Part shown: piece after piece, positions 1 to 61,351 of the stretch
Layout of the letters: every line of letters begins with the position of its first letter
Numbering within the stretch: the first letter of the stretch is position 1
Assembly: GCA_043812455.1 (NCBI GenBank)
Contig: JBDRMB010000027.1
Span: 1 to 61,351 of the forward strand
Source of the DNA: an archaeon
GTDB taxonomy: Archaea > Nanobdellota > Nanobdellia > Woesearchaeales > GW2011-AR9
DNA length: 61,351 bases
Direction: 5' to 3'
Made by a program: the position numbers and the translations under genes
The notes under the pieces: model-generated
Told to the model about the DNA's origin: nothing
The model's database searches: none
The model's input: only the letters and a program-made list of their open reading frames with translations

Positions 1-46
1 ACCAAAACATTTATATATGAACTTAAGTTTACATGTATGAACTAAA

Positions 47-580
47 ATGGATACATATAAACTTAACTTTACGAAACTAGAACAAGAGATTTTCTCATTA
101 CTCTGCATAAAAGCAGGAGAAAAACTGAGCCAAAGAGAGATAGCAATACTTCTGAAAGTCTCTCCCACTGCGGTCTCAAAGTCAATTAAGAACCTAAATG
201 AATTAATAAAGATTGAAAAGACCAAGACTATCAATTTCATCTCATTCAACAGAGATAACAGAGCAGCCATCGATATGAAAAGGGTTGAAAACCTAAAGAA
301 TATTTATTTATCGAAGTTATCAGAATATCTTGAAGAGGTTTTAGCAGGTGCAACAATAATTGTCTTTGGTAGTTATGCCAGAGGAGAAGATACAATAAAG
401 TCGGACCTTGACATTGCAGTTATCGGAAGAAAAGATAAGCTTTTGAAACTTCAGAAGTATGAAAAGTCTTTACAGAGAACAATCAATATCAATTTTTATG
501 ACAGCTGGAAAGATATACACACTAACCTTAAGAATAATATCTTGAATGGTTTCATCCTGCATGGGAGTGTTGTGTTATGA
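47..580 (+). CDS. HTH plus minimal nucleotidyltransferase (MntA-type antitoxin)
   Basis: N-terminal HTH (LSQREIAILLKVSPTAVSK); Pol-beta NTase motif VFGSYARGE...SDLDIAV; ATGA overlap with the downstream HEPN-like gene. Confidence 0.85.
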   Translation: MDTYKLNFTKLEQEIFSLLCIKAGEKLSQREIAILLKVSPTAVSKSIKNLNELIKIEKTKTINFISFNRDNRAAIDMKRVENLKNIYLSKLSEYLEEVLAGATIIVFGSYARGEDTIKSDLDIAVIGRKDKLLKLQKYEKSLQRTININFYDSWKDIHTNLKNNILNGFILHGSVVL

Positions 581-1008
581 AAGTTATAGGATCTTTTGAA
601 GATTATCTTGAAGAAGGAATTGTTAATAAAATATCTCCTGATCTGCAATGAGCATCCAGTTTAAAATCAGAAGCTGAAAGAAAATTTAATTTGCTTGAAA
701 AGAACATAGAAAAGTTAGGCATAGATGATGATAATGCTAATGATTATGTAGAATATTGTTATAATATTATCATGTTCGTGATAAGAGCAGAAATGTTTTT
801 AGCAGGTTTCTCAAGTTCAGGGAAAGGTGCTCATGAAGCAGAAGTTGCTTTTACGAAAAGATTAAACTTTTCAGAATCAGAGATGAGGTTTCTTGACCAA
901 TTAAGATATTTCAGGAATGGAATTTTATATTACGGGAAAAGGTTCGACAAAGAGTATGCTGAAAAGGTGATTGGATTTCTGAAAGAACTTTATTCTCGTT
1001 TGAGTTAA
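577..1008 (+). pseudogene. HEPN-like protein interrupted by an in-frame TGA at 649-651
   Basis: ATG at 577 overlaps the MNT stop; the frame reads MKVIGSFEDYLEEGIVNKISPDLQ*ASSLKSEAERKFNL and continues into the 691-1008 ORF, which has GAHEAE and LRYFRNGILYYG (HEPN-like R-N motif). Confidence 0.7.
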
Positions 1009-1019
1009 AGAAAAAAATA

Positions 1020-1033
1020 TGGGACTGCAGGGA
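1020..1033 (-). other. Orphan tRNA-like 3' end
   Basis: Minus strand reads TCCCTGCAGTCCCA then TATTTTTTT; 10/14 identical to the 3' end of the nearby tRNA-Phe (TCCCACCGTTCCCA). Confidence 0.4.
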
Positions 1034-1073
1034 CCCACATACCCACTGGTCAAGTATACAAATTGTATATAAA
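1034..1073 (+). promoter_or_regulatory. 22-bp conserved box plus TATA box, copy 1
   Basis: CCCACATACCCACTGGTCAAGT, 9 bp, then GTATATAAA; the same arrangement occurs at 37362 and 44461. Confidence 0.7.
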
Positions 1074-1091
1074 TAAGTTAATCTCACATAA

Positions 1092-1136
1092 TATCACTCT
1101 TTGTTTTCTTAATTAGCGAAAAACAAAGAGGTGATA
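1092..1136 (+). promoter_or_regulatory. 5'-UTR hairpin sequestering the Shine-Dalgarno of the LAGLIDADG gene
   Basis: TATCACTCTTTGTTTT (1092-1107) pairs with AAAACAAAGA-G-GTGATA (1120-1136), 16 bp with one bulge, covering GAGGTGAT. Confidence 0.6.
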
Positions 1137-1140
1137 AAAT

Positions 1141-1857
1141 ATGAAATTTGATGTGAAAAATGTAAATTTAAGCTATTATGATAAGAAAATTGGACTAATT
1201 CTTCCAGAATGTCCTTCATGCGAATTAGCAGAGTTTATTGGAATTCTTACTGGCGATGGTTATATGAATAAATATGGAAAATACTTTTCTATTGTAGAAA
1301 TTGTTGGAGATCCTAGGTTTGACAAAGCATATTTAGAAAATCATGTTACAAATATGATTAATAATTTATTTAACTTGAAACCAAAAGTAGATTTCAAGAG
1401 AACTCAAAACCTAATGAGCATAAGATTGATGTCTAAAGGATTGAATAATTATCTTGAATTGGTTGGTTTCAAGTCTGGGAAGAAAGGTCAAATCGGAATT
1501 CCTTCTTGGATTTTAGAAAATGATGAATATATGAAATTTTTTATAAAAGGTTTAGTTGACACTGATGGGTGTTTAACTTTGCTTAACAGAAAGCATAAAA
1601 ATTTTAATTTTTATCCAAGAGTACAAATAACCTCAATTAGTAAATCATTAATAGATGATGTTGGGACATGGTTAAGTAATCAGGGATTTTCTGTATGTTT
1701 AATGAAAGACTGTGGAAAAAGAACATACAAAGGGGTAACTAAAATTCACGAAGGTTATCGATTTAATATTAATGGTTATACACAACTTCAGGTTTGGATG
1801 AATCTTATTGGTTTTAGAAATAAGAGACATTTAGATAAATATGAAAAGTTAAAATAA
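1141..1857 (+). CDS. Free-standing double-motif LAGLIDADG endonuclease
   Basis: Motifs LAEFIGILTGDGY and FIKGLVDTDG; no intein splicing termini evident. Confidence 0.85.
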   Translation: MKFDVKNVNLSYYDKKIGLILPECPSCELAEFIGILTGDGYMNKYGKYFSIVEIVGDPRFDKAYLENHVTNMINNLFNLKPKVDFKRTQNLMSIRLMSKGLNNYLELVGFKSGKKGQIGIPSWILENDEYMKFFIKGLVDTDGCLTLLNRKHKNFNFYPRVQITSISKSLIDDVGTWLSNQGFSVCLMKDCGKRTYKGVTKIHEGYRFNINGYTQLQVWMNLIGFRNKRHLDKYEKLK

Positions 1858-1861
1858 AAAA

Positions 1862-1995
1862 TGGGAACGGTGGGATTTGGACCCACAACTTCCAGATCTT
1901 CAGTTTCACCAAAGATATTGAATCCAATACCTTACTGGCGCTCTTTTCTGCAAATGCAGAAAATTTGCAATTGTCCCAGATTAAGCTACGTTCCC
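1862..1995 (-). tRNA. tRNA-Phe(GAA) with two introns (D-loop and 30/31, about 30 nt each)
   Basis: Acceptor GGGAACG/CGTTCCC-A; spliced anticodon arm CCAGA-CTGAAGA-TCTGG; T arm GTGGG-TCCAAAT-CCCAC; both introns form hairpins, and the 30/31 intron has BHB-like geometry. Confidence 0.85.
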
Positions 1996-2045
1996 AATAA
2001 AAGCAAAATAGTTCTAAGCTATTTATAAGTATTTTGGTAAAAGAA

Positions 2046-2993
2046 TTAACTGTTTCTCTTATCTGGAGCAGGACACTTAAGACCTAACTTCTTGTAAATC
2101 TCTTCCTCTGTCTTGCCAGCTACCCATTTCTTGTCCTTCAGAGTAAACAGACCGTACTCATTTAACGTATAACATTTACCTAAAGCAATTTTTCTTAACT
2201 TGATGTTATGGGCCTTGTCACCAGTAAAATATTGCAGAGCAGCACCAAACTCTTTCTCCTTGACAACCCGTAAATCAACTTGCAAATTACTTTTCAAACG
2301 GATAGAACTTTTAGTAGCTCCTTTAGCCAATATATCTTTCTTATCCGGATATGAAACAAAAGCTTCCATAACTTTTTTTGGTTGAGTTGAAACTATCAAC
2401 AAATCTAAATCACCAACAGTTGCTTTCTTCCTACGATAAGAACCAGCAACTTCAATCCGTTTAACAAAAGATTTAGCTTTGAAATATTTAACGATATTAT
2501 CAGCAATAGGAACCATCTCAGCATAAAGATAACGTTTAGGTTTAGATTTAGCAATTTCAATACCTTTGAGAATATTTTGTTCAGTCTTTTCACTGAACCC
2601 TTTCAACTCTTGAATCTTACCAGCTTTAGCAACACGTTCCAAACTTTTCAAATCCTTAACCTTCAACTCTTCAAACAAAACCTTGATCTTCTTCGGACCT
2701 AAAGTAGGTACTGCGTCCAACTCATCCAAATTGATCTTGTACTGTTTCTGTAACTTCTCATAATGTTTGATCTTGCCAGTTTTAATGTACTCAGCAACCT
2801 TTGAAGCAATACTTTCTCCCACGCCAGGAATATCTTCAAGCTCACCACGTTTATACATTTCTTCAATATCTTCATTCAATAATTCAATCTCTCTAGCAGC
2901 GTGATGGTATGCTTGCGGTTTGAACGGAACATTCTTCATTTCCAGAATTGTAGCTATGTTGTGCAAGATCCGGGCTATTTCAAAGTTTTTCAT
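2046..2993 (-). CDS. polX: DNA polymerase X family protein (no PHP domain)
   Basis: N-terminal 8-kDa/HhH region (IPGVGESIA, VPTLGPKK), GSYRR..GDLDLL, VDLRVV, YFTG motifs. Confidence 0.9.
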   Translation of the reverse strand: MKNFEIARILHNIATILEMKNVPFKPQAYHHAAREIELLNEDIEEMYKRGELEDIPGVGESIASKVAEYIKTGKIKHYEKLQKQYKINLDELDAVPTLGPKKIKVLFEELKVKDLKSLERVAKAGKIQELKGFSEKTEQNILKGIEIAKSKPKRYLYAEMVPIADNIVKYFKAKSFVKRIEVAGSYRRKKATVGDLDLLIVSTQPKKVMEAFVSYPDKKDILAKGATKSSIRLKSNLQVDLRVVKEKEFGAALQYFTGDKAHNIKLRKIALGKCYTLNEYGLFTLKDKKWVAGKTEEEIYKKLGLKCPAPDKRNS

Positions 2994-3040
2994 ATGAACG
3001 AAGAAAGAAATTAGAATATAAAAATGTAATTAAAAATTTA

Positions 3041-3164
3041 AGCAGTGCGCGAGCAGAAGTGTAGACAAACACTCTCTATAATTTTTCCTGAAGGAAAAAT
3101 GTTCGCGTTTAATCACTCCTTATGCTAGACGTTCCCGCCCACCTCCCCTTAGCAAGGCACTGCT
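3041..3164 (+). ncRNA. Candidate structured non-coding RNA
   Basis: GC-rich island closed by AGCAGTGC/GCACTGCT with four internal stems; G-U pairing favours the plus strand; no family recognised. Confidence 0.45.
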
Positions 3165-3173
3165 CTAGCAAAT

Positions 3174-5768
3174 TTATTCACTACAACTCTTGTAAACCTG
3201 CCCGTAAGCGTCTACTTTAAGTTCACAGGAGCCGCCTGAAGGTTCTTCCGAAACTGTTTCTGGGGTGGTTGGAGTGTTCTCAACCTCAGGCTCTGAAGAA
3301 CCTCCGGCGCTCTCTATGTTACGTTTCTCTGTATCTTTATCTGTGGAAAGGATCTGCTCACTTCGGGAATTGTCTCTGTACATCGTAACTCCCTTACAAC
3401 CAAGCCGATAAGCCAGATCATACAATCTCTTAGTTTCTTCCACCGTAAAATTCTGTGGGGTGTTAGCTGTTTTAGAAATTGAAGAGTCAGTCCATTTTTG
3501 TACTGCAGCTTGAACTTTAATATGTTCTTCAGGTTTCAGTTCCAAAGCTGTTACAAAATAATTTGGTAAAGTTCCATCATCACGGATGTACTGTTGTGCT
3601 AAAGGAATCTTAACTTTATGGAATCCTAACCTGGACTGTTGATAAAATTCAAATGCATAATAAGGTTCAACACCAGTAGAACTGCCCATCATGGTACCTA
3701 CAGTACCAGTTGGTGCTTGAGTAATCAAAGTAACGTTTCTGATTCCGTTTTCTCGGATCATGTTCTTGACATCTTCAGATAAAGTTTTTACAAAACCACT
3801 TTCAAGGAAATGTTCAGCAGAAAATTTTGGAAATGGTCCTTTTTCTTTAGATAACATTGATGATGATTTGTACATTTCTTCACAAATAAATTTGTAAATC
3901 TTGTCAATGAATTCTAAAGATTCGTTACTCCCATACCTTAACCTAAGTTTGATTAACATTTCTCCGATACCTAAAGTACCGCAACCTACTCTTCGTTCAG
4001 CTTTTTGATTTTCTTCATTTTCTTTGAAATGGTACGGAGTCAAATCAATTACATTATCTAAGAACCTATTAAGTGCCCAAGATGCACGTTTAAGTTCTTC
4101 CCAGTCAACATGATATAATGGACCTAAATTATCTTGACCAACTTGTTTTAGAAATGAGGCCATATATAGGTGACCTAAATTACATACTCCCCAACCAGGA
4201 AGACCTTGCTCACCGCACGGGTTAGTACAGATGATAGTATTAAAGTAATAAGAATTACTTAATTTGTTATACCTTTCAATGAAAACTATTCCAGGTTCAG
4301 CACTAGCATGTGCAGATTTAACAATTTGGTCCCATATGGTTCGTGCTTTAACGGTCTTGTAAACTTTTGTTGGAAGACCGTTCTTTTTCCATTCATCTAA
4401 ATTACCGTCCCAATCTTGTTGATAAATTTCTCTAGTTTCTTCATCTTCATAATCTGGAAATTCTAAGTTCCAGTTTTCGTCACGCATTACAGCGTCCATG
4501 AATTTGTCAGAGATTAAGATGGAAATGTTAGCATTTTCTATCATACCTTTTTGTCGTTTAGCGTTGATGAACTCTTCAACGTCAGGGTGCCAATCGTTAA
4601 GCATCAGCATCAGTGCACCACGTCGTGAACCGCCCTGTTCAATCAAACCTGTTGCATAAGAGAAGATTCCTCCCCATGATACTGCACCGGAAGATTTTCC
4701 GTGCACACCTTTAACATAAGCGTAACGTGGTCTTAATGAAGATAAATTAATTCCAGCTCCACCACCACGACTCATAATTTCTATCATCTGAAATAAAGAT
4801 TCTCTGATGATAGATTTTCTGCTATCTTTTGGACTTGGCAAGACATAACAGTTGAACAGGGTCAAGTTTTTAGTGTAAGCATCTTTACCCATACTGGCAC
4901 CGGTCATGATCCTTCCGGCCGGCTGGATATGTTTCTTCTGTAATTGGTACAAGAATTCTTTACTCCATTGTTCTTGCAGTTCTGGAGTTTGTTCCATAGT
5001 AGCAACAGCAGTAGCAACTCTTACATGAGCATCTTTGATAGATTCTATTGGCCGGTCGCATTTCCAGATAGTAGTTTTGAATTCGTGATTGTTAGATTTG
5101 TCAGCAAATTCGCCAGTTATCACGTGCAAAGTAACTTTGTCACCATTAATGTCTTTGATAATCCCTAATTCTTTTTTGGGAAATCTAGCATCTTCTCTGG
5201 TTAATGCTATTACTAAATCACCAATTTGAGTATTTTCTCGTTGATCTTTGATTGAATACCTGTCTAAGAAGATTGATCTTCCCAGTTCGTCAAAAGAAGC
5301 TGATTCCAATAAGATTCTTCTAGCTTGATTAGAAAGGGGGACATTCATAGATTCTATTAATTGAATTTCTTCAGTTGTTGTTGGAGTTTCTGGAACTTGT
5401 TCTACACTTTCAGGTACTGGTTCTAGTTCAACATTTTCTTCGTAATTTTCATATTCAGATTGATTACTGGCAGGTTCAAAAGCTAAATTATTTTTTTGAA
5501 TGTTATTGTCAAGTTCAGTACTTTCATCAACAACGTTCCTTAAAGAAGATTGTAATACTAATTGTATTAAAGCATCAAAATCTGCTTGAGAAGGTATAGT
5601 ACTAACAAATCGTTGACTTACCAGTTCAATAATATTTTTAGCAATATTTTGCGCTTGTTCGGCATTCAAGTTACTATGTTGTTGAATCTGTTCAGAAATA
5701 AAACCTAAAGTATCCTCGTAATTGAAGTCAGCTAGAGTTCCATCATTTAGCTGGATTTTTTCTATCAT
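3174..5768 (-). CDS. nrdJ: Class II (adenosylcobalamin-dependent) ribonucleotide reductase
   Basis: PAGRI, TLFNCYV, SRGGGAG, TNPCGEQ, QAPTG motifs; C-terminal Cys pair; degenerate ATP-cone-like N-terminus. Confidence 0.92.
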   Translation of the reverse strand: MIEKIQLNDGTLADFNYEDTLGFISEQIQQHSNLNAEQAQNIAKNIIELVSQRFVSTIPSQADFDALIQLVLQSSLRNVVDESTELDNNIQKNNLAFEPASNQSEYENYEENVELEPVPESVEQVPETPTTTEEIQLIESMNVPLSNQARRILLESASFDELGRSIFLDRYSIKDQRENTQIGDLVIALTREDARFPKKELGIIKDINGDKVTLHVITGEFADKSNNHEFKTTIWKCDRPIESIKDAHVRVATAVATMEQTPELQEQWSKEFLYQLQKKHIQPAGRIMTGASMGKDAYTKNLTLFNCYVLPSPKDSRKSIIRESLFQMIEIMSRGGGAGINLSSLRPRYAYVKGVHGKSSGAVSWGGIFSYATGLIEQGGSRRGALMLMLNDWHPDVEEFINAKRQKGMIENANISILISDKFMDAVMRDENWNLEFPDYEDEETREIYQQDWDGNLDEWKKNGLPTKVYKTVKARTIWDQIVKSAHASAEPGIVFIERYNKLSNSYYFNTIICTNPCGEQGLPGWGVCNLGHLYMASFLKQVGQDNLGPLYHVDWEELKRASWALNRFLDNVIDLTPYHFKENEENQKAERRVGCGTLGIGEMLIKLRLRYGSNESLEFIDKIYKFICEEMYKSSSMLSKEKGPFPKFSAEHFLESGFVKTLSEDVKNMIRENGIRNVTLITQAPTGTVGTMMGSSTGVEPYYAFEFYQQSRLGFHKVKIPLAQQYIRDDGTLPNYFVTALELKPEEHIKVQAAVQKWTDSSISKTANTPQNFTVEETKRLYDLAYRLGCKGVTMYRDNSRSEQILSTDKDTEKRNIESAGGSSEPEVENTPTTPETVSEEPSGGSCELKVDAYGQVYKSCSE

Positions 5769-5972
5769 CTACACCACCCCTTTTGATAATTAATTGTGAA
5801 AATTAATGATTTTTTGAAACTGCAGTGGTTTATATACTTTTTAGTTCTGCAAAATATAGAAAATAATAATCGTGAACAGATTTAACTTACAGAATAGCGT
5901 TTTGATTAAAATGTTTTAGCAACAGTTAGTTTATGGAACGATTTAAATTAAAATAAAAATATAAAAAAAGAA

Positions 5973-6098
5973 CTAATATCCGCGGCACTTTTTACAGTAG
6001 TACCTGTTAGCATTTTCAACTACTATTTTAGAACCGCAACCTTTGCAACACCGCTGGATTTTAAATTTTTTAACTTCTTGAAAAACGTGTTGTTTCAT
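5973..6098 (-). CDS. 41-aa Zn-ribbon-like small protein (not in the ORF track)
   Basis: MKQHVFQEVKKFKIQRCCKGCGSKIVVENANRYYCKKCRGY*; CxxC...CxxC; GAGGT SD-like sequence upstream. Confidence 0.6.
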   Translation of the reverse strand: MKQHVFQEVKKFKIQRCCKGCGSKIVVENANRYYCKKCRGY

Positions 6099-6305
6099 TT
6101 ACATCCAACCTCTTTTTAGAACACCTTGCCTCTTAACTCAAAGCGTTAACTTTATATAGAATTACCACTAGTATATATATGTTTCTGTTGTTTAGACGTT
6201 GAATTAGACTATAATTACATATTTTCTGAGAAATTCATTTAACGCACATGGTTCTTTTTTTTAAGTGTTAGGTGTAATTTTTCAAGTCGAAAATTGATCT
6301 GGAGT

Positions 6306-7199
6306 TTAATAATAAGAAATCGATACAATACCTGCTATTATGATTGCTAAAGCAAAATATTGTTGTAACTTTAGCTTTTCTTTGTAGACAATCTTACCAT
6401 ATAAAGTAGCAATCAATGGATTAGCAAAAGCAATAGCAGCGATAATACTAACATTATAATTTTGAATTCCCATGTTAAAGAATAGTGTCCCTGCCCCTCC
6501 AAATAATGCTACCAAGAAAGTGTATAAGATCATTTTTTTATTTTTAATTGCAAATGTGCCTTTCTTGAATTTGTTTGTAAATAAATTGTGAACTCCACTG
6601 TAGATTAAAATTTCAAATTCTATCAGGAATGAGGTTAAGATCGGGCCAAGGACGTTTACTGGTATCTTGAACAGGAAAAATACCAAACCCCAGAGGATGC
6701 AGGTGATCAAAGCATAAGGTACTCCACTTGACATTTGAAACAGATGTGAACTCTTAAATTCTTTGAAGTTAATCGACATTAAGATTATTCCTAAAAGTAT
6801 AATGATGATAGAAATTCCCTGCATTAGAAATAATCTTTCACCGAAGAAGATGATTGAGAGAATCACAGTAAAAAATATCGAAGAATTTGCAATAGGAGAA
6901 ACAATACCAACTTTACCAACTTCTAATGATTTATAGAACGTTAGTAATGGTAAATATCCAACAAAAGCGATTCCAAAAGTTATAAGGATGAAGTTTAGAG
7001 AGAAGTTAGCTTCTTTCAGGAAAGATAATAAAATAATCAGAAGAATAGTGCTAATAAAAAGTCCTCTGTAAAATATTGTTTTTTTGTTACCAATTTCTTG
7101 GTTTGGAACTTTTGCAATTGCATTACTTAATCCATAACCAATCATAGAAATGATTGCAAATATTATTCCAGCTGGTAAAGTCATAGTACTGAGAACCAA
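6306..7199 (-). CDS. EamA/DMT family transporter
   Basis: About ten hydrophobic segments in two repeats; YKSLEVGKVGIVSPI and VYKEKL signatures. Confidence 0.9.
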   Translation of the reverse strand: MVLSTMTLPAGIIFAIISMIGYGLSNAIAKVPNQEIGNKKTIFYRGLFISTILLIILLSFLKEANFSLNFILITFGIAFVGYLPLLTFYKSLEVGKVGIVSPIANSSIFFTVILSIIFFGERLFLMQGISIIIILLGIILMSINFKEFKSSHLFQMSSGVPYALITCILWGLVFFLFKIPVNVLGPILTSFLIEFEILIYSGVHNLFTNKFKKGTFAIKNKKMILYTFLVALFGGAGTLFFNMGIQNYNVSIIAAIAFANPLIATLYGKIVYKEKLKLQQYFALAIIIAGIVSISYY

Positions 7200-7234
7200 T
7201 CAGAGGATTATAAAACTTTCTGAGAGAATAAAAG

Positions 7235-7918
7235 TTAAAAGATGAAAATATAAGAAGCAACACCCAATACTACCATTGCTAACCAAATGTATCTGTTCCA
7301 GTAGAGGATCTTTTTACCATCAAAGTTACCAAATGGAATCATGTTGAACAAACCTAAAAACATATTGATAAATGCACCTATTGAAAATATTTTACTTAAT
7401 GTAGGAAATAAAAATAATAATCCTAAAAATATCCCTGCAAGGGTATAATTAGTTAACGGTCCTGCTAAACTTATGATTCCATTTTCTTTTCGAGTAATAT
7501 GTCCGGCAATCATCACTGCACCAGGGGCAGCGAAAATAAAACCAATTACAACAGCCAGGCCTAAAGCAAGGTATAACATCTGGTCAAATGCACGGAATTC
7601 TGCGACACAGCCATACTTCTGTGCGACAAATTTGTGTGCAAGTTCGTGAAATAAAAATCCAAGACCAGCAGTAAATAGGGAGATTCCAAATATAATTAAA
7701 AACTGAAAAGTAAAAATATTACTTAATGAACTAAAACCTCCTCTAAATAAACTAATATCAAAACCTAAGAAGTTTGGTGCTAACACAATTGCAAATGCCA
7801 ACGATAACACTACCCAGGCTTTCAGGATATCGATAAGTTCAATCTTGGAAGTTTTGATAGGTCCAAGTTTGAAAGATTTGTTAGTACGATATTGTTGATC
7901 AGGGTTTGGTGGATACAT
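7235..7918 (-). CDS. M50 (site-2) intramembrane metalloprotease
   Basis: HELAH, AGPLTN and FNMIPFGNFDG motifs. Confidence 0.9.
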   Translation of the reverse strand: MYPPNPDQQYRTNKSFKLGPIKTSKIELIDILKAWVVLSLAFAIVLAPNFLGFDISLFRGGFSSLSNIFTFQFLIIFGISLFTAGLGFLFHELAHKFVAQKYGCVAEFRAFDQMLYLALGLAVVIGFIFAAPGAVMIAGHITRKENGIISLAGPLTNYTLAGIFLGLLFLFPTLSKIFSIGAFINMFLGLFNMIPFGNFDGKKILYWNRYIWLAMVVLGVASYIFIF

Positions 7919-7995
7919 CTTTTATTTAGAATTGAGCAGTATTTATTAAAGTATTCCTTAACTCAATGAATGATAGAAAATCTCTGATTTTTACT

Positions 7996-8271
7996 TTACT
8001 CTTCTTCCTGCTTACTCTCTTCATCATCGTCATCTTCTTCAACGACGGGAACTTTTTCTTTCTCTTCTCCAACTTCTGCTTCTTCATTAAGCCTTCCTAA
8101 ATCAATTTTTTCTAATAGGAACTTTTTCAATCGTTGTGCTTCTTCTTCAACTTTGACTAACACAGAAAGATCACTGAAATTTTCTTCTGCACATTCTTGA
8201 CAATAATAATCGCTAGTGTCTTTAATCTTGAACTTAGCTTCTTCACTGCAAATAATACATTTTTTTGGCAT
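7996..8271 (-). CDS. Small Zn-finger protein with acidic tail
   Basis: CIIC...CQEC; E/D-rich C-terminus. Confidence 0.7.
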   Translation of the reverse strand: MPKKCIICSEEAKFKIKDTSDYYCQECAEENFSDLSVLVKVEEEAQRLKKFLLEKIDLGRLNEEAEVGEEKEKVPVVEEDDDDEESKQEEE

Positions 8272-8384
8272 CCGGTAACCTCAAATTAAATTTACTTTAA
8301 AAATATTTCTTTTCCTCACTTATGAAAACCTTTTTTTTAATAGAATAAGCACAGGACTTGCATATGAATTGATGCTAACCTTAA

Positions 8385-9638
8385 TTATCTTCCTAACAAA
8401 AACTCTTTCAATTCTAAAACTTCATTGTCTGTTGCGGCACTACCATTAAATTTAGTGTCCCAAAGTACAGAATCTAGTAAAGTTTCTTTTGGATTAGGCA
8501 AACTTTTCGGTAAATAATCGTCAAGAATTCCTAGTTTAAATGCCACTGCAGCAAGTTCTACTGAACGGATTATGGTAATAGTACCAACTTCGTTTTGAAA
8601 TTTCTTAACATTATCAATGTTCATGTCAACTTTTTTCTTAGTTCGGTGTTCAAGTAAAGATTTTAATGACTTACCATTTTCAATAAGAAGTCTCATAGTT
8701 CTTTCATCCATAATTATTGGAGCTTTATTGTTAGAAAGTGATGCTAAAACAGTTTCCATTTCACCAGCTTGGATAATTTCAAGCGGCTTATTGTTAATTT
8801 TGTATGTTTGGTTTGATAATTTAGCTAAATATTGGATTCTGGTGTTAGATAAGTGATTGTATGGTTCAATTATCCCATCTTTTATAAGTTTGATTACCTG
8901 TAATGCTTCAAACTTGAATCTTTTGGTTTGGACAGGTGTTTCAATAATCTCTTTGTGTACAGCTGTAGTAATGTAAAATTTTCCACCAAACTTTTCTTTT
9001 AATGGTTTTAAGATCCATAACAAACGTGACATTGCTAGAGTAATAATCGGACCGGCATCAAAGAAAATGATTTTGCTATTTGATTGGCCAGAGAAAATCT
9101 TAATAGCTTGTTGAAGACGGGTGGTAGCTGAGACTTTTTCCTTGTGCTTTTCTAAAAGTCTAGTTCCACCAGCATATTGTAAAATGTCCCAACGGCTAAT
9201 TCCCATCAATTCTGCAGCTCGAGCAACCGACATTCCATGTTCTAACAAGGTTGTACTTTTTTTGATCCTAGCAGCCTGTAAAACGTCCTGGACATGAGTT
9301 TTGGTTTCGTCACTACATTTTTTAATGATATCAAACATAATTTTCATACTGCTATTATAACGGCCAAATTGTTTTTCACCTAAATTCTTACTTGCATTTT
9401 TCATCTCTTGGAACAATTTTTTATAATCTTCAGGCTGAATGGAAGGTGAAACTTTGTAAATTGAGTAGATCAGTACTGCTAAAGAAATAGCATCCATATT
9501 TTTGTACAGGGTTACATCTTTGATAGTGTGATCGCTTAATTCTTTAAGTTCTTCAATGTCTTTAATTTCTCTGGTTTCAAGGATAGAAATGGCTCTGTTA
9601 AGGTCTTTCAATAAACTCTTTCTCATTATCTCTTGCAT
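8385..9638 (-). CDS. Hypothetical protein with a C-terminal PIN-like domain
   Basis: C-terminal half begins IIFFDAGPIITL and has GEMET and IMDE acidic residues; helical N-terminal half ends in an HTH-like segment. Confidence 0.55.
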   Translation of the reverse strand: MQEIMRKSLLKDLNRAISILETREIKDIEELKELSDHTIKDVTLYKNMDAISLAVLIYSIYKVSPSIQPEDYKKLFQEMKNASKNLGEKQFGRYNSSMKIMFDIIKKCSDETKTHVQDVLQAARIKKSTTLLEHGMSVARAAELMGISRWDILQYAGGTRLLEKHKEKVSATTRLQQAIKIFSGQSNSKIIFFDAGPIITLAMSRLLWILKPLKEKFGGKFYITTAVHKEIIETPVQTKRFKFEALQVIKLIKDGIIEPYNHLSNTRIQYLAKLSNQTYKINNKPLEIIQAGEMETVLASLSNNKAPIIMDERTMRLLIENGKSLKSLLEHRTKKKVDMNIDNVKKFQNEVGTITIIRSVELAAVAFKLGILDDYLPKSLPNPKETLLDSVLWDTKFNGSAATDNEVLELKEFLLGR

Positions 9639-9739
9639 AAGAATAAGGAGTATTTTTGTTTTTATTAATGTTTGGGTAGATTCATGGTGTTAGCTGGGCA
9701 TAAGTTTTTATATTTATCAACGTTTTTTATTTAATTCAA

Positions 9740-9835
9740 GGGCCGGTAGTATAGTGGTAAAATAGATGCTTGGCTATGATCCGACAAAGGTCAACTAAAC
9801 AGCGTCAGTCCCGGGTTCGACTCTCGGTCGGTCCA
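9740..9835 (+). tRNA. tRNA-Ala(GGC) with a 25-nt anticodon-loop intron
   Basis: Acceptor GGGCCGG/TCGGTCC-A with the G3-U70 alanine determinant; anticodon stem GATGC/GCGTC; TTGG/CTAA central helix; T arm CCGGG-TTCGACT-CTCGG. Confidence 0.8.
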
Positions 9836-9845
9836 TAAAAAGAGG

Positions 9846-10262
9846 GTGAAAATGATAAAAGTTATAAGTCTGGGAAAAGTAAAGAAAGATTATGTCAAAG
9901 CCGGTATTGCTGAATTCGTTAAAAGAATCGGCAAATATACAAAAATTGAATATATTGAAACCAACGCTTTTACTGAACGTGACCTGAAAGGTTTTGTTAT
10001 TGCCCTTGATGTAAAAGGTACACAGTACAGTTCTGAAAAGTTTGCAGAAATGTTTAACAAGACCTATATGGAAAACAAACCTTTGGTTTTCTTGATTGGC
10101 GGTCCGGACGGGATGTTCCTGAACATGTTGGAAGACAAAATTGATATGCGCATATCTTTATCTAAAATGACTTTTCCGAACGAATTGGTTAACGTGATTT
10201 TCTTAGAACAATTGTATCGGGCGTTTACCATCCAGAACAATGAACCTTATCATCGAGGCTGA
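9846..10262 (+). CDS. rlmH: 23S rRNA pseudouridine-1915 N3-methyltransferase (SPOUT)
   Basis: FLIGGPDG, ISLSKMTFP, EQLYRAFTI and PYHR motifs. Confidence 0.9.
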   Translation: MKMIKVISLGKVKKDYVKAGIAEFVKRIGKYTKIEYIETNAFTERDLKGFVIALDVKGTQYSSEKFAEMFNKTYMENKPLVFLIGGPDGMFLNMLEDKIDMRISLSKMTFPNELVNVIFLEQLYRAFTIQNNEPYHRG

Positions 10263-10334
10263 TTAATATTAGCATTCCAATTTATTCTCTGGACAAGATA
10301 AAAGCTTTTAATATATTTTACTTGAAAACATTTT

Positions 10335-11270
10335 ATGGCTAAGAAAGTTGCATTTGGGTTTGATATTGATGAATGTTTGACATTAGAAACTGGTCAGAAC
10401 CCAATTCTTAGGCATTATATGTCAAATATTACTAAAAAATATCCTCATATCACTGACGTTAGCGGATATTGGAAATTGTGTAATGATTCTAATTTCAAAA
10501 TTGCCTGGATGCAACAGTTTGCCAGAGATGCACCAGAAATATTTCCCGGTCTTGACAATAAAGTGTTAAGAGAAATATTTGCTCCACAGATTCCTTTAGC
10601 GCCAGGTGTTGAGACTTGGTTTGATCGCATGAAAGAATATTGTAAAGAGCTAGGCTTGGAGGTAGGTTTTCATGCCATAAGTGCGAGTGCTATTCCTTTA
10701 ATTGAAGGTCTTCCTTTCGCACATCATTTTGATTCAATTTATGCTGGTGAATTTCATGAAGAAAATGGCGTAATCTGTAGAGTAAAAAATACGGTTGGAC
10801 CTCATGATAAAGTAAGAAGATTAAAACATATTGCAAAAGGTTTGGATAAGGACATTTATGATGATCTTACAGTTGATCAATATGATGTTGAGTATCATCG
10901 TTTCTTGATATTTGGAGATGGTTTATCTGATCGGGATATGTTTAGATACTTTCATGAAGATGGTGCGCACGTGACTGCTGTTTTTGATCCAATTAATCCT
11001 AAAGCATATGTCCGTGCTAAGAAGAGATTAACAGATCATGTAAATGTTATTGTACCTCGTGATTATCAGGAAGGTTCACGGTTAGAAAAAGAAACAAAGA
11101 GATTCTTGGAAGGTATTGCTAACCGCGAATGTGATATGGATCATGATCTGGTTCACAGGATGATTCTTGGCCAGTTAAGAAGTTCTAGTGTTGAAGTAAC
11201 AGTAAGAAAACATTATGAAAGTTGTGAATACTGCCAAGAAAGAAGAGAAACAAAAATATTTGTTAATTGA
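10335..11270 (+). CDS. HAD-superfamily hydrolase with a C-terminal H-x3-C-x2-C motif
   Basis: FDIDECLT motif I, ISAS motif II, GDGLSD motif IV; C-terminal HYESCEYC. Confidence 0.75.
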   Translation: MAKKVAFGFDIDECLTLETGQNPILRHYMSNITKKYPHITDVSGYWKLCNDSNFKIAWMQQFARDAPEIFPGLDNKVLREIFAPQIPLAPGVETWFDRMKEYCKELGLEVGFHAISASAIPLIEGLPFAHHFDSIYAGEFHEENGVICRVKNTVGPHDKVRRLKHIAKGLDKDIYDDLTVDQYDVEYHRFLIFGDGLSDRDMFRYFHEDGAHVTAVFDPINPKAYVRAKKRLTDHVNVIVPRDYQEGSRLEKETKRFLEGIANRECDMDHDLVHRMILGQLRSSSVEVTVRKHYESCEYCQERRETKIFVN

Positions 11271-11273
11271 TTC

Positions 11274-11708
11274 TCAGTGCTTATAGATCTCATTAGAAAA
11301 GAAGTTTTTAACAATTTTTAGACATGGTGGAAATAAGTTCTGCGGCAGTTCCGAAAGGCCGAACCAACGCCATTCAACTATCTCGTCAGGTTCCATCACT
11401 TGCACGTCACCTTCAAAGTCAGTACAGATGAAACCGTTAGTCACGAAATGATTGTCATGCACGATTTCGTCAGTGACGCTGATCAATTTCATTCTATTCG
11501 CTTTCAAACTAGTTTCTTCTTCCAGTTCACGCCGTGCACTTTCTTCAATCGTCTGGTGCCAGTCAACTTTGCCGCCAGGCATTGACCAGGTACCTTCACC
11601 GTGCAGTTCAGAACTAGCTTTATCTGGGTCAGAATGTCTTAAGCCTAGAAGAATCTTGTTATCTCTGATTACCATTACTCCAACGCCGACTCTGGGATAG
11701 TTTGTCAT
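11274..11708 (-). CDS. Nudix hydrolase
   Basis: Nudix box GGKVDWHQTIEESARRELEEETSL. Confidence 0.92.
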   Translation of the reverse strand: MTNYPRVGVGVMVIRDNKILLGLRHSDPDKASSELHGEGTWSMPGGKVDWHQTIEESARRELEEETSLKANRMKLISVTDEIVHDNHFVTNGFICTDFEGDVQVMEPDEIVEWRWFGLSELPQNLFPPCLKIVKNFFSNEIYKH

Positions 11709-11749
11709 AATCTTATCATTAGAATAGATACTATAAATATTTTATTATC

Positions 11750-13348
11750 TTAATCAATAACTTCTTCAACAACTTCTCCTACCAAACTTCGGAGCATATG
11801 ACTCTTAACTTTAATATCAACAAACTTGTCCAAACCTAGCCTTCCTTTAACTCCAACAACTAATGGATAAGTGCCGAGCTGTCGGCAGAAAGTAGTATTA
11901 CCATCATAAATCTCAGTTCTCAAGTCTCTCATCACAGTACCTTCAGGTGCGATACGTTTTAACATTGGAAAATCAATCTTTTGTCTGATGTCGTTACGCC
12001 ATTTCCAATAGAATTTTCTATTCTTCTTCAAGAATCTGTCACCAGCCTCTTCCGCAAGCATCGTTCCTGGAAAAACGACAACTTCTCTGATGTTGATCCT
12101 TCTCAAAAGTAAGCCTTCGTCAAGAATCTTCTGCAGCCAATAGATATTATGTTCATTCGTTTTTTTGCTTTCACCGATCAGACCAAAGATTAGATTGATT
12201 CCTGGCAAAAATTTTGGCAGACCGTTTTCACCACGTTCTGCACCATATTTGTTGATAATTTTGATAGCTTTAAATGTTAAGTCTGGGCTTGTGTTTAATC
12301 TGTTCTTCTTTACAACTTCAGGATCAAAACTTTCTACACCAAAAGCTGCAATGTTACCTGCGGTACAGTATTTAACAATGGATTTAGTTTTCTCTTCATT
12401 GACAAATAAGGGATTGACATTATCAATGTGTAAAATTTTACTGTACTTCTTAGCTTGTTTTAGCAATTCTTCAATTTCTTCATTACTTCCATAGGAATAG
12501 AAACAAGTTTGTTTCCCTAAACGGAAATTTTCAATACCAGCATCATGCAATGCTTTAATTTCAGCAATAATATTTTTAATTTCTCTTCTTTCAACTTTTG
12601 CACATTTAATCGGTTCAGTACAGAACGAACAACCTACTTTCCGAGAACAACCTTTCATAGTTTCAATCTCTGCAATCAAGAACTCTGGTTTGAGCGGCAA
12701 TTGTTTGATCAAACTCCCTCCAAGCACAATATTTTTTTCAATGTTCTTATAATTAATATTTATTTTAGGGTCTACAGTAAAATTGTTTTCAAGCAGTTCG
12801 GGAACCTTATACTCCAAATCCTTAACTATCAAATCAAAATGATCCAAATCTTCTTCAACTGCACGAGAAATTGTTCCGCCCCATAATCCAGAACCAGCAT
12901 GTGCTGCAGGTCCAGTAAGTACAGTAAAATTTTTTTTATTTCTACCTGATCTTTTCCCTTCAGTTTGTAATTTTTCTAATAACTGAACAATTTCTTTAGT
13001 AGTTCCAGGGTATGCAGAAAGGTATTTGCCAGGTGTATGGGTACCAGCGATTATTATTAGTACATCAGTGTTGTTAAGAATTTGTTTAACACCTGCAAAG
13101 TTGGGAGTTAAATTTCTTATTTTAGTATTAGTTTTAACTTCTTTTTCTAATGGTTTTAATTTTGGATCTTTTCCAGAACTTTCTAATAATTTGACAGTAG
13201 CTCTAATATCATCTATAGTTAAGTAAGAAAATTCTTGTTCAGCCCGGGTCAATGCACCAGCAATATATCTAGGATAGGTGCCTAAAGTAGGCAACACTCC
13301 AAGTCCAGAAGCTTCATCTGTGTAACAATCAATTATTGTAAAACGCAT
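11750..13348 (-). CDS. Radical SAM protein with a C-terminal TRAM-like domain
   Basis: ETMKGCSRKVGCSFC cluster motif, FGVES, GINLIFGL; C-terminal RQLGTYPLVVG. Confidence 0.85.
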   Translation of the reverse strand: MRFTIIDCYTDEASGLGVLPTLGTYPRYIAGALTRAEQEFSYLTIDDIRATVKLLESSGKDPKLKPLEKEVKTNTKIRNLTPNFAGVKQILNNTDVLIIIAGTHTPGKYLSAYPGTTKEIVQLLEKLQTEGKRSGRNKKNFTVLTGPAAHAGSGLWGGTISRAVEEDLDHFDLIVKDLEYKVPELLENNFTVDPKININYKNIEKNIVLGGSLIKQLPLKPEFLIAEIETMKGCSRKVGCSFCTEPIKCAKVERREIKNIIAEIKALHDAGIENFRLGKQTCFYSYGSNEEIEELLKQAKKYSKILHIDNVNPLFVNEEKTKSIVKYCTAGNIAAFGVESFDPEVVKKNRLNTSPDLTFKAIKIINKYGAERGENGLPKFLPGINLIFGLIGESKKTNEHNIYWLQKILDEGLLLRRINIREVVVFPGTMLAEEAGDRFLKKNRKFYWKWRNDIRQKIDFPMLKRIAPEGTVMRDLRTEIYDGNTTFCRQLGTYPLVVGVKGRLGLDKFVDIKVKSHMLRSLVGEVVEEVID

Positions 13349-13586
13349 TTTGGTCTATGTTAATTAGTAAATTAATTATTGTTCAGTATATATAAAATCT
13401 TCTCAGTAAATCTGTTTTGCTTAGAAACTTATACCTATTTGAAAATTATTTTTATGAACCTGCTATCATGAACATATTTTTCTGAACTTGTGCTTAAACA
13501 ACAGTAATCTTTTAATAAAGGGGCAATTATACTACACTTATTCTGAGGTATTTGTTAATATATCAGCCGGGGAAAAGAGGTGGCTG

Positions 13587-13901
13587 ATGAGTTTTGAGGT
13601 AAGTAGTGTTAACATGATAGAAATAAAAAAGATCAAAATTAGGAAACCAAGCTTGAAATTAGAACTAAAATTAGAACAAAGAAGAAGATTACAATGGCTT
13701 TTACATATCCTAATTTACATAGCTTTTTTGTTAGGACTAACGTATGCTGGAGTTTTAGTGTTTTCTACATCTAGAGTTGATATGGTGGTGAGAAGATTGT
13801 ATGCCATTGAATTCTGGGTGATTACTGGTTTCTTTATTTTATACTTCGCTGCGATGGAAGGCCGAGATATGATTAATTTCAGAAGAAACAATAATAAGTA
13901 A
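13587..13901 (+). CDS. Hypothetical two-TM membrane protein
   Basis: Two hydrophobic helices; ATG at 13587 follows GAGGTG and is in frame with the track ORF 13488-13901. Confidence 0.6.
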   Translation: MSFEVSSVNMIEIKKIKIRKPSLKLELKLEQRRRLQWLLHILIYIAFLLGLTYAGVLVFSTSRVDMVVRRLYAIEFWVITGFFILYFAAMEGRDMINFRRNNNK

Positions 13902-13962
13902 TAACAATCATGAGTGATAACAATAATAAAATAACATTTTATGAACACTGGAGGGATTTGAA

Positions 13963-14280
13963 ATGAGCAATGAAGTGTTTAGCGGATATACAAGCCTTGA
14001 TGATGCATTAAAGAAAGCTGCAAATGGAAGCAGAGTTAGAATCTATTTTGAAAGTGGTACTGGTGACAGAACGGATAAAGTGATAAGGGCTGTTGAGGAG
14101 CTTCATAAGATGGGAGTTAGTTTTAGATTGTGTACAGAAAATTCTCGTAAAGAGTTTAGTTATGATCCTGAACACAACCGACCTGGAGAATCAGAAGGAA
14201 CTTATGAAAAGTTAGGCCAAGCGGGTGGTGGTGTAGTTAGTCCGCAAGAAATTGGTAAAATAGTAGTATATAGTAAATAA
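13963..14280 (+). CDS. Hypothetical protein
   Basis: 105-aa ORF with GGAGG upstream. Confidence 0.6.
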   Translation: MSNEVFSGYTSLDDALKKAANGSRVRIYFESGTGDRTDKVIRAVEELHKMGVSFRLCTENSRKEFSYDPEHNRPGESEGTYEKLGQAGGGVVSPQEIGKIVVYSK

Positions 14281-14348
14281 TTCTTTTTATTTTCTTACTT
14301 AGAATGAAAATCTTTAAAAATAAGCTCTGGTTCTCGCTGTTTATTAGT

Positions 14349-14503
14349 GGCCCCGTGGCTTAGCCTGGTAGAGCGCACGTTCCTCTTTAGGATGCGATAC
14401 TGATATGCCAGCTAGGTAAAGAAATCGTGAGGTCCGGGGTTCAAATATCCACGAAGTGGAGACAGCAAAGCCATTTCTGGGTTTGGAAGTCCCCGCGGGG
14501 CCA
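14349..14503 (+). tRNA. tRNA-Ile(GAT) with three introns (30/31, 37/38, T loop)
   Basis: Acceptor GGCCCCG/CGGGGCC-A; spliced arm CACGA-CTGATAA-TCGTG; introns 14380-14398, 14406-14423 and about 14446-14489; the first has a perfect BHB. Confidence 0.85.
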
Positions 14504-14718
14504 CTTTTTTTTATTATCATTATTTTTTACTATATAGCTCCTAAGTCTATACTGAAAATAAATAGTTATTTATTTTCTGTATATATCATCAAGGCTAGTC
14601 TAAAACTACTCCTTGCTCAGTATATATTTTCTTGAGCATAAATCTTTAAATACGAGTTGTCATTCAAAAATACTTACAAAATGACATTTAATGATCCATA
14701 TTGGGGGTGTTTAAGAAC

Positions 14719-15807
14719 ATGAAAAAAGTATTAGTTATTCTGACAACTTTAGTAATGGTACTATTCCTAACTAGTTGTTTAAATTACAAAGCTTACGACG
14801 TACCGACTGAAGATAATGAAAATGATGATGATTTAGACCTTATCGATGAGATTGCTGAGATTGAAAGGCAATTGGAAGAAAACGATTTGGTTGATGATGA
14901 AGGTACTGATGGTTTAGATGATCTGGAACTTGACGAAGAAGAAACAGATAGTATTGAAGAAATTGTTTCTGAAGACGACGAAGAACTTGAAGCAGATTTA
15001 GAAGAAGAGATCACAGTTGACATGGATGAGGAATCTTCTGTTGATGATGGTGTTCTAGTTTTTGAAGTTAATGAAAATGAATTGATTGAGTTAGGTGTTA
15101 GAATTGTTGACCCTGACGGTGATGATGTAACTTATTCCTTCTCTTCACCTCTTACTAAAGAAGGTAGCTGGCAAACTAATTATGGTGATGCTGGTGAATA
15201 TTACGTTACTTTAACCGCAAGTGATGAGATTCATACAACCACTCAAGAAATTTTAATCATTGTAAACAGAGTTAATGTAGCTCCAGTGATTAAAGCTGTT
15301 AAAGATCAGACTTTTGATGAAGGTGACATTATTGAATTTGAACCTGAAGTTAGTGATCCTAACGGTGACGCCGTTACTGTAGAAATCTCTGCACCATTAA
15401 GTGCTGGCTTATTTAATACAGACCATACTAGTGCTGGTGTGTACGAAATTATGGTTACTGCAAGTGATGGTGAGTTAGAAACAGAAACTTCTTTTATGCT
15501 AACTATTACAGATGTTAACGAACTGCCTGTAGTTTCTGGTTTAAAAGATATTGTAGTTGATGAAGGTGAAACTGTAGTAATTGAACCTACAGTTACTGAT
15601 TTAGATGGTGATGATTTAGAAATTACTATCAGTGCACCTGTTGGCAACGATGGTGTCTGGGAAACTGGCTACACTGATCATGGTGAGTATGAAATTACAA
15701 TTACAGTCGATGATGGTAAAGATACTGTTTTCGAGATTGTTACTGTGACTGTAGAAGATGTTAACATGCCGCCAATCATTGAAAATGTTGACGCAGAAGT
15801 TAATTAA
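14719..15807 (+). CDS. Acidic surface lipoprotein with tandem Ig/cadherin-like repeats
   Basis: Signal ending FLTSC; repeats DPDGD..TY....PL...G.WQT.Y.DAGEY..T+TASD...N..P. Confidence 0.8.
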   Translation: MKKVLVILTTLVMVLFLTSCLNYKAYDVPTEDNENDDDLDLIDEIAEIERQLEENDLVDDEGTDGLDDLELDEEETDSIEEIVSEDDEELEADLEEEITVDMDEESSVDDGVLVFEVNENELIELGVRIVDPDGDDVTYSFSSPLTKEGSWQTNYGDAGEYYVTLTASDEIHTTTQEILIIVNRVNVAPVIKAVKDQTFDEGDIIEFEPEVSDPNGDAVTVEISAPLSAGLFNTDHTSAGVYEIMVTASDGELETETSFMLTITDVNELPVVSGLKDIVVDEGETVVIEPTVTDLDGDDLEITISAPVGNDGVWETGYTDHGEYEITITVDDGKDTVFEIVTVTVEDVNMPPIIENVDAEVN

Positions 15808-15865
15808 TTTTATTTTTTTTAATTTTATTTTCTATTATTACTAAACATATTTAGTGATAAAAAAA

Positions 15866-16000
15866 GGGGTGTGGGGACAACATAACAAAAATCATTAGTG
15901 AAAATGATTTTTGGGACACTGAGAAATTCCAAATGAATTTCTTGTGTGATTAAGAACGTGGAAGTTCTTGACATATAGCTCGAAATCGAGAGGAATGTGT
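15866..16000 (+). other. Intergenic array of four tandem hairpins (REP/MITE-like or ncRNA)
   Basis: Stems CAAAAATCATT/AATGATTTTTG, GAGAAATTC/GAATTTCTT, TTAAGAAC/GTTCTTGA and CATAT-CTCGA/TCGAG-ATGTG; GGGACA occurs twice. Confidence 0.5.
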
Positions 16001-16027
16001 TTAAATTTAGTTTAAACTTGCTATAAA

Positions 16028-18409
16028 ATGATAAAAGAAATCAGTAAGTGGACTTTAGCACTCACCCTTGTACTAATATTTATCTTAGCCTTATCAAGCT
16101 TAGCACTAGCTGTAAACACTTTTATTATTCAAGAAACTGACGCGATCAATGTCAATTTAGACACTTCTGACCCTGATGGTGATGACATTGTACATTATTT
16201 TGAAGAACCTTTGGATGACAATGGGTACTGGCAGACTAATTATGACGATGCCGGAGAGTACTTTATTGATGTTACTGCTTCTGACGGAATTGACCAAACT
16301 GTTGAAGAGATTAAAATTATTGTAGAAAATAAAAATCGTGAACCAGTATTTATGCGTGAAAGTGTAAGTTTTAGTGAAGGGGATTTAGTAGATTTGACAA
16401 AATTTATTGTTGATCCTGACGATGATGTTTTAGATTTACAGTTTGAAGAACCTTTTGATGAAAATGGTCTGTGGCAGACCGGTTATGCAGATGCTGGAAT
16501 TTATTTGATAGATATTGTTGCTGGAGATTCAGAATTTGAGGTTCAAGAAAGGTTAGAAATTACTATTGAAGATGTAAATCAAGCGCCGGATATTCTTGAA
16601 GTTTCTTTCTCTAACAGTTCTGTGATAAATATTGCTGAAGATGAAACGCTTTTGTTTAGTGTAGCTGCAGAAGATTTTGATGAAAATGAAATTTATTATC
16701 AATGGAAAATTAACGAAGAAATTATTTCAGATTCAAGTGATGGAGAATATTATTTTGACTTTGACAGTTCTGGAGAATATACTTTAACTTTAATTGTAAG
16801 TGATACTGAACTTGAAACAGAACAGTCCTGGGAATTTGAAGTTGACAATACTAATCGTGTTCCAGAACTGAACGATCAATCAATTTCTGTCTATGAAACT
16901 GAATTGTTAGAGTTTAGCCCCCCCCCTGTTGACCAAGACGGTGATGAATTATCTTACGTTTATGAATATCCTTTAGATGGTAATGGTCAGTGGCAAACTG
17001 GTTATAATGATGCTGGGAGTTATGACCTTACCATTGAAGCAAATGATGGTGAGTTTAGTACAGAGTTTACTCTAACTATCACAGTGATTGATTTAGATAG
17101 AGCGCCTGAACTGAATTTTCCAGATACCTTGGAAGTTTGGGAAGGTGAAAATTTTAATTGGGGATTAGAAGTTGTAGATCTTGATGATGATAGTTTAAGT
17201 TTTGAATTTGCTGGCTGGCCAAGTGATATTGATTTCTCAACCAGTAGACAAGAATTGGAATGGAATGTTTCTTATGATTATATAGTTAGAAACGAAAATT
17301 TTGTTACTAACTTCTTGAACGCGTTACGTTTAGAACATTATTTTATGCAAGAAACTAAACAACGGGTTGGAGTTAAAGTGTGTGGTAAAGAACTTTGTAC
17401 TAGTAAGGAACTAGATTTAATTGTTCATAATACTAATCGAGCACCATCAATAACTGCTGCGTTTGACCAAAACCTCATTGAAACGGAAAGTGTTGAACTT
17501 TACGTTGCAGCAAATGATCCTGACGGTGATATTGTAAAATATTATTTCAGTAAACCTTTGAGTAAGAGGGGTGGTAAGTGGACCACTGGTTACGAAGATG
17601 AAGGAGAATATACTGTTTATGTAACTGCAACTGACGGGTTTGCTTCAGATACTGAAGCAGTTAAGATTTATGTTGATAAAAATAATAGAATCCCAACCAT
17701 CACGATTAAAGATGATGAAGTTGTAGTTAATGAAGGCCAAGAATTTATGGTAAGAATTGACGTTTCTGATCCTGATTGGGAAGATGAACTTCAGTTAAGT
17801 GTGGATTATCCTCCTGCAGAACTTATCTTGGGAGAAGATTATTTCCTATGGGCGCCAAGTTATGATACTGTCATGAACAGATCTGGCGGGTTTTGGAATA
17901 ACCTTTGGAGCAATAGTCCTTATTTTACTAAAAAGTTTAGTAGCGAGAAAGAAACTGTATGGTTAGATTTCACGGTAAGTGACGGAGAAGCTGAAGTTGT
18001 CCATCCAGTAAAAGTTGTTGTTAAGAATATTAATCGATTACCTGTGATTGAAGAATACTATCCCGCCGAAGATTTCATTGAAACTACTGTCGGAGATGAA
18101 CCTTTAGCGTTCGGTATTGATGTCAGCGACTTGGATGGGGATTCTCTGGAGTATCGTTGGTCATTTAGTGACTTTGATTTCAATAATGTCAATGGTGATG
18201 TTAGTGCTATCACTAGAGAATTTACTTTACCAGGGGAAAAGAAAGTGCGAGTTACAGTAGATGATGGAAGGGATACTGTTGAGCAGGAATGGACAGTGTT
18301 TGTGCATGAAGGTGAAGTTTCTGTGAGTAATCCTATACCATCTGCTCCCGCAGAACCCAATAATGATTATTCCGTCCGAGTTTATGTCTTTGAAGACTGG
18401 AAGGATTAG
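16028..18409 (+). CDS. Secreted surface protein with Ig/cadherin-like repeats and PKD-like domains
   Basis: Signal peptide; same WQT.Y.DAG.Y repeat as the upstream gene; C-terminal DGDSLEYRWSF...PGEKKVRVTVDDG. Confidence 0.8.
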   Translation: MIKEISKWTLALTLVLIFILALSSLALAVNTFIIQETDAINVNLDTSDPDGDDIVHYFEEPLDDNGYWQTNYDDAGEYFIDVTASDGIDQTVEEIKIIVENKNREPVFMRESVSFSEGDLVDLTKFIVDPDDDVLDLQFEEPFDENGLWQTGYADAGIYLIDIVAGDSEFEVQERLEITIEDVNQAPDILEVSFSNSSVINIAEDETLLFSVAAEDFDENEIYYQWKINEEIISDSSDGEYYFDFDSSGEYTLTLIVSDTELETEQSWEFEVDNTNRVPELNDQSISVYETELLEFSPPPVDQDGDELSYVYEYPLDGNGQWQTGYNDAGSYDLTIEANDGEFSTEFTLTITVIDLDRAPELNFPDTLEVWEGENFNWGLEVVDLDDDSLSFEFAGWPSDIDFSTSRQELEWNVSYDYIVRNENFVTNFLNALRLEHYFMQETKQRVGVKVCGKELCTSKELDLIVHNTNRAPSITAAFDQNLIETESVELYVAANDPDGDIVKYYFSKPLSKRGGKWTTGYEDEGEYTVYVTATDGFASDTEAVKIYVDKNNRIPTITIKDDEVVVNEGQEFMVRIDVSDPDWEDELQLSVDYPPAELILGEDYFLWAPSYDTVMNRSGGFWNNLWSNSPYFTKKFSSEKETVWLDFTVSDGEAEVVHPVKVVVKNINRLPVIEEYYPAEDFIETTVGDEPLAFGIDVSDLDGDSLEYRWSFSDFDFNNVNGDVSAITREFTLPGEKKVRVTVDDGRDTVEQEWTVFVHEGEVSVSNPIPSAPAEPNNDYSVRVYVFEDWKD

Positions 18410-18552
18410 TCATTTTTTGTTTTGTTTTCTTCTTTTTGATTTTGATGCTTGTTTATCTTTTCTATTTTGTTTTAATCCGTGCTTTTTTAGCACTACTTTT
18501 TAGTAGTTATAAACCAAAAAGTTTATAAATAACAAAGACAGTTTAATTAAAT

Positions 18553-19200
18553 ATGTTTCTAGAAGATGTAAAAGAGGAACCTGTAGAATTAGGTACTTTA
18601 GTAGACAATATTACCAAAGATCAATATCAATTATTTTTAAAAAAATGTGGCCCTTTTAATGAGCATGTTGAATATAGAATCAATATAAATCATGGAGAAG
18701 AATTAGCAGGATATCTTAAATTTGTTCCTCAACTTCATGGACAAGATGATTATGTGTTATCTGCTCTGAAAACAGAACATGGTTTTCGAGGAAGAAAATT
18801 ATCTAATGCTCTAATTGAAATCTTATTCCAGTATGCTGAGTTAAATAATAAACCATTTAATACTGTTGTACAGCAAAGAAAACCTCTAACTGCATTTATC
18901 ATACAAAAATATGGTTTTGAACCAGTAGATAATCGACCTAGAGACAGAGTTGAAATTCTTGGAAGATATGATGACAATTTGTTGATGGTTGCATTTAGAG
19001 ATGTTACAAAAAGAAGAGAATTTGAAGCATCAAGACTTTGTATTAATTCTGAACAGTATAAAGTTGTAGCACCACAACCAGGATTGTTAATAGATACTGT
19101 AACTTTGTTAACACCGTATATCTTAATCGATGCTGAAAAATGTGACCGTAGAAGGAAAGAAATTGTTCAAAGAAGATTTTCAATAAATTTTAATGATTAG
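18553..19200 (+). CDS. Hypothetical protein, GNAT-like
   Basis: LSALKTEHGFRGRKLSNALI and FIIQKYGF resemble GNAT motifs A and B. Confidence 0.5.
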   Translation: MFLEDVKEEPVELGTLVDNITKDQYQLFLKKCGPFNEHVEYRININHGEELAGYLKFVPQLHGQDDYVLSALKTEHGFRGRKLSNALIEILFQYAELNNKPFNTVVQQRKPLTAFIIQKYGFEPVDNRPRDRVEILGRYDDNLLMVAFRDVTKRREFEASRLCINSEQYKVVAPQPGLLIDTVTLLTPYILIDAEKCDRRRKEIVQRRFSINFND

Positions 19201-19249
19201 TTATTTTTTCCAAAACTTATATATTGCACCTTAATTCTGAGTACAGATA

Positions 19250-20932
19250 ATGGACAATACTCTCAAAGTTGCGTTAGATACAATACAAATGGGCAAGCAA
19301 GCAATAGTCTTTGCGCCAAGTAAAGCTAGTGCAGAAAAAACGGCAGAAGACCTATCTTTGTTGATGATGGGCAACGGCGTTGAACTGCTTGATTTAGAAG
19401 CCCAAGTTCTGAAAGCTGTATCACCAGCAACTAGACAATGTAAAAGGTTAGCTAAAATTGTCAAAAAAGGTGTGGCGTTTCATCATGCTGGTCTGGCAAA
19501 CAAACAGAGAGAGTTAATTGAAGATGAGTTTCGTGCCGGAAGGATAAAAGTTATTTGTGCTACACCAACTTTAGCTGCTGGTTTGTCGATGCCGGCGTTC
19601 AGAGTTATTCTAAAGAGTTTGAAAAGGTTTAGTGGTAAGTGGGGTATGGATTGGATTCCGGTCTTAGAATACATGCAAATGGCTGGTAGAGCCGGAAGAC
19701 CCGAGCATGAAGATTATGGGGAAGCAATTTCTGTTGCAAGAGATGAAAAGGATAAAGAAGAAATTTATCAGAAATATGTTTGTGGCGTTCCTGAAGATAT
19801 TTATTCCAAACTGGCAGCAGAACCGGTGTTACGGACATATTTGTTGTCTTTGATTGCTTCTGGCATAATCAGAACTGAACATGAAATGAAAGATTTTTTC
19901 AGAAGCACTTTCTGGGCGCATCAGTACCAAGATTTTACTGAACTTGAAAATATTATGGACCGGATGTTAGGATTACTTGTCAAATGGGGTTTTGTCAGAA
20001 GATTAGGGGATCTTCGTCTTGGTGCAGATGGGTTTGTTACAACAGAACCGGTTGAAGATGAAAAGGAAATTGTTGAAAATTCTGAGAAAGATTTTGGATT
20101 TGAAAAAGCTAGTTCTATCTTGGCTAAAGTTAAGAAAATTCCAGGATTGGTTGGTGGGAAGAATAAAAAAACAGATGATGAAAAAAGTGATATGCTTAAA
20201 GCAACACTAATCGGTAAACGAGTATCACAATTATATTTAGATCCGTTGACGGCTAAACATTTGATTGATGCTTTGCATGAAGCTAATAAAAAAGATAGTA
20301 GAACAGCATTTGCATACTTACAGATTCTTTCCAATACTCTTGAAATGCGACCTCGGTTAAGAATTAAATCTAAAGAACAAGATTGGATTCAGGAAGAGCT
20401 TCTGGCACATTATGAAGAACTGCTTGAAGAAGAACCTGCTGAGTATGATTATTCTTATCATGATTTCATGGATTCAATAAAAACTACATTATTCTTTGAA
20501 GCATGGACTAATGAGGTGGGTGAAGATTTATTATTAGAAAAATTTAATGTTCGGCCAGGAGAAATTAAAGTTAAGCTGGACACCGCAGATTGGTTGATTT
20601 ATTCTTCTGAAGAGATGGCGGACTTGTTGAATTATAGAGATCTTGTTTCTGAATTGCGAAAGTTGCGGTTACGTGTCAAGAACGGTGCTAAGGAAGAGCT
20701 TTTAGTGTTATTGAAATTGAAAAATATTGGAAGAAAACGTGCTAGACGGATGTTCAATAACGGAATTAAAGATATGGGTGACTTGAAACGGATAGATCTG
20801 GCAACTTTAGGGCAGATCTTGGGCAAGAAAGTTGCAGAGGATGTTAAGTCACAGTTAGGGCAAGAAGTTAAGGAAGTGCCTGCGGGCAGACGGAAAGGGC
20901 AGTTAGGGTTGGGGAAGTATAAACTTGAGTAA
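19250..20932 (+). CDS. Hel308/Ski2-like helicase lacking the first RecA domain
   Basis: GVAFHHAGL, ATPTLAAG, QMAGRAGRP motifs and C-terminal HhH are present; no Walker A or DExH; in-frame TGA at 19238. Confidence 0.8.
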   Translation: MDNTLKVALDTIQMGKQAIVFAPSKASAEKTAEDLSLLMMGNGVELLDLEAQVLKAVSPATRQCKRLAKIVKKGVAFHHAGLANKQRELIEDEFRAGRIKVICATPTLAAGLSMPAFRVILKSLKRFSGKWGMDWIPVLEYMQMAGRAGRPEHEDYGEAISVARDEKDKEEIYQKYVCGVPEDIYSKLAAEPVLRTYLLSLIASGIIRTEHEMKDFFRSTFWAHQYQDFTELENIMDRMLGLLVKWGFVRRLGDLRLGADGFVTTEPVEDEKEIVENSEKDFGFEKASSILAKVKKIPGLVGGKNKKTDDEKSDMLKATLIGKRVSQLYLDPLTAKHLIDALHEANKKDSRTAFAYLQILSNTLEMRPRLRIKSKEQDWIQEELLAHYEELLEEEPAEYDYSYHDFMDSIKTTLFFEAWTNEVGEDLLLEKFNVRPGEIKVKLDTADWLIYSSEEMADLLNYRDLVSELRKLRLRVKNGAKEELLVLLKLKNIGRKRARRMFNNGIKDMGDLKRIDLATLGQILGKKVAEDVKSQLGQEVKEVPAGRRKGQLGLGKYKLE

Positions 20933-20989
20933 ATAACTTGCCTTTATAGAACAGTAACATTTAAAAATAGGCATTATTTCTGAGCAAAT

Positions 20990-21523
20990 ATGGCAAGAAT
21001 AAGGAAGTTCGTGGCGTATCAAGGACTAGAAAGACCTTACACTAGAATCAGTAAGTATAACAAGAAGAACTTTGTCAGAGGCGGATTCCCACACATGAAA
21101 GTTATCAAGTTTGATTTAGGTAACAAAACTGGCGATTTTGATTCTATGATCAGGTTAACTTCAACTAGAGCTATGAATATCCGTCATAATGCATTAGAAG
21201 CTGCACGTTTGACTTCTAACAGATATCTTGAAGGTAAGCTGCCTAAGAATTATCATTTGAAAATTAAAGTTTATCCGTTCCATATTTTAAGAGAAAATCC
21301 CTTAGCTTCTGGAGCAGGAGCAGATAGGATGAGTACTGGAATGAAGAAATCTTTTGGTAAGATTATTGGTTCTGCTGCTAGGGTTAAAATTGGCCAAACT
21401 TTAATGGAAGTTAGAGTTAACAAAGCAAATATTAGAGTTGCGAAAGAAGCCTTATCAAGAGCTAGTAAGAAAATGCCTTGTTCCTGTAAAATTAATGTTA
21501 TGGAACCTGTTGTTGCAAAATAA
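20990..21523 (+). CDS. rpl10e: 50S ribosomal protein L10e (uL16)
   Basis: IRHNALEAAR, YPFHILREN and GAGADRMSTGM signatures. Confidence 0.95.
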   Translation: MARIRKFVAYQGLERPYTRISKYNKKNFVRGGFPHMKVIKFDLGNKTGDFDSMIRLTSTRAMNIRHNALEAARLTSNRYLEGKLPKNYHLKIKVYPFHILRENPLASGAGADRMSTGMKKSFGKIIGSAARVKIGQTLMEVRVNKANIRVAKEALSRASKKMPCSCKINVMEPVVAK

Positions 21524-21571
21524 TTGTCTAAATTTTTCTTAATAGATTTATTAAAATTAAATTTAATACTC

Positions 21572-22264
21572 TTAAATTCCCTGTTGACTAATTTCTTGTC
21601 TTAACTGTTTTAATTCTTGCTGAACCCAAATAAGTTCATTTGGGGGAATAGGATGTTTTCCTTCAATCTTTTTAGAAATTTTTTTAACCATTTGAGTAGT
21701 TAATTCTTCAATACTTTGTTCTTGTTGTGAAGAAAACTTTTTCTTAACTCTGCCTAAAAAACTTGCTGGTTCTAGTTCAGATTTTCCCATGGAACATCTT
21801 ATTTTAGCTAAGTCATTGTTAATGTCCCATTCAACTAAATATCCTGGTCTTAATTTACCACACAATTCTCTTTGTTTAGCTTCAGCTAAAGCTTCTGGAC
21901 TTATTTCTGCTAATTTTCTTTCAATTGGCGCTAATTTTTTCTGATAAGCCTTTTCTGTTTTTAGCATCTTAGCTTGATATGGTTGTTCTCTACGTTTCTT
22001 TTCAAGTCTTTTGTTAAGTTCTTCCAGTTCCTTTTCCAAGAATTGTTGTTGGAGAGATTTGCTTAGGTCTGGTAAAGGAGTTACTTGCTTAACAGCTGTT
22101 GGCGGTAATTTAACTTCTCTCTTTTCCCTACCATTCTTTTTATTCATATAAATGTTAATTCGACGTTTTTTCATAAAGTATGAATAGGCATAGATTAGAA
22201 TCAGGATGAACAAGATCTGGTTTAATGCTATAATAGCAAAGCTCAACAGAGATTTATCTACCAT
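21572..22264 (-). CDS. Hypothetical membrane-anchored coiled-coil protein
   Basis: One N-terminal TM helix followed by a charged helical region. Confidence 0.6.
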   Translation of the reverse strand: MVDKSLLSFAIIALNQILFILILIYAYSYFMKKRRINIYMNKKNGREKREVKLPPTAVKQVTPLPDLSKSLQQQFLEKELEELNKRLEKKRREQPYQAKMLKTEKAYQKKLAPIERKLAEISPEALAEAKQRELCGKLRPGYLVEWDINNDLAKIRCSMGKSELEPASFLGRVKKKFSSQQEQSIEELTTQMVKKISKKIEGKHPIPPNELIWVQQELKQLRQEISQQGI

Positions 22265-22311
22265 CAGTTAAAAAGAAATCATTTTTCCTTTTAAATCTTG
22301 TGTTTAAATCT

Positions 22312-23292
22312 CTAGGTTTTAGAAGTAGTTTTCTCAGGAGGAACGTAATCTTTAGCTTTATCAAGAATCTCTTTCTTAATTTCATCCATGGAATAATACC
22401 TAATATTCTCTTCTTCGAATTCAGTAATCTGTTCTTTACTTAAAAGGTCAGTCTTGCTCAAATAAACTAAAGTTTTCTTAGCTTTCTTGACTTTTTCATA
22501 CAATTTTTTCTGTTCACTAAATGGATATGGTTCAGTTAAGTCAAAAATGAATATTGCTAAGTTTGCCAAATCATCTAGAACAAGTTCTGCTTGTAATTCA
22601 ATCAAATTCATTTTATCTTTTCTAGCGAGAGTTCCAGGAACGTCCAGAACTTGTACTTTCTTATCACCCAAATCAAAATAAGCACAATTGATACTAACTG
22701 TGGTAAACGAATAAGCAGCAGTCTTAGCAGTACTGCCAGTAAGTTTGTTCAGCAATGTAGTTTTTCCAATGTTTGGATAACCATAAATACAGATAGTAAA
22801 CATCTCTTTAATGTCTGGATAAGTTTTCATAACTCGTCGACATGCTTCCAGATATGTTAAATTCTGATCAACCTGTTTTGCTACTGAAGAGATTCTACCA
22901 TAAAATTCTTTAGAATGCTTTTTTACGCTATTATAATCTGTACTTTTCATAATTTTTCTAGCATAAGATTTCTGAAAAAACTTAACTTTTTCCATTAGCC
23001 AGTTAACTGCTCCTAAAGAATGTTTTAGATCTTTGTAATTTAAAGTTAGTTTGAGCAGTTTGATATAAAATTCAGGTAGATGATCTAAACTCGGAAATGA
23101 TCTTGTAATTTTATCTAACCGTTCGACCATCTGATCTTTGATAACATCAATTTTGAGCGTTTCTCTTTTCTTAGTATTTTGTACTCTTTCACCGATAAAT
23201 TCTTTAGCTTTAGCTTTAGCCCTAGCTTTACTGAACGCTAGGTCTATGAGTGCTTTACTATCATCTACTGGTGGAATTGTTTGAAAGTTCAT
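22312..23292 (-). CDS. NOG1-family GTPase
   Basis: NOG1 N-terminal helical domain (FPSLDHLPEFY..LL); GYPNIGKT, YSFTT, DVPG and SKTD motifs. Confidence 0.9.
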   Translation of the reverse strand: MNFQTIPPVDDSKALIDLAFSKARAKAKAKEFIGERVQNTKKRETLKIDVIKDQMVERLDKITRSFPSLDHLPEFYIKLLKLTLNYKDLKHSLGAVNWLMEKVKFFQKSYARKIMKSTDYNSVKKHSKEFYGRISSVAKQVDQNLTYLEACRRVMKTYPDIKEMFTICIYGYPNIGKTTLLNKLTGSTAKTAAYSFTTVSINCAYFDLGDKKVQVLDVPGTLARKDKMNLIELQAELVLDDLANLAIFIFDLTEPYPFSEQKKLYEKVKKAKKTLVYLSKTDLLSKEQITEFEEENIRYYSMDEIKKEILDKAKDYVPPEKTTSKT

Positions 23293-23364
23293 GTTTGATG
23301 TAGAATTGAGAGTGTTTTATAATGGTTCTTGTTAAATCTGAAGATGCTAACCTAACTATTAAAT

Positions 23365-25074
23365 CTACTTATTCTCATTAGGGTGCTCATGACCCATTGA
23401 TTTACGTTCTTCTAATTCCTTGATGTGGAACTCGCGTTCGTCTTTTAATTTGATTTCTTTCTTTCTTACTTTTGTAATAAGTTCAGCAACATGCTTGCCG
23501 CCTAAGAAATGTGGTAAGATCACATAATCAGCACCAACCTTGTACAATTGCAAAGCATCTTCAATATTACCTGCAGTAACGATAATTTTAGCATTTTTAT
23601 TAACTGCTCGAGTTCTTTTGATCAAATATCGATTAGAATCGTCTGAAGGAACTGTCGAAATAAGTTGTTTTAATCCTTTTAAATTCATTCGACTTAATAT
23701 CTCGTCATCATCAACTTCTCCATAAATACAATGATAACCTTCTTTATATAAACGTGAAATTACTTCTGGATTATAATCAACAATCAATACCTTTTTCTTG
23801 ATATTTTTGAAACTTTTTAAGATGCTGTAACCTACCCGGTTATGTCCACATAATACAACTGATGGTTTAATTTTGGTTGGTAAATATTCTAAACCTTCTG
23901 TATTAAACCGATCATAAATTCTAAGTGGTTTTTCTAATATCTTGAAAAGAAAATTGTTATATTTAGTTAAGTAAGATGTGAAAGTGATGGTCAATAAAGC
24001 TAAAATTACAACGAACGAGTAAATGTCCTGGCTAATTATGCCAGCAAATAAGCCTTGTGTTGCAATGATTAAGGAAAATTCGCCAACTTGTGTTAAGTAA
24101 ATTGCACTAATAAATGATGGTTTTTTAGTGTATTTGAACACTGAACAAATGGTCATAGTGATAATTGGTTTAAGAACGAGGATAAAAAGTAAAAATACTA
24201 TCAAAGGGACAATTAAGTTTTTTAGTACGCCTAATGAAAGAGCCATTCCCAATGAAACAAAAAACAGTAACGAAAAGAAATCTCGTAAAGATTTAACTTT
24301 TCCAATAATTTCATAATTGTATTCTAAGTTACCTAATGTTAATCCAGCAACAAATGCGCCAATGATTACTGAAAATCCCATGTAATGGAAAGTAAATGAA
24401 AATAAGAAACATATTGCTAATGATGTGATTAGTAACAATTCTTGGAATTTAGCTGCAAATTTGAAAACATATGGAAAAATAAATTTGCTACAAAGGTAAG
24501 CAATGACAAAAAAACTGACAAATTTCAATAAAGCTAATACCAAAGAAGATTCCACACCATTTAATGAAGATAAGATTGATAATGCTAATATAGCAAACAC
24601 GTCTTCTATTAATAAAATACCCACTACAATCCTACCGTGCAGAGTGTTAAGCTCTCTTTTATCGGAAAGAAATTTCATGACAATCATTGTGGAAGAAAAT
24701 GCTAATATTAAACCAATAAACATCGCTTCTTTGTATACAAAGCCCAGTGCGAGAGAAATTGATGTTGCTAATAAAAACAATAAAGCAATCTGTATTGACC
24801 CACCAATGGTAGAAACTAAAGCAACATCTTTTAATTTTTTCAAGTCAACTTCTAAACCAACCAAGAAAAGTAAAAAGGCTATACCTATGGTTGACATAGA
24901 GTTAATAATTGAAGCATCTGTAACTAAATGAAATATTGGACCAATGACTACACCAACCAAAACGTAAGCTAAAAGTTGTGGTTGTTTGAATAATCTGGCA
25001 ATGAATGCTGCAAAGGCTGCAATAGTAACAACTAACGCTAGTTGTAAGAACATATCATCTACCACCATTGCCAT
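23365..25074 (-). CDS. CPA2 cation:proton antiporter with a TrkA-N/RCK domain
   Basis: LFLVGLE, FSST, IED and LTQVGEFS motifs; C-terminal CGHNRVG...YGEVDD. Confidence 0.9.
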   Translation of the reverse strand: MAMVVDDMFLQLALVVTIAAFAAFIARLFKQPQLLAYVLVGVVIGPIFHLVTDASIINSMSTIGIAFLLFLVGLEVDLKKLKDVALVSTIGGSIQIALLFLLATSISLALGFVYKEAMFIGLILAFSSTMIVMKFLSDKRELNTLHGRIVVGILLIEDVFAILALSILSSLNGVESSLVLALLKFVSFFVIAYLCSKFIFPYVFKFAAKFQELLLITSLAICFLFSFTFHYMGFSVIIGAFVAGLTLGNLEYNYEIIGKVKSLRDFFSLLFFVSLGMALSLGVLKNLIVPLIVFLLFILVLKPIITMTICSVFKYTKKPSFISAIYLTQVGEFSLIIATQGLFAGIISQDIYSFVVILALLTITFTSYLTKYNNFLFKILEKPLRIYDRFNTEGLEYLPTKIKPSVVLCGHNRVGYSILKSFKNIKKKVLIVDYNPEVISRLYKEGYHCIYGEVDDDEILSRMNLKGLKQLISTVPSDDSNRYLIKRTRAVNKNAKIIVTAGNIEDALQLYKVGADYVILPHFLGGKHVAELITKVRKKEIKLKDEREFHIKELEERKSMGHEHPNENK

Positions 25075-25134
25075 GCCTATAATTAAATTATTTATGTTTA
25101 TAAAGGTTGCTGGTAATGGTGGTTTGTTTATAGT

Positions 25135-25719
25135 TTAATTAGGTAAACCAATTATCACATTATTCATTGGTGTAGTTCTGGGGTCAATTCTTCTTAAAAA
25201 TGCTTGATAATCATTTTCAATAAGAAATTGTGTTCTTACTAGATCAAAATAATCTTCAATTCTTGAGTACAATAATAATCTTGGATCTGGAGGCTGGGCA
25301 AGTGAATATCTTTTTATTCTGTCGTTAACATTAATGCTATAACAACAGGGCATGACTGCTAATGCAATATGTAATTCTATTGCTCTTTCAATGATGTCAT
25401 CTGTTAGAGTACCACAAGAGTGGATTGCAATAGCAACAAGACTTTCTGTGGAAGTTGGTGTAAAGCCCTCGATTCCATCTAAAGAAATGGTATGTTTGCA
25501 TTCAATCTCTGAGATTGTTTTTTCTAATCCTCTCACTTTTTTTACATCAATGAAATTGACATTTTTTATGTTTCCTCTTTGAGTAAAAACTTTTCCAGCA
25601 TTGCCATTTCCTGCACAGAATTCCACTAATTCATATGGCCTATTATCAAAATAATCTTGAAAGAACAGAGCAACAACTCGGTAAAATTCTTCTGCTCTTT
25701 TAATCTGAATATTACTCAT
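25135..25719 (-). CDS. SAM-dependent methyltransferase-like protein
   Basis: VEFCAGNG, IHSCGTLTD and MPCCY motifs. Confidence 0.75.
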   Translation of the reverse strand: MSNIQIKRAEEFYRVVALFFQDYFDNRPYELVEFCAGNGNAGKVFTQRGNIKNVNFIDVKKVRGLEKTISEIECKHTISLDGIEGFTPTSTESLVAIAIHSCGTLTDDIIERAIELHIALAVMPCCYSINVNDRIKRYSLAQPPDPRLLLYSRIEDYFDLVRTQFLIENDYQAFLRRIDPRTTPMNNVIIGLPN

Positions 25720-25723
25720 AAGT

Positions 25724-26506
25724 TTAAATTATCAACCTTTGTAATGTGTGTACTCTTTTAGCTCCAACATCCTGAAATTTTGAAAGAGCATATTCACTGA
25801 AACAGTGAATAAAAAAGATATTTTTAATATTTTGGGTTCTGAAATATTTTAATGTCTTGTCAATTATGATCGGGTTAAATAAATGAAATCCACCCATTAC
25901 CGTTGAAATTCTATTTTCATTAAATATCTGTTTTGAATATTCAATAATGTTGCAAATTCCGGAATGGGAACAACCAGATATGATTACAAGGCCAGAGGTG
26001 CCTTTTATTACAATTGCAGAATCATCTAAAACAATATCATTTTCTCCATTTTCTAAATTTCCAATAATCTCTTTCCCTTCAAAATTATTTTCTCTAGGAA
26101 TTTGACCTAAAAATACGATATGTTCTTTTTCTATCCAATATGGTTCTTTTGTCATAATAACATTTGTTTTTAGTTTTAGATCACTTAACTCTAATGGAAT
26201 TCCAATTTGTCCTTCACCTTCAAAATATCTTTTTTTGAAACAAGTCGGGTGTGCCAATAAGTTTTTAACTTTTGAAAATTCAATGTGCTTTATACCTTGA
26301 GAGTGGTCTACATGTCCATGACTTAATATAAGATAATCAATGTTGTCTAAATTTATTCCACCTTTTATAGAGTTTTTTATAATTTCATCAGAGTATGAAA
26401 CGTCAAATAAAATCTTCCTATTCTCAGTTTCTACCAAAAGACTGAATCCAGAGGTGGAATTTTCAAATTCTGTTAATTCGGTATGTAATACTGTTACTTT
26501 AATCAT
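25724..26506 (-). CDS. MBL-fold metallo-hydrolase
   Basis: LSHGHVDH, DD, SGCSH and GGFHL motifs. Confidence 0.85.
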   Translation of the reverse strand: MIKVTVLHTELTEFENSTSGFSLLVETENRKILFDVSYSDEIIKNSIKGGINLDNIDYLILSHGHVDHSQGIKHIEFSKVKNLLAHPTCFKKRYFEGEGQIGIPLELSDLKLKTNVIMTKEPYWIEKEHIVFLGQIPRENNFEGKEIIGNLENGENDIVLDDSAIVIKGTSGLVIISGCSHSGICNIIEYSKQIFNENRISTVMGGFHLFNPIIIDKTLKYFRTQNIKNIFFIHCFSEYALSKFQDVGAKRVHTLQRLII

Positions 26507-26603
26507 AGTCTATTGGGAAAATTGGAACTACTTAAAACTTTTTCTAACTTTATGTGTCGTGAAGTAATAAGCATGACATTAATATTAAGGAAAATAAAAA
26601 AAA

Positions 26604-27608
26604 TTAACCCTTTCTTTTTAATATCTCATTGACTCTTGTGACTCCTATTCCTGCTCCACTTTTGAAGGCATCTGGGCGGTAATTTTGATATGTAAGGTTT
26701 CCACCCCCACAAAGTGCACCATCAAAGCTTTTATCTCTGACATCAAACATCATCTTATCACAAGCATCCCAACTTTTTGACATGAAAGGCAAAATTTTTA
26801 TTTGCATCTCTCTTTGTAATTGTTCATATAACCTACCCAAGTTTTCAACACCTTGTTGATAGGTTTCTGAACCACTTGCGTGTTTTCTCAATGAACCAAT
26901 AGTTAATTCATCTTCATGAATTAGGGATAAAAAATCTCCAACTTCTGAAGAAACTGATGGATCTGTCCCTCCATTATCACTATATAATTTTACAAATTTT
27001 TCAGGAGAATCATCTGATTTATCAATTATCTTTTTAATTATTTTTTGTTCTTCTGGTGAAAATTTACCTATTAAACCTTTTAATAACCTTTTATCAGCGA
27101 TTCTAATCGTAGCTGTATCTAAACCTGATGACCTAATTAGTTCATTCGCTGTTCTGATTGCTTCAAGACTTGATTCAAGTTCAGAGTAATTAAATATTTC
27201 AAATCCAATTTGCCAAAAATTTCTAGTTTTGCCTTTACTAACTTCTGATGGATCTTCATTTCTTACAAATTGTGAAGAATAAAATATCTTTGCTCGATCA
27301 ATATTGTTTCTGCTGATGTAATCATAAACTCTCATAGTTCCTTCAGGCAAGATGGTAATATCCCTTTCTTCACCATTGAGTTCAACATATGATAAATTAT
27401 CCATGAACCTTTCGCCGAGAAATTCTAAATTTCTAACATATAATTGATCTTTGGTCAAAAGTCCAAAATCTAATTGGTCAAATCCTCTCTGGTCAAGGAC
27501 ATCTTCCATTGATCTTATAATCTTTCGAAGAAGTCTAGCTTCTTCACCAAAATGTTCTAAAACTCCTGGTACTAAGCAAGTACCTTCTTCAGTTTGCAAA
27601 TAACTCAT
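26604..27608 (-). CDS. HisRS catalytic-core paralog (HisZ-like) with no anticodon-binding domain
   Basis: LPEGT, motif 2 FVRNE...NFWQIGFE, motif 3 LCGGG...GAGIGVTRV; the protein ends right after motif 3. Confidence 0.7.
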   Translation of the reverse strand: MSYLQTEEGTCLVPGVLEHFGEEARLLRKIIRSMEDVLDQRGFDQLDFGLLTKDQLYVRNLEFLGERFMDNLSYVELNGEERDITILPEGTMRVYDYISRNNIDRAKIFYSSQFVRNEDPSEVSKGKTRNFWQIGFEIFNYSELESSLEAIRTANELIRSSGLDTATIRIADKRLLKGLIGKFSPEEQKIIKKIIDKSDDSPEKFVKLYSDNGGTDPSVSSEVGDFLSLIHEDELTIGSLRKHASGSETYQQGVENLGRLYEQLQREMQIKILPFMSKSWDACDKMMFDVRDKSFDGALCGGGNLTYQNYRPDAFKSGAGIGVTRVNEILKRKG

Positions 27609-28693
27609 TTTCTTCCCTCCTCTAAGTAGTTCATTAACATGAATCTCTTTGTTTCGTCAAGTTTTTGACTCGTAACTTTTCGTGCTTTTAGGTTTCCAGC
27701 TACTAGAATCTGCATTACATCATCATCAGAAATTGTTGCTCTTTTTGCACGATATTCTTCATAAACTGCAGAAATCTTATCTGGCAGTTTCATCTTACAA
27801 TCATAACATCTGATAGAAGCATTACGACAATCTTGGAGAATTTCTAAGTCTTCTTTCTTGTTGAAAATCTTTTGTAAATCATAAACCGGGCACTCAAAAG
27901 GATCTCCAAGGTCAGTAAGACGTTTTCTATAAGTTAAAATTCTATTAACCTTTTCAGTAATTTCTGTAGTTGTATGCCTTGGTGAAATTTCATTGCCATA
28001 ACTTTTACTCATCTTTCTGCCGTCGATTCCTCGGACTCTTTTTGCTTCACTTAACAATGCATCTGGTACAACCATTAATTCACCATATTGGCGATTGAAC
28101 TTTCTTGCAATTTCTCTAGTAAGTTCAATGTGTGGTAATTGGTCTTCACCAACAGGAACATGGGTTGTATTATAAAGTAAAATATCTGCAGCTTGTAGAA
28201 CTGGATAGGTTAAGAAACCAGTAGAAACTTCTGAACTTGCAATAAATTCTAATCTTTCATCACCATGTAATTCTCTAGTCTCTTTAGAACTTTCACTCAC
28301 CGGAACTTTAACTCTTCTGTCACCAGCAAGATGTTCAACATAGGCTTTGAATGTTGGCATACGTTCTAAAGCACCAATGTTAATCAGCCTTTCAAGAATT
28401 ACTGCTAACTCGGAATGTTCTGGAACATAAGACTGAACAAAGATTGTTGATTTGTTTGGATCAATTCCAAAAGCTAACCAATCCTTAACCATCTCTAAAG
28501 TATTTCTTCTTAATTGTCTAGTGTCGGTTTCGGTTGTAACGGCATGTAAGTCAGCAACAAAATAGAAGCAATCATAATTTTCTTGTAGCTCAACCCAATT
28601 TCTAAGCACACCTTCAAAGTGACCTATATGCAGATCACCTGTGGGCCTCATCCCGCTGAGAACGGTTCCTTCTAAGTTTGATTTGGTTGTCAT
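27605..28693 (-). CDS. trpS: Bacterial-type tryptophanyl-tRNA synthetase
   Basis: SGMRPTGDLHIGH, YPVLQAADILLY, VPVGEDQLPHIE and KMSKSYGN; likely start ATG 28693, in frame with the track ORF starting at 28789. Confidence 0.92.
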   Translation of the reverse strand: MTTKSNLEGTVLSGMRPTGDLHIGHFEGVLRNWVELQENYDCFYFVADLHAVTTETDTRQLRRNTLEMVKDWLAFGIDPNKSTIFVQSYVPEHSELAVILERLINIGALERMPTFKAYVEHLAGDRRVKVPVSESSKETRELHGDERLEFIASSEVSTGFLTYPVLQAADILLYNTTHVPVGEDQLPHIELTREIARKFNRQYGELMVVPDALLSEAKRVRGIDGRKMSKSYGNEISPRHTTTEITEKVNRILTYRKRLTDLGDPFECPVYDLQKIFNKKEDLEILQDCRNASIRCYDCKMKLPDKISAVYEEYRAKRATISDDDVMQILVAGNLKARKVTSQKLDETKRFMLMNYLEEGRK

Positions 28694-28790
28694 TTTAGAA
28701 TTAATTTGTGAAATCCTTTTAATCTCCCTTTCCCCAGAAATCCCGCAAGAATTTCGTGAATTTTCCGACAGTTTATAAAAAAATGACAAC

Positions 28791-28811
28791 CTTCCGGAAA
28801 ACTTCCGGAAG
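28791..28811. promoter_or_regulatory. Tandem palindromic operator-like site
   Basis: CTTCCGGAA-AA-CTTCCGGAAG, 11-bp period, between divergent trpS and lrp. Confidence 0.45.
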
Positions 28812-28858
28812 ATTTAGAAATATCTTTTTTTAAAACAAAAACAAACAAAAAAGTTAAC

Positions 28859-29293
28859 ATGAATGATAAAGAGCGTGAAATTATTTCTGAATTAAGAAAA
28901 GATGCTAGGACTAGTCTTGCTTCAATTTCTCATCAAATAAATATGCCAGTGTCAACAGTTTATGATAAAATAAACCGTTTTAGTAAGAATGGTATTATCA
29001 AGCGTTACATAGCCATTGTTGATTTTTCCAAACTTGGTTATAATTATCATGCTAAACTTGCAGTCAAAGTGAACCGTACCCACAAGGAAGATCTTCTTCT
29101 CTTCCTACAAAAGGTCTCCTCCATTAATTCTCTTTATGAGATTAATGGGGGCTTTGACTTTTTTATTGAAACTGTACATAAAGATATCAAAGAATATATT
29201 GAGTTTTTGGAAGAATTAAATAATAAATTTGATATTGTAGAATTACATGAATATCAAGTGATAAATGACTTAGTAAAAGAAAACTTCATCTAA
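28859..29293 (+). CDS. Lrp/AsnC family regulator
   Basis: LRKDARTSL HTH; VDFSKLGY; C-terminal RAM-like domain. Confidence 0.9.
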   Translation: MNDKEREIISELRKDARTSLASISHQINMPVSTVYDKINRFSKNGIIKRYIAIVDFSKLGYNYHAKLAVKVNRTHKEDLLLFLQKVSSINSLYEINGGFDFFIETVHKDIKEYIEFLEELNNKFDIVELHEYQVINDLVKENFI

Positions 29294-29360
29294 TTGAACT
29301 GCTTTAAAATAATTATTCTTATTTATTATAAAGTTAAATAATCATTAACGTTTCTTATTT

Positions 29361-29810
29361 TTATTGAGTAACAATACTGAATCCCTCATGTTTGATTTCT
29401 TCGATGACATAAAAGTTTTGAATGTTAATGATCTCAAACTTTTCTTGTAAAGTTTCAATAAACTTTTCACTATGTTTAATGCTTTTAAATATCCCTTCAA
29501 TAAGAAAATTACCATTATTAGCCTTAAATAAAGAATTAACATTTTCATTGAATTCTAAATGTTTTTTGAGTCTATCACGATCTTTTTGGGTAACTTGAAG
29601 AATTATTTGTGATTTAATTGGATATCCTAATTTTTCAAATTCAATTAAACAGCTAAACCTTTTTATAACTCCACTACGGTATTCTTTAATTTTATCAAAA
29701 ATGGTAGATACCGGGACATTAGTATCTCTAGAAAGCTTTGTGAGTTTGGTTCTAGAATCTTCACGCAGCTTGGATATTAGTAACAAATCTTTCTGGCTAA
29801 GACTTTCCAT
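29361..29810 (-). CDS. Lrp/AsnC family regulator
   Basis: LREDSRTKL HTH; IEFEKLGY. Confidence 0.9.
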   Translation of the reverse strand: MESLSQKDLLLISKLREDSRTKLTKLSRDTNVPVSTIFDKIKEYRSGVIKRFSCLIEFEKLGYPIKSQIILQVTQKDRDRLKKHLEFNENVNSLFKANNGNFLIEGIFKSIKHSEKFIETLQEKFEIINIQNFYVIEEIKHEGFSIVTQ

Positions 29811-29896
29811 AATCCCCCATTTAAAGCTATAAGGTTAAGAAAGATATATACTTAACCAATATATTTTTATATTAGTACTGATTGTATGTATTTTTA

Positions 29897-30856
29897 ATGA
29901 GTAACCGAAAGATAGTAAAATCTGGGAATAGTAGTTTTGTTCTTTCTTTACCTATTAATTGGGTCCGAGAGAATGGTTTAGGCTCAGGAAGGATAGTTGA
30001 TGTTAATGAAGATGAGTTAGGAAATTTAGTGATAAGTCCAGTTACAGAAAAAAAACTTGAGAAAAAAGATATTGTTGTTATCAAGGTTGATGGTAAAGAA
30101 CATGATACAATTAAATTTGAGCTTTTTTCAGCTTATGTAAGGGATTCTTCTTCAATTATATTTGAAGGGAAAGAGATTCCAATCAAAGCAGCAAAACTTT
30201 TGGAAAAAATAAATTCTTTGATTGGGTTGGGAGTAATTGAACAAAGCACTAACAGCATTACAGCAAAAAATTTTTTTTCATTAGATAAAGAATTGTCTCC
30301 GAAAGTCTTGCTTAGAAAAATGGATATTGTTAATCGTGCAAGTTTTTCATTATTAGGTAATTTTTTCAATAAAAATTTTGCCCAGGAAGATTTCTTTGAG
30401 CTGCGAAAGTTGCACGAGCAAAACAAAAACCTTTTTACCTTAATCAGAAAATGTATCTTAAAGTTATTAGAGAATCCTAATCTGATGAATTCAATGCAAA
30501 CTAATCATATTCAAATTAATAAAGAACGGATTTTTGCTCAGAATTTAAGAAATATTTCTTTAATGTTACAAGTAATAGGTGGATCTTTCTTATTTTTGGA
30601 TGCTAAAAGTCCTGAAGCAAAAGAATTGAAAAAATATTTTATGGGTATTGAAAAGGATTACCAAAGGATGATCAATGCAACTGAAAATAATTCTTATGAA
30701 CTGATTTATTCATTACTCAATGATTTTGATAAAAGAACTAGAGAAATAGATAATTTTGTAAAATCTCTTAGCGATCCTCTTGCTGTAAGAATAACAACAT
30801 CATTTTTAACGATGTATCGGAATATTAAGGATTATTCAATTGAATCATCGACATAA
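29897..30856 (+). CDS. AbrB/PhoU-type regulator
   Basis: RKIVKSGNSSFVLSLPINWV AbrB N-terminus followed by helical PhoU-like repeats. Confidence 0.8.
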   Translation: MSNRKIVKSGNSSFVLSLPINWVRENGLGSGRIVDVNEDELGNLVISPVTEKKLEKKDIVVIKVDGKEHDTIKFELFSAYVRDSSSIIFEGKEIPIKAAKLLEKINSLIGLGVIEQSTNSITAKNFFSLDKELSPKVLLRKMDIVNRASFSLLGNFFNKNFAQEDFFELRKLHEQNKNLFTLIRKCILKLLENPNLMNSMQTNHIQINKERIFAQNLRNISLMLQVIGGSFLFLDAKSPEAKELKKYFMGIEKDYQRMINATENNSYELIYSLLNDFDKRTREIDNFVKSLSDPLAVRITTSFLTMYRNIKDYSIESST

Positions 30857-31876
30857 TTTACACTTAGATTTTCCTGTACTAACGATCATGATTTTTTTGT
30901 TCTTTGGGATTTTGTCTTTCATCTGTAAAAGCATGCCTAAACCAGCGATGCCGGAAGGTTCACAATTAATTTTTTGTTCTTTTGCAATCTGCAAAGCTTC
31001 GTTAAGGTACTTTTCTCTTAATAAGTAAACCATTGACTCTTGACCGCAGTAACCAGCAGATTTGTAAACTCTTAACCATTGTTCATCAAAGTAAGTAAAT
31101 GGCCGGTGTGGAGCGTAAAGCTTGTCTGCTTTACTTTTTGGGTCGTTAACCGTTGCACCAATGAAATTACAATTTTTCAGGATTTTAACATCACCAGTAA
31201 ATCTAGGATCATGATTAGTTGTTGCAACTTCTTTCTTGTTGATATTAAGAATGTTTTTGAACAAGTGTCCACTACCGAAAGGAATGAAACAATAATCAGG
31301 GGATTGGTTAATAACTTCATAGCTTAACCAATCGTAATATCGTGTTCCTGGGTCTAAACCTTCACTCGAAGTTACGTCAATACCATTTGCATTATCTGTC
31401 AGTTCAAGGATATCTTTCCAATCGAGAGGTTTTCTGGAAAGATCCACCATATAAATCTCACAACCTAAACGTTCTAATTCATGGACAATATTTTCATTTA
31501 AATTCAGGTCAACCAAACATTTTAATGCCGGTAACTTGTATTTGCTTAACATGCTTTGGATAGCTATTCCAGCAGACCCAGAAGTTATGATTGATAATCT
31601 GGGTAATTTTTCTTTAACTTGATCATTTTTTTTTGCTAATAGAAAATCTTTGTAAGTAACTACCATTTCCCATGCCATTCTATCTTTATGTGTGCCAGTA
31701 GGATTATGACTTTCATCTTTAAGCCATACTTCTTTAAAACCGGGAATACTAATCTTATATGTTGGTGTTGCTGGGAATTTTGGATCATCTGGTGGAAATT
31801 CTGGTTTAGCTGGATCATTCTCAGAAGCAACACGAATTGAATATAGAACTTTTCTTTCCTTTTCGTTCAGAACCAT
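30845..31876 (-). CDS. Fold-type II PLP-dependent enzyme (threonine synthase/dehydratase-like)
   Basis: WLKDESHNPTGTHKDR, TSGSAG, PFGSGHL and CEPSG motifs. Confidence 0.85.
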   Translation of the reverse strand: MVLNEKERKVLYSIRVASENDPAKPEFPPDDPKFPATPTYKISIPGFKEVWLKDESHNPTGTHKDRMAWEMVVTYKDFLLAKKNDQVKEKLPRLSIITSGSAGIAIQSMLSKYKLPALKCLVDLNLNENIVHELERLGCEIYMVDLSRKPLDWKDILELTDNANGIDVTSSEGLDPGTRYYDWLSYEVINQSPDYCFIPFGSGHLFKNILNINKKEVATTNHDPRFTGDVKILKNCNFIGATVNDPKSKADKLYAPHRPFTYFDEQWLRVYKSAGYCGQESMVYLLREKYLNEALQIAKEQKINCEPSGIAGLGMLLQMKDKIPKNKKIMIVSTGKSKCKLCR

Positions 31877-32012
31877 TTGTATATTAATATATGGTTGAAA
31901 TATAAATAATTAACGGTAAATTTAGCAGTAAATATTGAAATAGCCAGTTGAATATATAATCTATAGAAAACTTAAGTTTAATTATGATTATTGTTTAGCT
32001 ATTGTTTTAATA

Positions 32013-32075
32013 ATGTTCCTTGAAATTATTGTTGCGGTGGTAATTGGCGTTATCAGTGGTATCTTTACAGGCTGA
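32013..32075 (+). pseudogene. Orphan 5' fragment of a tctA-like gene
   Basis: MFLEIIVAVVIGVISGIFTG* versus MILEIVLAMALGVLSGIFTG at 34861; shared core GGTATCTTYACAGGC. Confidence 0.7.
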
Positions 32076-32226
32076 GTTTGGCTTTGGTCATTAAAATTTT
32101 CTAATTTTTGTTTTTGTGTGTCGGAATGGCGTACAAATTATTTATACTAGAAGTTGTAGAAAAACTAATGATCTTAAGGCGAAAACTTAAGGTTTTGAAA
32201 TGTAGAGGTAACGCGCTCTCGATGAC

Positions 32227-32748
32227 TTATGCATCAAAGAAAAGACAGTGATTTTCATCAATTGCTTTGTTTGGTAAATCTAAAGTTTTATGATAAAATA
32301 TCACGCAACCATATGGTTCATTATTTTTTTGTTTCCATATTGTTTTAACTACATCATCTCGAGAACTTAAATCAGTAGGCGGTCTATGTAATTCAGCTCC
32401 CCAAAAGACATATTTGTCCGCAGGAAATCTTTCCATTATTATTCTAGAAAGTTGTTGGAAATCTAATCTTTCTCCAGATTCATAATCTGATGCATAATTT
32501 CCAGAATGTGTTAAAAATACTCTACCTTTCCAATATGCACTATCTAAATCAAGTTTTTCTTTTGCAACATCAATATCAGGTTTATGCTCTTCTTGGGGTA
32601 CATCAGGTTGATCCACTAAGAGAACATGTTCTAGTCCTAAATCTGATAGTCTTTCATCTCTCTTTCTAGCATAATCTTCATTTCGGTCATAAATACCATA
32701 AGCATTATGAGGATGTATTGCCACAAAAACAACTTTCTCTTCTTTCAT
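32227..32748 (-). CDS. Hypothetical protein
   Basis: 173-aa ORF tightly packed with its neighbours. Confidence 0.65.
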   Translation of the reverse strand: MKEEKVVFVAIHPHNAYGIYDRNEDYARKRDERLSDLGLEHVLLVDQPDVPQEEHKPDIDVAKEKLDLDSAYWKGRVFLTHSGNYASDYESGERLDFQQLSRIIMERFPADKYVFWGAELHRPPTDLSSRDDVVKTIWKQKNNEPYGCVIFYHKTLDLPNKAIDENHCLFFDA

Positions 32749-32752
32749 TTCC

Positions 32753-33505
32753 TTACCTATTAACTACAACCCCATATCTTTCTCGGACAGCAGGTGATTT
32801 TGAATATTCACTTGTAGGACATACTTTCTCACGAGCAGCACTTACAACTTCTAATTGAGCAAAACCCCTTAACTTGTCCCATGCTTCACGATTTTTAGCA
32901 ACAACATCTTCCCATTTTGGAAGATCATTTTCCATGTTGGCAACAACTTGGTCCATATCTAAGAACATAATTTCACTTGCAGGTTTAACTTCTTGCAATA
33001 TCCCTTTATTGACATTAGGATAACTTTCATTGGGAACTAACATTCCTATTGCTTCATAGTAATCGTTAGGATTTTCCTTTAGATACTCAACCAAGCTCAA
33101 AATTGAACTTTGGTCTGCTACAATAGTTAATGAAGGAGTAGCTCCTCTTCTTCCAAAATTATCAGGAACTGATGCTTTTATTTCAAGTCTAACAAAATAA
33201 GGTGCACTATCATCTGTTCTTTCAATTAATTCTGCAAGTGATCTTTTAGTAGGAAATCTTCCATACATCACAATTTCATTATCATCTTTATCTGTTCCAG
33301 AAAGACCATAATCTGCTTCAGCAAAAACTCCTAAAAAAGATTTCAAATTATTACCATTAGTTATAGGATTTGCAACATTATAGAAAGCTCTGACATAACA
33401 ACTTTCATCACCAGTATCGTTAAGATCAGGTCTTCCACAAGCATGATGATATAATTCCCAACCTCCTTTTTGCATGAGATTTTCAATAATTTGATTTAGT
33501 TTCAT
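32753..33505 (-). CDS. Hypothetical protein
   Basis: 250-aa ORF, 3-4 bp from the adjacent genes. Confidence 0.65.
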   Translation of the reverse strand: MKLNQIIENLMQKGGWELYHHACGRPDLNDTGDESCYVRAFYNVANPITNGNNLKSFLGVFAEADYGLSGTDKDDNEIVMYGRFPTKRSLAELIERTDDSAPYFVRLEIKASVPDNFGRRGATPSLTIVADQSSILSLVEYLKENPNDYYEAIGMLVPNESYPNVNKGILQEVKPASEIMFLDMDQVVANMENDLPKWEDVVAKNREAWDKLRGFAQLEVVSAAREKVCPTSEYSKSPAVRERYGVVVNR

Positions 33506-33508
33506 TTT

Positions 33509-34438
33509 CTATTCTTCAACAGGATTTCCTATTTCATCTATATCCCAAACATAACGATGGGGACTATCAATTTTTTCGTTAGACCAATACTGAGAAACAA
33601 AGCTAATTCCTTCTGGACTCATTAATGCTTTTTCTACTGTCTCATATTTTCCTACCAATTCTTCCATTTTTTCTGCTAATTCGTTAATTGTTAAAGTTCT
33701 ATAATCAGTTGTAAGCTGTGCATTACTTGGGGCAATTCCAATATCTTCGGCAATTTGATGTTGCACAATAATTTCCATTAAAGTTGAGGGAAGTTCAGTT
33801 ATTGCACTACCATATTCCCATAAACAAGTATCGATATCATCATCTTCGGAGGCTCTTTTAACATGTTCAAGTTCATGGATTGTTGTCACTTCCTTAAGTG
33901 CAATATACTTAACCCCATCTAGTTCAACGAATCTATCATTTGCGCTTACTGTTGCTCTGACGTGCCAAGTAGGTTCAGTCACTTCCCAAACTTTACTTCG
34001 GCAATTATAACACAATTTTACTGCATTGCCTTCGAATAAATCATAATCCCTTCTGTACTCATCTAAATAATCTCTTAATACTAATAGAGCATGCCATCTA
34101 GCTTTCTCAGCATATTCTTCTGGAATAAATGCAAAACGTTCATCTCCAAGATAAAGTGCTTTGTGCAATCTCATCAAAGCATGATTTTGAGGAACAAATT
34201 CTTGGAATTCTTTGTTTTCTTGCATATAAATACCAACAATAGGACTTTCTCTACTATGAAAACCATCTCGACCAGCAGATGTATAATTATATTGCTCTTG
34301 CAGTTCTGTTTCTTTGTCAGCTAAAGCTTGTTCAAGGCTTTGTCTATCTGTTCTTTCTTTTAGTAAAGGTAATGCCAGTATTCCTGCCCCGGCAGCCATT
34401 CCACTGAGAAGTATTGCTAATGTTCTTAATCCTGACAT
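33509..34438 (-). CDS. Membrane-anchored protein with an HExxH motif
   Basis: N-terminal hydrophobic anchor, short coiled coil, TIHELEHV. Confidence 0.6.
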   Translation of the reverse strand: MSGLRTLAILLSGMAAGAGILALPLLKERTDRQSLEQALADKETELQEQYNYTSAGRDGFHSRESPIVGIYMQENKEFQEFVPQNHALMRLHKALYLGDERFAFIPEEYAEKARWHALLVLRDYLDEYRRDYDLFEGNAVKLCYNCRSKVWEVTEPTWHVRATVSANDRFVELDGVKYIALKEVTTIHELEHVKRASEDDDIDTCLWEYGSAITELPSTLMEIIVQHQIAEDIGIAPSNAQLTTDYRTLTINELAEKMEELVGKYETVEKALMSPEGISFVSQYWSNEKIDSPHRYVWDIDEIGNPVEE

Positions 34439-34572
34439 CTTTCTTCCCCCAACAATTTCATTGCAGCAATTTCAAAAAAGTGTGATTTACTTCGATAAGT
34501 CTTAGATCTAAGAGAATCTCGAACTTTTTCCATAGTATCTTCATCAATTGTGATGCTTAATCTTTGTCGCAT
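34426..34572 (-). CDS. 48-aa ribbon-helix-helix (CopG-like) protein (not in the ORF track)
   Basis: MRQRLSITIDEDTMEKVRDSLRSKTYRSKSHFFEIAAMKLLGEERCQD*; alternating beta strand RLSITID then S-K-S helix; overlaps the next start. Confidence 0.7.
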   Translation of the reverse strand: MRQRLSITIDEDTMEKVRDSLRSKTYRSKSHFFEIAAMKLLGEERCQD

Positions 34573-34860
34573 GTTATGTCTAAAAGTATTACTTATTTAT
34601 AAATCTTTTGCCTTTTTCATCACAAAATAGTAGTAACAAAAAATGAACTGCAAGACATCACAAAAATCACACCTTGGGAAGGCTGTCCGCAATGAGACGA
34701 GCTTCTCAAACATAGCGATAGCTCTGTTCAAAAAAGATGGAACTATATTTGATAAAATTAATGGGTACTTAACCACCCAGGAGGTACTTAGCCAACGGAG
34801 ATGGCGTTGGTGCACTAAAGTATAGAAAAAATTAAATGGAATTGAAAGAAAAATTAAGGA

Positions 34861-36066
34861 ATGATACTGGAAATAGTCTTAGCTATGGCACTTGGCGTGC
34901 TCTCCGGTATCTTCACAGGCCTTATCCCGGGCATTCACGTAAATTTAATCTCAGTTTTAGTGATAAGTTTCTCAACATTATTGTTGGGCTGGTTCTCTCC
35001 ATTAGTACTTTCAATTTACATTCTCAGCTTAGCGATAACTCATTCTTTCTTAGATTCTTTGCCAAGCATTTATTTAGGTGCTCCTGATGAAGCTCAAGCA
35101 CTTAGCGTCTTGCCTGGGCATAAACTTTTGCAACGTGGAGAAGGACATAATGCAATTGTCTGTACCGTAATTGGTTCATTTGGTGCGCTATTGATGGGGT
35201 TAGGTTTATTTCCCGTATTTATTTTAGGAATGGGAATAATTTATCCACTCATTAAAGCAGGTATTGGTTATATTTTAATTGTTGTAGTGGCAATCTTGAT
35301 CTATCGAGACAAAGGTAAACGTTTACAAAGTTTATACTTATTTTTAATCTCAGGAGTTTTAGGTATTTTAGTATTTAGCATCCCTAACATGAATCAGCCT
35401 CTTTTTCCTATGCTTTCTGGATTATTTGGTTTTTCAATAATGTTAGTTAGTTTAGTACAGAAAGCAGTAATACCTAAACAAGATTTTTCCATCCCATTAA
35501 AATTGGAAGCTAAAGGTGCTTTGAAAGCAGTAACTGCTGCTTCGAGTGTTGGATTTGTTGCAGCATTTCTACCTGGGTTTGGGAACAGTCAAGCAGCAAT
35601 TTTGGCAAGTTCAATTATTAAGGATGCTAAAGAAGAAACCTTTTTGACTTTAGTTGGGGGAATTAATACTGCAAACATGCTAATTAGTATCGGAACTGCT
35701 TATGCTTTATCAAAATCGAGAAATGGAGCAATTTTAGCAATCAGACAATTGTTAGATAATATTGATTTTACTAACATGATCTTGTTTTTGTTAATTGCAG
35801 TGATTGTCGGTGGGATCGCTAGTGTCTTGGCAGTTGTTCTTTCAAAAGTATTTTCTAAATTTGTCAGCAAAGTAAGTTATGTTAAAATTATATTGAGTAT
35901 CATTGTGTTTGTGACAGTTCTGACATTTATTTTTGATGGTTTTATAGGTTTAATAATTCTAATTACTGCTACTGCGATTGGTTTGACAGCATCATATTTG
36001 GGTGTGGGAAAGAATCATTTAATGGGAAGTTTGATTTTACCAGTAAGTCTGTATTTTATCTTATAA
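34861..36066 (+). CDS. TctA-family (tripartite tricarboxylate transporter) permease
   Basis: GIFTGLIPGIHVN, PSIYLGAPD and VLPGHKLLQRGEG motifs; many TM helices. Confidence 0.88.
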   Translation: MILEIVLAMALGVLSGIFTGLIPGIHVNLISVLVISFSTLLLGWFSPLVLSIYILSLAITHSFLDSLPSIYLGAPDEAQALSVLPGHKLLQRGEGHNAIVCTVIGSFGALLMGLGLFPVFILGMGIIYPLIKAGIGYILIVVVAILIYRDKGKRLQSLYLFLISGVLGILVFSIPNMNQPLFPMLSGLFGFSIMLVSLVQKAVIPKQDFSIPLKLEAKGALKAVTAASSVGFVAAFLPGFGNSQAAILASSIIKDAKEETFLTLVGGINTANMLISIGTAYALSKSRNGAILAIRQLLDNIDFTNMILFLLIAVIVGGIASVLAVVLSKVFSKFVSKVSYVKIILSIIVFVTVLTFIFDGFIGLIILITATAIGLTASYLGVGKNHLMGSLILPVSLYFIL

Positions 36067-36095
36067 TTTAATTTTTTAATATCTTTCGCAACTGG

Positions 36096-36506
36096 TTGAG
36101 GATAATCTGTCGTGCACAAATTTTAAATAGTGATGCTAATAATCACAAATTTACAATGAGATATTTTCATATTGATAAGAAAGAAGAAATGAGTGGGCAG
36201 GACCTTTTTAACAGAGTAAATGCTTCTTTAAATGGGATGGGTCTGTTGGAACATGTGCGAATTACTGAAAATGATTATTATGTACAAGATACTTGGAAAG
36301 ATCCTGATGGTAGGGCAGTTGTTGCAATTTATAAAAAAAGGGATGTTGATTTGTTACCAGCAACTTTTGATATGGCTCTTAATAACAAATTATTCTCCTC
36401 TTCTGGAAGTGAATTACGTAATGCTGATTGTGTAATCTATACTGTTAGAATGGATGAAAGTCAGTATGGGGAAATAAAAAGAAATGTTGAAATGGGCTTA
36501 GAATAA
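36096..36506 (+). CDS. Hypothetical protein
   Basis: Open frame; start uncertain (possibly MRYFHID). Confidence 0.55.
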   Translation: MRIICRAQILNSDANNHKFTMRYFHIDKKEEMSGQDLFNRVNASLNGMGLLEHVRITENDYYVQDTWKDPDGRAVVAIYKKRDVDLLPATFDMALNNKLFSSSGSELRNADCVIYTVRMDESQYGEIKRNVEMGLE

Positions 36507-36529
36507 TTTTTTGTTGATTACTTTGTTTT

Positions 36530-37291
36530 TTACAAAACTTCTTCAGAATTATCATCAGTAGGAGTATCTTCATTATTTTCTTCTAATACTCTTTCATCTG
36601 TGACATTACCGTCTCCTTCAAAAAAGGCATAACAGTCATTTTGCATAGCGCTAAATCCAATCTCATCACACAATTCCTCATTATCACCAATTTGAGCCAT
36701 TCGTAATAAACATAAATCTGTGTTCCAACTGTTACTCATAAGATCACACATCTCAACATCAACAACTTCTTTAGCAATGTGCATAATACATCGGTCAGCA
36801 TCAACAAAGTCTTTTAATTCTAGACATAGTTCAGCATTGTTTGTAGCCGCTGCAATCTCTTTATAACATTCCTCATTTTGTTCTTCGCGGTCAACTAAAG
36901 CGCAAAATTCAGCTTCGTTATTATTCAAAGCATAATTGTAATAACAGTTTTCTTGCCAATAAGTATCTTCAATAATGTCACAGATTTCAACATCAGCCCG
37001 TAACTGTGCAATTTGATGCTGGCAGTAATATTTGGTGCTATCCTTTTGGATTAAGTCACATACATTCAAATCATCAGCTTCCACTGCAAGTTCTGCTACA
37101 CAGGAATCTCGTAAGGTATCAGATTCAACTTTACTACATTCTAGCTTTTCAGAATAACAGCTGTCTTTAGCAGAACCTTCCATGCTGGCACAATCGGAAG
37201 TATCTACAGTTGCTCCACCAGTAGGGTTACAGCTTGCTAAAACTAAGCTTAAAGCAAGCAAAATTGCTATGATTAACGTTTTGTGTGACAT
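36530..37291 (-). CDS. Cys-rich repeat lipoprotein
   Basis: Signal LVLASC; about seven repeats of C..I......C...+A. Confidence 0.75.
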   Translation of the reverse strand: MSHKTLIIAILLALSLVLASCNPTGGATVDTSDCASMEGSAKDSCYSEKLECSKVESDTLRDSCVAELAVEADDLNVCDLIQKDSTKYYCQHQIAQLRADVEICDIIEDTYWQENCYYNYALNNNEAEFCALVDREEQNEECYKEIAAATNNAELCLELKDFVDADRCIMHIAKEVVDVEMCDLMSNSWNTDLCLLRMAQIGDNEELCDEIGFSAMQNDCYAFFEGDGNVTDERVLEENNEDTPTDDNSEEVL

Positions 37292-37361
37292 GTTGGCTTA
37301 GGTGGTATTTTGCTTTATAAAGATTATGATATTCTAGTAATTGTTTTGTTCAAAGGCAAAA

Positions 37362-37401
37362 ACCACACATCCACTGGTCAAGTGCGGACAAAGTATATAA
37401 A
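37362..37401 (+). promoter_or_regulatory. 22-bp conserved box plus TATA box, copy 2
   Basis: ACCACACATCCACTGGTCAAGT, 9 bp, then GTATATAAA. Confidence 0.7.
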
Positions 37402-37439
37402 CTAGCAATTCTATGAACTATTGTGATAATTTTTCAGAC

Positions 37440-37471
37440 TTTTCAAGTTTAAGATTGTAGAAACTTGAAAA
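37440..37471 (+). promoter_or_regulatory. 5'-UTR hairpin of the second LAGLIDADG gene
   Basis: Perfect 11-bp stem TTTTCAAGTTT/AAACTTGAAAA covering TTG 37465 and ending 8 nt before ATG 37480. Confidence 0.55.
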
Positions 37472-38181
37472 CTAAAAAAATGAATATTAAAAAAATTCAT
37501 AAAATTGATCTTAATGAAAATACTGCCTATCTTGCAGGAGCAATTGTTGGAGATGGTCATATTTCTAATTCTTGTAAATCAAAAACAGATAAATCTAAAG
37601 ATTACAAAATTGCCATAGAAGTAATAGATAAGGAGTTTTTGATGGAAGTTGAAGCTTTAATTAAATCTATCATACAAACTAAAAGTACTATTAAAGGGCG
37701 ATATGACCTTAGGGGATGTAGAAAGAAATTGTATTATTTTCAGTTCAGGAATAAGAGCTTCTACTATTTTTTGACAAAAGATCTAGAAATAAAGGCAGGT
37801 AATAAGTGTTCTTCTGTAGTTATTCCAAAGAAAATATTTTATTCATTAAACTTACAAAAATCCTTCATTGCTGGTCTTTTTGATACTGATGGGGGAATAA
37901 GGGGAAAAACAATAGGATTTACTTCTTCAAGCAAAATATTAATTTATCAAACAAGTATAATTCTAAATAACTTGAAAATAAAACATTCTGTAGAATCTTG
38001 GCTAAACAAGAAATATAACCAGAAGTATTATGGAATAAGAATTAGTAAGATAGATAGCGATATCTTTTTAAATAACGTACCTCTTAGGAATAAAGAAAAA
38101 CTCAAAAGAGTCTTTTATCATGTGGGCGTGCCGGAGTGGTCAAACGGGATAGAAAATTCTATGATCCAAATCAAGAATTAG
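37465..38181 (+). CDS. Free-standing double-motif LAGLIDADG endonuclease overlapping tRNA-Leu
   Basis: AYLAGAIVGDGH and FIAGLFDTDG; the last 20 codons run through the tRNA 5' exon into its intron. Confidence 0.85.
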   Translation: MKTKKMNIKKIHKIDLNENTAYLAGAIVGDGHISNSCKSKTDKSKDYKIAIEVIDKEFLMEVEALIKSIIQTKSTIKGRYDLRGCRKKLYYFQFRNKSFYYFLTKDLEIKAGNKCSSVVIPKKIFYSLNLQKSFIAGLFDTDGGIRGKTIGFTSSSKILIYQTSIILNNLKIKHSVESWLNKKYNQKYYGIRISKIDSDIFLNNVPLRNKEKLKRVFYHVGVPEWSNGIENSMIQIKN

Positions 38182-38272
38182 TCCAAGCTTAGGCCGGTTT
38201 GGTAAGGTATAAACTTACTGGAAGATACCTATTGGTTTAGTACCTACGCAGGTTCGAACCCTGCCGCCCACA
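38122..38272 (+). tRNA. tRNA-Leu(TAG) with two introns (30/31 and 37/38)
   Basis: Acceptor GTGGGCG/CGCCCAC-A; spliced arm ATAGG-CTTAGGA-CCTAT; long variable arm; introns 38153-38186 and 38194-38226. Confidence 0.88.
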
Positions 38273-38309
38273 TTCCTTTTCTTTTGGTGATTGATGTTAA
38301 AGGTAAAAA

Positions 38310-38936
38310 ATGAGCCTAAAAGACCTTTTCACCAAGTATGATAAAGAATTCATGCTAGTTGTCATTTTATTATATTACATCTTTCCTTTCTTTCTGGTCA
38401 GCAGATTAACATTAGATAAAGTACATTATCATCTAAACACTATTGATCATATAATTCCTTTAGTCCCTTTTGCAATTGTAATTTACCTTTCAGTATTTGT
38501 CTTAGTATTTCTACCTTACTTTATCATAAAAGATAAAAGGTACTTTTACAATGTGTCACTAAGTTACTTTTTTGTAATGAGTCTTAGTTATATTATCTAC
38601 TTATTTTTTCCTGTAGAAATAGTTGGACCAGATCCTGGAACTGGCATCTTTGCTTGGGTTGTAAGTATAGTATATTTTATTGACCATACTACAAACGCTT
38701 TTCCAAGTTTGCATGTGGCCATGGCATTATTATCAAGTTTAATTTGTTATCGTCACAATAAAAAATATTGGTGGTTCATATTATGGGCAGTCTTGATTTC
38801 AATATCTATCGTGTTTGTCAAACAACACTATTTTATAGATATAATTGGTGGAGCATTAGTTGGATTAATAGGATATTTAATCTTAATTAGAATCTTAGAA
38901 AAAAAGAAAATTAAAATTAGTAAAAATAGAAACTAA
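38310..38936 (+). CDS. PAP2/AUR1-like membrane phosphoesterase
   Basis: NAFPSLH and QHYFID motifs; six TM helices. Confidence 0.85.
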   Translation: MSLKDLFTKYDKEFMLVVILLYYIFPFFLVSRLTLDKVHYHLNTIDHIIPLVPFAIVIYLSVFVLVFLPYFIIKDKRYFYNVSLSYFFVMSLSYIIYLFFPVEIVGPDPGTGIFAWVVSIVYFIDHTTNAFPSLHVAMALLSSLICYRHNKKYWWFILWAVLISISIVFVKQHYFIDIIGGALVGLIGYLILIRILEKKKIKISKNRN

Positions 38937-40504
38937 ACACCCTTGAACAACTTAGCAACTTTTTCCTTACCAATCTCTAAAATAAAACTAGCTAACCTTG
39001 GTCCTTTCTCCTTGTTAATCAAAACTCGGTAAGCTGTCTTGAAGTAATCACCTGGTGGGAAATCGTTGTTCTTACACAAAATGTACATCTCTTCATGCAA
39101 TTCCTTGTCAGTCCATTCTTTTTCAAGCAATTTGTCAGCTACCTGGTGCAAAATTTCCTTTTCTTTGTCACCTAAAGTCACTTGAACTTTATCTTGGACA
39201 TGAAACCTAAAGTCTTCTGGTGCATATTTCTGGATCCAATTCTTAGCACATTCTGCACGGATTCTAAGACGTTTCTTATCATGCTCATTCTTCAGTTCTT
39301 TTTCAAAGTAACCAACTGTTTTCTCAATATCAAAACTGTTGATTTGTAATACTGTTGTCAAATGCCTAATACTTGGCTGATAAGGAATGGTTTTAGGAAT
39401 TTTACCAATGAAACTTAATTCATAAGCTACAGAATTCTTTTCCTTAATTTTTTCATTGACGTTCTCTAGGCCAAAATAAATTCTTTCCACTTTATCAAAT
39501 TCTTCATAAACAGCTAAAACATCAGTATCAAAACTGATTGCAAACTCTCTATTTGGTCTAGTACCAGCAAATAGGTATCTAACAATCTCAGGTTCGTACA
39601 CTTCCAGTGTATCTTTCAAATCAATAACGTTTCCTAAAGACGAAGACATCTTACCACCAGCGCCTTTTACAATGATAAAATCATAACGTTGATAGACTGG
39701 AGCTTCTTTTTTCCAGACTGTTTCTACTATTTCCTTAGAAGTATCTCTGCTGCCACCAGGAGTAGAATGTTCTTTACCACCTGGTTCAAAATCTACATTT
39801 TCGTATGCCCAGCGCATTGCCCAGTCAACTCGCCATCTCAATTTTGCAATTTTAGTTTTTCTGAAATCAATTTCTTCTGTAGCGCCACATTCGCATTTAT
39901 AACTTAATTTATAATCTCCTAGCCATTTAAGTTCTGTAATCGTATCCTTTTTACAGGTTGGACAGAAAATTGTTACAGGCAGCCAGTTCTCTGCAAGAGG
40001 TTCTTTTCTATATTTGTCAAGAATATCTTTAATCTCTTTTGTATGTTCAAGGGCTTCTTTTATCTGTTCAGCATAATCTCCATTTTTATATTTTATATTT
40101 TGATAAATAAATTCTGGATTAACATCAACTATTGGAAGAACGTCTTCAACTGCCTTTTGATTATGTTTAGCATAACTTTTGTGGCAGCCATAAGTGTCTG
40201 GAACATCTACAATTGATTTTCTCAAACAACTTTTTAGAATGTCTGGTTTTGGCATTCCTTGCGGTACTTTTCTGAATACATCATAATCATCCCAAGAATA
40301 AATAAATCGAACTTTCTTACCGCGTTTGATTAATGCTCTTCGTACCAGATCTACAGTAATCGTTTCCCTAAAATTTCCAATATGAACTACACCGCTAGGA
40401 GTAATACCTGCAGCTACAGTGTAAGATTTTTTGTCTCCCTTTTCACGGATAATTTTATCTGCAATGATATCTGTCCAATGATACATATTTTTTTCTTCTG
40501 CCAT
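38933..40504 (-). CDS. lysS: Class I lysyl-tRNA synthetase
   Basis: GITPSGVVHIGN, WRVDWAMRW, EPGGKEH and KMSSS motifs. Confidence 0.95.
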   Translation of the reverse strand: MAEEKNMYHWTDIIADKIIREKGDKKSYTVAAGITPSGVVHIGNFRETITVDLVRRALIKRGKKVRFIYSWDDYDVFRKVPQGMPKPDILKSCLRKSIVDVPDTYGCHKSYAKHNQKAVEDVLPIVDVNPEFIYQNIKYKNGDYAEQIKEALEHTKEIKDILDKYRKEPLAENWLPVTIFCPTCKKDTITELKWLGDYKLSYKCECGATEEIDFRKTKIAKLRWRVDWAMRWAYENVDFEPGGKEHSTPGGSRDTSKEIVETVWKKEAPVYQRYDFIIVKGAGGKMSSSLGNVIDLKDTLEVYEPEIVRYLFAGTRPNREFAISFDTDVLAVYEEFDKVERIYFGLENVNEKIKEKNSVAYELSFIGKIPKTIPYQPSIRHLTTVLQINSFDIEKTVGYFEKELKNEHDKKRLRIRAECAKNWIQKYAPEDFRFHVQDKVQVTLGDKEKEILHQVADKLLEKEWTDKELHEEMYILCKNNDFPPGDYFKTAYRVLINKEKGPRLASFILEIGKEKVAKLFKGV

Positions 40505-40625
40505 AAGCTTTAATGATAAGTAATTGTTATTTAAACATTTCTTATAGTTTTAGTTAAGTTAGTTTTATATATTATAAAATATTCTTTAGATATTGTAATT
40601 ACTTTAATTTAAGAGGTGTTTAATC

Positions 40626-41504
40626 ATGATTATTACAAGCTGTGGAAATTCTGTAAAAATTGCTAAAAAGATTGCTACGCAACTGAAATGTAAATATAAT
40701 CCTTTGAAAATCAGTTGTTTTCCAGATGGAGATATGTACATGAAGTATAGTGACAAAGTGAAAGGTCAAGAAGTAGTAATTGTCCATTCTTTTCAACCTA
40801 ATTCAGATTTATCAATGTTCAGATTAATCTGGGCAGCAGCAGGAGCAAAACAACAAGGAGCTAAAAAAGTGATTCTAGTTGCACCTTACTTAGCTTACAT
40901 GAGGCAAGATAAAATGTTCAACCCTGGCGAAGTGGTAAGTGCCAGAGTGATGGCCAAGCTTGTTAACACTTATTTTGATAAACTTATTACAATAGATCCA
41001 CACTTGCATAGGATCAGGAAGATGAAGGAAGTGTTCAAGAATGGCACAAATTTGACTGCTAACAGTGTGATTGGTGATTATGTTAAAAAGAAAATCAAGA
41101 ACGCTGCAATCATCGGTCCGGACTGGGAATCATATCAATGGGCAGAAGCCATTGCAAAGATTGTAGGTTGTGAAGTTTCTGTGTTTCGTAAGACAAGGTT
41201 TAGTGGTAGGCATGTTGAATCAGAGATGATAAAAAAGATTGATATGAAAGGAAAGAACGTTGTGATAGTTGATGACATTATTTCTACTGGTCATACTATC
41301 ATCGAAGCTTCTAAGAAAGCTAAACATCTTGGAGCTAAAAGTGTTACTGCGATTGGTGTACACGGTCTATTTGTAGAAGGTGCTGTTGGTAAACTGAAAA
41401 AAGCTGGGATTAAGAATGTTCTTTCGACAAATTGTATTGAACACCCGACTAATGCGATTGATGTTACCTCGTTGTTGGTTAAGGAGTTGAGGAAGAGAAG
41501 ATAG
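40626..41504 (+). CDS. prs: Ribose-phosphate pyrophosphokinase
   Basis: FPDGD, PYLAYMRQDK, IDPH and VDDIISTGHT motifs. Confidence 0.95.
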   Translation: MIITSCGNSVKIAKKIATQLKCKYNPLKISCFPDGDMYMKYSDKVKGQEVVIVHSFQPNSDLSMFRLIWAAAGAKQQGAKKVILVAPYLAYMRQDKMFNPGEVVSARVMAKLVNTYFDKLITIDPHLHRIRKMKEVFKNGTNLTANSVIGDYVKKKIKNAAIIGPDWESYQWAEAIAKIVGCEVSVFRKTRFSGRHVESEMIKKIDMKGKNVVIVDDIISTGHTIIEASKKAKHLGAKSVTAIGVHGLFVEGAVGKLKKAGIKNVLSTNCIEHPTNAIDVTSLLVKELRKRR

Positions 41505-41507
41505 TAC

Positions 41508-41816
41508 TTATTCTTCTTCTGTTTCCTTATTAACCCAGTCTTCAAAGGCTTTGTTTGCTTCTGCGTTAATTTTTATGATGCACGGAGTGTCATAAGAGTG
41601 CAAGTTCTTTATTTCTTCTTTGACTTTATCCCAGTTTTCATCTCTGGTTTTCATAAGTGCAGTAGTTTCTTTAACATTGTTCCTTTTGTTTTTCCAATTG
41701 AAGCAAGCATTTACATCTGAGAAATTTGCGCACGCGATAAGTTTTTCTTTTAGCAAGTGGTTTGCAATCTTTTGTGCTTCTTCTCTGTTTGCAAAAGTTG
41801 CATAAATGATTATCAT
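41508..41816 (-). CDS. cutA: CutA divalent cation tolerance protein
   Basis: LIACAN, LMKT and LHSYDTPCI motifs. Confidence 0.92.
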   Translation of the reverse strand: MIIIYATFANREEAQKIANHLLKEKLIACANFSDVNACFNWKNKRNNVKETTALMKTRDENWDKVKEEIKNLHSYDTPCIIKINAEANKAFEDWVNKETEEE

Positions 41817-41828
41817 TTTAGTTTTTGA

Positions 41829-42296
41829 TTATTTACACGAACTGTCATAATCATAACGATCATCTAGGTCAGCTTGGTAATCCCTGGGTGTTGTGCTTAT
41901 AACCGGTATACTACCCCCTCCTCCTGAACTAAAACCAACATCTCTTGTAGGTCCGCTATGTGTTTCATGTTTTTTTGATATGTTAGTTTCTCCTATCAAG
42001 CATCTTTTTCCATCTCTTGATTTCGTAGCAAAATAATAATTATCTCCTTCCTTAACAAGGATTAGTTTATCAGCGTGGTCAAATAATACTGAAATGTCTG
42101 ACAGAATTCTTGAAGTTCTAATCATGTAATCTGGCCCAAAAGTAATTTGAAGAATACAATCTTCAACAAATACATGACCTCTAAACTGTTCCTTTGTGGA
42201 TTTAAAATATTCTCTTAAAGCATCATTAAGTTTTTCTTTTTGGATCACCTTAGGATTTGTCAACTTTAAGTCTATTGTTTCTCTATCATATGCCAT
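41829..42296 (-). CDS. Hypothetical protein
   Basis: 155-aa ORF. Confidence 0.6.
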   Translation of the reverse strand: MAYDRETIDLKLTNPKVIQKEKLNDALREYFKSTKEQFRGHVFVEDCILQITFGPDYMIRTSRILSDISVLFDHADKLILVKEGDNYYFATKSRDGKRCLIGETNISKKHETHSGPTRDVGFSSGGGGSIPVISTTPRDYQADLDDRYDYDSSCK

Positions 42297-42335
42297 AAAT
42301 TAATTAACTATCTCTTGTATTTAAATATTTATGAA

Positions 42336-43187
42336 TTATAGGCTCTGTAGAAAAAGTCTTAAGACATTAGCTCCAATGTTGTAGGCTATAAGCCTACAGA
42401 ACATTTCTGCATTAATCATGGGGCTTTTTCGATACTTGACAGTAGCTCCGAAGAGTCTTTTCAAGGCAGAGAAAAGACATTCAACAATATTTCTCTGCCA
42501 GTATAAGCACCAGTCAAAGCAATCTCGCATTAATTTTCTATGTCTTCCTCGCTTACAACCCTTTCGAACAGGCGCTACGCTGAATGTGCCATGTTTGTTT
42601 AGCCATTGGTGAAGATCTTCGCAGTCAAACCCTTTATCCATTAGTAAGATCTCTGGTTTGACACAACTTTGCTTATGCAAAGTTGGGATTCTTTTAGCTT
42701 CACCATGTGGCTTTGCGAAGAAAGTTCCTGCCAAGAACTTTCTTCTTTTCACATCAACGAGAGTTATTGCTTGAACATGTCTTTTTACTGGATCTTTCCC
42801 GTCAATACGCTTAAGATAGTATTGGCTTGCTCCAGTCCTAGAAAATCCTGTTCCATCTGCTGCAGCAAGATAGACTTTGTCAAAGTCTATCGTCGCAGTA
42901 AGAAGGGATTGCCAAATTGCTCTAGGAAATCTCCTAGCAGCTTTTTGTAACGTTGTAAAGTGTAATTTTACATCGTAAAATTCTGCTAAGAACTTAGCAG
43001 CTCTCCGATATGAGAGCTGATATACTTGCTTAATAACTAAACCTAAACAGAGAAGCCAAGATTGGAACTTTTTAGGCCCATAATGATGGAGCCATCTTGG
43101 ATATCCAGCAGTTTTAAACAAGCAATAAATTTTTCTATCAAGTCTTTTTTCTTTCTTCATATGGTGAATACCTCTAATATTCACCAC
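42336..43187 (-). CDS. IS5-family DDE transposase
   Basis: AADGTG, LMDKGFD and RNIVECLFSALKR motifs. Confidence 0.9.
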   Translation of the reverse strand: MVNIRGIHHMKKEKRLDRKIYCLFKTAGYPRWLHHYGPKKFQSWLLCLGLVIKQVYQLSYRRAAKFLAEFYDVKLHFTTLQKAARRFPRAIWQSLLTATIDFDKVYLAAADGTGFSRTGASQYYLKRIDGKDPVKRHVQAITLVDVKRRKFLAGTFFAKPHGEAKRIPTLHKQSCVKPEILLMDKGFDCEDLHQWLNKHGTFSVAPVRKGCKRGRHRKLMRDCFDWCLYWQRNIVECLFSALKRLFGATVKYRKSPMINAEMFCRLIAYNIGANVLRLFLQSL

Positions 43188-43245
43188 CCCCTGTAGAAGA
43201 GATTCTACAGGGTTATTTTAATCTTACGAGATTTTCTACAGAGCC
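42341..43245 (-). mobile_element. IS5-family insertion sequence, 905 bp
   Basis: Perfect 14-bp TIR GGCTCTGTAGAAAA (42341-42354) / TTTTCTACAGAGCC (43232-43245); no target-site duplication visible. Confidence 0.85.
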
Positions 43246-43290
43246 ACAATTTCCGAAAACTTTTTGAACTTATATGTTATTACTTCAACC

Positions 43291-43348
43291 ATAAATAGCA
43301 CCTCTTTTTTTGTTTTACCACTAAAAAAGAAATCATGGTGCTATTTAT
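43291..43348. repeat. Nested inverted repeat
   Basis: ATAAATAGCACC/GGTGCTATTTAT (12 bp) enclosing TCTTTTTT/AAAAAAGA. Confidence 0.6.
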
Positions 43349-43624
43349 ACTTATTTAAAAAGCAATTCTACGGTGCCAATCTCTCAGAAAAATTTAAATA
43401 TCTTGATTGCATATATTATTATATGATTGGTAGAATTAAATTGAGATTAGTACTTTCTAAGATAGTTAGCTTTAATTCTCCTAACCCATCACCGGCACAG
43501 TAAGTGCCTTCATCAGATTCTTAGTTCAATACAGATAAATATTTGAACTTTCTAAAAAAATACATGGAGGAAATAAAAATGAAATTAGAGCAAATAGTAC
43601 AAAAATTTGAGAGGAGGAGCGAAA

Positions 43625-44416
43625 ATGAAATCGGGAAAACCGGTGGTCGTATTCCTTGTTAAAGATAAAACCATCTCTATAATAGGAGCAGGTTCTTTAG
43701 GAACTGCAGTTATTGAAGCACTTAATTCACAAGGACATGAAAAAATAATTGCAACAAGAAGAAGTGACCAAGGTCTAGAAGAATTACAACAAAATTATGA
43801 TGTTAAAGCAAGTAAAAATAATTTTTATGCTGTAGAAAATTCTGACATTGTAATTTTAGGAGTAAAACCTTACTTAATTGAAGAGATTTGTAAGGAAATT
43901 AAACCTTATGCTCAAGGAAAATTAGTGATTTCTCTTGCAGCTGCAAAAAGTATCTCTGAAATTGAAGATGTCTTAGGTGAATCAAGAATTTGTCGAGTGA
44001 TGACTGGAATTTTTGTAAAAGATGAAGTTGCGGCATATTCTTTTGGTTCTAAAAGAAACGAAGAAGATGCTGAAATTGTAAGGTATATATTTGGAAATGA
44101 TGCAATTGAAGTTGAAGAAAACGCTTTAGCTGATAGAACTTGGATTGCTTGTGATACTGGTTTGCTAGCCAAAGAAGTTGAAAATAAGATTAAATCTTTA
44201 GAATATATGGATGAAAACAGTGCAAGGATTATGTATGCCGCAACACTTGAAGCGGTCTCTAAAGGTTTAAGGGATGGTATGACTGGAAACCAGATTTTTG
44301 ATAAGGTTGCTGGATCGGGTAGTTTTACAGAAAAGTTGCATAACTCCTTGAAAGAGAAAGGCATCTACAAACATATGGCAAAACTTGTTAAAGAAACAAT
44401 TAAGGTTTGTAAGTAA
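43625..44416 (+). CDS. Pyrroline-5-carboxylate reductase-like oxidoreductase
   Basis: IIGAGSLG Rossmann motif, DIVILGVKP, ISLAA and ICRVM; diverged C-terminus. Confidence 0.75.
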   Translation: MKSGKPVVVFLVKDKTISIIGAGSLGTAVIEALNSQGHEKIIATRRSDQGLEELQQNYDVKASKNNFYAVENSDIVILGVKPYLIEEICKEIKPYAQGKLVISLAAAKSISEIEDVLGESRICRVMTGIFVKDEVAAYSFGSKRNEEDAEIVRYIFGNDAIEVEENALADRTWIACDTGLLAKEVENKIKSLEYMDENSARIMYAATLEAVSKGLRDGMTGNQIFDKVAGSGSFTEKLHNSLKEKGIYKHMAKLVKETIKVCK

Positions 44417-44460
44417 TTTTTTTATTTTTTTCTTCATTATTCTCAAACATACATATTCTA

Positions 44461-44500
44461 CCCACACACCCACTGGACAGGTTCGGAAAAGGTATTTAAA
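44461..44500 (+). promoter_or_regulatory. 22-bp conserved box plus TATA box, copy 3
   Basis: CCCACACACCCACTGGACAGGT, 9 bp, then GTATTTAAA. Confidence 0.7.
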
Positions 44501-44543
44501 GTAGCAATGCCTAGAAATATTCAAGATACAGATATATTGAGGG

Positions 44544-45563
44544 GTGCTTAAAATGTATAACAAAGTTCAACAAATAAAAAATCTGCAAGCTAACGATGTT
44601 GTTAATGATATCTTCGTTGTTAAAGCCAAACGGGGAATTCAACCGTACGCTAACGATTCTAAATATCGATTTGAGCTGAGATTGGGTGATAGTAGTTCAG
44701 AGATTGACCTCAAATTTTGGGGTGGGGAAGATTTGGCTATTGTTCAAGAACTTTATGACATCATAAAAGTTGACGAAGTGATATTTCTGCAAGGGAAAGT
44801 TAACGAATTCAATAATAATCTTGAAATCAGTTCTAACCAAGGTGTGCATGAATTAAGACCGCTCCAAGCAGGAGAATATAATGCTACTGCTTTCTTGAAA
44901 AAGACAGACAAAGATATTGAACTTATGTTTTCTGAATTAGTAACTATCCTTAACAATGTGCAAAATCCGGAACTGAAAAATCTGGTACAAGCATTTCTTA
45001 ACGACCAATCATTTGTACAAAAATTTAAGACCACCCCAGCATCACATTACCGTTATCATGCTTACATAGGTGGATTGTTGCAGCACAGTTTGGCAGTAAC
45101 AAAGATTTGTCTAAAAGTTGCCGAGATTAATAATAGTATCAGTGCCAATAGTGTTAATCCTAAACACGGCAAAGGACTTGACAAAGATCTTCTAATTGTA
45201 GGTGCAGCGTTCCATGCCATCGGAAAGATTGAATATCATCAGTTAAGTACCAGCATCAAAGTAAGTAAGTCTGGAATAATGCAAGGTTCAGTAGTTGCTG
45301 GCTGGAAAATGATGCAGGATAAGATGAAAGCTCAATTAGTTTCTGAAGAACTTAAGTTAAAGCTGGAAAATATTATGTTAAGCCATTTAGGTAAAAAAGA
45401 GTACGGTGCAACAACATTACCTAAAACTCCTGAAGCTTTAGTGATTAGTATTGCTAAAGAATTAGATTCTAAAGTTAACGGAATGCTTAACGTTAAAACT
45501 GAAGCTGATCAGAACGAAGATTTTGCGTACAGTAAAGATTTTGGTGCTGTGTTTTTGAAATGA
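44544..45563 (+). CDS. YhaM-like OB-fold/HD protein with a degenerate HD site
   Basis: N-terminal OB fold (LRLGDSSSEI...QGKVNEFNNNLEI); TPAS.YRYHAYIGGLLQHS; HAIGK in place of HDIGK. Confidence 0.8.
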   Translation: MLKMYNKVQQIKNLQANDVVNDIFVVKAKRGIQPYANDSKYRFELRLGDSSSEIDLKFWGGEDLAIVQELYDIIKVDEVIFLQGKVNEFNNNLEISSNQGVHELRPLQAGEYNATAFLKKTDKDIELMFSELVTILNNVQNPELKNLVQAFLNDQSFVQKFKTTPASHYRYHAYIGGLLQHSLAVTKICLKVAEINNSISANSVNPKHGKGLDKDLLIVGAAFHAIGKIEYHQLSTSIKVSKSGIMQGSVVAGWKMMQDKMKAQLVSEELKLKLENIMLSHLGKKEYGATTLPKTPEALVISIAKELDSKVNGMLNVKTEADQNEDFAYSKDFGAVFLK

Positions 45564-45597
45564 TTTTTTTTAATATTTTAAATAGTATTAAGAATAA

Positions 45598-46785
45598 ATG
45601 AAATTAAATAATTTTAGTGGAACTGAAGACAAAAAAATCTTAAGTGTAGCAGAACTTACTTTCTCTATCAAGAAGATCCTAGAAACTAATCAAGATCTTA
45701 ACGACATTTGGGTTAAAGGAGAACTTTCTAATTTTACTAAACACGGTTCTGGACATCTTTATTTCTCAATTAAGGATGAACATAGTCAATTAAGTTGTGT
45801 AATGTTTAGAAGAGCAGCTGGTAATAAAAAATGTTTAAATTTTGAACCTAAGCATGGCGATAAAGTTATTGTCAAAGGTTCAATTACTGTGTATGAAGTA
45901 CGCGGTAGTTATCAGTTACTTGTTACCGAGATGAAAAAAGATGGTTTAGGAGAGTTGCATAAGAAATTTCTAGAATTGAAAGAAAAGTTAGGCAAAGAAG
46001 GGTTGTTTGATCAGAAGAGATTAATTCCTTCATTCCCAAAAGTTATCGGAATTGTCAGTTCTCCAACCAGCGCAGCATTACAAGATATTCTTAACACAAT
46101 CAGAAGAAGATTTCCTTGTGTGAAAGCCATTATCGCACCAGCAATTGTGCAAGGAGAAGCTGGAACTTCTTCAATCGTTAAAGCAATTAATGCTCTCAAT
46201 AGATTAAATGAAGAACATCATCAAAAAATTGACACTATTATAATTGCAAGAGGTGGTGGAAGTTTAGAAGATTTATGGTGTTTCAACGAAGAACCAGTCG
46301 CAAGGGCAATTTACAATTCCAAAATCCCAATAATATCTGGAGTTGGACATGAAACTGACTTCACTATTACAGATTTTGTTGCTGACTTGCGTGCGCCAAC
46401 ACCAACTGCTGCTGCCGAACAGGCAGTGCCAGTGAGAGATGATTGGATTTATACCCTAAAAGATTATCAAAAAACTTTCACTCGACATTTAGAAAATTTT
46501 GTAGGCAACCGGCAACAACAGTTAGACCATCTTATAACCCAGTTATTAGCAGAGATGAAACTCTTATTGCAAGCTAAAAAGGAGAAACTTAACATTTTGC
46601 AAAGTAAACTGCAAGGGCTAAACGTTGATGCTACTCTCAGACGAGGGTTTAGTGTTACTATGAAAAATGGAAAGGTTGTAAAAAATGTTAATGTTCTGAA
46701 TGAAGGTGATGACTTGAAAACTATCCTTGCAGAAGGAGAATTCATTTCAAAATTATTAAACAAAACGGAGGAGAAAAACAAATGA
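45598..46785 (+). CDS. xseA: Exodeoxyribonuclease VII large subunit
   Basis: WVKGELSNF, SGHLYFSIKD, ARGGGSLEDLWCFN, SGVGHETD and DLRAPTPTAAAE. Confidence 0.95.
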   Translation: MKLNNFSGTEDKKILSVAELTFSIKKILETNQDLNDIWVKGELSNFTKHGSGHLYFSIKDEHSQLSCVMFRRAAGNKKCLNFEPKHGDKVIVKGSITVYEVRGSYQLLVTEMKKDGLGELHKKFLELKEKLGKEGLFDQKRLIPSFPKVIGIVSSPTSAALQDILNTIRRRFPCVKAIIAPAIVQGEAGTSSIVKAINALNRLNEEHHQKIDTIIIARGGGSLEDLWCFNEEPVARAIYNSKIPIISGVGHETDFTITDFVADLRAPTPTAAAEQAVPVRDDWIYTLKDYQKTFTRHLENFVGNRQQQLDHLITQLLAEMKLLLQAKKEKLNILQSKLQGLNVDATLRRGFSVTMKNGKVVKNVNVLNEGDDLKTILAEGEFISKLLNKTEEKNK

Positions 46786-46994
46786 GTGAACCAAACTTTG
46801 AAGATAACGTTAAACGAATGGAAGAGATTGTTGCCAAGATGGAAGAAGGTGGACTGAATTTGCAAGACAGTATTGCTTTGTTTAAGGAGGGAACTGAGCT
46901 TACTAAACAGTGCCAGGAACAGTTAACTAAGACTGAATTGCTGATCCAGAAAGTGATTGATCAGTCTGGGAAGATTGAAGTGGATAACTGTTAG
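46782..46994 (+). CDS. xseB: Exodeoxyribonuclease VII small subunit
   Basis: FED..K.MEEIV..ME.G.L.LQDSI.LFKEG..L...CQ..L; ATGA-coupled to xseA. Confidence 0.92.
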   Translation: MSEPNFEDNVKRMEEIVAKMEEGGLNLQDSIALFKEGTELTKQCQEQLTKTELLIQKVIDQSGKIEVDNC

Positions 46995-46995
46995 G

Positions 46996-48291
46996 TTATT
47001 TTTTTTTAGGATGATTTTTCATGAACTCTTCAAGAACATTTTCTGTCCAGCCAGCTTTAATTAAATCTCTTTTAATTAATTTATCAGACTTTCCGGCAAC
47101 CCTTTCAGAAGTAATGTGTTCATTCAGTTCTTCCAAATTCTTTTCAATTTTCTTAGCTTCATCATGCTTGTACATTAACTTTGCGAGCAGACCCAATAAT
47201 ACTAAAGTTAAAACTCCTAAAATTATGTAAATATAATTTTCAATTAGCGTTTCCCAGAAAGTTCTTGGAATTTGTAAACCAGGCTCGTCAGGCCAATCAC
47301 AAACAACACAAAGGTCAGGTGAAACAATTTCATTAATTTCTCCTTCAGGTCCAAATTCACCTTGATACCAAGCTTCTAAGCTAGAAACGTCAGGTATAGA
47401 AGCATCAGCTTCGTCATCGTCATAATAAGATTCACAGCCAGGATCGTCAGGGTAATCTGCCAATCCATCTAAATCATTATCTTGATTATCATTACATTCT
47501 CTTACAGCCCCACCGCCACCACCACCAGGAGTAGTTCCGGCTGGTGTAGGTGTAGTAACTTCATTATAATCTGTTATTAACAAACCATTAACTATAAAAT
47601 CAAAATCATCACCAGGATGTGCCAAAGTTACTTGTTCTCCTGGATAAGTAATTTCAGAATCGAAAACTTGGCTGGCAGTTGCAGTTTCGTTCTTAATCCC
47701 TATTATGATATAATTGCGTACTGTATTGATTAGATTACCATCAGAATCAGTTACATTATCAATTGTTACTTCTACTGTATTGCCATTATCACTGACAGAT
47801 AAACCATAACTTCCGCCCAAAAGGCCAGTTGTTGTATTAAGAGAATAATAAACGGTAACTGCTGGAGAAAAATCTGAACTTTCAGAGATACCAACTGTAA
47901 CAATTCCTGGATAAAAGGCTTTCCCTGTACTTAAGTCCAAATCTAATTGTAAAGGATTATTTGCATTATCAACAAACATTTTAGTTACAGTAATTGGAAT
48001 GGCTAAATTTTGTACTTGATATGTAAAAATAAAAAAATGGTTTTGGAAATCATTCGCTGGATTATCGGAATTTATGTAAAGTAAAATATTTGGGTTAGTA
48101 TTAGTCCCGTCAGCATAGGAATAAGTGTCATCATCAAAGTTTAAAGTGATAGTATTATCCTGACTATCAATCAATTCACCTTCCAAAATCCCTGCTGAGA
48201 CAAGAGGTAAAGATATTAAAGTGCAAATAGTTAAAGTTATTATTAATAAGATTAAAACTGTCCCATTCCTCTTTTTCTTTTCAATAAACAT
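46996..48291 (-). CDS. Surface protein with a C-terminal TM anchor
   Basis: Signal peptide, Thr/Gly linker, ECNDNQDNDLDGLADYPDDPGC Ca-binding-like repeat, TM helix and cytoplasmic tail. Confidence 0.75.
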   Translation of the reverse strand: MFIEKKKRNGTVLILLIITLTICTLISLPLVSAGILEGELIDSQDNTITLNFDDDTYSYADGTNTNPNILLYINSDNPANDFQNHFFIFTYQVQNLAIPITVTKMFVDNANNPLQLDLDLSTGKAFYPGIVTVGISESSDFSPAVTVYYSLNTTTGLLGGSYGLSVSDNGNTVEVTIDNVTDSDGNLINTVRNYIIIGIKNETATASQVFDSEITYPGEQVTLAHPGDDFDFIVNGLLITDYNEVTTPTPAGTTPGGGGGGAVRECNDNQDNDLDGLADYPDDPGCESYYDDDEADASIPDVSSLEAWYQGEFGPEGEINEIVSPDLCVVCDWPDEPGLQIPRTFWETLIENYIYIILGVLTLVLLGLLAKLMYKHDEAKKIEKNLEELNEHITSERVAGKSDKLIKRDLIKAGWTENVLEEFMKNHPKKK

Positions 48292-48325
48292 CTTTATTAC
48301 TTTTTGGTTATGTTTAGGTTTATTT

Positions 48326-50143
48326 TTATGTTTTTAATATTTTTGTTATTGATAAAGCTATTTGCCTTAATCTATTCCAAACATTTTCAACTTCATCAGC
48401 ATTATATGTTGAAACATTATGGAACAATGAATTAGTGGCACTAATATTAGTGTAAAGGTTAAATGTGCTACTGTTAGTAAAAGTGAACGGTGCTTCACAG
48501 TCTGAGCTAGTACAACTATAAATTGTTCCTTTATAAGATACTGGTTGTTCAGTACCACTATCATCATAAACCTTGAACACTAAAGAATAATTTTCAAAAT
48601 TACTTGAATACTGATTATTTGAATTGCCGTCAAGAGTTTGTAAAGCCAAATTGCCAGTTGGAGCTACTGTAACATTAGCAGAACCGTTATTATCCATTAA
48701 AACCCTAGCCTCACTTACAGAGAATACTCCTGAAAAACCATTGGTATCATTATTGTACTGTAAGGGTCCCACCATGTTATAGCCACCTTTTTCATAAATT
48801 CTTAATGTCCAGTTCGCAAAATAAGATGCTACATTACTGTCAGAATCGTTCATTTGTACAGTTAAATTATAGAATTGTCCGGGAAGTGTGAAATTTCCGT
48901 TAAGAATACCATCAATCCAGATTAATGGTTGAGCAACAGCCGCTACACTAACTGTATCATAACCAGAATCGTGAGCAGTACCACAAGTTGTTATTCCAGC
49001 TTCAGTATCATTGATAGTAGCAGTATAATTATAATTCCCTGAACCACTGGCCGGTGTTATTTGAAAATTGAACGAAGTAGAACCACCATTAGCAGCAAGG
49101 TCAGTTGTTACTGTAGTAACATCTGCAGTGCGTATTGGTGCACCCTTTTCTTCAACTGTAGTAACAGCAAAATCTGTAGTAACATTAACATCACCATTAT
49201 TTTCTACCGTTACCGTTACAGTTGCTGGCTGGCCAGCAAGTAAAGAGCTATTTACTGTAACTGAAGATACTTCTAACTGTGGGCCAATACAGAACTGAGT
49301 TCCAAGTCCATTAATCACAACATAACGGATGTGTTGATTTAGATCATTGACAGTTGCAGCGCTTAACCCTGAAGAAAAAGTTTCTGATAAAGTTGCTCCG
49401 CTACTGTTTAATTGTCGGCCATCGCTACAGTTTGCACCATAATTATCAGCACAAACACCAACCATCAATCTCCTATTGTTTGACAAGCCATAATCGCCAT
49501 CATTAAAATTTTTATTTCCACTAACTCCTTGGAAAGTAATTGAACTTGCACTGACAGTAACATTTCTTGTTGACTGATTAAAAGTAGCACCAACACTGTT
49601 ATAGGATCCGTTAAGCCAACCGTTAGAATAGTTCATAAACACAAAATTTGTGCCAGCACCATTTTCATTACTTGAAACTAATGCCCATAACCTTCCAGGA
49701 AATGCTGCTACGAAAGCTTCCGGAGTACTAGAATCAATATGGCTACTGGAAACAATGAACGGACTAACTTGAGTTTTGTTACCTGTACAGGTAGTTGCAA
49801 CCTGACTTGCTTGCACTAAAGAGTAAGTTGAACTTCCTGCTCGTTGATTAATTACTGTATAATTCATTGTTCCGCTAATGTTTAAAGCGTACGAAATTCC
49901 AACATAAGGTTGATTTGATGGTGGATCACAAATAAGAAGTGCCAAATCTGAGTTAGGAGCAGAATCTTTATAGGCGTCTGCACTGTCAACATATTGTAAA
50001 GTACTCATATCTTCACTGCTGTCTACTAAAGAAGCGTTTAATGCAAAAACTGAACTACTCAGAGCAATTATACTAATAGATAATGAAAATACTAATATGA
50101 ACACTTTTACTATAAACAACCTCTTTTTTTTGTTTGTGCTCAT
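48326..50143 (-). CDS. Secreted glycoprotein with a CARDB-like Ig domain
   Basis: Signal peptide; VTVTVENNGDVNV Ig strand; many NxS/T sequons; no TM anchor. Confidence 0.75.
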   Translation of the reverse strand: MSTNKKKRLFIVKVFILVFSLSISIIALSSSVFALNASLVDSSEDMSTLQYVDSADAYKDSAPNSDLALLICDPPSNQPYVGISYALNISGTMNYTVINQRAGSSTYSLVQASQVATTCTGNKTQVSPFIVSSSHIDSSTPEAFVAAFPGRLWALVSSNENGAGTNFVFMNYSNGWLNGSYNSVGATFNQSTRNVTVSASSITFQGVSGNKNFNDGDYGLSNNRRLMVGVCADNYGANCSDGRQLNSSGATLSETFSSGLSAATVNDLNQHIRYVVINGLGTQFCIGPQLEVSSVTVNSSLLAGQPATVTVTVENNGDVNVTTDFAVTTVEEKGAPIRTADVTTVTTDLAANGGSTSFNFQITPASGSGNYNYTATINDTEAGITTCGTAHDSGYDTVSVAAVAQPLIWIDGILNGNFTLPGQFYNLTVQMNDSDSNVASYFANWTLRIYEKGGYNMVGPLQYNNDTNGFSGVFSVSEARVLMDNNGSANVTVAPTGNLALQTLDGNSNNQYSSNFENYSLVFKVYDDSGTEQPVSYKGTIYSCTSSDCEAPFTFTNSSTFNLYTNISATNSLFHNVSTYNADEVENVWNRLRQIALSITKILKT

Positions 50144-50194
50144 TTTTGTAATTAATTTTCTAATTTCAAGTAAACATTTTTGCTTTTATTAATC

Positions 50195-53100
50195 TTACGA
50201 TGATTCTAAGAGAGATTCTCTGATATTGAGGGCAACTGATAGGAAACTTTCAAATTGGTTATTAAGAGTATTCTTAACAGTAGTGGCAATTGAATAATCA
50301 CTATCTGTTGGTTCTCGTAAAGTGTCGTTCTGTTCAAAGTATAAAGTAGTTACAAGTTCGCCAGTTTCGTTGTAAACTGCAATACTATAATTAGCATCAA
50401 CATTGTATAAAGTACCCATTGTATAAAGGAGATTAGTAATATTAAAGTTTGTGAGTTGTGTTGAATGATTATTAGCTGAAGGGGAAGTACTGGCATGAAG
50501 CAACCAACCATAATCTTCTAATGGCGTAAGTGTACCTGACACTGATTGATTACTTGAATTAAGTAGAGTTATATTGATAACATTAATTGCACCTACCTGA
50601 ATTGGACTTAAAGTAGTAGAACTTCCACCAACTTGTGAAACGTTAATTGACTGATAAACACCTTTACCATCATTAACCCAAGATTTCATGAATAAAGTTA
50701 ATGATAACCAACTTTCCATATTGTTCTTCAAGATATTAATTCCAGGCAAGGTTTTGCCAACAACTTCTGTACCTAAACTTAAAGCATCTGAACTTAATGA
50801 TAAATTTTTAGATTGGGTAACACCACCACCTGAATAAATGTTTACTGAAATGTTGTAAGGAGACTCATTATTATATCGCGTTGGAGCAATGATAAACTCT
50901 ACCAAACCGCTAGAGTTAGTTAAATTAGTTACTAAAGCTTCAAAATTATTTCCTGTCTCAACCAATGGGAATACAAAATTCCTACCATTTTGTTCTGCTA
51001 TACCTACAGTAATATTTCCAGAAGGAAGACCATTCTGAGTAATGTTAACCAAGACACGATGTGGTACTGCAGTTCTGTTAAACTGGTCTGTTTCTACATT
51101 ATCTATCCAGACAGTAATGTTATAAGTTGTTGAAGCATTACCAACACTATAATTACTAAACTGAGTAACATTAAATTGATAATTGTTTCCTCCTAAATCT
51201 GTAACAGCACTACATATAGAAACATCACAAATTGTACCATCACGATAAGCTGTTGGGGTTGATATCCCTGCAACGTTATAGAAAGTTAACGTCGCAGTTC
51301 TGTTAAGAATACCATTTGATGGATTAGGTGTGAAAGATAAGAAATTATTTGTTATAATAGGGTTTATACCAATACCTAACTCTGCTTGTTCAGTATTAGT
51401 TAGTGAGAGAGTAACTGTCCAGTTGATTGCTCCATTTTGATTTTCATAGGCAACATAATTTGTAAAAAGGCTTCCTCTGGCAGTAATTTGAATTTTATTA
51501 GTGGCAGGATCTGATGTATTAATAGTGTTATTAAACAAAATATTTTCATCAGGTGTAGCACCAGAATCGTGTATCCATACTGGACCACCATAAATAATGT
51601 TATTCTTAATTAAATTATAATCTGAACCTCTGATAATTAAAGAATTGCTACCGGGCACAGTTATATTATTCTCGATAATATTATTATTATGAGAATTTAA
51701 TGCAAACATATATGAAAGTAAAGTATTATCTTGAATAGTATTATTATGACCACTGTTCAAGTAAATACTATATGTTGCAGCTTTATTATCTACAGTATTG
51801 TTGGTTATATTGTTCCAGTCAGAATTAATCCCTATGTATCCAGTAGATAGAGTTCCACTCAAAGTGTTTTCAATAATTGTATTATTATTTGAATCAACTA
51901 TAATCCCATCATTTGTAAGTGAATTGTTCTTTACTAAAATTCTTTCACTCGTTACCAAGTAAATTCTACCATCAAATATTGTGTTATCTGTTACATTAGT
52001 ATCACTTGAATTATCAATAGTTATAGCATCATTTCCAGTAGTATTAATTGTGTTACCAAATAGTTTGTTACTGGAACCGGTGTTTTGTAGAAATATGGCA
52101 TTTCCAGATAGATTTTCTAGTTTGTTGTCATGAATTATAGAACTTATACTATTAGTATGTACATAAATTCCTGTTGCTGTTGCAGTTATTGTATTGCCTG
52201 TTACATTTGTATAATTAGAACTTTCTATTTCTATACCAGACTCTGTGATATTTGTAATATTGTTATTATAAACTAGGATATCTACGCCTGTAAGATCTAT
52301 GCCCTTTGTTCCATTATTTATTATATTATTAGCTATGGTGATGTTTGTACAAGTCCCCTCCATATTAATTCCACTTGAAACATGTTGGATTATGTTATTT
52401 TCTATAGTAATGTTTGTCCGTCCATCTAACATGTCTATTGCAGTACCACCAACTTTAATTATTGTGTTACTTGTAACATTATTGTTTGAATCTATAATCA
52501 TGGCATCGCCAGTAATATCGGACAATGTATTATCATAAACATTACAACCTGTGCTGGAATCTGTTACAGATAGGGAAGAATTTGTTAAATTATTACCAAA
52601 TATATTAGTTCCAGTGCTTGTTAATTCTAGATAAATTCCTTCATTAGTAGTATTAATTATTGTATTATCTGAGATAGTGTTACCTGTTCCACCATCTTGA
52701 CTTATACCATATGAACTCGTATGATATATTGTGTTATTTGTTATTATATTATTTGTACCACTAAAGACAATGGCATCATTATAATTATTCCAGGTACAAT
52801 CTTTAATAGTAACATTATTTCTGTTAGGTATATATAACCCATTACCAGAAGTGTTTCCGATCATTGTTGTCTGGTTACATTTCAAAGTTAAGTTTTCACC
52901 AGATACTGTTATTAAACCATCTCCTGTTGCATTTAAGTAATAAGTTCCATTACAAAGAATTGTATCATTAACTATTGACATTCCAACTGATGGTGGAAAA
53001 ATACTTGCATTGTTATCATTACAATCTGCAACTCCACAACTTCCACCTGTTGAATTAAAACCATCACCATCACTGTCTGTGCACGTAGTTCCATTCATTA

Positions 53101-56100
53101 TAGTATAATTACTAAAGCTTGTAACATTAAATCTATAATCATTACCTCCTAAATCTTCAACATTACTACATATTGAAGAAGAACAAAGGGATCCATTTCT
53201 ATAAATAACTGGATTTGCATTTAAGTTAATAATATTATAAAATGTAATAGTTGCGTTAGTGTTAAGTAAACTACTACTGCCACTAGGAGTGAATGATAAG
53301 AAATTATTACTAATTGTTGGGTTAACGTTTAATTCTAAAGTTGAGATTTCAGTTTTCTCTGAACTTAATGTTATTGTCCAGTTAATTTTACCATCTGAAT
53401 TCTGGTAAACAATATTATTTGTTGCAGAAGCTGCATTTCCAATTCTAAATTTGAAATCATTAGGATTAGTTGTGTTAATTGTATTGTTAATGAAAGTATT
53501 GTTCATAGATGGATCTGTAGCTGTCGGATTTAAATTGATAGAAGAGTCTATGATAATGTTGCTATATATAAGATTATTACTTGAATTATAAAGATCTAAT
53601 GGTGAGTTATTTAAAACATTATCATAGATAATGTTACGTTCAATTACATTTGTTAAGCTTATTCCTCCAGAAGTGGAATTTGTTATATTGTTATTAAAAA
53701 TCAAATTATTTACTACTTGACCATTAAGTGCTATTCCTCCTACACCAGGAATAATGTTTTCTATGATATTATAAGAGATAGTATTGTTAATATTAGCCCC
53801 ATACATTAAACGTATTGCTCTTGCTGAACAATTGTATATTTTGTTACCTGTGATATTAGAATTATTAACAATTAAGAGCATTATCTGATTACCACTGCTT
53901 CTTGTTATTGTATTATTATAAACAAGATAATCTTCTCCGGTTAAGAAAATAGAATCTGGATTTGTAGCATTATAGATTATGTTATTTGATATTGTAATAT
54001 TTGAACCAGTATTTGAATATATTGGCAGAATTGTGTGATTCATTGTATTGCTTATTATTTTTGTGTCGTTCACAAAATTCAAACTTATAGCAGTTGTGTC
54101 TTGATTAAATATATTTCCTTGAATTAAATTGCCTGAACCCGCAGTGTAGAATTTAATTACATCAGTAGAGATATTATTCATATTGTTGTTTAAGATTGAG
54201 TTGTTTGCTGATCCTTGATGGAGATATACTGCATATCCCGATATGTTATATATTATATTAGAGGATATTATATTATTGTTGCTTGAACTTCTTAACTCTA
54301 TACCTGTTGCTGGATTATCATGTATATTATTACCGGTTATATTTGAGTTGTTTGTAGTTTGTACTGTTATAGCAGTAGAAGAATAAGATACCGTGTTATT
54401 ATACAGAAAGATATCTAAACAACTATTAAGACTTATTCCTCCTACACTTGCACTCCATATTATGTTATTTGATACAGTATTATTCTGGCTATCATCTACA
54501 CTTATTCCACTAGACACATTAAATAAAGTATTTCTAGTTACGATTGAATTATTGGTATTTGTTAATTGTAAATTTCCTTGTGTGTGATTTATTCTGTTAT
54601 CATAAATTTGAACAGTATAGGCTGTATTGCTTGCCCATATTCCAGATGAGACTAAAATGTTGTCATAAATTAAATTGCCCTCACCTGCATAATTTAATCT
54701 GATACCTACGGCAGTAGCATTTGTTATATTATTATTAAATATTGATATGTTTGATGTTCCAGTTTGAAGTAATATGCCTGAAGAAGCTAGATGTTGTATT
54801 ACATTATTTGATATTGTGATATTGTGGTTTTGTCCTTCTAGATTTATTCCTCTTGCAGTGCCATTGATTATAAAATTTCCTGAAATATTTGAATGATTAA
54901 GATTGGTCAAACGTATTGCTTGGTTACTTGATGCATTTATTACTGTGTTATCGTATACTAAATGATTCAGTCCTGAAACAGAGATTCCAGCACCATAATT
55001 GTTCCATGTACACCCCCGGATTGTTATATTTTCTCTGTTATTTGCAACTATTCCTGTTCCTGTTCCTGAATTGTTTCCAACCATAATTGTACTATTACAT
55101 TCTACGACTGTGTTATGGTTAGCGATAGCCATTAAATCTTCAGTAGTGTTAAGAGAATATGTTCCTGGACAGAACATTATATCGGCAGTTATTGTTAATG
55201 CTGCAGTTGGAGGGATAATACTAGCATTATTATCATTACAATCACAATTTAAATTTGTAGTACAACAACCAATAACTGTAGCATTAAAACCATCACCATC
55301 ATTATCAACACAAGCTCCACTTACACTATAATTACTGAACTGAGTAACATTAAATTGGTAATTGTTTCCACCCAAATCTGTTACATTACTACAGATAGAT
55401 GAATCACAAGCTACACCATTACGGTATGCTACAGGGGTTGTAACTCCAGCAACACTATAGAAAGTTAATGTTGCTGTTCTGTTAAGTAAACTATCATTAT
55501 GACTTGGTGTGAAAGATATGAAATTATTTGTAATTATTGGGTTAATGCCTAAACTTAAACTTGAATTTTCAGTTTTTGTAGAGTCTAAAGTTATAGTCCA
55601 GTTTATTTTACCGTCAGATTCTTGGTAAATAATATTATTTGTTGCAGAGACTGTGTTTGAAAAAACAATTTTTGGATCTTCTGAATTTGTAGTGTTTATT
55701 GTATTATTGATTAAAATATTCTCTTCCGAAGAAGTTGTACCTCCTGTAAGAGTAATTGAACCATTTGAAACAATGTTCTCTCTTAAGAGGTTATAACTAG
55801 CATTGTTTAATGTAATGCCAATACCAGTTAAAGATATATTATTTCCAATAATATTATTGTCGTTAGAATTAATAATAGACATATATTCTTCCAAATTGTT
55901 TTCTTGTACTGTATTATTATAAGCACCGCTTAAGGAGATACTATATGGTGATCCCGAAAAGATTGTATTATCTGATACATTATTCCAATCTCCAAGAATA
56001 CCTATAAATCCGCTACCACCACTTTGACCATAAAGAAGATTCTCAATAATTGTGTTATTATTAGAATTAATTCTTATTCCATCCACCGTAATTGAATTAT

Positions 56101-59100
56101 TCCTTACAAATGCTCTCTCACCACTACTCAAAAATATTCTACCATCGTGTAAAACATTATTTGCGATAATTGTTTCATTTGAATTAACAATTCTTATAGC
56201 ATTTTCTGAAGTAGTGTTTATTGTGTTATATGATATTGAATTATTGTTGCTTGAACTTCCCAAGTCTATACCTATCACTGTACAATTTTCAATAACATTT
56301 CCAGTTATATTTGAATTACTGGTATTGGATAAAGTTATTGCATAAACTTCAGTATTGTTTATTGTATTATCATATATGTGTATTGTTAAACCAGTATTAA
56401 ATATACTTATTCCATTTCTAAGATTCATTGTATTATTATAAACTGCAATCCCTTCGCCTGCTTCACTTAAAGTTATACCCTCTTCACAATCGCTTATTAT
56501 GTTATTAAAGACTGTTACATTGCCCGACCTTGGCTCCACATTAATTCCATAATTAGAGCTTTGTATTACATTGCCGTTGATAGTTATGTTTGCCACATCG
56601 TCGACTACATTTACTCCAGATTCGCCATTATTAAATATTATGTTACCAGTTACATTAGTATAATATGAATTAGCAGCTATACCATGGCCAGTAGTGTTGG
56701 TTATTGTGTTATTATACAAATTACACCTGGTACTTGAATCAGATATTACTATTCCATCACTAACATTTGTTATATCATTACCAAATATGTTGTTTCCTGT
56801 ACTTGTTATTTCCAATTGAATTCCAACATCGCTTATGTTCTTTATTGTGTTATATGAGATTGTACTGTTTACAACTGTATTTACGTCCATTCCCCGATAA
56901 CTCATATTGTACAAGCTATTATTGGTTATATTTGAGTTAATTGTGTTTGTTAGAACCATTCCATTAAAATAATTATAAAATGTACACCCCTTTATGGTGA
57001 TATTGTTTTTACTATCAACATCTAATCCATTACCACTACCATCCCCAATTATTACTGTGTCATTACATTCCAAGGTTAGATTTTCTGAATTGATTTGAAT
57101 CACCCGCACTGTTGCATTTACATAATAAGTTCCATTACAGACAATTGTGTCATTTACTATTGACATCCCATTATAAGGAGGTAATATGCTAGCATTATTA
57201 TCATTACAATCTATAATACCACAATCAATACCTGAAGCATTAAATCCATCACCATCACTGTCTGTGCAAGCAGAAGGGGTTTCAAGAATAGTCAATGAAT
57301 TACTCCAAACAGTGGTTCCATCTTCTGTACCATCGTTTAATGTTACTGTTGCGTTCCAGACTTCTCCTACGTTTGTTTCGTTGCTGACAATTAAGTCTGT
57401 TCTGTTTTGATAGAGTGCTAGGATATGTTCTGGTGATAAAGATCTGTTCCAAATCATCACATCATCAATTGTACCATTAAAATATTCACTTGGACTACTA
57501 TCTCCTTTTACCCCTATACTAAAAGAATCTACATTTGAATTATAAGAAATATCTGTTGTTAATGTACCTAATGAACTTCCATCGGCATACATTTCTTTTA
57601 GGGTGTTGTTTTTAAACACACCGACAATATGGTGCCATTCATTATCATCATATGTTGTGCCCCATCCAATTGTTGAAGAAGCTGTTCCATTGTTTGCGCT
57701 TATCCTAGCTGATCCTGTAGAACCAATTCCAACCCAATAAAGTATATTATCCACATCTTTGTCTACTATGCTAATAATTGTTTGGCCTGTTGAAGAATTT
57801 GTTTTTACCCAAGCAGAAAATGTAAAAGGGTAAGAAGTTATAATCCCTAAATTATTTTTTATATAATCATCACCATCAAATTCGTAAGCTCCTTTTCCGT
57901 CATAGCCCCCAGTAGAGTTCCATGGGGCTTTGTAAACAGTACCATTATTACTATAAGGAGAATAATCTTTTGCACCATTAGGTGTGCCTACTATAGTTCC
58001 ATCTAATGATCCACCTTCAAATGGCATGTTCAAGACTGTTAGAGGTGTTCCGTTCATGTACCAATTATTAATGTTCTTGATTGCATCATTGTCAGCATCT
58101 GAAGCATCCCAGTAAAGAGTTAAGTTTTCTGTTGTGTAATTTGTTCCTGAGGTGCTATTTAAGACAACATTACTCGCAGCTGGTGGAGAATTGAGTATCG
58201 TCAAACTATTACTCCAGACAGTAGCACCATCTTCATAACCATCATTTGGTATGATTGTTGCATTCCAGACTCCTCCTTTGTTTGTTTCTTGTGAGACAAT
58301 TAAATCGGTTCTGTTTTGGTATAATGCTAATACTTGTTCTGGTGAGAGTGATCTATTGAATATCATAACTTCGTCTATTGTTCCGTTGAAATACTTAAAA
58401 ATTGTATATCCTGCATTATACCTTACTCTACCTAAATAATAATCTTCTCCAAGAGCTTCAGCATGAAAATCACCTGAGAATGTATCTTCTTGAGTAACAT
58501 TTGTATTATTTATATAAAATACAATATCTCCTCCAAAATTATGAGTTATGGCAAAGAAATACCAAGTATTATTATTTATATTTACATTAAGACCCGAAGG
58601 TGGACCCTGGTTATTACTATCTCTTACCCAAATACTAAGATTACCATAATTTACCATAACTCTAATAAGTTCATAATCACCATAATTATTAGAAAAAACT
58701 GCCCCTTGAATTTGATTAGAATTAGGAGTTTTAAACCAACCTGTTACTGACCAATCTTGTTCTGCATCAAATGTTCCTTTTGTGTTAAGATTATGTAAAT
58801 TAATATAATCATCACTTCCATCAAACTCATAAGCTCCTCTTCCATCGTAGCCCCCTGTTGAGTTCCATTGAGGTCCTGAGTTTGTTGAATTTGCTACAAT
58901 TGTTGCATTGTTTTGATATGGGGAGTAATCTTTTGTTGTTCCATTAGTTGGTGTTGTTGTTCCTTCTGTACTTCCACCTTCAAATGGCATGTTCAAGACT
59001 GTTAAAGAAGTGCCGTTCATGTACCAATTGAAAATGTTCTTGACACTATCTCCATCAGCGTCTGTTGTTGAGATATTATAAACAGTTAGGTTATCTGTTG

Positions 59101-61351
59101 TGTAGTTGTTAACTGAAGTTGCATTTAATATTGGTGTTGAATGTGTTGGTGCAGTATTATTAACTACAAAACACCATTCTTGTGTTACATTGTCATTTCC
59201 AGCAGTATCATTTGCATAGAATTTCCAGCAGATATTTTCTCCTCTAGTGCAATTAATTGTTCTTGTTATATTGTGTATGCATGATGCATTACTTTCACAA
59301 TCTAATGTTGAAATATTTTCCATTGCACCACATGAAGAACCATTCCAGGAAAAGATTGAAGCATCTACACCTGTGTCATCTGACCAATTTATGCTAAACC
59401 ATACTGAATCGTTAAATTTAGTTGTTGAGGTGTAATTTGTTAGATTATCTTGCCATGCTGGTGCTGTTGAGTCTGGTGTTGTACAACTAGTTGATGTTCC
59501 TCCCGGATATAGTGCATTAAGAACAGGATCATAATCCACTGCACCTGCTGCTCCATTTTCATCATCGTCATATATCAAGGTGTCTATATCGGCACAAGCT
59601 GTTGTATCCCACCAATTGTTTTCCGCCGTTATTGTGTCTGATTGGTTGTTTATTAAACTATAATCTGATGAAAAGAAATTATTATTTGAGATATTATGAA
59701 TAGTGCTGTGGTTTAATAAATACAATCCCCATGTACTGCTGAAATTGTTTCCCTGTATTGTCCAGTTATCTGCTGCCTTCAGATACATACCAATAGTTAC
59801 ACTACTTTCAAATGTATTATTGATCACAATACTATCATTAAAGTTAACCCCCTGGTTAGTGCTTGTAGAGATAGCAGGAACACTAGCAAAAGGTAGATTT
59901 GTAAACCTATTGTTTGTTATTGTATCTGTTCCTAAAAATATAGATATTGCTGCCCCATTAAATAAATTATTATCAATAGTATGGCCCGCACTGAAAAGAA
60001 TTACCGGATCAACGATTGTATTATTTAAGAAATAAGAACCTGTTCCTGTAAAAGTTAATATTCCCCAATAATCTGCTCCAATATAACTATTTGTTATGTT
60101 ACAATTGTTTCCTACTACATATGCCGATATTCTATTATTTAATAAATTGCTATTTCTTATTACGTCACCATTACAATCTGCTGCTAGATAAAGTCCAGAA
60201 TTAGATGATGGTAGGCCTCCACCCCCATCATTGTAACCGACGTGCCTTATTGTTGAATTGTCTATAAAGAAATTAGATGAAGAAACTATCCAAGTATAAT
60301 AACCATTATTGGAATCTAATGCTTGCACAACTGAGTTGTTTGTTACATACATTGAACCAACATTATTTACTGTTATTCTATTGCTTCCATTGCTCGTTGT
60401 ATTTATGTTAAAGGTAGTATTGATTAATGTTAAATTTCCAGGAGCATATGAACCTGATGCGTTTTTGAAATCTGTATATGCTGAACCAAAATCACTTAAA
60501 TTGATGCTTCTTATTCTATGATCAATCCATGCCCCAGTTATATTTAAAACGGCCTCAATAATCTTATTGTCTGCACTGGTGTTAAAATAAATAGTTGCGT
60601 TTTCATTTAAATCCTCATTATAATCATGATTGCAAGTCGTACCATCAGTTATAGGAACATAATCATCTAATGTTTTATTATAACATAGTCCACCGACTCC
60701 AAATCCACCATCATTGATTACAAATAAAACATCTGTTCCCGGGAATCCGCCTGAATCTCCTGTGCTTAAGTTGTTATCTATATCAATAGCATAAAGCCAT
60801 GCATTTGAAGTAGAGTTCATCCATAGTTGAAGTTGGTGTGTTGATTCATTCATTATAATTTTGAAAACTTCAGAAGCATATTCGTTCCAATTATCTGTGT
60901 AACCTGTTTCATCATCAAGTGTATTTGGTGTACCATCAATAATTCCACCTTGATTATTGCTTAGATCAAATTCTCCATTATTAAAGTAAGAATCCGGTGC
61001 AGTTCCTGAACCGATTGTTATATTTCCATTTATTGTAACAACTTCATTTTGACAAATTACATTACTGGTTACATTAAATTTTCCAGAGCCAGTATATGCT
61101 CCACCACAATAAGTTGTTGGTGCTGCTAAAACAGTCAATGAATTGCTCCAGACAGTAGCACCATCTTCAGTACCATCATTTGGTGTGATTGTTGCGTTCC
61201 AGACTTCTCCAACATTTGTTTCCTGAGATACAATTAAATCAGTTCTGTTTTGGTATAATGCAAGGACTTGTTCTGCAGTTAATGAGATATTATAAATTTT
61301 AACTTCGTCAATTGTACCATTAATATTCTGAGTTGGGTCTAACCCCATACC
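50195..61351 (-). CDS. Giant surface protein (over 3,717 aa, 5'-truncated) with LamG, beta-helix and CxDxDGDG repeats
   Basis: Frame is open to the window edge and starts inside a LamG domain (GTIDEVKIYN.SL); two further LamG domains; NosD-like beta-helix repeats; three CxDxDGDGF...DCNDNNASI motifs. Confidence 0.88.
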   Translation of the reverse strand, partial: GMGLDPTQNINGTIDEVKIYNISLTAEQVLALYQNRTDLIVSQETNVGEVWNATITPNDGTEDGATVWSNSLTVLAAPTTYCGGAYTGSGKFNVTSNVICQNEVVTINGNITIGSGTAPDSYFNNGEFDLSNNQGGIIDGTPNTLDDETGYTDNWNEYASEVFKIIMNESTHQLQLWMNSTSNAWLYAIDIDNNLSTGDSGGFPGTDVLFVINDGGFGVGGLCYNKTLDDYVPITDGTTCNHDYNEDLNENATIYFNTSADNKIIEAVLNITGAWIDHRIRSINLSDFGSAYTDFKNASGSYAPGNLTLINTTFNINTTSNGSNRITVNNVGSMYVTNNSVVQALDSNNGYYTWIVSSSNFFIDNSTIRHVGYNDGGGGLPSSNSGLYLAADCNGDVIRNSNLLNNRISAYVVGNNCNITNSYIGADYWGILTFTGTGSYFLNNTIVDPVILFSAGHTIDNNLFNGAAISIFLGTDTITNNRFTNLPFASVPAISTSTNQGVNFNDSIVINNTFESSVTIGMYLKAADNWTIQGNNFSSTWGLYLLNHSTIHNISNNNFFSSDYSLINNQSDTITAENNWWDTTACADIDTLIYDDDENGAAGAVDYDPVLNALYPGGTSTSCTTPDSTAPAWQDNLTNYTSTTKFNDSVWFSINWSDDTGVDASIFSWNGSSCGAMENISTLDCESNASCIHNITRTINCTRGENICWKFYANDTAGNDNVTQEWCFVVNNTAPTHSTPILNATSVNNYTTDNLTVYNISTTDADGDSVKNIFNWYMNGTSLTVLNMPFEGGSTEGTTTPTNGTTKDYSPYQNNATIVANSTNSGPQWNSTGGYDGRGAYEFDGSDDYINLHNLNTKGTFDAEQDWSVTGWFKTPNSNQIQGAVFSNNYGDYELIRVMVNYGNLSIWVRDSNNQGPPSGLNVNINNNTWYFFAITHNFGGDIVFYINNTNVTQEDTFSGDFHAEALGEDYYLGRVRYNAGYTIFKYFNGTIDEVMIFNRSLSPEQVLALYQNRTDLIVSQETNKGGVWNATIIPNDGYEDGATVWSNSLTILNSPPAASNVVLNSTSGTNYTTENLTLYWDASDADNDAIKNINNWYMNGTPLTVLNMPFEGGSLDGTIVGTPNGAKDYSPYSNNGTVYKAPWNSTGGYDGKGAYEFDGDDYIKNNLGIITSYPFTFSAWVKTNSSTGQTIISIVDKDVDNILYWVGIGSTGSARISANNGTASSTIGWGTTYDDNEWHHIVGVFKNNTLKEMYADGSSLGTLTTDISYNSNVDSFSIGVKGDSSPSEYFNGTIDDVMIWNRSLSPEHILALYQNRTDLIVSNETNVGEVWNATVTLNDGTEDGTTVWSNSLTILETPSACTDSDGDGFNASGIDCGIIDCNDNNASILPPYNGMSIVNDTIVCNGTYYVNATVRVIQINSENLTLECNDTVIIGDGSGNGLDVDSKNNITIKGCTFYNYFNGMVLTNTINSNITNNSLYNMSYRGMDVNTVVNSTISYNTIKNISDVGIQLEITSTGNNIFGNDITNVSDGIVISDSSTRCNLYNNTITNTTGHGIAANSYYTNVTGNIIFNNGESGVNVVDDVANITINGNVIQSSNYGINVEPRSGNVTVFNNIISDCEEGITLSEAGEGIAVYNNTMNLRNGISIFNTGLTIHIYDNTINNTEVYAITLSNTSNSNITGNVIENCTVIGIDLGSSSNNNSISYNTINTTSENAIRIVNSNETIIANNVLHDGRIFLSSGERAFVRNNSITVDGIRINSNNNTIIENLLYGQSGGSGFIGILGDWNNVSDNTIFSGSPYSISLSGAYNNTVQENNLEEYMSIINSNDNNIIGNNISLTGIGITLNNASYNLLRENIVSNGSITLTGGTTSSEENILINNTINTTNSEDPKIVFSNTVSATNNIIYQESDGKINWTITLDSTKTENSSLSLGINPIITNNFISFTPSHNDSLLNRTATLTFYSVAGVTTPVAYRNGVACDSSICSNVTDLGGNNYQFNVTQFSNYSVSGACVDNDGDGFNATVIGCCTTNLNCDCNDNNASIIPPTAALTITADIMFCPGTYSLNTTEDLMAIANHNTVVECNSTIMVGNNSGTGTGIVANNRENITIRGCTWNNYGAGISVSGLNHLVYDNTVINASSNQAIRLTNLNHSNISGNFIINGTARGINLEGQNHNITISNNVIQHLASSGILLQTGTSNISIFNNNITNATAVGIRLNYAGEGNLIYDNILVSSGIWASNTAYTVQIYDNRINHTQGNLQLTNTNNSIVTRNTLFNVSSGISVDDSQNNTVSNNIIWSASVGGISLNSCLDIFLYNNTVSYSSTAITVQTTNNSNITGNNIHDNPATGIELRSSSNNNIISSNIIYNISGYAVYLHQGSANNSILNNNMNNISTDVIKFYTAGSGNLIQGNIFNQDTTAISLNFVNDTKIISNTMNHTILPIYSNTGSNITISNNIIYNATNPDSIFLTGEDYLVYNNTITRSSGNQIMLLIVNNSNITGNKIYNCSARAIRLMYGANINNTISYNIIENIIPGVGGIALNGQVVNNLIFNNNITNSTSGGISLTNVIERNIIYDNVLNNSPLDLYNSSNNLIYSNIIIDSSINLNPTATDPSMNNTFINNTINTTNPNDFKFRIGNAASATNNIVYQNSDGKINWTITLSSEKTEISTLELNVNPTISNNFLSFTPSGSSSLLNTNATITFYNIINLNANPVIYRNGSLCSSSICSNVEDLGGNDYRFNVTSFSNYTIMNGTTCTDSDGDGFNSTGGSCGVADCNDNNASIFPPSVGMSIVNDTILCNGTYYLNATGDGLITVSGENLTLKCNQTTMIGNTSGNGLYIPNRNNVTIKDCTWNNYNDAIVFSGTNNIITNNTIYHTSSYGISQDGGTGNTISDNTIINTTNEGIYLELTSTGTNIFGNNLTNSSLSVTDSSTGCNVYDNTLSDITGDAMIIDSNNNVTSNTIIKVGGTAIDMLDGRTNITIENNIIQHVSSGINMEGTCTNITIANNIINNGTKGIDLTGVDILVYNNNITNITESGIEIESSNYTNVTGNTITATATGIYVHTNSISSIIHDNKLENLSGNAIFLQNTGSSNKLFGNTINTTGNDAITIDNSSDTNVTDNTIFDGRIYLVTSERILVKNNSLTNDGIIVDSNNNTIIENTLSGTLSTGYIGINSDWNNITNNTVDNKAATYSIYLNSGHNNTIQDNTLLSYMFALNSHNNNIIENNITVPGSNSLIIRGSDYNLIKNNIIYGGPVWIHDSGATPDENILFNNTINTSDPATNKIQITARGSLFTNYVAYENQNGAINWTVTLSLTNTEQAELGIGINPIITNNFLSFTPNPSNGILNRTATLTFYNVAGISTPTAYRDGTICDVSICSAVTDLGGNNYQFNVTQFSNYSVGNASTTYNITVWIDNVETDQFNRTAVPHRVLVNITQNGLPSGNITVGIAEQNGRNFVFPLVETGNNFEALVTNLTNSSGLVEFIIAPTRYNNESPYNISVNIYSGGGVTQSKNLSLSSDALSLGTEVVGKTLPGINILKNNMESWLSLTLFMKSWVNDGKGVYQSINVSQVGGSSTTLSPIQVGAINVINITLLNSSNQSVSGTLTPLEDYGWLLHASTSPSANNHSTQLTNFNITNLLYTMGTLYNVDANYSIAVYNETGELVTTLYFEQNDTLREPTDSDYSIATTVKNTLNNQFESFLSVALNIRESLLESS
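51140..57290 (-). repeat. Three tandem super-repeats of about 2 kb inside the giant gene
   Basis: Each unit has a CxDxDGDG motif, a beta-helix, then INWT...SFTP...ATLTFY...DLGGNNYQFNVTQFSNY; boundaries approximate (about 51140, 53100, 55320, 57290). Confidence 0.75.

Follow-up and report, generated by a model that had tools for sequence, protein, structure and literature searches.

Collaborative homing was reportedly described by Zeng, Bonocora and Shub in 2009 for cyanophage S-PM2, in which the psbA gene contains an intron and adjoins the gene of the free-standing endonuclease F-CphI. The mobile ORF in the atp6 gene of Allomyces, for which Paquin, Laforest and Lang are said to have given the account in 1994, is a fungal mitochondrial free-standing endonuclease gene that comes with a duplicated 3' end of its host gene. 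For archaeal tRNA genes, Sugahara et al. reportedly set out in 2012 a mobile-element model of gene disruption based on the tRNA-Thr of Caldiarchaeum. In the model of Randau and Söll (2008), in the form summarised in PMC4090602, introns protect tRNA genes from integrating elements.

The stretch of archaeal DNA analyzed here (61,351 nt; hereafter the window, with G000 denoting the genome that holds it) contains two loci that resemble these systems in part (Table 1). As with F-CphI and psbA, a free-standing nuclease gene adjoins a gene with an ORF-less intron, which we propose interrupts the nuclease target so that the pair would spread together. Unlike that system, the nuclease is a LAGLIDADG rather than an HNH-type protein, the intron (18-35 nt) would be a protein-spliced archaeal bulge-helix-bulge (BHB) intron rather than a self-splicing group I intron, the host is a cellular archaeal tRNA gene rather than a phage gene, and many parallel nuclease lineages are found, one per tRNA. 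With I-DmoI, I-Tsp061I and I-PorI the loci share the protein type (by sequence profile), an archaeal host and the link to BHB introns of stable-RNA genes, but those ORFs lie inside large rRNA introns whereas ours lie outside the tRNA and have their own promoter. T4 SegB and the other Seg/Mob endonucleases are likewise free-standing nuclease genes among tRNA genes, where they bias the inheritance of neighbouring markers; SegB differs in being a phage-encoded GIY-YIG protein with neither an intron partner nor one-nuclease-per-tRNA specificity. We consider it reasonably likely that the window ORFs are selfish, tRNA-specific homing endonucleases of the I-DmoI/I-Tsp061I type, which would spread together with a protective intron.

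Table 1. Coordinates of the two tRNA-linked cassettes and of the third box copy in the 61,351-nt window.
Feature	Position	Strand	Remarks
Locus 1: candidate degenerate leftover of tRNA-Phe 3' end (acceptor strand and T-stem)	1020-1042	-	by eye
Locus 1: 22-bp box, copy 1, CCCACATACCCACTGGTCAAGT	1034-1055	+	upstream promoter element of putative DNA-repair regulon
Locus 1: TATA box GTATATAAA	1065-1073	+	read from sequence; fixed 9 bp 3' of box
Locus 1: 5' leader hairpin	~1092-1136	+	predicted fold; pairs with ribosome-binding site GAGGTGA (1128-1134)
Locus 1: free-standing double-motif LAGLIDADG ORF, 238 aa	1141-1857	+	PF14528, E = 5e-7; tRNA-Phe-specific clade
Locus 1: tRNA-Phe(GAA), two introns	1862-1995	-	convergent with ORF; 4-5 nt from ORF stop codon
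Locus 1: tRNA-Phe 30/31 intron, non-canonical, 30 nt	1905-1934	-	from alignment to orthologues
Locus 1: tRNA-Phe D-loop intron	~1946-1973 (bounds good to ~2 nt)	-	intron at same position in G001
Locus 2: 22-bp box, copy 2	37362-37383	+	9 bp before TATA box
Locus 2: TATA box GTATATAAA	37393-37401	+	read from sequence
Locus 2: perfect 11-bp leader hairpin	37440-37471	+	predicted; 37440-37450 pairs with 37461-37471
Locus 2: free-standing LAGLIDADG ORF	37480-38181	+	PF14528, E = 3e-15; tRNA-Leu(UAG)-specific clade
Locus 2: tRNA-Leu(UAG), two introns	38122-38272	+	co-directional with ORF; 60-nt overlap
Locus 2: tRNA-Leu(UAG) 30/31 intron, non-canonical, 34 nt	38153-38186	+	holds nuclease stop codon 38179-38181
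Locus 2: tRNA-Leu(UAG) canonical intron, just 3' of anticodon	~38194-38225	+	G001 also interrupted at this position
22-bp box, copy 3	44461-44482	+	heads operon of OB-fold/HD-domain protein and exonuclease VII (xseA, xseB)

Both loci showed every element of the layout described in the first-pass annotation: the box, a 9-bp gap, TATA and a leader hairpin, then the double-motif ORF, which is intact, and next to it a tRNA interrupted at 30/31. Its statement that the ORFs are encoded in neither an intron nor an intein also stands: their promoters lie outside the tRNA, and introns of the size found here are too small to hold them. Translation of the locus-2 ORF from ATG yields 233 aa, or 238 aa from an upstream TTG. 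Its final 20 codons cross exon 1 of the tRNA and run to a stop inside the 30/31 intron, so that no more than 9 codons plus the stop codon are located within the intron.

Both ORFs match PF14528, and a profile of the family matched V-ATPase intein endonucleases, PI-PfuI, I-Tsp061I and I-DmoI (E = 1e-15 to 1e-9), with the match to I-Tsp061I (2dch) covering its full length. The profile was needed, as phmmer with the locus-1 protein alone found no match among PDB sequences; for the Leu-locus protein, I-DmoI was the nearest solved structure (E = 6e-6). Each chain carries two LAGLIDADG motifs (GILTGDG and GLVDTDG in one window protein, GAIVGDG and GLFDTDG in the other), each with a catalytic Asp or Glu, as is characteristic of single-chain I-DmoI-type enzymes. 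Among the 76 members checked, the acidic residue of motif 1 is Asp throughout, and that of motif 2 is Asp in 74 and Glu in 2. The first-pass annotation had accepted that its reading would fall if the proteins were regulators resembling WhiA, a class marked by loss of the acids and a C-terminal helix-turn-helix. This objection does not hold, because both catalytic acids are kept in 76/76 proteins; Pfam also detected no helix-turn-helix domain in either window protein. Longer paralogues with helix-turn-helix extensions are encoded in the same genome (L001, L008, L011, L013 and L014). Together, these data point to LAGLIDADG genes that stand free, seem to be active and are associated with tRNA genes. 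The locus-1 and locus-2 proteins are only ~26% identical over their N-terminal halves and therefore represent two lineages rather than a recent duplication.

The window proteins are members of a large family that is patchily distributed, in several copies, among DPANN-type archaea of the same taxonomic family and order. In 39 of 81 related genomes we counted 79 free-standing homologues, and a single genome had as many as 7. An orthologue of the locus-1 nuclease, also beside tRNA-Phe, is 55% identical (G039); in the homologue search 55% was the top identity outside this genome, and the remainder reached at most 42%. Our search of open-access papers did not find tRNA-linked free-standing LAGLIDADG genes described in archaea. 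At least 70% of the 79 homologues are abutted by a tRNA, compared with ~3% expected by chance; the adjacency enrichment whose absence would have refuted the first-pass annotation is present across the family. This figure comprises a strict intron-tolerant scan, which placed a tRNA within 135 nt of ~50 of the 79 ORFs, and at least 8 more identified by eye; a relaxed scan gave false matches in AT-rich DNA (L017, L035, L036, L054 and L082), which were left uncounted.

Nuclease phylogeny follows tRNA identity, with 16 label changes across the clades against 34.9 under shuffling (0/200 shuffles were as low). Many ORFs converge on the tRNA with an 18-nt overlap and take their TGA stop from the antisense T-loop; others are co-directional and enter exon 1. 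A single tRNA gene goes with each nuclease lineage, and one end of this tRNA is met flush, or overlapped, by the 3' end of the ORF. At the Leu locus this arrangement extends to a different genus: G018 (L089) has an orthologue with 70% identity, the same overlap of ORF and tRNA, a homologous 30/31 intron in which the ORF likewise terminates, and the same order of nuclease, tRNA-Leu and lysyl-tRNA synthetase genes. The shared order is also compatible with long vertical co-inheritance. Since lysyl-tRNA synthetase is only 62% identical between the two genomes, the conservation of the nuclease would reflect either purifying selection or recent transfer.

Next, we compared G000 with G001, a genome of the same genus. 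The first-pass annotation had proposed that nuclease and intron move as a pair and had suggested the Phe and Leu loci for comparison; at both, G001 has neither the nuclease nor the 30/31 intron. Its tRNA-Leu(UAG) site is syntenic and empty, with a 135-nt spacer. The D-loop intron of tRNA-Phe is common to both genomes and is therefore independent of the nuclease. At tRNA-Leu(UAA), the G001 site is syntenic and empty of nuclease, and its tRNA has the canonical intron alone; the G000 gene is interrupted by a further three or four introns, including one at 30/31. The situation is reversed for tRNA-Asn, where nuclease and 30/31 intron are both present in G001 and both absent from G000. tRNA-Met is a counter-example, with the nuclease but no 30/31 intron in G001 and the intron but no nuclease in G000. 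Overall, the nuclease-bearing allele has the extra intron in 4 of the 5 tRNA pairs that are polymorphic for the nuclease. The weight of this paired comparison is reduced because G000 is also intron-richer at nuclease-free tRNAs (C24, Leu-GAG, C43:18563 and C43:18991).

The same association was evident across genera. A 30/31 intron is present in 5/5 nuclease-linked tRNA-Phe alleles and in 1/7 unlinked ones, in 5/5 nuclease-linked tRNA-Ile alleles, and overall in 18 of the 47 tRNAs linked to a nuclease, compared with 1-2 of the 34 unlinked tRNAs in G000 and G001, all positions and counts being called by eye and by pairwise alignment to orthologues rather than with a validated tool. These introns recur in at least seven separate nuclease clades and tRNA types. 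An automatic anticodon-arm parser returned a surplus of alternative parses and was set aside, and the pattern ACTGAAGATCTGG retrieved only 8 true tRNA-Phe alleles from the 81 genomes because the others are interrupted or divergent. Excision of the inserts restores canonical tRNAs that match intron-less orthologues in pairwise alignments (G001 and others), and the G000 tRNA-Phe exons align to the intron-less tRNA-Phe of G031 and other genomes.

The proposed pairing is seen as co-variation within the genus and across genera, with exceptions in the reversed case of tRNA-Met and in at least five nuclease-linked tRNAs without an intron (L050, L065, L067, L070 and L086). Orphan 30/31 introns are further exceptions to joint presence and absence. 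The near-identical Cys-clade nucleases L054 and L065 differ in whether their partner tRNA has an intron, so that an intron is not always needed for self-immunity. The broader suggestion that such cassettes give a mechanism for the many short introns in this genome needs narrowing: many intron differences between G000 and G001 involve no nuclease, so the cassettes cannot explain every short intron.

Insertion has left footprints at several loci. Direct repeats of a tRNA end flank the cassettes at L009, L051, L048, L088 and L030, and at L005 the gene for topoisomerase VI subunit A has had its 3' end duplicated by a cassette of this kind. At L030 the leftover covers positions 31-76 of tRNA-Met and stops precisely at the 30/31 junction, the one indirect hint that the nuclease may cut close to the intron site. 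Most of the tRNA copies left behind end in the T-arm rather than at 30/31, which means that a cassette may join the tRNA at a place other than the intron site. Together with the empty sites in G001 and the patchy distribution, the flanking duplications mark presence and absence at fixed sites, as is typical of mobile DNA. At least some cassettes would thus bring a replacement part of the tRNA, a feature beyond the first-pass reading. In this respect they resemble the Allomyces atp6 ORF, in which the element also carries a replacement copy of the host gene end and the original end is displaced downstream and decays; they differ from it in that the hosts are mostly tRNAs on an archaeal chromosome and a BHB intron accompanies the insertion. 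At locus 1 the candidate leftover TGGGACTGCAG-GGACCCACA lies beyond the box, at the opposite end of the cassette from the tRNA, and resembles TGGGAACGGTGGGATTTGGACCCACA at 1862-1887, with a local alignment score that only reaches the 95% level of the null.

We also considered integrase-type integration and rejected it, because the ~0.85-kb cassettes hold the LAGLIDADG ORF only and no recombinase. The repeats are diverged (e.g. ~75-80% identity at L005), unlike the identical att repeats of integrase elements. The models of Randau and Söll and of Sugahara et al. likewise have mobile DNA targeting tRNA genes, with introns and leftover tRNA fragments as consequences. Those models invoke virus or plasmid integrases or recombinases, however, and the intron in our cassettes would travel with the element instead of defending against it.

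The 22-bp box had been taken as a feature of the cassettes, an assignment that its wider distribution contradicts. G000 contains ~17 copies, each 9-10 bp upstream of a TATA box, and within the window the 13-nt core occurs 5 times (≤2 mismatches) against 0.77 expected. In G000 the box heads radA, hef, nreA, xseAB, a PD-(D/E)XK nuclease gene and Bro-N genes, and in G001 it heads radA and xseAB as well; in other genera it lies upstream of most nuclease homologues. Since copy 3 and other copies head repair genes, the box is not specific to the cassettes, and we infer that it is an operator or promoter element of a putative DNA-repair/recombination regulon. Two other origins were rejected. A relic of a tRNA D-arm would have TGGTCAA as its sole match, with flanks that cannot be aligned and many non-tRNA genes downstream; a cassette-specific element, or a mimic of the nuclease's own target, is at odds with a box common to different nuclease clades and to the repair genes. 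The locus-1 leader is predicted to fold at -16.2 kcal/mol (z = -5.2; 0/200 shuffles equally stable), whereas the 80-nt leader of locus 2, taken as a whole, is no more stable than its shuffles (z = -0.13).

On our preferred reading, each nuclease would recognize the uninterrupted form of its cognate tRNA gene, most probably in the D-stem/anticodon-arm region, and the cassette allele would be shielded by a small ORF-less BHB intron that splits the target site. In the Phe, Ile, Leu and Arg lineages, and in some of those of Met and Asn, the intron proposed as the shield lies at 30/31; the Pro and Cys lineages have it in the D-arm. Judging from the anatomy of the loci, transcription of the nuclease gene would start from the box-bearing promoter, and because radA, hef, nreA and xseAB use the same box, the nuclease would be made alongside the recombination machinery on which homing depends. 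Leader hairpins that hide the ribosome-binding site probably hold its translation low. Cleavage of a naive allele, followed by repair from the cassette allele, would copy the nuclease gene and the intron together, which amounts to collaborative homing or, alternatively, to cleave-and-rescue. In at least some events the element would also supply the adjoining part of the tRNA, with the old part remaining as a decaying direct repeat; if the repeats later recombined, the nuclease gene would be lost and the intron would persist as an orphan.

The closest competitor, which we regard as unlikely though worth weighing, keeps the homing endonucleases specific for tRNA genes and makes the introns mere bystanders: the tRNA end and its flank would be recognized, insertion itself would destroy the site, and the intron richness of neighbouring tRNAs would reflect the dynamic intron content of the lineage or hitch-hiking by co-conversion. 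The constant position of the cassettes at a tRNA end and the prevalence of T-arm breakpoints in the leftover repeats fit this account, as do the five or more linked tRNAs without an intron, the close Cys-clade nucleases with and without one, and the many G000/G001 intron differences without any nuclease. It does not readily accommodate the excess of 30/31 introns among linked tRNAs (18/47 against 1-2/34), their recurrence across seven or more nuclease clades, the extra intron in the nuclease-bearing allele of 4/5 polymorphic pairs, the leftover at L030 that stops exactly at 30/31, or the termination of the Leu-locus ORF within the intron.

A role in the service of the host appears less probable still. 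Under this proposal, the proteins would be domesticated, vertically inherited nucleases or DNA-binding proteins, acting for example in repair or as regulators of the box regulon, and their place beside tRNA genes would reflect only old, frozen insertions. The promoter element in common with radA, hef, nreA and xseAB, the stronger conservation of the Leu-locus nuclease than of lysyl-tRNA synthetase between G000 and G018, the synteny of this locus across the two genera and the longer helix-turn-helix paralogues in the genome are in its favour. Against it stand the presence of the family in only 39 of 81 genomes at variable copy number, the clean empty sites in G001, flanking duplications that look fresh, a different tRNA for each clade, which a general host function would not need, and catalytic residues that are intact, unlike those of WhiA. 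LAGLIDADG maturases, which act on organellar group I introns, are an established class, and the proximity of these proteins to multi-intron tRNAs could suggest maturases that aid the splicing or folding of a heavily interrupted neighbouring pre-tRNA. We consider this highly improbable: BHB introns are cut by a protein splicing endonuclease that makes a maturase unnecessary, the residues for DNA cleavage show strict conservation, introns are missing from some of the partner tRNAs, and the promoter is common to DNA-repair genes.

An extension of the preferred reading, homing with a protective intron, is that the cassettes generate non-canonical archaeal tRNA introns, a possibility that we put forward tentatively. 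The element would enter at the nuclease cut site in the tRNA gene, carrying a replacement part of the tRNA, and its junction segment would fold as a BHB motif, so that splicing removes it as a newly gained intron. The two copies of the tRNA part would then recombine and remove the nuclease gene, so that a short ORF-less intron stays behind. If true, this cycle, timed by the promoter in common with the radA recombination regulon, would be a general DNA-level route by which DPANN and other archaea gain and spread tRNA introns and, now and then, mRNA introns.

The origin of many non-canonical archaeal tRNA introns becomes a testable question with this nuclease family. A 2026 preprint put three routes to the test in Asgard archaea, namely mobile elements, copying from one tRNA gene to another and reverse transcription, and left the route of intron arrival open (bioRxiv 10.64898/2026.10.13.758758). 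Our analysis adds intact nuclease genes, each linked to one tRNA and to one position of the intron, together with a sister genome in which sites are empty. This provides a specific mechanism at the DNA level, open to direct assay on synthetic substrates. Collaborative homing, so far a matter of group I introns in phages, would extend to cellular genes with protein-spliced introns, and the nucleases appear to be selfish genes wired into a host DNA-repair regulon. The family also offers dozens of natural nucleases that differ in their predicted tRNA-gene specificity.

A further observation concerns tRNA annotation. Neither ARAGORN nor Rfam (at the gathering score) detects the two cassette tRNAs, and tRNA-His is all that they report in the window. 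Because standard finders miss most of these genes, the tRNA complements of such genomes are under-called. Lengths of tRNAs taken from Rfam matches (12 genomes; at least 150 rows listed) are biased against tRNAs with several introns. Both cassette tRNAs were found with an intron-tolerant scan for the acceptor stem and T-arm and were confirmed against intron-poorer orthologues.

Both loci in the window had the layout described in the first-pass annotation, with a 22-bp box followed after 9 bp by a TATA box, a leader hairpin and a free-standing LAGLIDADG ORF abutting an intron-bearing tRNA gene. The window is contig C27 of G000, an assembly of 1.14 Mb with 33% G+C. ARAGORN and Rfam found neither tRNA; we located both by an intron-tolerant search for T-arms combined with acceptor strands that can pair, and confirmed their identities by alignment to orthologues with fewer introns. 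The T-loop of tRNA-Phe (window 1862-1888, minus strand) has TCCAAAT where nearly all tRNAs have TTCRAAT, implying C at position 55, which in part explains why standard finders miss this gene. The locus-1 hairpin was far more stable than shuffled sequences (z = -5.2), and the locus-2 leader contained a perfect 11-bp hairpin without unusual overall stability. Because the two proteins share only ~26% identity, they represent separate lineages.

Features of the two tRNA-linked cassettes and related loci (window coordinates unless a contig of the same assembly, G000, is named)
Feature	Position	Remarks
Box copy 1, CCCACATACCCACTGGTCAAGT	1034-1055	locus 1
TATA box GTATATAAA	1065-1073	9 bp after locus-1 box
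Leader hairpin, locus 1	~1092-1136	pairs with GAGGTGA ribosome-binding site
Locus-1 ORF, 238 aa	1141-1857	LAGLIDADG_3 family match
tRNA-Phe(GAA)	1862-1995	minus strand, convergent with ORF, 4-5 nt from stop codon
tRNA-Phe 30/31 intron, 30 nt	1905-1934	
Box copy 2	37362-37383	locus 2
TATA box GTATATAAA	37393-37401	9 bp after locus-2 box
Locus-2 ORF, 233 aa from ATG	37480-38181	
tRNA-Leu(UAG)	38122-38272	co-directional with ORF, 60-nt overlap
tRNA-Leu(UAG) 30/31 intron, 34 nt	38153-38186	
Box-regulon loci	44461-46990; contigs C16, C17, C40, C42, C29	L003, L004, L006, L007, L011, L012
Nuclease-free intron differences, G000/G001	C24:35284, C14:41012, C43:18563, C43:18991, C3:9781	

A six-frame search of 80 relatives, drawn from the same genus (G001), family or order, with the locus-1 protein identified homologues in 39 of 81 genomes (G000 included), with up to 7 copies per genome; the best match to the query had 55% identity and all others 42% or less. 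We retrieved 79 free-standing nuclease loci and oriented each on its ORF. By a strict scan, ~50 of them had a tRNA no more than 135 nt from the ORF, and at least 8 more were evident by eye, compared with a chance expectation of ~3% from the tRNA density of G000, bearing out the predicted enrichment. In nearly all cases the tRNA was found at the ORF's 3' end. Where it is convergent, the usual overlap is 18 nt and the TGA stop comes from the antisense T-loop (GGATTTGA); where it is co-directional, the ORF extends into tRNA exon 1. In a maximum-likelihood tree of 76 proteins, clades tracked tRNA identity (two for Phe, and Ile, Pro, Cys, Trp, Asn, initiator Met, Leu(UAG), Leu(GAG) and Ser), with 16 changes of tRNA label against 34.9 after shuffling (0/200 shuffles as low). 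The locus-1 and locus-2 pairings recurred in the same geometry in the relatives G039 and G018, respectively.

The first-pass annotation had allowed for a WhiA-like regulator that has lost nuclease activity; instead, both catalytic acidic residues were present in 76/76 proteins. A 14-member profile matched I-Tsp061I (over its full length), I-DmoI, PI-PfuI and V-ATPase intein endonucleases (E 1e-15 to 1e-9), and judged by sequence the nucleases look active. The locus-2 protein is 70% identical, without gaps, to its G018 orthologue, compared with 62% for lysyl-tRNA synthetase between the same genomes, which favours protein-level selection or recent transfer over decay.

Comparison with G001, a genome of the same genus, revealed presence-absence polymorphism. 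At tRNA-Leu(UAG), G001 retains the divergent Cys-rich neighbour gene with a 135-nt spacer and no nuclease gene; at tRNA-Leu(UAA) (G000 contig C37, L009) it keeps the prefoldin neighbour and lacks the nuclease gene, which is likewise missing at tRNA-Phe. Conversely, tRNA-Asn and tRNA-Met adjoin nuclease genes in G001 and none in G000. Five cassettes (L009, L051, L048, L088, L030) have part of the tRNA end repeated on their promoter side, with 27/30 nt identical in L009; at locus 1 such a copy, at 1020-1042, is weak and gapped. In L030 the leftover comprises tRNA-Met positions 31-76; its end coincides precisely with the 30/31 junction, the site of the intron in the functional copy. Fungal mitochondrial endonuclease genes leave such a "bring your own gene end" footprint. 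A similar duplication affects the gene for topoisomerase VI subunit A; at its 3' end, a box-driven cassette (L005:1-1467, G000:C17:38475-39941) repeats the last ~19 codons (…FVMEKYLPEKLKNPKSWLP), in diverged form, as the nuclease C-terminus; its nuclease frame is broken into 91-aa and 262-aa pieces. No recombinase was present in the cassettes.

We then compared introns in orthologous tRNA alignments of G000 and G001, in which five pairs differ in nuclease presence.

Introns of tRNA pairs polymorphic for the nuclease gene
tRNA	Nuclease in	Introns, allele with nuclease	Introns, other allele
Phe	G000	D-loop + 30/31	D-loop only (G001)
Leu(UAG)	G000	30/31 + canonical	canonical only (G001)
Leu(UAA)	G000	three/four extra (one 30/31) + canonical	canonical only (G001)
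Asn	G001	30/31	none (G000)
Met	G001	canonical only	30/31 + canonical (G000)

Four of the five pairs fit a model in which nuclease and intron travel together, including the Phe and Leu loci singled out for comparison in the first-pass annotation, whereas tRNA-Met was reversed. Across genera, the 30/31 intron was present in 5/5 linked tRNA-Phe alleles (G000, G039, G040, G044, G014) compared with 1/7 unlinked ones (Fisher's exact test, ~0.008), and in 5/5 linked tRNA-Ile alleles. Overall, 18/47 classifiable linked tRNAs carried it, distributed over at least 7 nuclease clades, against 1-2/34 unlinked tRNAs of G000 and G001, as read by eye from the sequences; the Pro and Cys clades accompany D-arm introns instead. 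In both G000 and G018, the locus-2 ORF traverses tRNA exon 1 and has its stop codon within the 30/31 intron, thus welding nuclease gene and intron into one DNA stretch.

Strict coupling, however, is disfavoured by at least five linked tRNAs without an intron (L050, L065, L067, L070, L086), by the near-identical Cys-clade nucleases of L054 and L065, whose tRNA has an intron at one locus and none at the other, and by orphan 30/31 introns in G000 tRNA-Met and G005 tRNA-Phe, where, on this model, the nuclease gene would have been lost. G000 is generally intron-richer than G001, and at least five tRNA pairs that lack a nuclease in both genomes likewise show intron differences, four of these five being G000-specific introns at the D-loop or canonical site. 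This shows highly dynamic introns, with very fast turnover, in this genus.

The box, which the first-pass annotation listed in the shared layout, did not prove to be an element of the cassettes. G000 has ~17 copies of its core with a TATA box downstream, and Pfam scans of the genes behind them identified the radA operon, nreA, a PD-(D/E)XK nuclease gene, two Bro-N proteins, hef (helicase + ERCC4 nuclease, with an intein inside), an operon encoding an OB-fold/HD-domain protein, xseA and xseB (from window position 44461), a "homing endonuclease associated repeat" protein and about eight LAGLIDADG genes. In G001 the radA operon and xseAB are again preceded by the box, as is a gene for a Xer-type recombinase, and the core CACTGG[AT]CAA lies ~10 bp from the TATA box 5' of most nuclease homologues in other genera. 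These occurrences point to the box as the upstream promoter element of a putative regulon for DNA repair and recombination, shared by the nuclease genes. Its position 5' of BRE and TATA suggests an activator site; we know of no comparable archaeal operator.

The family most likely consists of selfish, tRNA-specific homing endonucleases. The initial observation stands, and its interpretation does in part. Self-immunity would usually come from a small bulge-helix-bulge (BHB) intron splitting the target in the D-stem/anticodon-arm region, and naive alleles would receive nuclease gene and intron copied together, sometimes with a replacement tRNA part. The radA-regulon promoter would time nuclease synthesis to recombination capacity, and hairpins occluding the ribosome-binding site would limit translation, as one does for phage I-TevI.

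In function, the nearest known counterpart is collaborative homing of F-CphI and the psbA intron of a cyanophage. The protein most resembles I-DmoI and I-Tsp061I from archaeal rRNA introns, and the footprint that of fungal mitochondrial endonuclease genes, which duplicate the end of a gene. The present system differs: its mini-intron is presumably spliced by protein, its hosts are cellular tRNA genes, it comprises many tRNA-specific lineages in parallel, and it seems wired to a repair regulon. We found no description of tRNA-linked free-standing LAGLIDADG genes in archaea in the open literature, and reviews and a 2026 preprint (bioRxiv 10.64898/2026.10.13.758758) call the route of archaeal tRNA intron gain unknown. 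The cassettes are of high interest because they make the origin and spread of these introns directly testable.

Several further observations were made. Next to the leftover tRNA-Phe end, a nucleotidyltransferase with a helix-turn-helix domain (window 47-580) and a 105-aa ORF without Pfam match (691-1008) resemble an MNT-HEPN-type toxin-antitoxin pair in layout. Two longer LAGLIDADG paralogues with N-/C-terminal extensions and no box (L013:1241-2620, 459 aa; L014:1106-2527, minus strand, 473 aa) could represent relatives with a domesticated or regulatory role; one of them, located 296 nt from an intron-bearing tRNA, overlaps with the beginning of an ABCE1-like gene. In G001, a box-driven 249-aa ORF 5' of tRNA-Trp (L114:412-1161, contig C5) has weak, sub-threshold Pfam similarity to PD-(D/E)XK families (SfsA, PDDEXK_3) and a winged helix-turn-helix domain; since a LAGLIDADG gene adjoins the same tRNA in G000, a different nuclease family may occupy this niche. 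A 380-aa box-driven LAGLIDADG gene (L008, G000:C29:34574-37874) lies directly upstream of a cysS-like ORF. Three G000 LAGLIDADG-type genes are preceded by a conserved, structured 5' leader of ~150 nt (L008:2813-2960, minus; L010:340-486, plus; L011:2819-2966, minus; z = -2.6 to -4.0), whose terminal hairpin covers a GGAGG ribosome-binding site and which may be a cis-regulatory RNA element. Canonical introns of tRNA-Trp (L010, L071, L082, L083) and elongator tRNA-Met (L030, L033, L055, L073, G000:C34:4223-4384) carry RTGATGA…CTGA-like motifs of the kind found in C/D-box guide RNAs, similar to the Haloferax tRNA-Trp intron.

Follow-up and report, generated by a model that had tools for sequence, protein, structure and literature searches.

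The window, a stretch of 61,351 nucleotides (GCA_043812455.1 JBDRMB010000027.1:1-61351) from a 1.14-Mb archaeal genome, carries a conserved box directly upstream of the core promoter at three places, ahead of two free-standing LAGLIDADG endonuclease genes and of an operon encoding a YhaM-like nuclease and both subunits of exonuclease VII (Table 1). The original prediction had placed a 22-bp box on the + strand at 1034-1055, 37362-37383 and 44461-44482, each followed after exactly 9 nt by GTATWTAAA, with TAGCAAT one base past the TATA box in copies 2 and 3. Coordinates, spacing and the shared TAGCAAT were all borne out, and Pfam searches confirmed the downstream genes it had named (LAGLIDADG_3, LAGLIDADG_3, and HD plus OB-fold/xseA/xseB). 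A search with the 21-mer consensus allowing up to three mismatches returned only these three sites in the window and none in 100 dinucleotide-preserving shuffles, as did a search for the core, spacer and TATA box combined. No Rfam match to a tRNA was found at 1750-2100 or 38100-38400, just after the two LAGLIDADG ORFs, although tRNAs with odd introns could escape this search.

Table 1. Box copies, promoter elements and target genes in the window.
Feature	Position	Strand	Evidence
Box copy 1, CCACATACCCACTGGTCAAGT: degenerate upstream repeat CCACATAC, then invariant core CCACTGGTCAAGT	1035..1055	+	Motif search, logo
Copy 1 spacer ATACAAATT (A-rich BRE position included) and TATA box GTATATAAA	1056..1073	+	Offset same in 16 genomic copies
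Two-motif free-standing LAGLIDADG endonuclease gene, 238 aa, target of copy 1	1141..1857	+	Pfam LAGLIDADG_3, E 4.6e-07
Box copy 2, CCACACATCCACTGGTCAAGT	37363..37383	+	Motif search
Copy 2 spacer GCGGACAAA (box-specific CGG, then A-rich BRE) and TATA box GTATATAAA	37384..37401	+	
Free-standing LAGLIDADG endonuclease gene, 233 aa from ATG, target of copy 2	37480..38181	+	Pfam LAGLIDADG_3, E 3.2e-15; Hom_end
Box copy 3, CCACACACCCACTGGACAGGT	44462..44482	+	Motif search
Copy 3 spacer TCGGAAAAG and TATA box GTATTTAAA	44483..44500	+	
HD-domain and OB-fold protein (YhaM-like nuclease), first gene of copy 3 operon	44553..45563	+	Pfam HD, OB-fold (tRNA_anti-codon)
xseA, exonuclease VII large subunit	45598..46785	+	Pfam Exonuc_VII_L, E 2.3e-88
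xseB, exonuclease VII small subunit; start overlaps xseA end	46782..46994	+	Pfam Exonuc_VII_S, E 6.9e-18

The count of three, correct for the window, understated the distribution of the box, which occurs 16 times in the genome. All 16 copies faced a gene start 60-190 nt downstream, and the offset to the TATA box was identical in every one of them. When cores with one mismatch were allowed, the nreA site was the single addition accepted; the other variants were judged not real, the reversed control giving 14 matches. The extent and structure of the element also had to be revised. A 22-bp box is present, but conservation runs over positions 1-25, to 8 nt before the TATA box, with CGG at positions 23-25, and instead of a single non-repetitive word the box is a degenerate tandem repeat with a unit of 7-9 bp that abuts the BRE. 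Its ancestral form is CACTGGA-CACTGGACA, which in this genome reads CCACACAC-CCACTGGTCA-AGT; 14 nt separate the end of the core, and 11 nt the end of the full box, from the TATA box. The operator is neither palindromic nor overlapping with the core promoter, being a tandem direct repeat upstream of the TATA box. In the sequence logo, conservation ended sharply at the box edge, indicating that no larger repeat contains the element. The 288 other promoters of this genome showed an A-rich BRE and a TATA box alone, positions 1-25 being specific to box promoters. The start codon lay 58-66 nt from the box start at 59 of 121 sites, a spacing that matches the distance between TATA box and ATG in this genome's leaderless genes.

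The 16 targets in this genome are the radA operon (the gene for a small beta4-alpha protein first, then radA), hef, nreA, the HD/OB nuclease-xseA-xseB operon, eight LAGLIDADG genes, a gene with HNH repeats, two Bro-N genes and a pair of conserved micro-ORFs. Products acting on DNA are encoded at 15 of them. LAGLIDADG genes are the commonest targets, and most box copies precede selfish genes, while two of the ten free-standing LAGLIDADG genes lack the box. The regulon has 5-40 members per genome. All genomes are metagenome-assembled, and gene calls were crude ORF calls. In relatives, Pfam assigned the first ORFs downstream of 120 sites to LAGLIDADG (26), Bro-N (22), integrases (9), C5 methylases (6), DEAD helicases (5), PD-(D/E)XK (5), ORF6N (4), ERCC4 (3), MutS_V (3) and Nre (2). 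The additional repair targets in relatives are Lhr-type helicases, MutS-like proteins, Cas4/Dna2-like nucleases, RarA and PolB, the last two found once each, and the selfish or accessory targets comprise LAGLIDADG, tyrosine recombinases, restriction-modification systems, Bro-N, ORF6N, RhuM and DinD-like genes. In the relative G072, a box precedes a gene whose product qualifies as a full equivalog of E. coli DinD, scoring 353.8 bits against a cut-off of 242. YdjM-like and RPA-like proteins are the products of the genes preceding the radA operon; the YdjM-like membrane proteins, present at 16 loci, were assigned by eye from sequence.

We then examined how far the box is conserved. The core CACTGGWCA followed after 14 nt by a TATA box was present in 124 of 151 genomes of the order, with 8 matches in the reversed control, and within the family 53 of 114 genomes had a strict pattern, for which the control gave no match. 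Outside the order, the core, 14-nt gap and TATA box were found in 7 of 107 genomes, which is the background level. The radA loci of a further set of genomes were retrieved by protein homology instead of by motif, and a box stood at the radA operon in all 16 box-positive genomes of other families and in 26 of the 30 genomes of the family in which the strict pattern had given no match. The box-to-TATA gap in these promoters was 12-14 nt (mode 14), which is an independent observation because the loci had been fetched by protein homology. Across genera, families and the whole order, the box is kept at the orthologous radA operon, hef, xseA and nreA, and in the same-genus genome it also precedes xseA and xseB. 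Within single lineages, variant cores are used at many promoters (CACTGGCCA, CACAGGACA, CACTTGCCA, CACTCGCCA and a tandem CACTCGACA); two genomes from the same family, for example, carry CACTGGCCA at 10 and 11 sites. Both repeat units of the box change together. Such concerted change at many promoters per lineage points to co-evolution between these sites and a dedicated DNA-binding protein.

Several candidates for this reader were considered. A TFB paralogue was rejected, as the TFIIB model matched one 339-aa ORF in the genome. No LexA-type S24 protease (PF00717) was found in 21 genomes, the present one and its relatives, with a model that matched 9 of 14 control genomes. An ImmA/IrrE-type M78 protease (PF06114, E <= 0.001) was found in 2 of the 21, one of them above the family cut-off, and not in the genome studied here. 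Every family genome examined (30/30) encodes the small protein ahead of radA, but this protein is unlikely to be the reader, since four box-rich genomes (G025, G249, G159 and G201) lack it; nor did it show unusual divergence in lineages with variant cores. Its predicted beta4-alpha topology (core pLDDT above 80) is the only basis for a 'PC4-like' label. Searches of Pfam, NCBIfam and PDB gave no sequence match and fold comparison no significant one (lowest E 0.058; the weak matches included Pur-alpha and SSBs), and that it might bind single-stranded DNA is a guess from the predicted topology. The small protein and the two micro-ORF products, as core members, are probable repair factors. Bro-N proteins are also unlikely readers: of 29 box-positive genomes, 13 lack them, the same-genus genome among these. 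No autoregulated transcription factor recurred among the 120 first ORFs, and no transcription factor recurred among 30 unclassified target ORFs inspected by eye or upstream of the radA operon.

The original prediction had seen in the box a regulator site defining a nuclease or DNA-repair regulon, and the genome-wide survey supported it: one offset at 16 of 16 copies, DNA-acting targets at 15 of 16, and conservation at the radA operon, hef, xseA and nreA across the order. Its other suggestion, a promoter module of endonuclease cassettes, holds as a secondary effect, in that selfish genes carry the box, but core host genes carry it as well and two LAGLIDADG genes do without it. We consider it probable that a dedicated, sequence-specific DNA-binding protein recognizes the box and through it co-controls a repair and recombination regulon, SOS-like and captured by selfish genes. 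One factor, acting through the box, would co-control the radA operon, hef, nreA and the HD-nuclease/xseA/xseB operon, perhaps by stereospecific contact with TFB/TBP at the adjoining BRE/TATA. Selfish and accessory genes for DNA-acting proteins would repeatedly have gained the same type of promoter and so be expressed together with the host recombination machinery. From the gene content and the analogy with SOS (recA, dinD, ydjM and mobile-element genes), we infer that the signal may be DNA damage or single-stranded DNA.

The invariant phasing of the box and its upstream position slightly favor activation over repression, and the word 'activator' in the original prediction would fit both features. 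The same regulon could instead be held by a repressor that adjoins the BRE and keeps TFB/TBP from being recruited until damage leads to its removal or inactivation, following the logic of LexA or DdrO, which we regard as possible but rather unlikely. The BRE and TATA box of box promoters look as good (A-rich, consensus-like) as those of the 288 ordinary promoters and would be active by default, and a weak promoter that depends on an activator would explain this no better than a strong promoter under repression. Moreover, the targets include potentially toxic nucleases and homing endonucleases needing tight shut-off, and at several radA promoters a second pair of boxes lies 75-90 bp upstream, like auxiliary operators. 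However, the box never overlaps the TATA box or start site and keeps one exact TATA phase order-wide, which counts against a repressor because stereospecific activators need phase and steric repressors do not. As a general rule in archaea, sites upstream of BRE/TATA are activating, as for SurR, TrmBL1 and Tgr. The lack of S24 proteases and the near-absence of M78 proteases described above also argue against LexA- or DdrO-like control.

With so many targets belonging to mobile elements or defence, the regulon could also answer to a signal other than damage, either a stage of the cell cycle or of replication or the uptake of, or conflict with, foreign DNA in a competence- or defence-like program. 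Restriction-modification, Cas4-like, integrase, Bro-N, ORF6N and RhuM genes are typical of mobile elements and defence islands, the single occurrences of PolB and RarA point the same way, and a recombinase gene paired with a small-protein gene recalls bacterial competence regulons. We nonetheless find such a signal improbable, as none of 136 box sites precedes a gene for Orc1/Cdc6, MCM, PCNA, primase, pilus or DNA uptake, and the order-wide members are repair and recombination genes. The DinD equivalog and the by-eye YdjM-like genes weigh in the same direction, both families being SOS genes in E. coli.

It is very improbable that the reader is a domesticated LAGLIDADG-HTH protein (WhiA-like), or that the box is a cleavage or homing site of the LAGLIDADG enzymes encoded behind it. 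Like the target sites of LAGLIDADG enzymes, the box is a long, uninterrupted sequence without symmetry; LAGLIDADG genes are its commonest targets, and some of them carry HTH domains, two matching the WhiA LAGLIDADG model. Yet the genes are sporadic, multi-copy and divergent, and they keep the acidic residues of both motifs (by eye), as active selfish enzymes would. Two of ten have no box, and the box stands intact before host genes with no endonuclease gene nearby. Tandem units of 7-9 bp that change together suggest a small, repeatedly binding domain, not one saddle-shaped enzyme. Still more remote is the idea that the box is an ORB-like site recognized by Orc1/Cdc6, on the model of the Orc1-2 paralogue and the damage element of Sulfolobales. 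The core contains CCA-C-TGG, which equals the inner dyad of archaeal origin recognition boxes. Orc1-2 is also the only known archaeal damage regulator (PMC6061795). However, the genome (93.6% complete) gave one Cdc6_C match, the ORB-like repeats beside this single Orc1/Cdc6 gene, TCCA-NNN-GAAAC (TCCAnnnGAAAC) with a G-run, are unlike the box, and its contig contains neither CCACTGG nor CCAGTGG. The weakest proposal, a 45-bp portable strong promoter travelling with mobile genes and reflecting no host regulon, could draw on the preponderance of selfish targets and on identical spacers in some copies (e.g. ATACAAATT), but it is already contradicted by the conservation of the box before the orthologous chromosomal radA operon, hef, xseA and nreA in different families and by the concerted core change within each lineage, and no ribosomal-protein, rRNA or tRNA gene lies behind the 16 sites of this genome.

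The preferred reading, a repair and recombination regulon under a dedicated factor, can be set against known systems. Its gene content is strikingly parallel to that of the bacterial SOS regulon, where one short operator likewise stands at genes for recombinase, nuclease, helicase, a DinD homologue and mobile elements (integrases, antirepressor-like), and by this analogy an SOS-like response of archaea appears to have its switch in the box. The machinery differs, with no S24/LexA-type protein in 21 genomes; the LexA operator is palindromic and overlaps the core promoter, whereas the box is a tandem direct repeat in one fixed phase upstream of BRE/TATA on an archaeal TBP/TFB promoter. The sole archaeal damage network described is the Orc1-2 regulon of the Sulfolobales with its damage-responsive element ANTTTC (PMC6061795, PMC5817253). 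There too, damage-responsive genes have a promoter motif in common; it sits 23-55 bp ahead of the ATG, and its reader is a paralogue of Orc1/Cdc6 (PMC6061795). In contrast, conserved positions 1-28 of the box contain no ANTTTC, the two sequences are unrelated, and the single Orc1/Cdc6 here has different ORBs. Reporter-tested targets in Sulfolobus are upsA, upsE, tfb3 and cedA1 (PMC6061795), and UV does not raise repair-gene expression there (PMC2246294), whereas the box targets are the repair and recombination genes themselves. The Deinococcus RDRM/DdrO/IrrE system (PMC6300522) resembles the box regulon in that a conserved promoter motif marks a set of repair genes controlled independently of LexA. 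It differs in its bacterial promoter, and M78 (ImmA/IrrE) proteases are essentially absent here. The RDRM, moreover, is a palindrome.

In promoter position, the box resembles the archaeal upstream activating sites of Ptr2, TFB-RF1, EarA and GvpE, which stand at a fixed distance directly upstream of BRE/TATA and from which activators recruit TBP/TFB (e.g. PMC5512572). Unlike these, the box regulon has many members per genome, is order-wide and has a consensus-like BRE and TATA box. Sites of the Ptr2, TFB-RF1, EarA and GvpE kind serve one or a few metabolism, motility or gas-vesicle operons in single lineages, often with a weak BRE or TATA box. Ribbon-helix-helix repressors, such as omega of pSM19035 and MetJ at its metboxes, bind head-to-tail repeats of 7-8 bp, presumably with one small dimer each. 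The tandem short repeats of the box resemble their operators and offer a lead to the class of the reader, those systems being bacterial repressors.

The coordination of DNA repair in archaea without LexA is a long-standing question for which the Orc1-2 circuit has been the sole network described. The box provides a precise cis-element and a defined gene set for a whole order of tiny, uncultured, genome-reduced symbiotic archaea, and its natural core specificity variants could be used to find the regulator by co-variation. To our knowledge, essentially nothing is known of transcription regulation in this order, and a literature search for the motif letters and for DPANN/Woesearchaeota promoter regulons found no earlier description. 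Tentatively, Woesearchaeota-type DPANN may possess an order-wide, LexA-independent, SOS-like regulon with a small reader of phased tandem 7-9-bp repeats, whose promoter has been captured by homing endonucleases, integrases, restriction-modification systems and DinD/Bro-N-type genes. The distribution of the box suggests that homing endonucleases and other selfish genes may tie their expression to the host recombination response. If so, their cutting and mobility would be timed to host induction of RadA-dependent recombination, which would be a mechanism favoring homing and an archaeal parallel to SOS-controlled prophages, integrons and ICEs.

The window, contig C27 of a 1.14-Mb genome in 44 contigs, is AT-rich archaeal DNA (33% G+C) with an intron-bearing tRNA-His. 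The three boxes that the original prediction had placed in it were found at those positions, each followed after 9 nt by GTATWTAAA, and the genes behind them are the ones it had named. Searching the 61-kb window with the 21-mer consensus at up to 3 mismatches returned these 3 sites only and none in 100 dinucleotide-preserving shuffles, and a search for core, spacer and TATA likewise recovered only 3 window sites and nothing in the shuffles. Downstream of the two LAGLIDADG ORFs (window 1857-2000 and 38181-38300), no tRNA was detected by ARAGORN or by Rfam at permissive thresholds. A giant ORF extends beyond the window's end.

Coordinates of box copies and associated features (C11 to C40, other contigs of the same genome; L030, a fetched locus)
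Feature	Location	Strand	Remark
Box copy 1	window 1034-1055	+	before a free-standing LAGLIDADG gene
Box copy 2	window 37362-37383	+	before a free-standing LAGLIDADG gene
Box copy 3	window 44461-44482	+	before the HD/OB-fold nuclease, xseA and xseB operon
Giant ORF	window 50195-61351	-	>3,717 aa, continuing past the window end
Box before micro-ORF pair	C29:5122		outside the window
Micro-ORF pair	C29:5200-5480 (L030:1579-1859)		outside the window
Split box	C29:37546-37625	-	outside the window; before a 380-aa LAGLIDADG gene adjoining cysS
hef intein	hef at C16:~4000-7350	-	outside the window; LAGLIDADG-type endonuclease domain
LAGLIDADG gene with shared leader	C39:86929		
LAGLIDADG gene with shared leader	C40:3015	-	
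LAGLIDADG gene with shared leader	C29:37583	-	
ORB-like repeats	C11:13517-13640		outside the window; directly 5' of the single orc1/cdc6

The whole genome carries 15 full copies of the box and one in which a 38-nt insertion has shifted the upstream half away. The TATA offset is identical in 16/16 copies, and a downstream ORF starts 60-190 nt away in each. With one mismatch tolerated in the 9-nt core, the nreA site was the only gain, and the reversed control gave 14 hits. Half of the targets (8 of 16) are LAGLIDADG genes and two are Bro-N genes; the remaining boxes each precede one target, namely an HNH-repeat gene, an intein-bearing hef, a 117-aa protein gene followed by radA and a TRAM-domain gene, the HD-nuclease/xseA/xseB operon, nreA, and an overlapping pair of micro-ORFs of 42 and 51 aa. 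Two more free-standing LAGLIDADG genes have no box. The micro-ORF pair, whose 42-aa member ends in FDYQLSGGWIR, is the real target of its box, the Sua5/YrdC-like gene farther 3' being set off by a terminator-like hairpin; pair and neighbour are kept in several genera (loci L077, L085, L092 and L152), and a search for family matches to the two micro-ORFs found none. The split box reads CCACATACCCACT, the 38-nt insert, then CACTGGTCAAGT and the TATA box. CACT is present at each junction, as though a small insertion into the box had duplicated its target site. The hef intein has the junctions …VFDEC/VAKGTKISL…VHN/CHHATGD…. A subgroup of the LAGLIDADG genes (three in this genome, and also at loci L022 and L015), drawn from three genera, has a conserved ~120-nt leader in common. 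The leader contains ACGCAAAACTCTTAATAAAATTCTTTTG, lies between the TATA box and a Shine-Dalgarno sequence (GGAGGTGAT), and may be an RNA regulatory element.

In a logo built from 134 distinct sites, conservation sets in sharply at position 1 of the box and dies away past the TATA region, so the element is a ~45-bp compact module and not part of a larger repeat. Besides the positions fixed by the search, 1-8 (cCMMnnAC), 23-25 (CGG) and 28 (A) are conserved. TAGCAAT, shared by copies 2 and 3, coincides with a weakly conserved A-G-T at positions 42-44. In 288 ordinary promoters of the same genome nothing stood out but a TATA box and, at -6 to -3, an A-rich BRE; positions 1-25 therefore belong to box promoters alone, and the site directly adjoins the BRE. 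Of 121 sites, 59 have their start codon 58-66 nt from the start of the box, in agreement with the TATA-to-ATG distance of the genome's many leaderless genes; judged by position, the box TATA is functional where it stands. The core is repeated, in more degenerate form, in the upstream half of the box, at a period of 7-9 nt. Sites of this genome and a few relatives fall into two spacer classes, ATACARATT versus SCGGAYARR, the former restricted to few genera and found before hef, the radA operon, same-genus xseA and some LAGLIDADG and Bro-N genes.

The original prediction had proposed to examine conservation, spacing and downstream function across relatives, and this comparison bore it out: the box is kept, its TATA offset is fixed and nearly all its targets act on DNA. 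All compared genomes are metagenome assemblies, with ORFs called within the analysis itself. The full 21-mer precedes the orthologous small-protein/radA operon, xseAB, hef, LAGLIDADG genes and an integrase in a same-genus genome, and hef, PolB, LAGLIDADG genes, integrases and the micro-ORF pair in other genera. Across the family, CCACTGGWCARGT followed after 11 nt by TATA occurred in 53/114 genomes (reversed-pattern control, 0 hits). The shorter pattern of CACTGGWCA, 14 nt and TATA occurred in 124/151 genomes of the order (control, 8 hits in 7 genomes) and in 7/107 genomes of other orders of the class (control, hits in 6 genomes). We fetched 120 sites from relatives and classified the first downstream ORF of each, which was overwhelmingly DNA-acting: LAGLIDADG (26), Bro-N (22), tyrosine recombinase (9), C5 methylase with an NgoFVII-type restriction gene behind (6), DEAD/Hef/Lhr helicases (5), Cas4/Dna2-like PD-(D/E)XK nucleases (5), ORF6N (4), ERCC4 (3), MutS-like (3) and Nre (2), with RhuM, XseA, PolB and RarA further represented. 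Among the Bro-N targets is one that scores as a full-length equivalog of E. coli DNA-damage-inducible protein D, at 353.8 bits (cut-off, 242).

The 117-aa protein was found in 30/30 family genomes that were negative in the strict full-box search, and in 26/30 its gene is preceded by a variant box with the core CACTGGWCA and a right flank of AAC[CT] replacing AAGT. The gap from core to TATA in these promoters is 12-14 nt (mode 14), an independent observation because the loci were found by protein homology. In other families the box stands at the radA operon in 16/16 box-positive genomes, usually in the form of a clean tandem repeat, CACTGGA-CACTGGACA. Several radA-operon promoters (loci L164, L166, L169, L165, L168, L181, L177, L171, L173 and L180) carry, 75-90 bp farther upstream than the promoter-proximal box, a second core pair that lacks a TATA box of its own; such pairs may be auxiliary sites for cooperative binding. 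Directly 5' of the operon, among loci L159-L219, lie genes for YdjM-like membrane proteins (16 loci) and RPA-like OB-fold/zinc-ribbon proteins (15 loci), which form with it a conserved genome-maintenance island.

Genomes of the order differ in the core itself, with CACTGGACA, CACTGGTCA, CACTGGCCA, CACAGGACA, CACTTGCCA and CACTCGCCA distinguished; others have no box at all, among them G035, G142, G146, G166, G176, G237 and G238. Genomes without the canonical core have both units of the radA-operon promoter altered together, to CACTCGACA-CACTCGACA, CACAGGA-CACAGGACA or CACTTGA-CACTTGCCA. Variants are also used regulon-wide inside single lineages: CACTGGCCA in two genomes of the same family (10 promoters in one, 11 in the other), CACAGGACA at 2-3 sites in each of genomes G163, G158, G245 and G149, CACTTGCCA at 2 sites in G210 and CACTCGCCA at 3 sites in G184. 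Neither chance nor a purely mobile cassette carrying the promoter can account for this lineage-wide joint change, which is the pattern expected of a transcription factor co-evolving with its operators.

Several candidates for this putative reader could be dismissed. The genome encodes a single TFB, ruling out a second one, and a single Orc1/Cdc6, whose adjoining ORB-like repeats (TCCAnnnGAAAC and a G-run) are unlike the box; the region of three such repeats before its gene (TCTCCAACAGAAACAGGGGGGT and two mini-ORBs) is probably the replication origin. Bro-N proteins are missing from 13/29 box-positive genomes, and the small radA-linked protein, of predicted beta4-alpha topology and with no significant sequence or fold match found, is missing from four box-rich genomes. 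LexA-type S24 proteases were found in 0/21 genomes; ImmA/IrrE-type M78 proteases were absent from the own genome and matched in 2/21, one above the family cut-off. No transcription factor gene recurs among the targets or beside the radA operon, as an autoregulated factor might. Ribbon-helix-helix repressors bind tandem heptads or octads, and a small protein binding in this fashion is a reasonable candidate class.

The literature searched does not describe the box element. Its gene content parallels the bacterial SOS response, but LexA and a palindromic operator overlapping the promoter, which define that system, are lacking. With the ANTTTC/Orc1-2 network of Sulfolobales (PMC6061795, PMC5817253) it has only the general idea in common; the layout of its promoters resembles that of archaeal upstream activator sites. 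The comparisons show a phased, conserved cis-element, the set of genes that it precedes, and co-evolution of the element with an unseen factor. Repression by that factor would fit almost as well as activation, since the core promoter is consensus-like and many of the targets are toxic; activation is slightly preferred because the site always lies upstream of BRE/TATA, in one exact phase order-wide. The putative factor would contact TFB/TBP at the adjoining BRE/TATA, and the regulon would answer to DNA damage. Box-bearing selfish genes would be co-expressed with RadA, which would favour their homing and the repair of the breaks they make.

What the first reader, a model, noticed from the sequence alone, without database searches (positions are those of the whole stretch)
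38122..38186. Endonuclease ORF reads through the tRNA-Leu 5' exon and takes its stop codon from the tRNA intron
Seen: the ORF ends HVGVPEWSNGIENSMIQIKN*, with TAG at 38179-38181 inside the 30/31 intron (38153-38186). With both introns removed the frame stays open through the whole tRNA and stops only at a TGA just downstream. Inference: on a shared transcript, tRNA 5' processing or intron splicing would destroy the mRNA's stop, coupling nuclease expression to tRNA maturation and making the gene depend on the intron.
Basis: partly seen in the sequence, partly recalled or inferred. Interest (0 to 1): 0.62.

Follow-up and report, generated by a model that had tools for sequence, protein, structure and literature searches.

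The report
Homing endonuclease gene fused onto tRNA-Leu
A selfish DNA-cutting enzyme gene sits flush against an intron-bearing leucine tRNA gene in a tiny archaeon and borrows its stop codon from the tRNA's intron; the overlap looks like a side effect of tight packing, but the enzyme and intron always occur together, which suggests how archaeal tRNA introns could spread.

Summary
A 233-codon I-DmoI-like LAGLIDADG gene (37480-38181) runs through the 31-nt 5' exon of tRNA-Leu(UAG) (38122-38272). It stops at TAG 38179-38181, inside a 34-nt bulge-helix-bulge (BHB) intron at tRNA position 30/31. With both introns removed, the frame stays open to TGA 38288-38290.

This is not a recent stop loss. All 36 distinct orthologous loci, from Woesearchaeota/Nanoarchaeota genomes, sit flush 5' of tRNA-Leu(UAG), and every one has the 30/31 intron. 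About 85% of the full-length protein clusters read into the tRNA.

The read-in occurs in all three frames. The stop falls variously before the tRNA, on its first bases, at the exon end, in the intron, or on the anticodon TAG. The tRNA-coded tail is predicted to be disordered. The overlap therefore looks incidental rather than regulatory.

The conserved features are:
- the adjacency of the gene and the tRNA;
- the intron;
- a promoter-like TTTTTAAA inside the gene's 3' end, fixed at synonymous sites (TTA 33/33);
- a patchy, partly horizontal distribution (14 of 401 genomes, with decayed copies).

Seven loci keep orphan tRNA 5' ends (nt 1-12 to 1-28) upstream of the cassette. This suggests a break near the intron site.

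Best reading: a free-standing homing endonuclease that moves together with an ORF-less intron, similar to collaborative homing. No RNA or cleavage data were available.

The parts
37363..37383 (+). 21-nt box CCACACATCCACTGGTCAAGT directly upstream of the cassette's TATA box. Probable operator or left end of the cassette.
   Evidence: The genome holds 16 copies (up to 4 mismatches), each 8-10 nt upstream of a TATA box. At least 9 precede LAGLIDADG-type genes, and others precede DNA-repair genes. ACTGGACA variants precede the ortholog in G018, G013, G385 and L101.
37393..37402 (+). TATA box (GTATATAAAC) of the endonuclease gene.
   Evidence: It lies 78-87 nt upstream of the ATG and has the same box-TATA layout as the other 15 copies.
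37440..37471 (+). Perfect 11-bp hairpin in the 5' leader (TTTTCAAGTTT / AAACTTGAAAA).
   Evidence: Present in this window. It is not conserved in orthologous leaders (z-scores -2.9 to +1.2), so its significance is doubtful.
37480..38181 (+). Free-standing two-motif LAGLIDADG homing endonuclease gene (233 codons plus TAG). The folded core spans about residues 13-215.
   Evidence: Pfam LAGLIDADG_3 E 3e-15. phmmer to I-DmoI E 6e-6. AlphaFold model pLDDT 88.7, best PDB fold match I-DmoI at TM 0.79. D25-G26 and D137-G138-G139 are invariant in 56 orthologs.
38050..38073 (+). Promoter-like element ATAGATAGCGATATCTTTTTAAAT embedded in codons 191-198. Candidate BRE/TATA for the tRNA.
   Evidence: In 36 loci, F196 is TTT 35/35 and L197 is TTA 33/33, whereas other conserved Leu columns use TTA 72/200. 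The motif matches the GNTTTTTAAA consensus found at -35 of tRNA-Leu genes that lack the endonuclease. It is usually the best such site in the ORF.
38122..38272 (+). tRNA-Leu(UAG) gene with two introns, single copy in this genome.
   Evidence: ARAGORN calls it after hand splicing. A pattern scan finds one copy in the genome.
38122..38152 (+). tRNA 5' exon (nt 1-30), also read as codons 215-225 of the endonuclease ORF.
38153..38186 (+). Non-canonical BHB intron at tRNA position 30/31 (34 nt). It holds the last codons of the ORF.
   Evidence: The central helix 38147-38150 x 38181-38184 and an internal stem AATTCT.TGAT/ATCAAGAATT are present. A homologous intron occurs in 36/36 endonuclease-linked tRNAs.
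38179..38181 (+). Stop codon TAG of the endonuclease ORF. Its G is the first base of the 3' strand of the BHB central helix.
38187..38193 (+). 7-nt middle exon GCTTAGG (nt 31-37, anticodon TAG at 38190-38192).
   Evidence: In several orthologs this anticodon TAG is itself the ORF's stop codon.
38194..38226 (+). Canonical-position intron 37/38 (33 nt, boundaries ambiguous by 1 nt).
   Evidence: The conserved 3' end ...GAAGAT|A resembles relatives.
38227..38272 (+). tRNA 3' exon (nt 38-73, long variable arm, no encoded CCA).
38273..38290 (+). T-rich tract TTCCTTTTCTTTTGGTGA. Likely the archaeal terminator. It contains the TGA that would end the ORF on a fully spliced frame.
   Evidence: Terminator function is inferred from general knowledge of archaeal oligo-T terminators.

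Best explanation
The window holds a selfish, free-standing, I-DmoI-like LAGLIDADG homing endonuclease cassette. It comprises a 21-nt box, a TATA box, a leader and the ORF, and it is inserted flush against the 5' end of the single-copy tRNA-Leu(UAG) gene.

The ORF has no stop codon of its own. The G+C-rich tRNA exon has no stop before its last three bases in any frame. The ORF therefore runs on until the first in-frame stop in the A+T-rich 30/31 BHB intron. This overlap is a by-product of extreme compaction: the tRNA- and intron-coded tail is a disordered appendage with no conserved frame or end point.

What selection maintains is:
(i) an intact nuclease;
(ii) tight linkage to a tRNA allele interrupted at position 30/31;
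(iii) a promoter-like TTTTTAAA inside the last helix of the ORF. This probably transcribes the tRNA now that the ancestral -35 promoter has been pushed about 700 bp away.

Inferred mechanism: the enzyme cuts uninterrupted tRNA-Leu(UAG) genes at or near the 30/31 site. The break is repaired from a cassette-bearing allele, so the endonuclease gene and the ORF-less intron are copied in together. The intron then makes the new allele immune. This resembles collaborative homing. The gene later decays, leaving intron-only alleles.

Shown: the anatomy, the family-wide linkage, the patchiness and decay, one horizontal transfer, the synonymous constraint and the orphan tRNA ends. Inferred: the cleavage site, the immunity and the promoter activity.
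For: Anatomy and fold of the enzyme.

Linkage:
- 36 of 36 distinct ortholog loci lie directly 5' of tRNA-Leu(UAG) and all carry a 30/31 intron of 17-39 nt.
- Among about 150 listed tRNA-Leu(UAG) genes of the order, I counted by hand about 26 with this intron and about 120 without. None of those without has the endonuclease.

The overlap is incidental:
- 51 of 60 protein clusters read into the exon, split 38/5/8 across the three frames.
- Stops fall in intron 1 (18), on the anticodon TAG (4), on the last 3 nt of the exon (3), before or on the tRNA start (about 4, taking G040's real stop), or further downstream (2).
- The tail has pLDDT below 50.
- A paralog on contig C39 likewise ends in the antisense of another tRNA's intron.

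Selfish behaviour:
- The ortholog occurs in 14 of 401 genomes of the order, in 14 families. Copies in G247, G117, G126, G319 and G384 are degenerate or truncated.
- In the endonuclease tree, G391 (another family) nests inside the window's family (support 99/98). The AU test rejects family monophyly at p 0.025. The EF-2 tree supports family monophyly at 100%.

Empty sites: the interval between the Cys-rich gene and the tRNA is about 90-115 nt, with a TATA at -35, in G012, G009, G002 and G371. It is about 780-830 nt in G000, G018 and G013.

Embedded promoter-like element: TTT 35/35 and TTA 33/33 at codons 196-197, located at -57 to -65 from the tRNA.

Break site: 7 of 36 loci keep an orphan copy of tRNA nt 1-12, 1-16, 1-16, 1-23, 1-23, 1-23 or 1-28, each with its own -35 TATA, upstream of the cassette. 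The end points vary but all lie 5' of position 30/31.

Precedent: collaborative homing of F-CphI with the psbA intron (PMC6083498).
Against:
- The intron is two to three times more widespread than the endonuclease. At least 14 intron-bearing loci show no endonuclease remnant and have a normal -35 promoter. The intron may therefore be older than the gene, and the association could reflect co-conversion or a preference for intron-rich lineages.
- 25 of about 26 30/31-intron genes also carry a 37/38 intron (my hand count). This fits a lineage effect as well as co-transfer.
- The endonuclease tree partly follows the species tree (G029+G191 in both trees), and the AU p of 0.025 is modest.
- Orphan tRNA ends also occur at loci without the endonuclease, including 3' orphans that begin in the T-loop. 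Some rearrangements there may therefore have other causes.
- The promoter reading rests on sequence only. The T5 tract could instead be a pause or termination signal.
Confidence: 0.7

Rival explanations
1. The endonuclease mRNA is the 5' leader of the pre-tRNA, on one joint transcript. RNase P cleavage or intron splicing removes the mRNA's stop codon. Nuclease synthesis is then limited to unprocessed precursors and tied to tRNA maturation, and the gene needs the intron for proper termination.
For: The ancestral -35 tRNA promoter is displaced. There is no clear terminator between the ORF and the tRNA. 85% of family members end inside the tRNA gene. In seven loci the native tRNA promoter plus an orphan tRNA start lies upstream of the endonuclease gene and would transcribe into it.
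Against: The read-in occurs in all three frames and stop positions vary, including before the tRNA. The tail is disordered. Removing the introns only lengthens the ORF by 14 residues. A promoter-like element under synonymous constraint lies inside the ORF at the right distance to drive the tRNA separately.
Confidence: 0.12
2. A domesticated LAGLIDADG protein with a host function linked to this tRNA. It might be a maturase-like helper for folding or splicing of the relaxed 30/31 BHB intron, or a regulator. It would be inherited vertically and lost often.
For: Strict co-occurrence with the 30/31 intron. The BHB motif is relaxed, with a weak outer helix. There is precedent for LAGLIDADG maturases among the fold matches (bI3 and the bifunctional 1p8k). 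The tree is partly congruent with the species tree.
Against: Only 14 of 401 genomes have the gene, while many more have the intron and evidently splice it without this protein. The catalytic Asp residues are invariant. Decayed copies exist. There is a signal of horizontal transfer. Known maturases act on group I introns, not on protein-spliced BHB introns (general knowledge).
Confidence: 0.08
3. A simple free-standing endonuclease whose target is the junction at the tRNA 5' end (intronless homing). Under this model the 30/31 intron is only a hitch-hiker, co-converted because it lies 31 nt away, and gives no immunity.
For: The gene always sits exactly at tRNA nt 1. Co-conversion of flanking markers is typical of free-standing endonucleases (PMC6083498 background, PMC2790892 abstract).
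Against: The orphan tRNA fragments retain nt 1-12 up to 1-28, so the breaks lay inside the tRNA 3' of those points, not at nt 1. Intron-only alleles with closely similar introns and native promoters exist, for example G009 versus G000. These are easier to obtain if the break is at the intron site and repair resolves within the 31-nt exon.
Confidence: 0.1

Closest known systems
Collaborative homing: free-standing endonuclease F-CphI beside the intron-containing psbA gene of cyanophage S-PM2 (Zeng, Bonocora & Shub 2009, as summarised in PMC6083498)
   Same: In both, a free-standing endonuclease gene lies next to a gene interrupted by an intron that has no ORF of its own. The intron is proposed to block self-cleavage, and the nuclease gives the intron mobility. 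The two elements co-occur.
   Different: Here the intron is a protein-spliced archaeal BHB intron in a tRNA, not a self-splicing group I intron in a protein gene. The nuclease is LAGLIDADG, not Endo VII-like. The host is a cellular DPANN archaeon, not a phage. The nuclease ORF physically overlaps the interrupted gene. Cleavage specificity is untested here.
I-DmoI, the LAGLIDADG endonuclease encoded inside the BHB intron of Desulfurococcus mobilis 23S rRNA
   Same: It is the closest solved structure by sequence and by fold. Both are monomeric two-domain enzymes with the same acidic residues, and both are archaeal and associated with a BHB intron.
   Different: I-DmoI lies wholly inside its intron. 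Here only the last 9 codons are in the intron and about 640 nt lie upstream of the tRNA. The target is a tRNA gene, not an rRNA gene.
Phage T4 free-standing endonucleases (mobE trans-homing of I-TevIII, PMC2790892; SegB in the T4 tRNA gene cluster, from my own knowledge)
   Same: These are free-standing homing endonuclease genes wedged between conserved genes that mobilise flanking DNA. SegB acts in a tRNA gene region.
   Different: They belong to different nuclease families (HNH, GIY-YIG) and are in phage genomes. They have no intron partner in the tRNA and no ORF/tRNA overlap.
Integrative elements that insert into tRNA genes and carry a replacement tRNA end
   Same: Orphan tRNA ends flank the insert, and the functional tRNA is rebuilt from element-borne sequence.
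   Different: No integrase is present. The orphan end points vary (nt 12-28) rather than sitting at a fixed attachment core, and the element is under 1 kb.
Synthetic cleave-and-rescue (ClvR) gene drives (from my own knowledge)
   Same: The logic would match: a nuclease destroys the essential wild-type allele, and the element carries a cleavage-resistant functional copy.
   Different: This is a natural element, resistance would come from an intron, and none of this has been tested.

Membership tests
LAGLIDADG homing endonucleases (monomeric, I-DmoI type) | Two LAGLIDADG motifs, each ending in a conserved acidic residue | tested here: met
   The motifs are LAGAIVGDGH and IAGLFDTDGG. D25/G26 and D137/G138/G139 are invariant in 56 orthologs. 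Pfam LAGLIDADG_3 scores above its cut-off.
LAGLIDADG homing endonucleases (monomeric, I-DmoI type) | Tandem alpha-beta-beta-alpha-beta-beta-alpha fold | tested here: met
   The AlphaFold model has pLDDT 88.7 and pTM 0.85. Foldseek's top hits are I-DmoI, E 5e-12, TM 0.79.
LAGLIDADG homing endonucleases (monomeric, I-DmoI type) | Site-specific double-strand cleavage of an allele lacking the element | not testable with these tools
   Only indirect evidence: orphan tRNA ends stop at nt 12-28.
LAGLIDADG homing endonucleases (monomeric, I-DmoI type) | Sporadic distribution, decay and horizontal spread typical of selfish elements | tested here: met
   14 of 401 genomes carry it, and some copies are truncated or hold stop codons. 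The tree is incongruent with EF-2, AU p 0.025.
Intron-encoded homing endonuclease (ORF inside its intron) | The ORF lies within the intron it mobilises | tested here: not met
   Only codons 225-233 lie in the 34-nt intron. The rest of the ORF lies upstream of the tRNA.
Collaborative homing (free-standing endonuclease plus ORF-less intron) | Free-standing endonuclease gene adjacent to a gene interrupted by an intron without an ORF | tested here: met
Collaborative homing (free-standing endonuclease plus ORF-less intron) | Endonuclease and intron co-occur across genomes | tested here: met
   36/36 endonuclease loci have the 30/31 intron. By my hand count, about 26 of about 150 listed tRNA-Leu(UAG) genes in the order have it. 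This is not corrected for phylogeny.
Collaborative homing (free-standing endonuclease plus ORF-less intron) | The enzyme cuts the intronless allele at the intron insertion site, and the intron blocks cutting | not testable with these tools
   Indirect only.
Archaeal bulge-helix-bulge intron | 4-bp central helix with splice sites in flanking 3-nt bulges | tested here: met
   The helix formed by exon nt 25-28 and intron nt N-5..N-2 has 4/4 pairs in 32 of 34 distinct introns, with covariation. The register follows my recollection of the A-I pair geometry.
Archaeal bulge-helix-bulge intron | Flanking helices h and h' (strict hBHBh') | tested here: inconclusive
   The inner stem is strong, but the outer helix has about 1 bp. 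That makes this a relaxed motif, which needs a broad-specificity splicing endonuclease. I did not look for that enzyme.
Archaeal bulge-helix-bulge intron | Removal yields a canonical tRNA | tested here: met
   ARAGORN calls tRNA-Leu(tag), 84 nt, after removal.
   Three frames and at least five classes of stop position occur.
   The ancestral promoter is displaced, but a constrained internal promoter-like site exists. No RNA data were available.

The most novel reading that the evidence does not exclude
The endonuclease and the intron-interrupted tRNA-Leu allele together act as a natural cleave-and-rescue drive. The enzyme breaks the essential uninterrupted tRNA gene at position 30/31. Repair installs the cassette together with a cleavage-proof, intron-bearing tRNA and its own embedded promoter. 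If true, homing endonucleases are a route by which non-canonical BHB introns arrive and spread in archaeal tRNA genes. A 2026 preprint on Asgard tRNA introns states that this question is still open (10.64898/2026.10.13.758758).
Probability: 0.45. Interest if true: 0.85.

Novelty: new variant of a known kind. Interest (0 to 1): 0.64.

Why it matters
How archaeal tRNA genes acquire their many non-canonical introns is unresolved. [quoted passage not shown]

Here a nuclease family is tied one-to-one to a specific intron position in a specific tRNA across dozens of DPANN genomes. Empty sites, decayed copies and orphan tRNA ends all mark where the gene was broken. This gives a concrete, testable mechanism: collaborative homing with a protein-spliced intron.

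It also shows a selfish element that appears to carry a replacement promoter for the essential gene it displaces.

There is a practical consequence too. Standard tRNA finders miss this tRNA, and public protein records for this family mostly include 10-25 residues that are translated tRNA and intron sequence.

Full-text searches for LAGLIDADG combined with DPANN, Woesearchaeota or tRNA-gene terms, and with BHB or tRNA-intron terms, returned no paper describing this arrangement.

Tried and rejected
- ARAGORN, with or without intron mode, and Rfam at gathering threshold do not find the tRNA. It had to be spliced by hand.
- AATAAAGAAAA (the NKEK codons, about -32) as the tRNA promoter: rejected because its spacing to the tRNA varies from 22 to 55 nt among orthologs.
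- The leader hairpin at 37440-37471 as a conserved translational brake: it is present here, but orthologous leaders have no comparable structure.
- U UUU UUA in the FLN codons as a -1 frameshift site: considered and rejected. The base before the T-run is C or A in most orthologs, and the conserved block extends upstream to ATAGAT, which fits BRE/TATA better.
- Class I LysRS as a divergence yardstick: only 4 of 13 genomes have a hit, so I used EF-2 instead.
- Searching for endonuclease remnants upstream of intron-only tRNAs with a family HMM found only G384, plus a tiny trace seen by eye in G311.
- A hidden tRNA 5' fragment upstream of the cassette in this window: none found. The box resembles the D-loop (TGGTCAA), but that is only 7 bases.
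Full report
**1. What is in the window**

The window is contig C27 of a 1.14-Mb archaeal genome with about 33% G+C, in 44 contigs. Related records are named Candidatus Woesearchaeota or Nanoarchaeota.

An ORF at 37480-38181 (+) encodes 233 residues ending ...HVGVPEWSNGIENSMIQIKN, followed by TAG at 38179-38181. It has two LAGLIDADG motifs, LAGAIVGDGH and IAGLFDTDGG, and matches Pfam LAGLIDADG_3 at E 3e-15. Its closest solved relative by sequence is I-DmoI, E 6e-6. An AlphaFold model built on 56 orthologs is confident (pLDDT 88.7, pTM 0.85), and its best fold match is I-DmoI at TM 0.79. D25/G26 and D137/G138/G139 are invariant across the orthologs, so the active site looks intact.

ARAGORN and Rfam miss the neighbouring tRNA. 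After removing 38153-38186 and a 33-nt insert at 37/38, ARAGORN calls an 84-nt tRNA-Leu(UAG) that starts at 38122.

- tRNA nt 1 is codon 215 of the ORF.
- The stop lies in the 30/31 intron.
- With both introns removed, the frame is open to TGA 38288-38290.

The 30/31 insert behaves as a BHB intron. Exon nt 25-28 pair with intron nt N-5..N-2 in 32 of 34 distinct homologous introns, with compensatory changes. The outer helix is weak, so the motif is relaxed.

**2. Is the overlap a local accident?**

It is not. A protein search found 70 orthologous clusters. Of the 60 that are full length, 51 end in residues translated from the tRNA 5' exon.

At the DNA level I collected 36 distinct orthologous loci. 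In all 36, the gene lies directly 5' of tRNA-Leu(UAG) on the same strand, and the tRNA carries a 30/31 intron of 17-39 nt.

The read-in is not conserved as a protein:
- The exon is read in frame 0 (VPEWSNG, 38 clusters), frame 1 (CRSGQTG, 5 clusters) or frame 2 (GDAGVVKRD, 8 clusters).
- Among the 32 loci parsed, the stop lies in intron 1 (18), on the tRNA's own anticodon TAG (4), on the last three bases of the exon (3), before or on the first bases of the tRNA (about 4, taking G040's real stop), or further downstream (2). The other four loci were not classified.
- Residues 218-233 of the model have pLDDT below 50.

A paralogous LAGLIDADG gene on contig C39 runs antisense through the 3' exon of another tRNA and stops in the antisense of its intron. 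A third, at 1141-1857 in this window, stops 5 nt short of a convergent tRNA.

The simplest reading is this. These genes are packed against tRNA genes. tRNA exons are G+C-rich and almost free of stop codons, and introns are A+T-rich. A gene that loses its own stop therefore pays nothing and ends at the first stop it meets in the intron.

**3. What is conserved instead**

(a) Linkage to the intron. A pattern scan of 401 genomes of the order listed about 150 tRNA-Leu(UAG) genes. By my hand count, about 26 have a 30/31 intron and about 120 do not. The endonuclease ortholog is in 14 of the 401 genomes, always next to an intron-bearing gene and never next to an uninterrupted one. The intron is polymorphic within genera: in g89, G311 and G384 have it while G084 and G412 do not; in g61, G247 has it while G056 and G178 do not.

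(b) Selfish dynamics. The 14 genomes belong to 14 families. Copies in G247, G117, G126 and G319 hold stop codons or are truncated. G384 keeps only the C-terminal third of the gene.

In an EF-2 tree, the window's family (G000, G018, G013) is monophyletic with 100% support. In the endonuclease tree, G391, which belongs to another family, nests inside that group (99/98), and the AU test rejects family monophyly at p 0.025. Elsewhere the two trees agree (G029+G191). Inheritance is therefore mixed vertical and horizontal.

(c) Empty sites. In relatives with the same neighbours (the Cys-rich protein gene and LysRS), the spacer between the Cys-rich gene and the tRNA is about 90-115 nt, with a TATA-type motif starting at -35 +/- 3. 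In G000, G018 and G013 the spacer is about 780-830 nt. The cassette has therefore displaced the tRNA's ancestral promoter.

(d) A nucleotide-level element inside the ORF. Across 36 loci, codon 196 is TTT in 35/35 and codon 197 is TTA in 33/33. Other conserved Leu columns use four to six codons, with TTA at 72/200. Other conserved Phe columns use TTT about 81% of the time.

The resulting motif, aaATAGATAnnTTTTTAAAt, starts 57-65 nt upstream of the tRNA in 30 of 36 loci. It matches the GNTTTTTAAA consensus of the -35 promoters of tRNA-Leu genes without the endonuclease. It is usually the best such site in the whole ORF. I read it as a replacement BRE/TATA promoter that would start transcription about 30 nt before the tRNA. 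This is inference from sequence alone.

(e) Fossil breaks. Seven of the 36 loci keep, upstream of the cassette, an orphan copy of the tRNA's first 12, 16, 16, 23, 23, 23 or 28 nt. Each orphan is preceded by its own -35 TATA. In G279 the endonuclease frame is open through the orphan.

The end points vary but all lie 5' of position 30/31. This is what a double-strand break near 30/31 would leave after resection of the left end, copying from a cassette-bearing donor, and end joining. A site-specific integrase would give a fixed junction. A break at tRNA nt 1 would leave no orphan.

**4. Mechanism proposed**

The element is a free-standing homing endonuclease that targets the conserved D-stem/anticodon-stem region of uninterrupted tRNA-Leu(UAG) genes. 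Repair from a cassette-bearing allele copies in the intron, the 31-nt exon and the endonuclease gene. The intron splits the target and protects the new allele.

Resolution of repair inside the 31-nt exon would give intron-only alleles. Together with later decay of the nuclease gene, this would explain why the intron is more widespread than the gene.

This matches collaborative homing as defined for F-CphI and the psbA intron. The difference is that the intron here is a protein-spliced BHB intron in a cellular archaeal tRNA gene. Searches of the paper library found no description of such an arrangement. A 2026 preprint states that the route of tRNA intron arrival in archaea remains open.

**5.

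A joint transcript is possible. The cassette has its own promoter, made of the box and a TATA at 37363-37402, and nothing obvious terminates transcription before the tRNA. However, the frame-free and position-free overlap, the disordered tail and the constrained internal promoter-like site all argue against a selected coupling between nuclease translation and tRNA maturation. Dependence on the intron is weak, because the ORF would still terminate 14 residues later. I rate that model at about 0.12.

**6. Caveats**

- The association counts are not phylogenetically corrected.
- The counts were made by hand, from the 150 rows shown out of about 200.
- 25 of about 26 genes with the 30/31 intron also have a 37/38 intron. 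A bias towards intron-rich lineages therefore cannot be excluded.
- Orphan tRNA ends also occur at loci without the endonuclease.
- Cleavage, immunity, promoter activity and splicing are all untested.

**7. Earlier notes of this scan**

Earlier notes had already proposed tRNA-linked LAGLIDADG cassettes and collaborative homing for the other locus in this window. I treated that as a lead.

Noticed in passing
window 37363-37383, 1035-1055, 44462-44482; 13 further copies on other contigs of the genome: A 21-nt box, CCACACACCCACTGGTCAAGT, sits 8-10 nt upstream of a TATA box in 16 places. At least 9 copies precede LAGLIDADG-type genes. Others precede an HNH-repeat protein, two Bro-N proteins, NreA, a 1329-aa helicase that appears by eye to hold an intein, a small SSB-like protein (by eye), and the HD/OB-xseA-xseB operon. 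It may define a DNA-break or repair regulon that the endonuclease genes have joined. ACTGGACA variants precede the ortholog in other genera.
   Followed up: partly
L026 (G023), L036 (G010), L080 (G003): 57-63 nt upstream of tRNA-Leu(UAG): Genomes without the endonuclease carry an orphan copy of tRNA nt 1-13, followed by about 45 nt that can pair back onto it, just upstream of the real tRNA. This may be a footprint of a lost cassette.
   Followed up: partly
L046 (G191), L050 (G247), L057 (G056), L061 (G084), L078 (G095): 55-180 nt downstream of tRNA-Leu(UAG): Orphan tRNA 3' ends that begin in the T-loop. In G247 and G084 they come with a tandem copy of the downstream flank. The right-hand junctions in the T-loop have no explanation yet.
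   Followed up: no
genome contig C39 87118-87783 (+) and tRNA on the minus strand at about 87738-87890: A paralogous LAGLIDADG gene runs antisense through the acceptor and T-arm of an intron-rich tRNA (tail ...GDAGIRTQISRLLP) and stops in the antisense of its intron. It has the same box-TATA unit upstream.
   Followed up: partly
window 1141-1857 (+) and 1863-1996 (-): A second LAGLIDADG gene in the window stops 5 nt before the 3' end of a convergent intron-bearing tRNA. ARAGORN mis-calls that tRNA as Arg with one intron.
   Followed up: partly
relatives' tRNA-Leu(UAG) 37/38 introns (rows, e.g. G176, G054, G245, G324): Many 37/38 introns contain GTGATGAGC ... GCGATGA / CTGA motifs. These resemble box C/D guide RNAs, as in the euryarchaeal tRNA-Trp intron. 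The window's own intron lacks them.
   Followed up: no
genome contig C13 1710-3894 (-) and 3911-5113 (-): The first ~27 residues of aEF-2 match in a separate 43-codon frame, just upstream of the main aEF-2 frame. A 401-aa HTH plus LAGLIDADG ORF lies immediately upstream of them. This could be a frameshift, an insertion or an assembly error.
   Followed up: no
window 9740-9835 (+): The only tRNA that ARAGORN and Rfam report in the window is a 96-nt tRNA-His with anticodon ATG, at 35 bits. It is probably another intron-bearing tRNA that has been mis-parsed.
   Followed up: no
public protein records of this family (P0002-P0070): About 85% of deposited protein sequences for this family include 10-25 C-terminal residues that are translated tRNA and intron sequence. 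The tRNA itself is missed by the two standard finders tried here, which suggests it usually goes unannotated (annotation of those records was not checked).
   Followed up: yes
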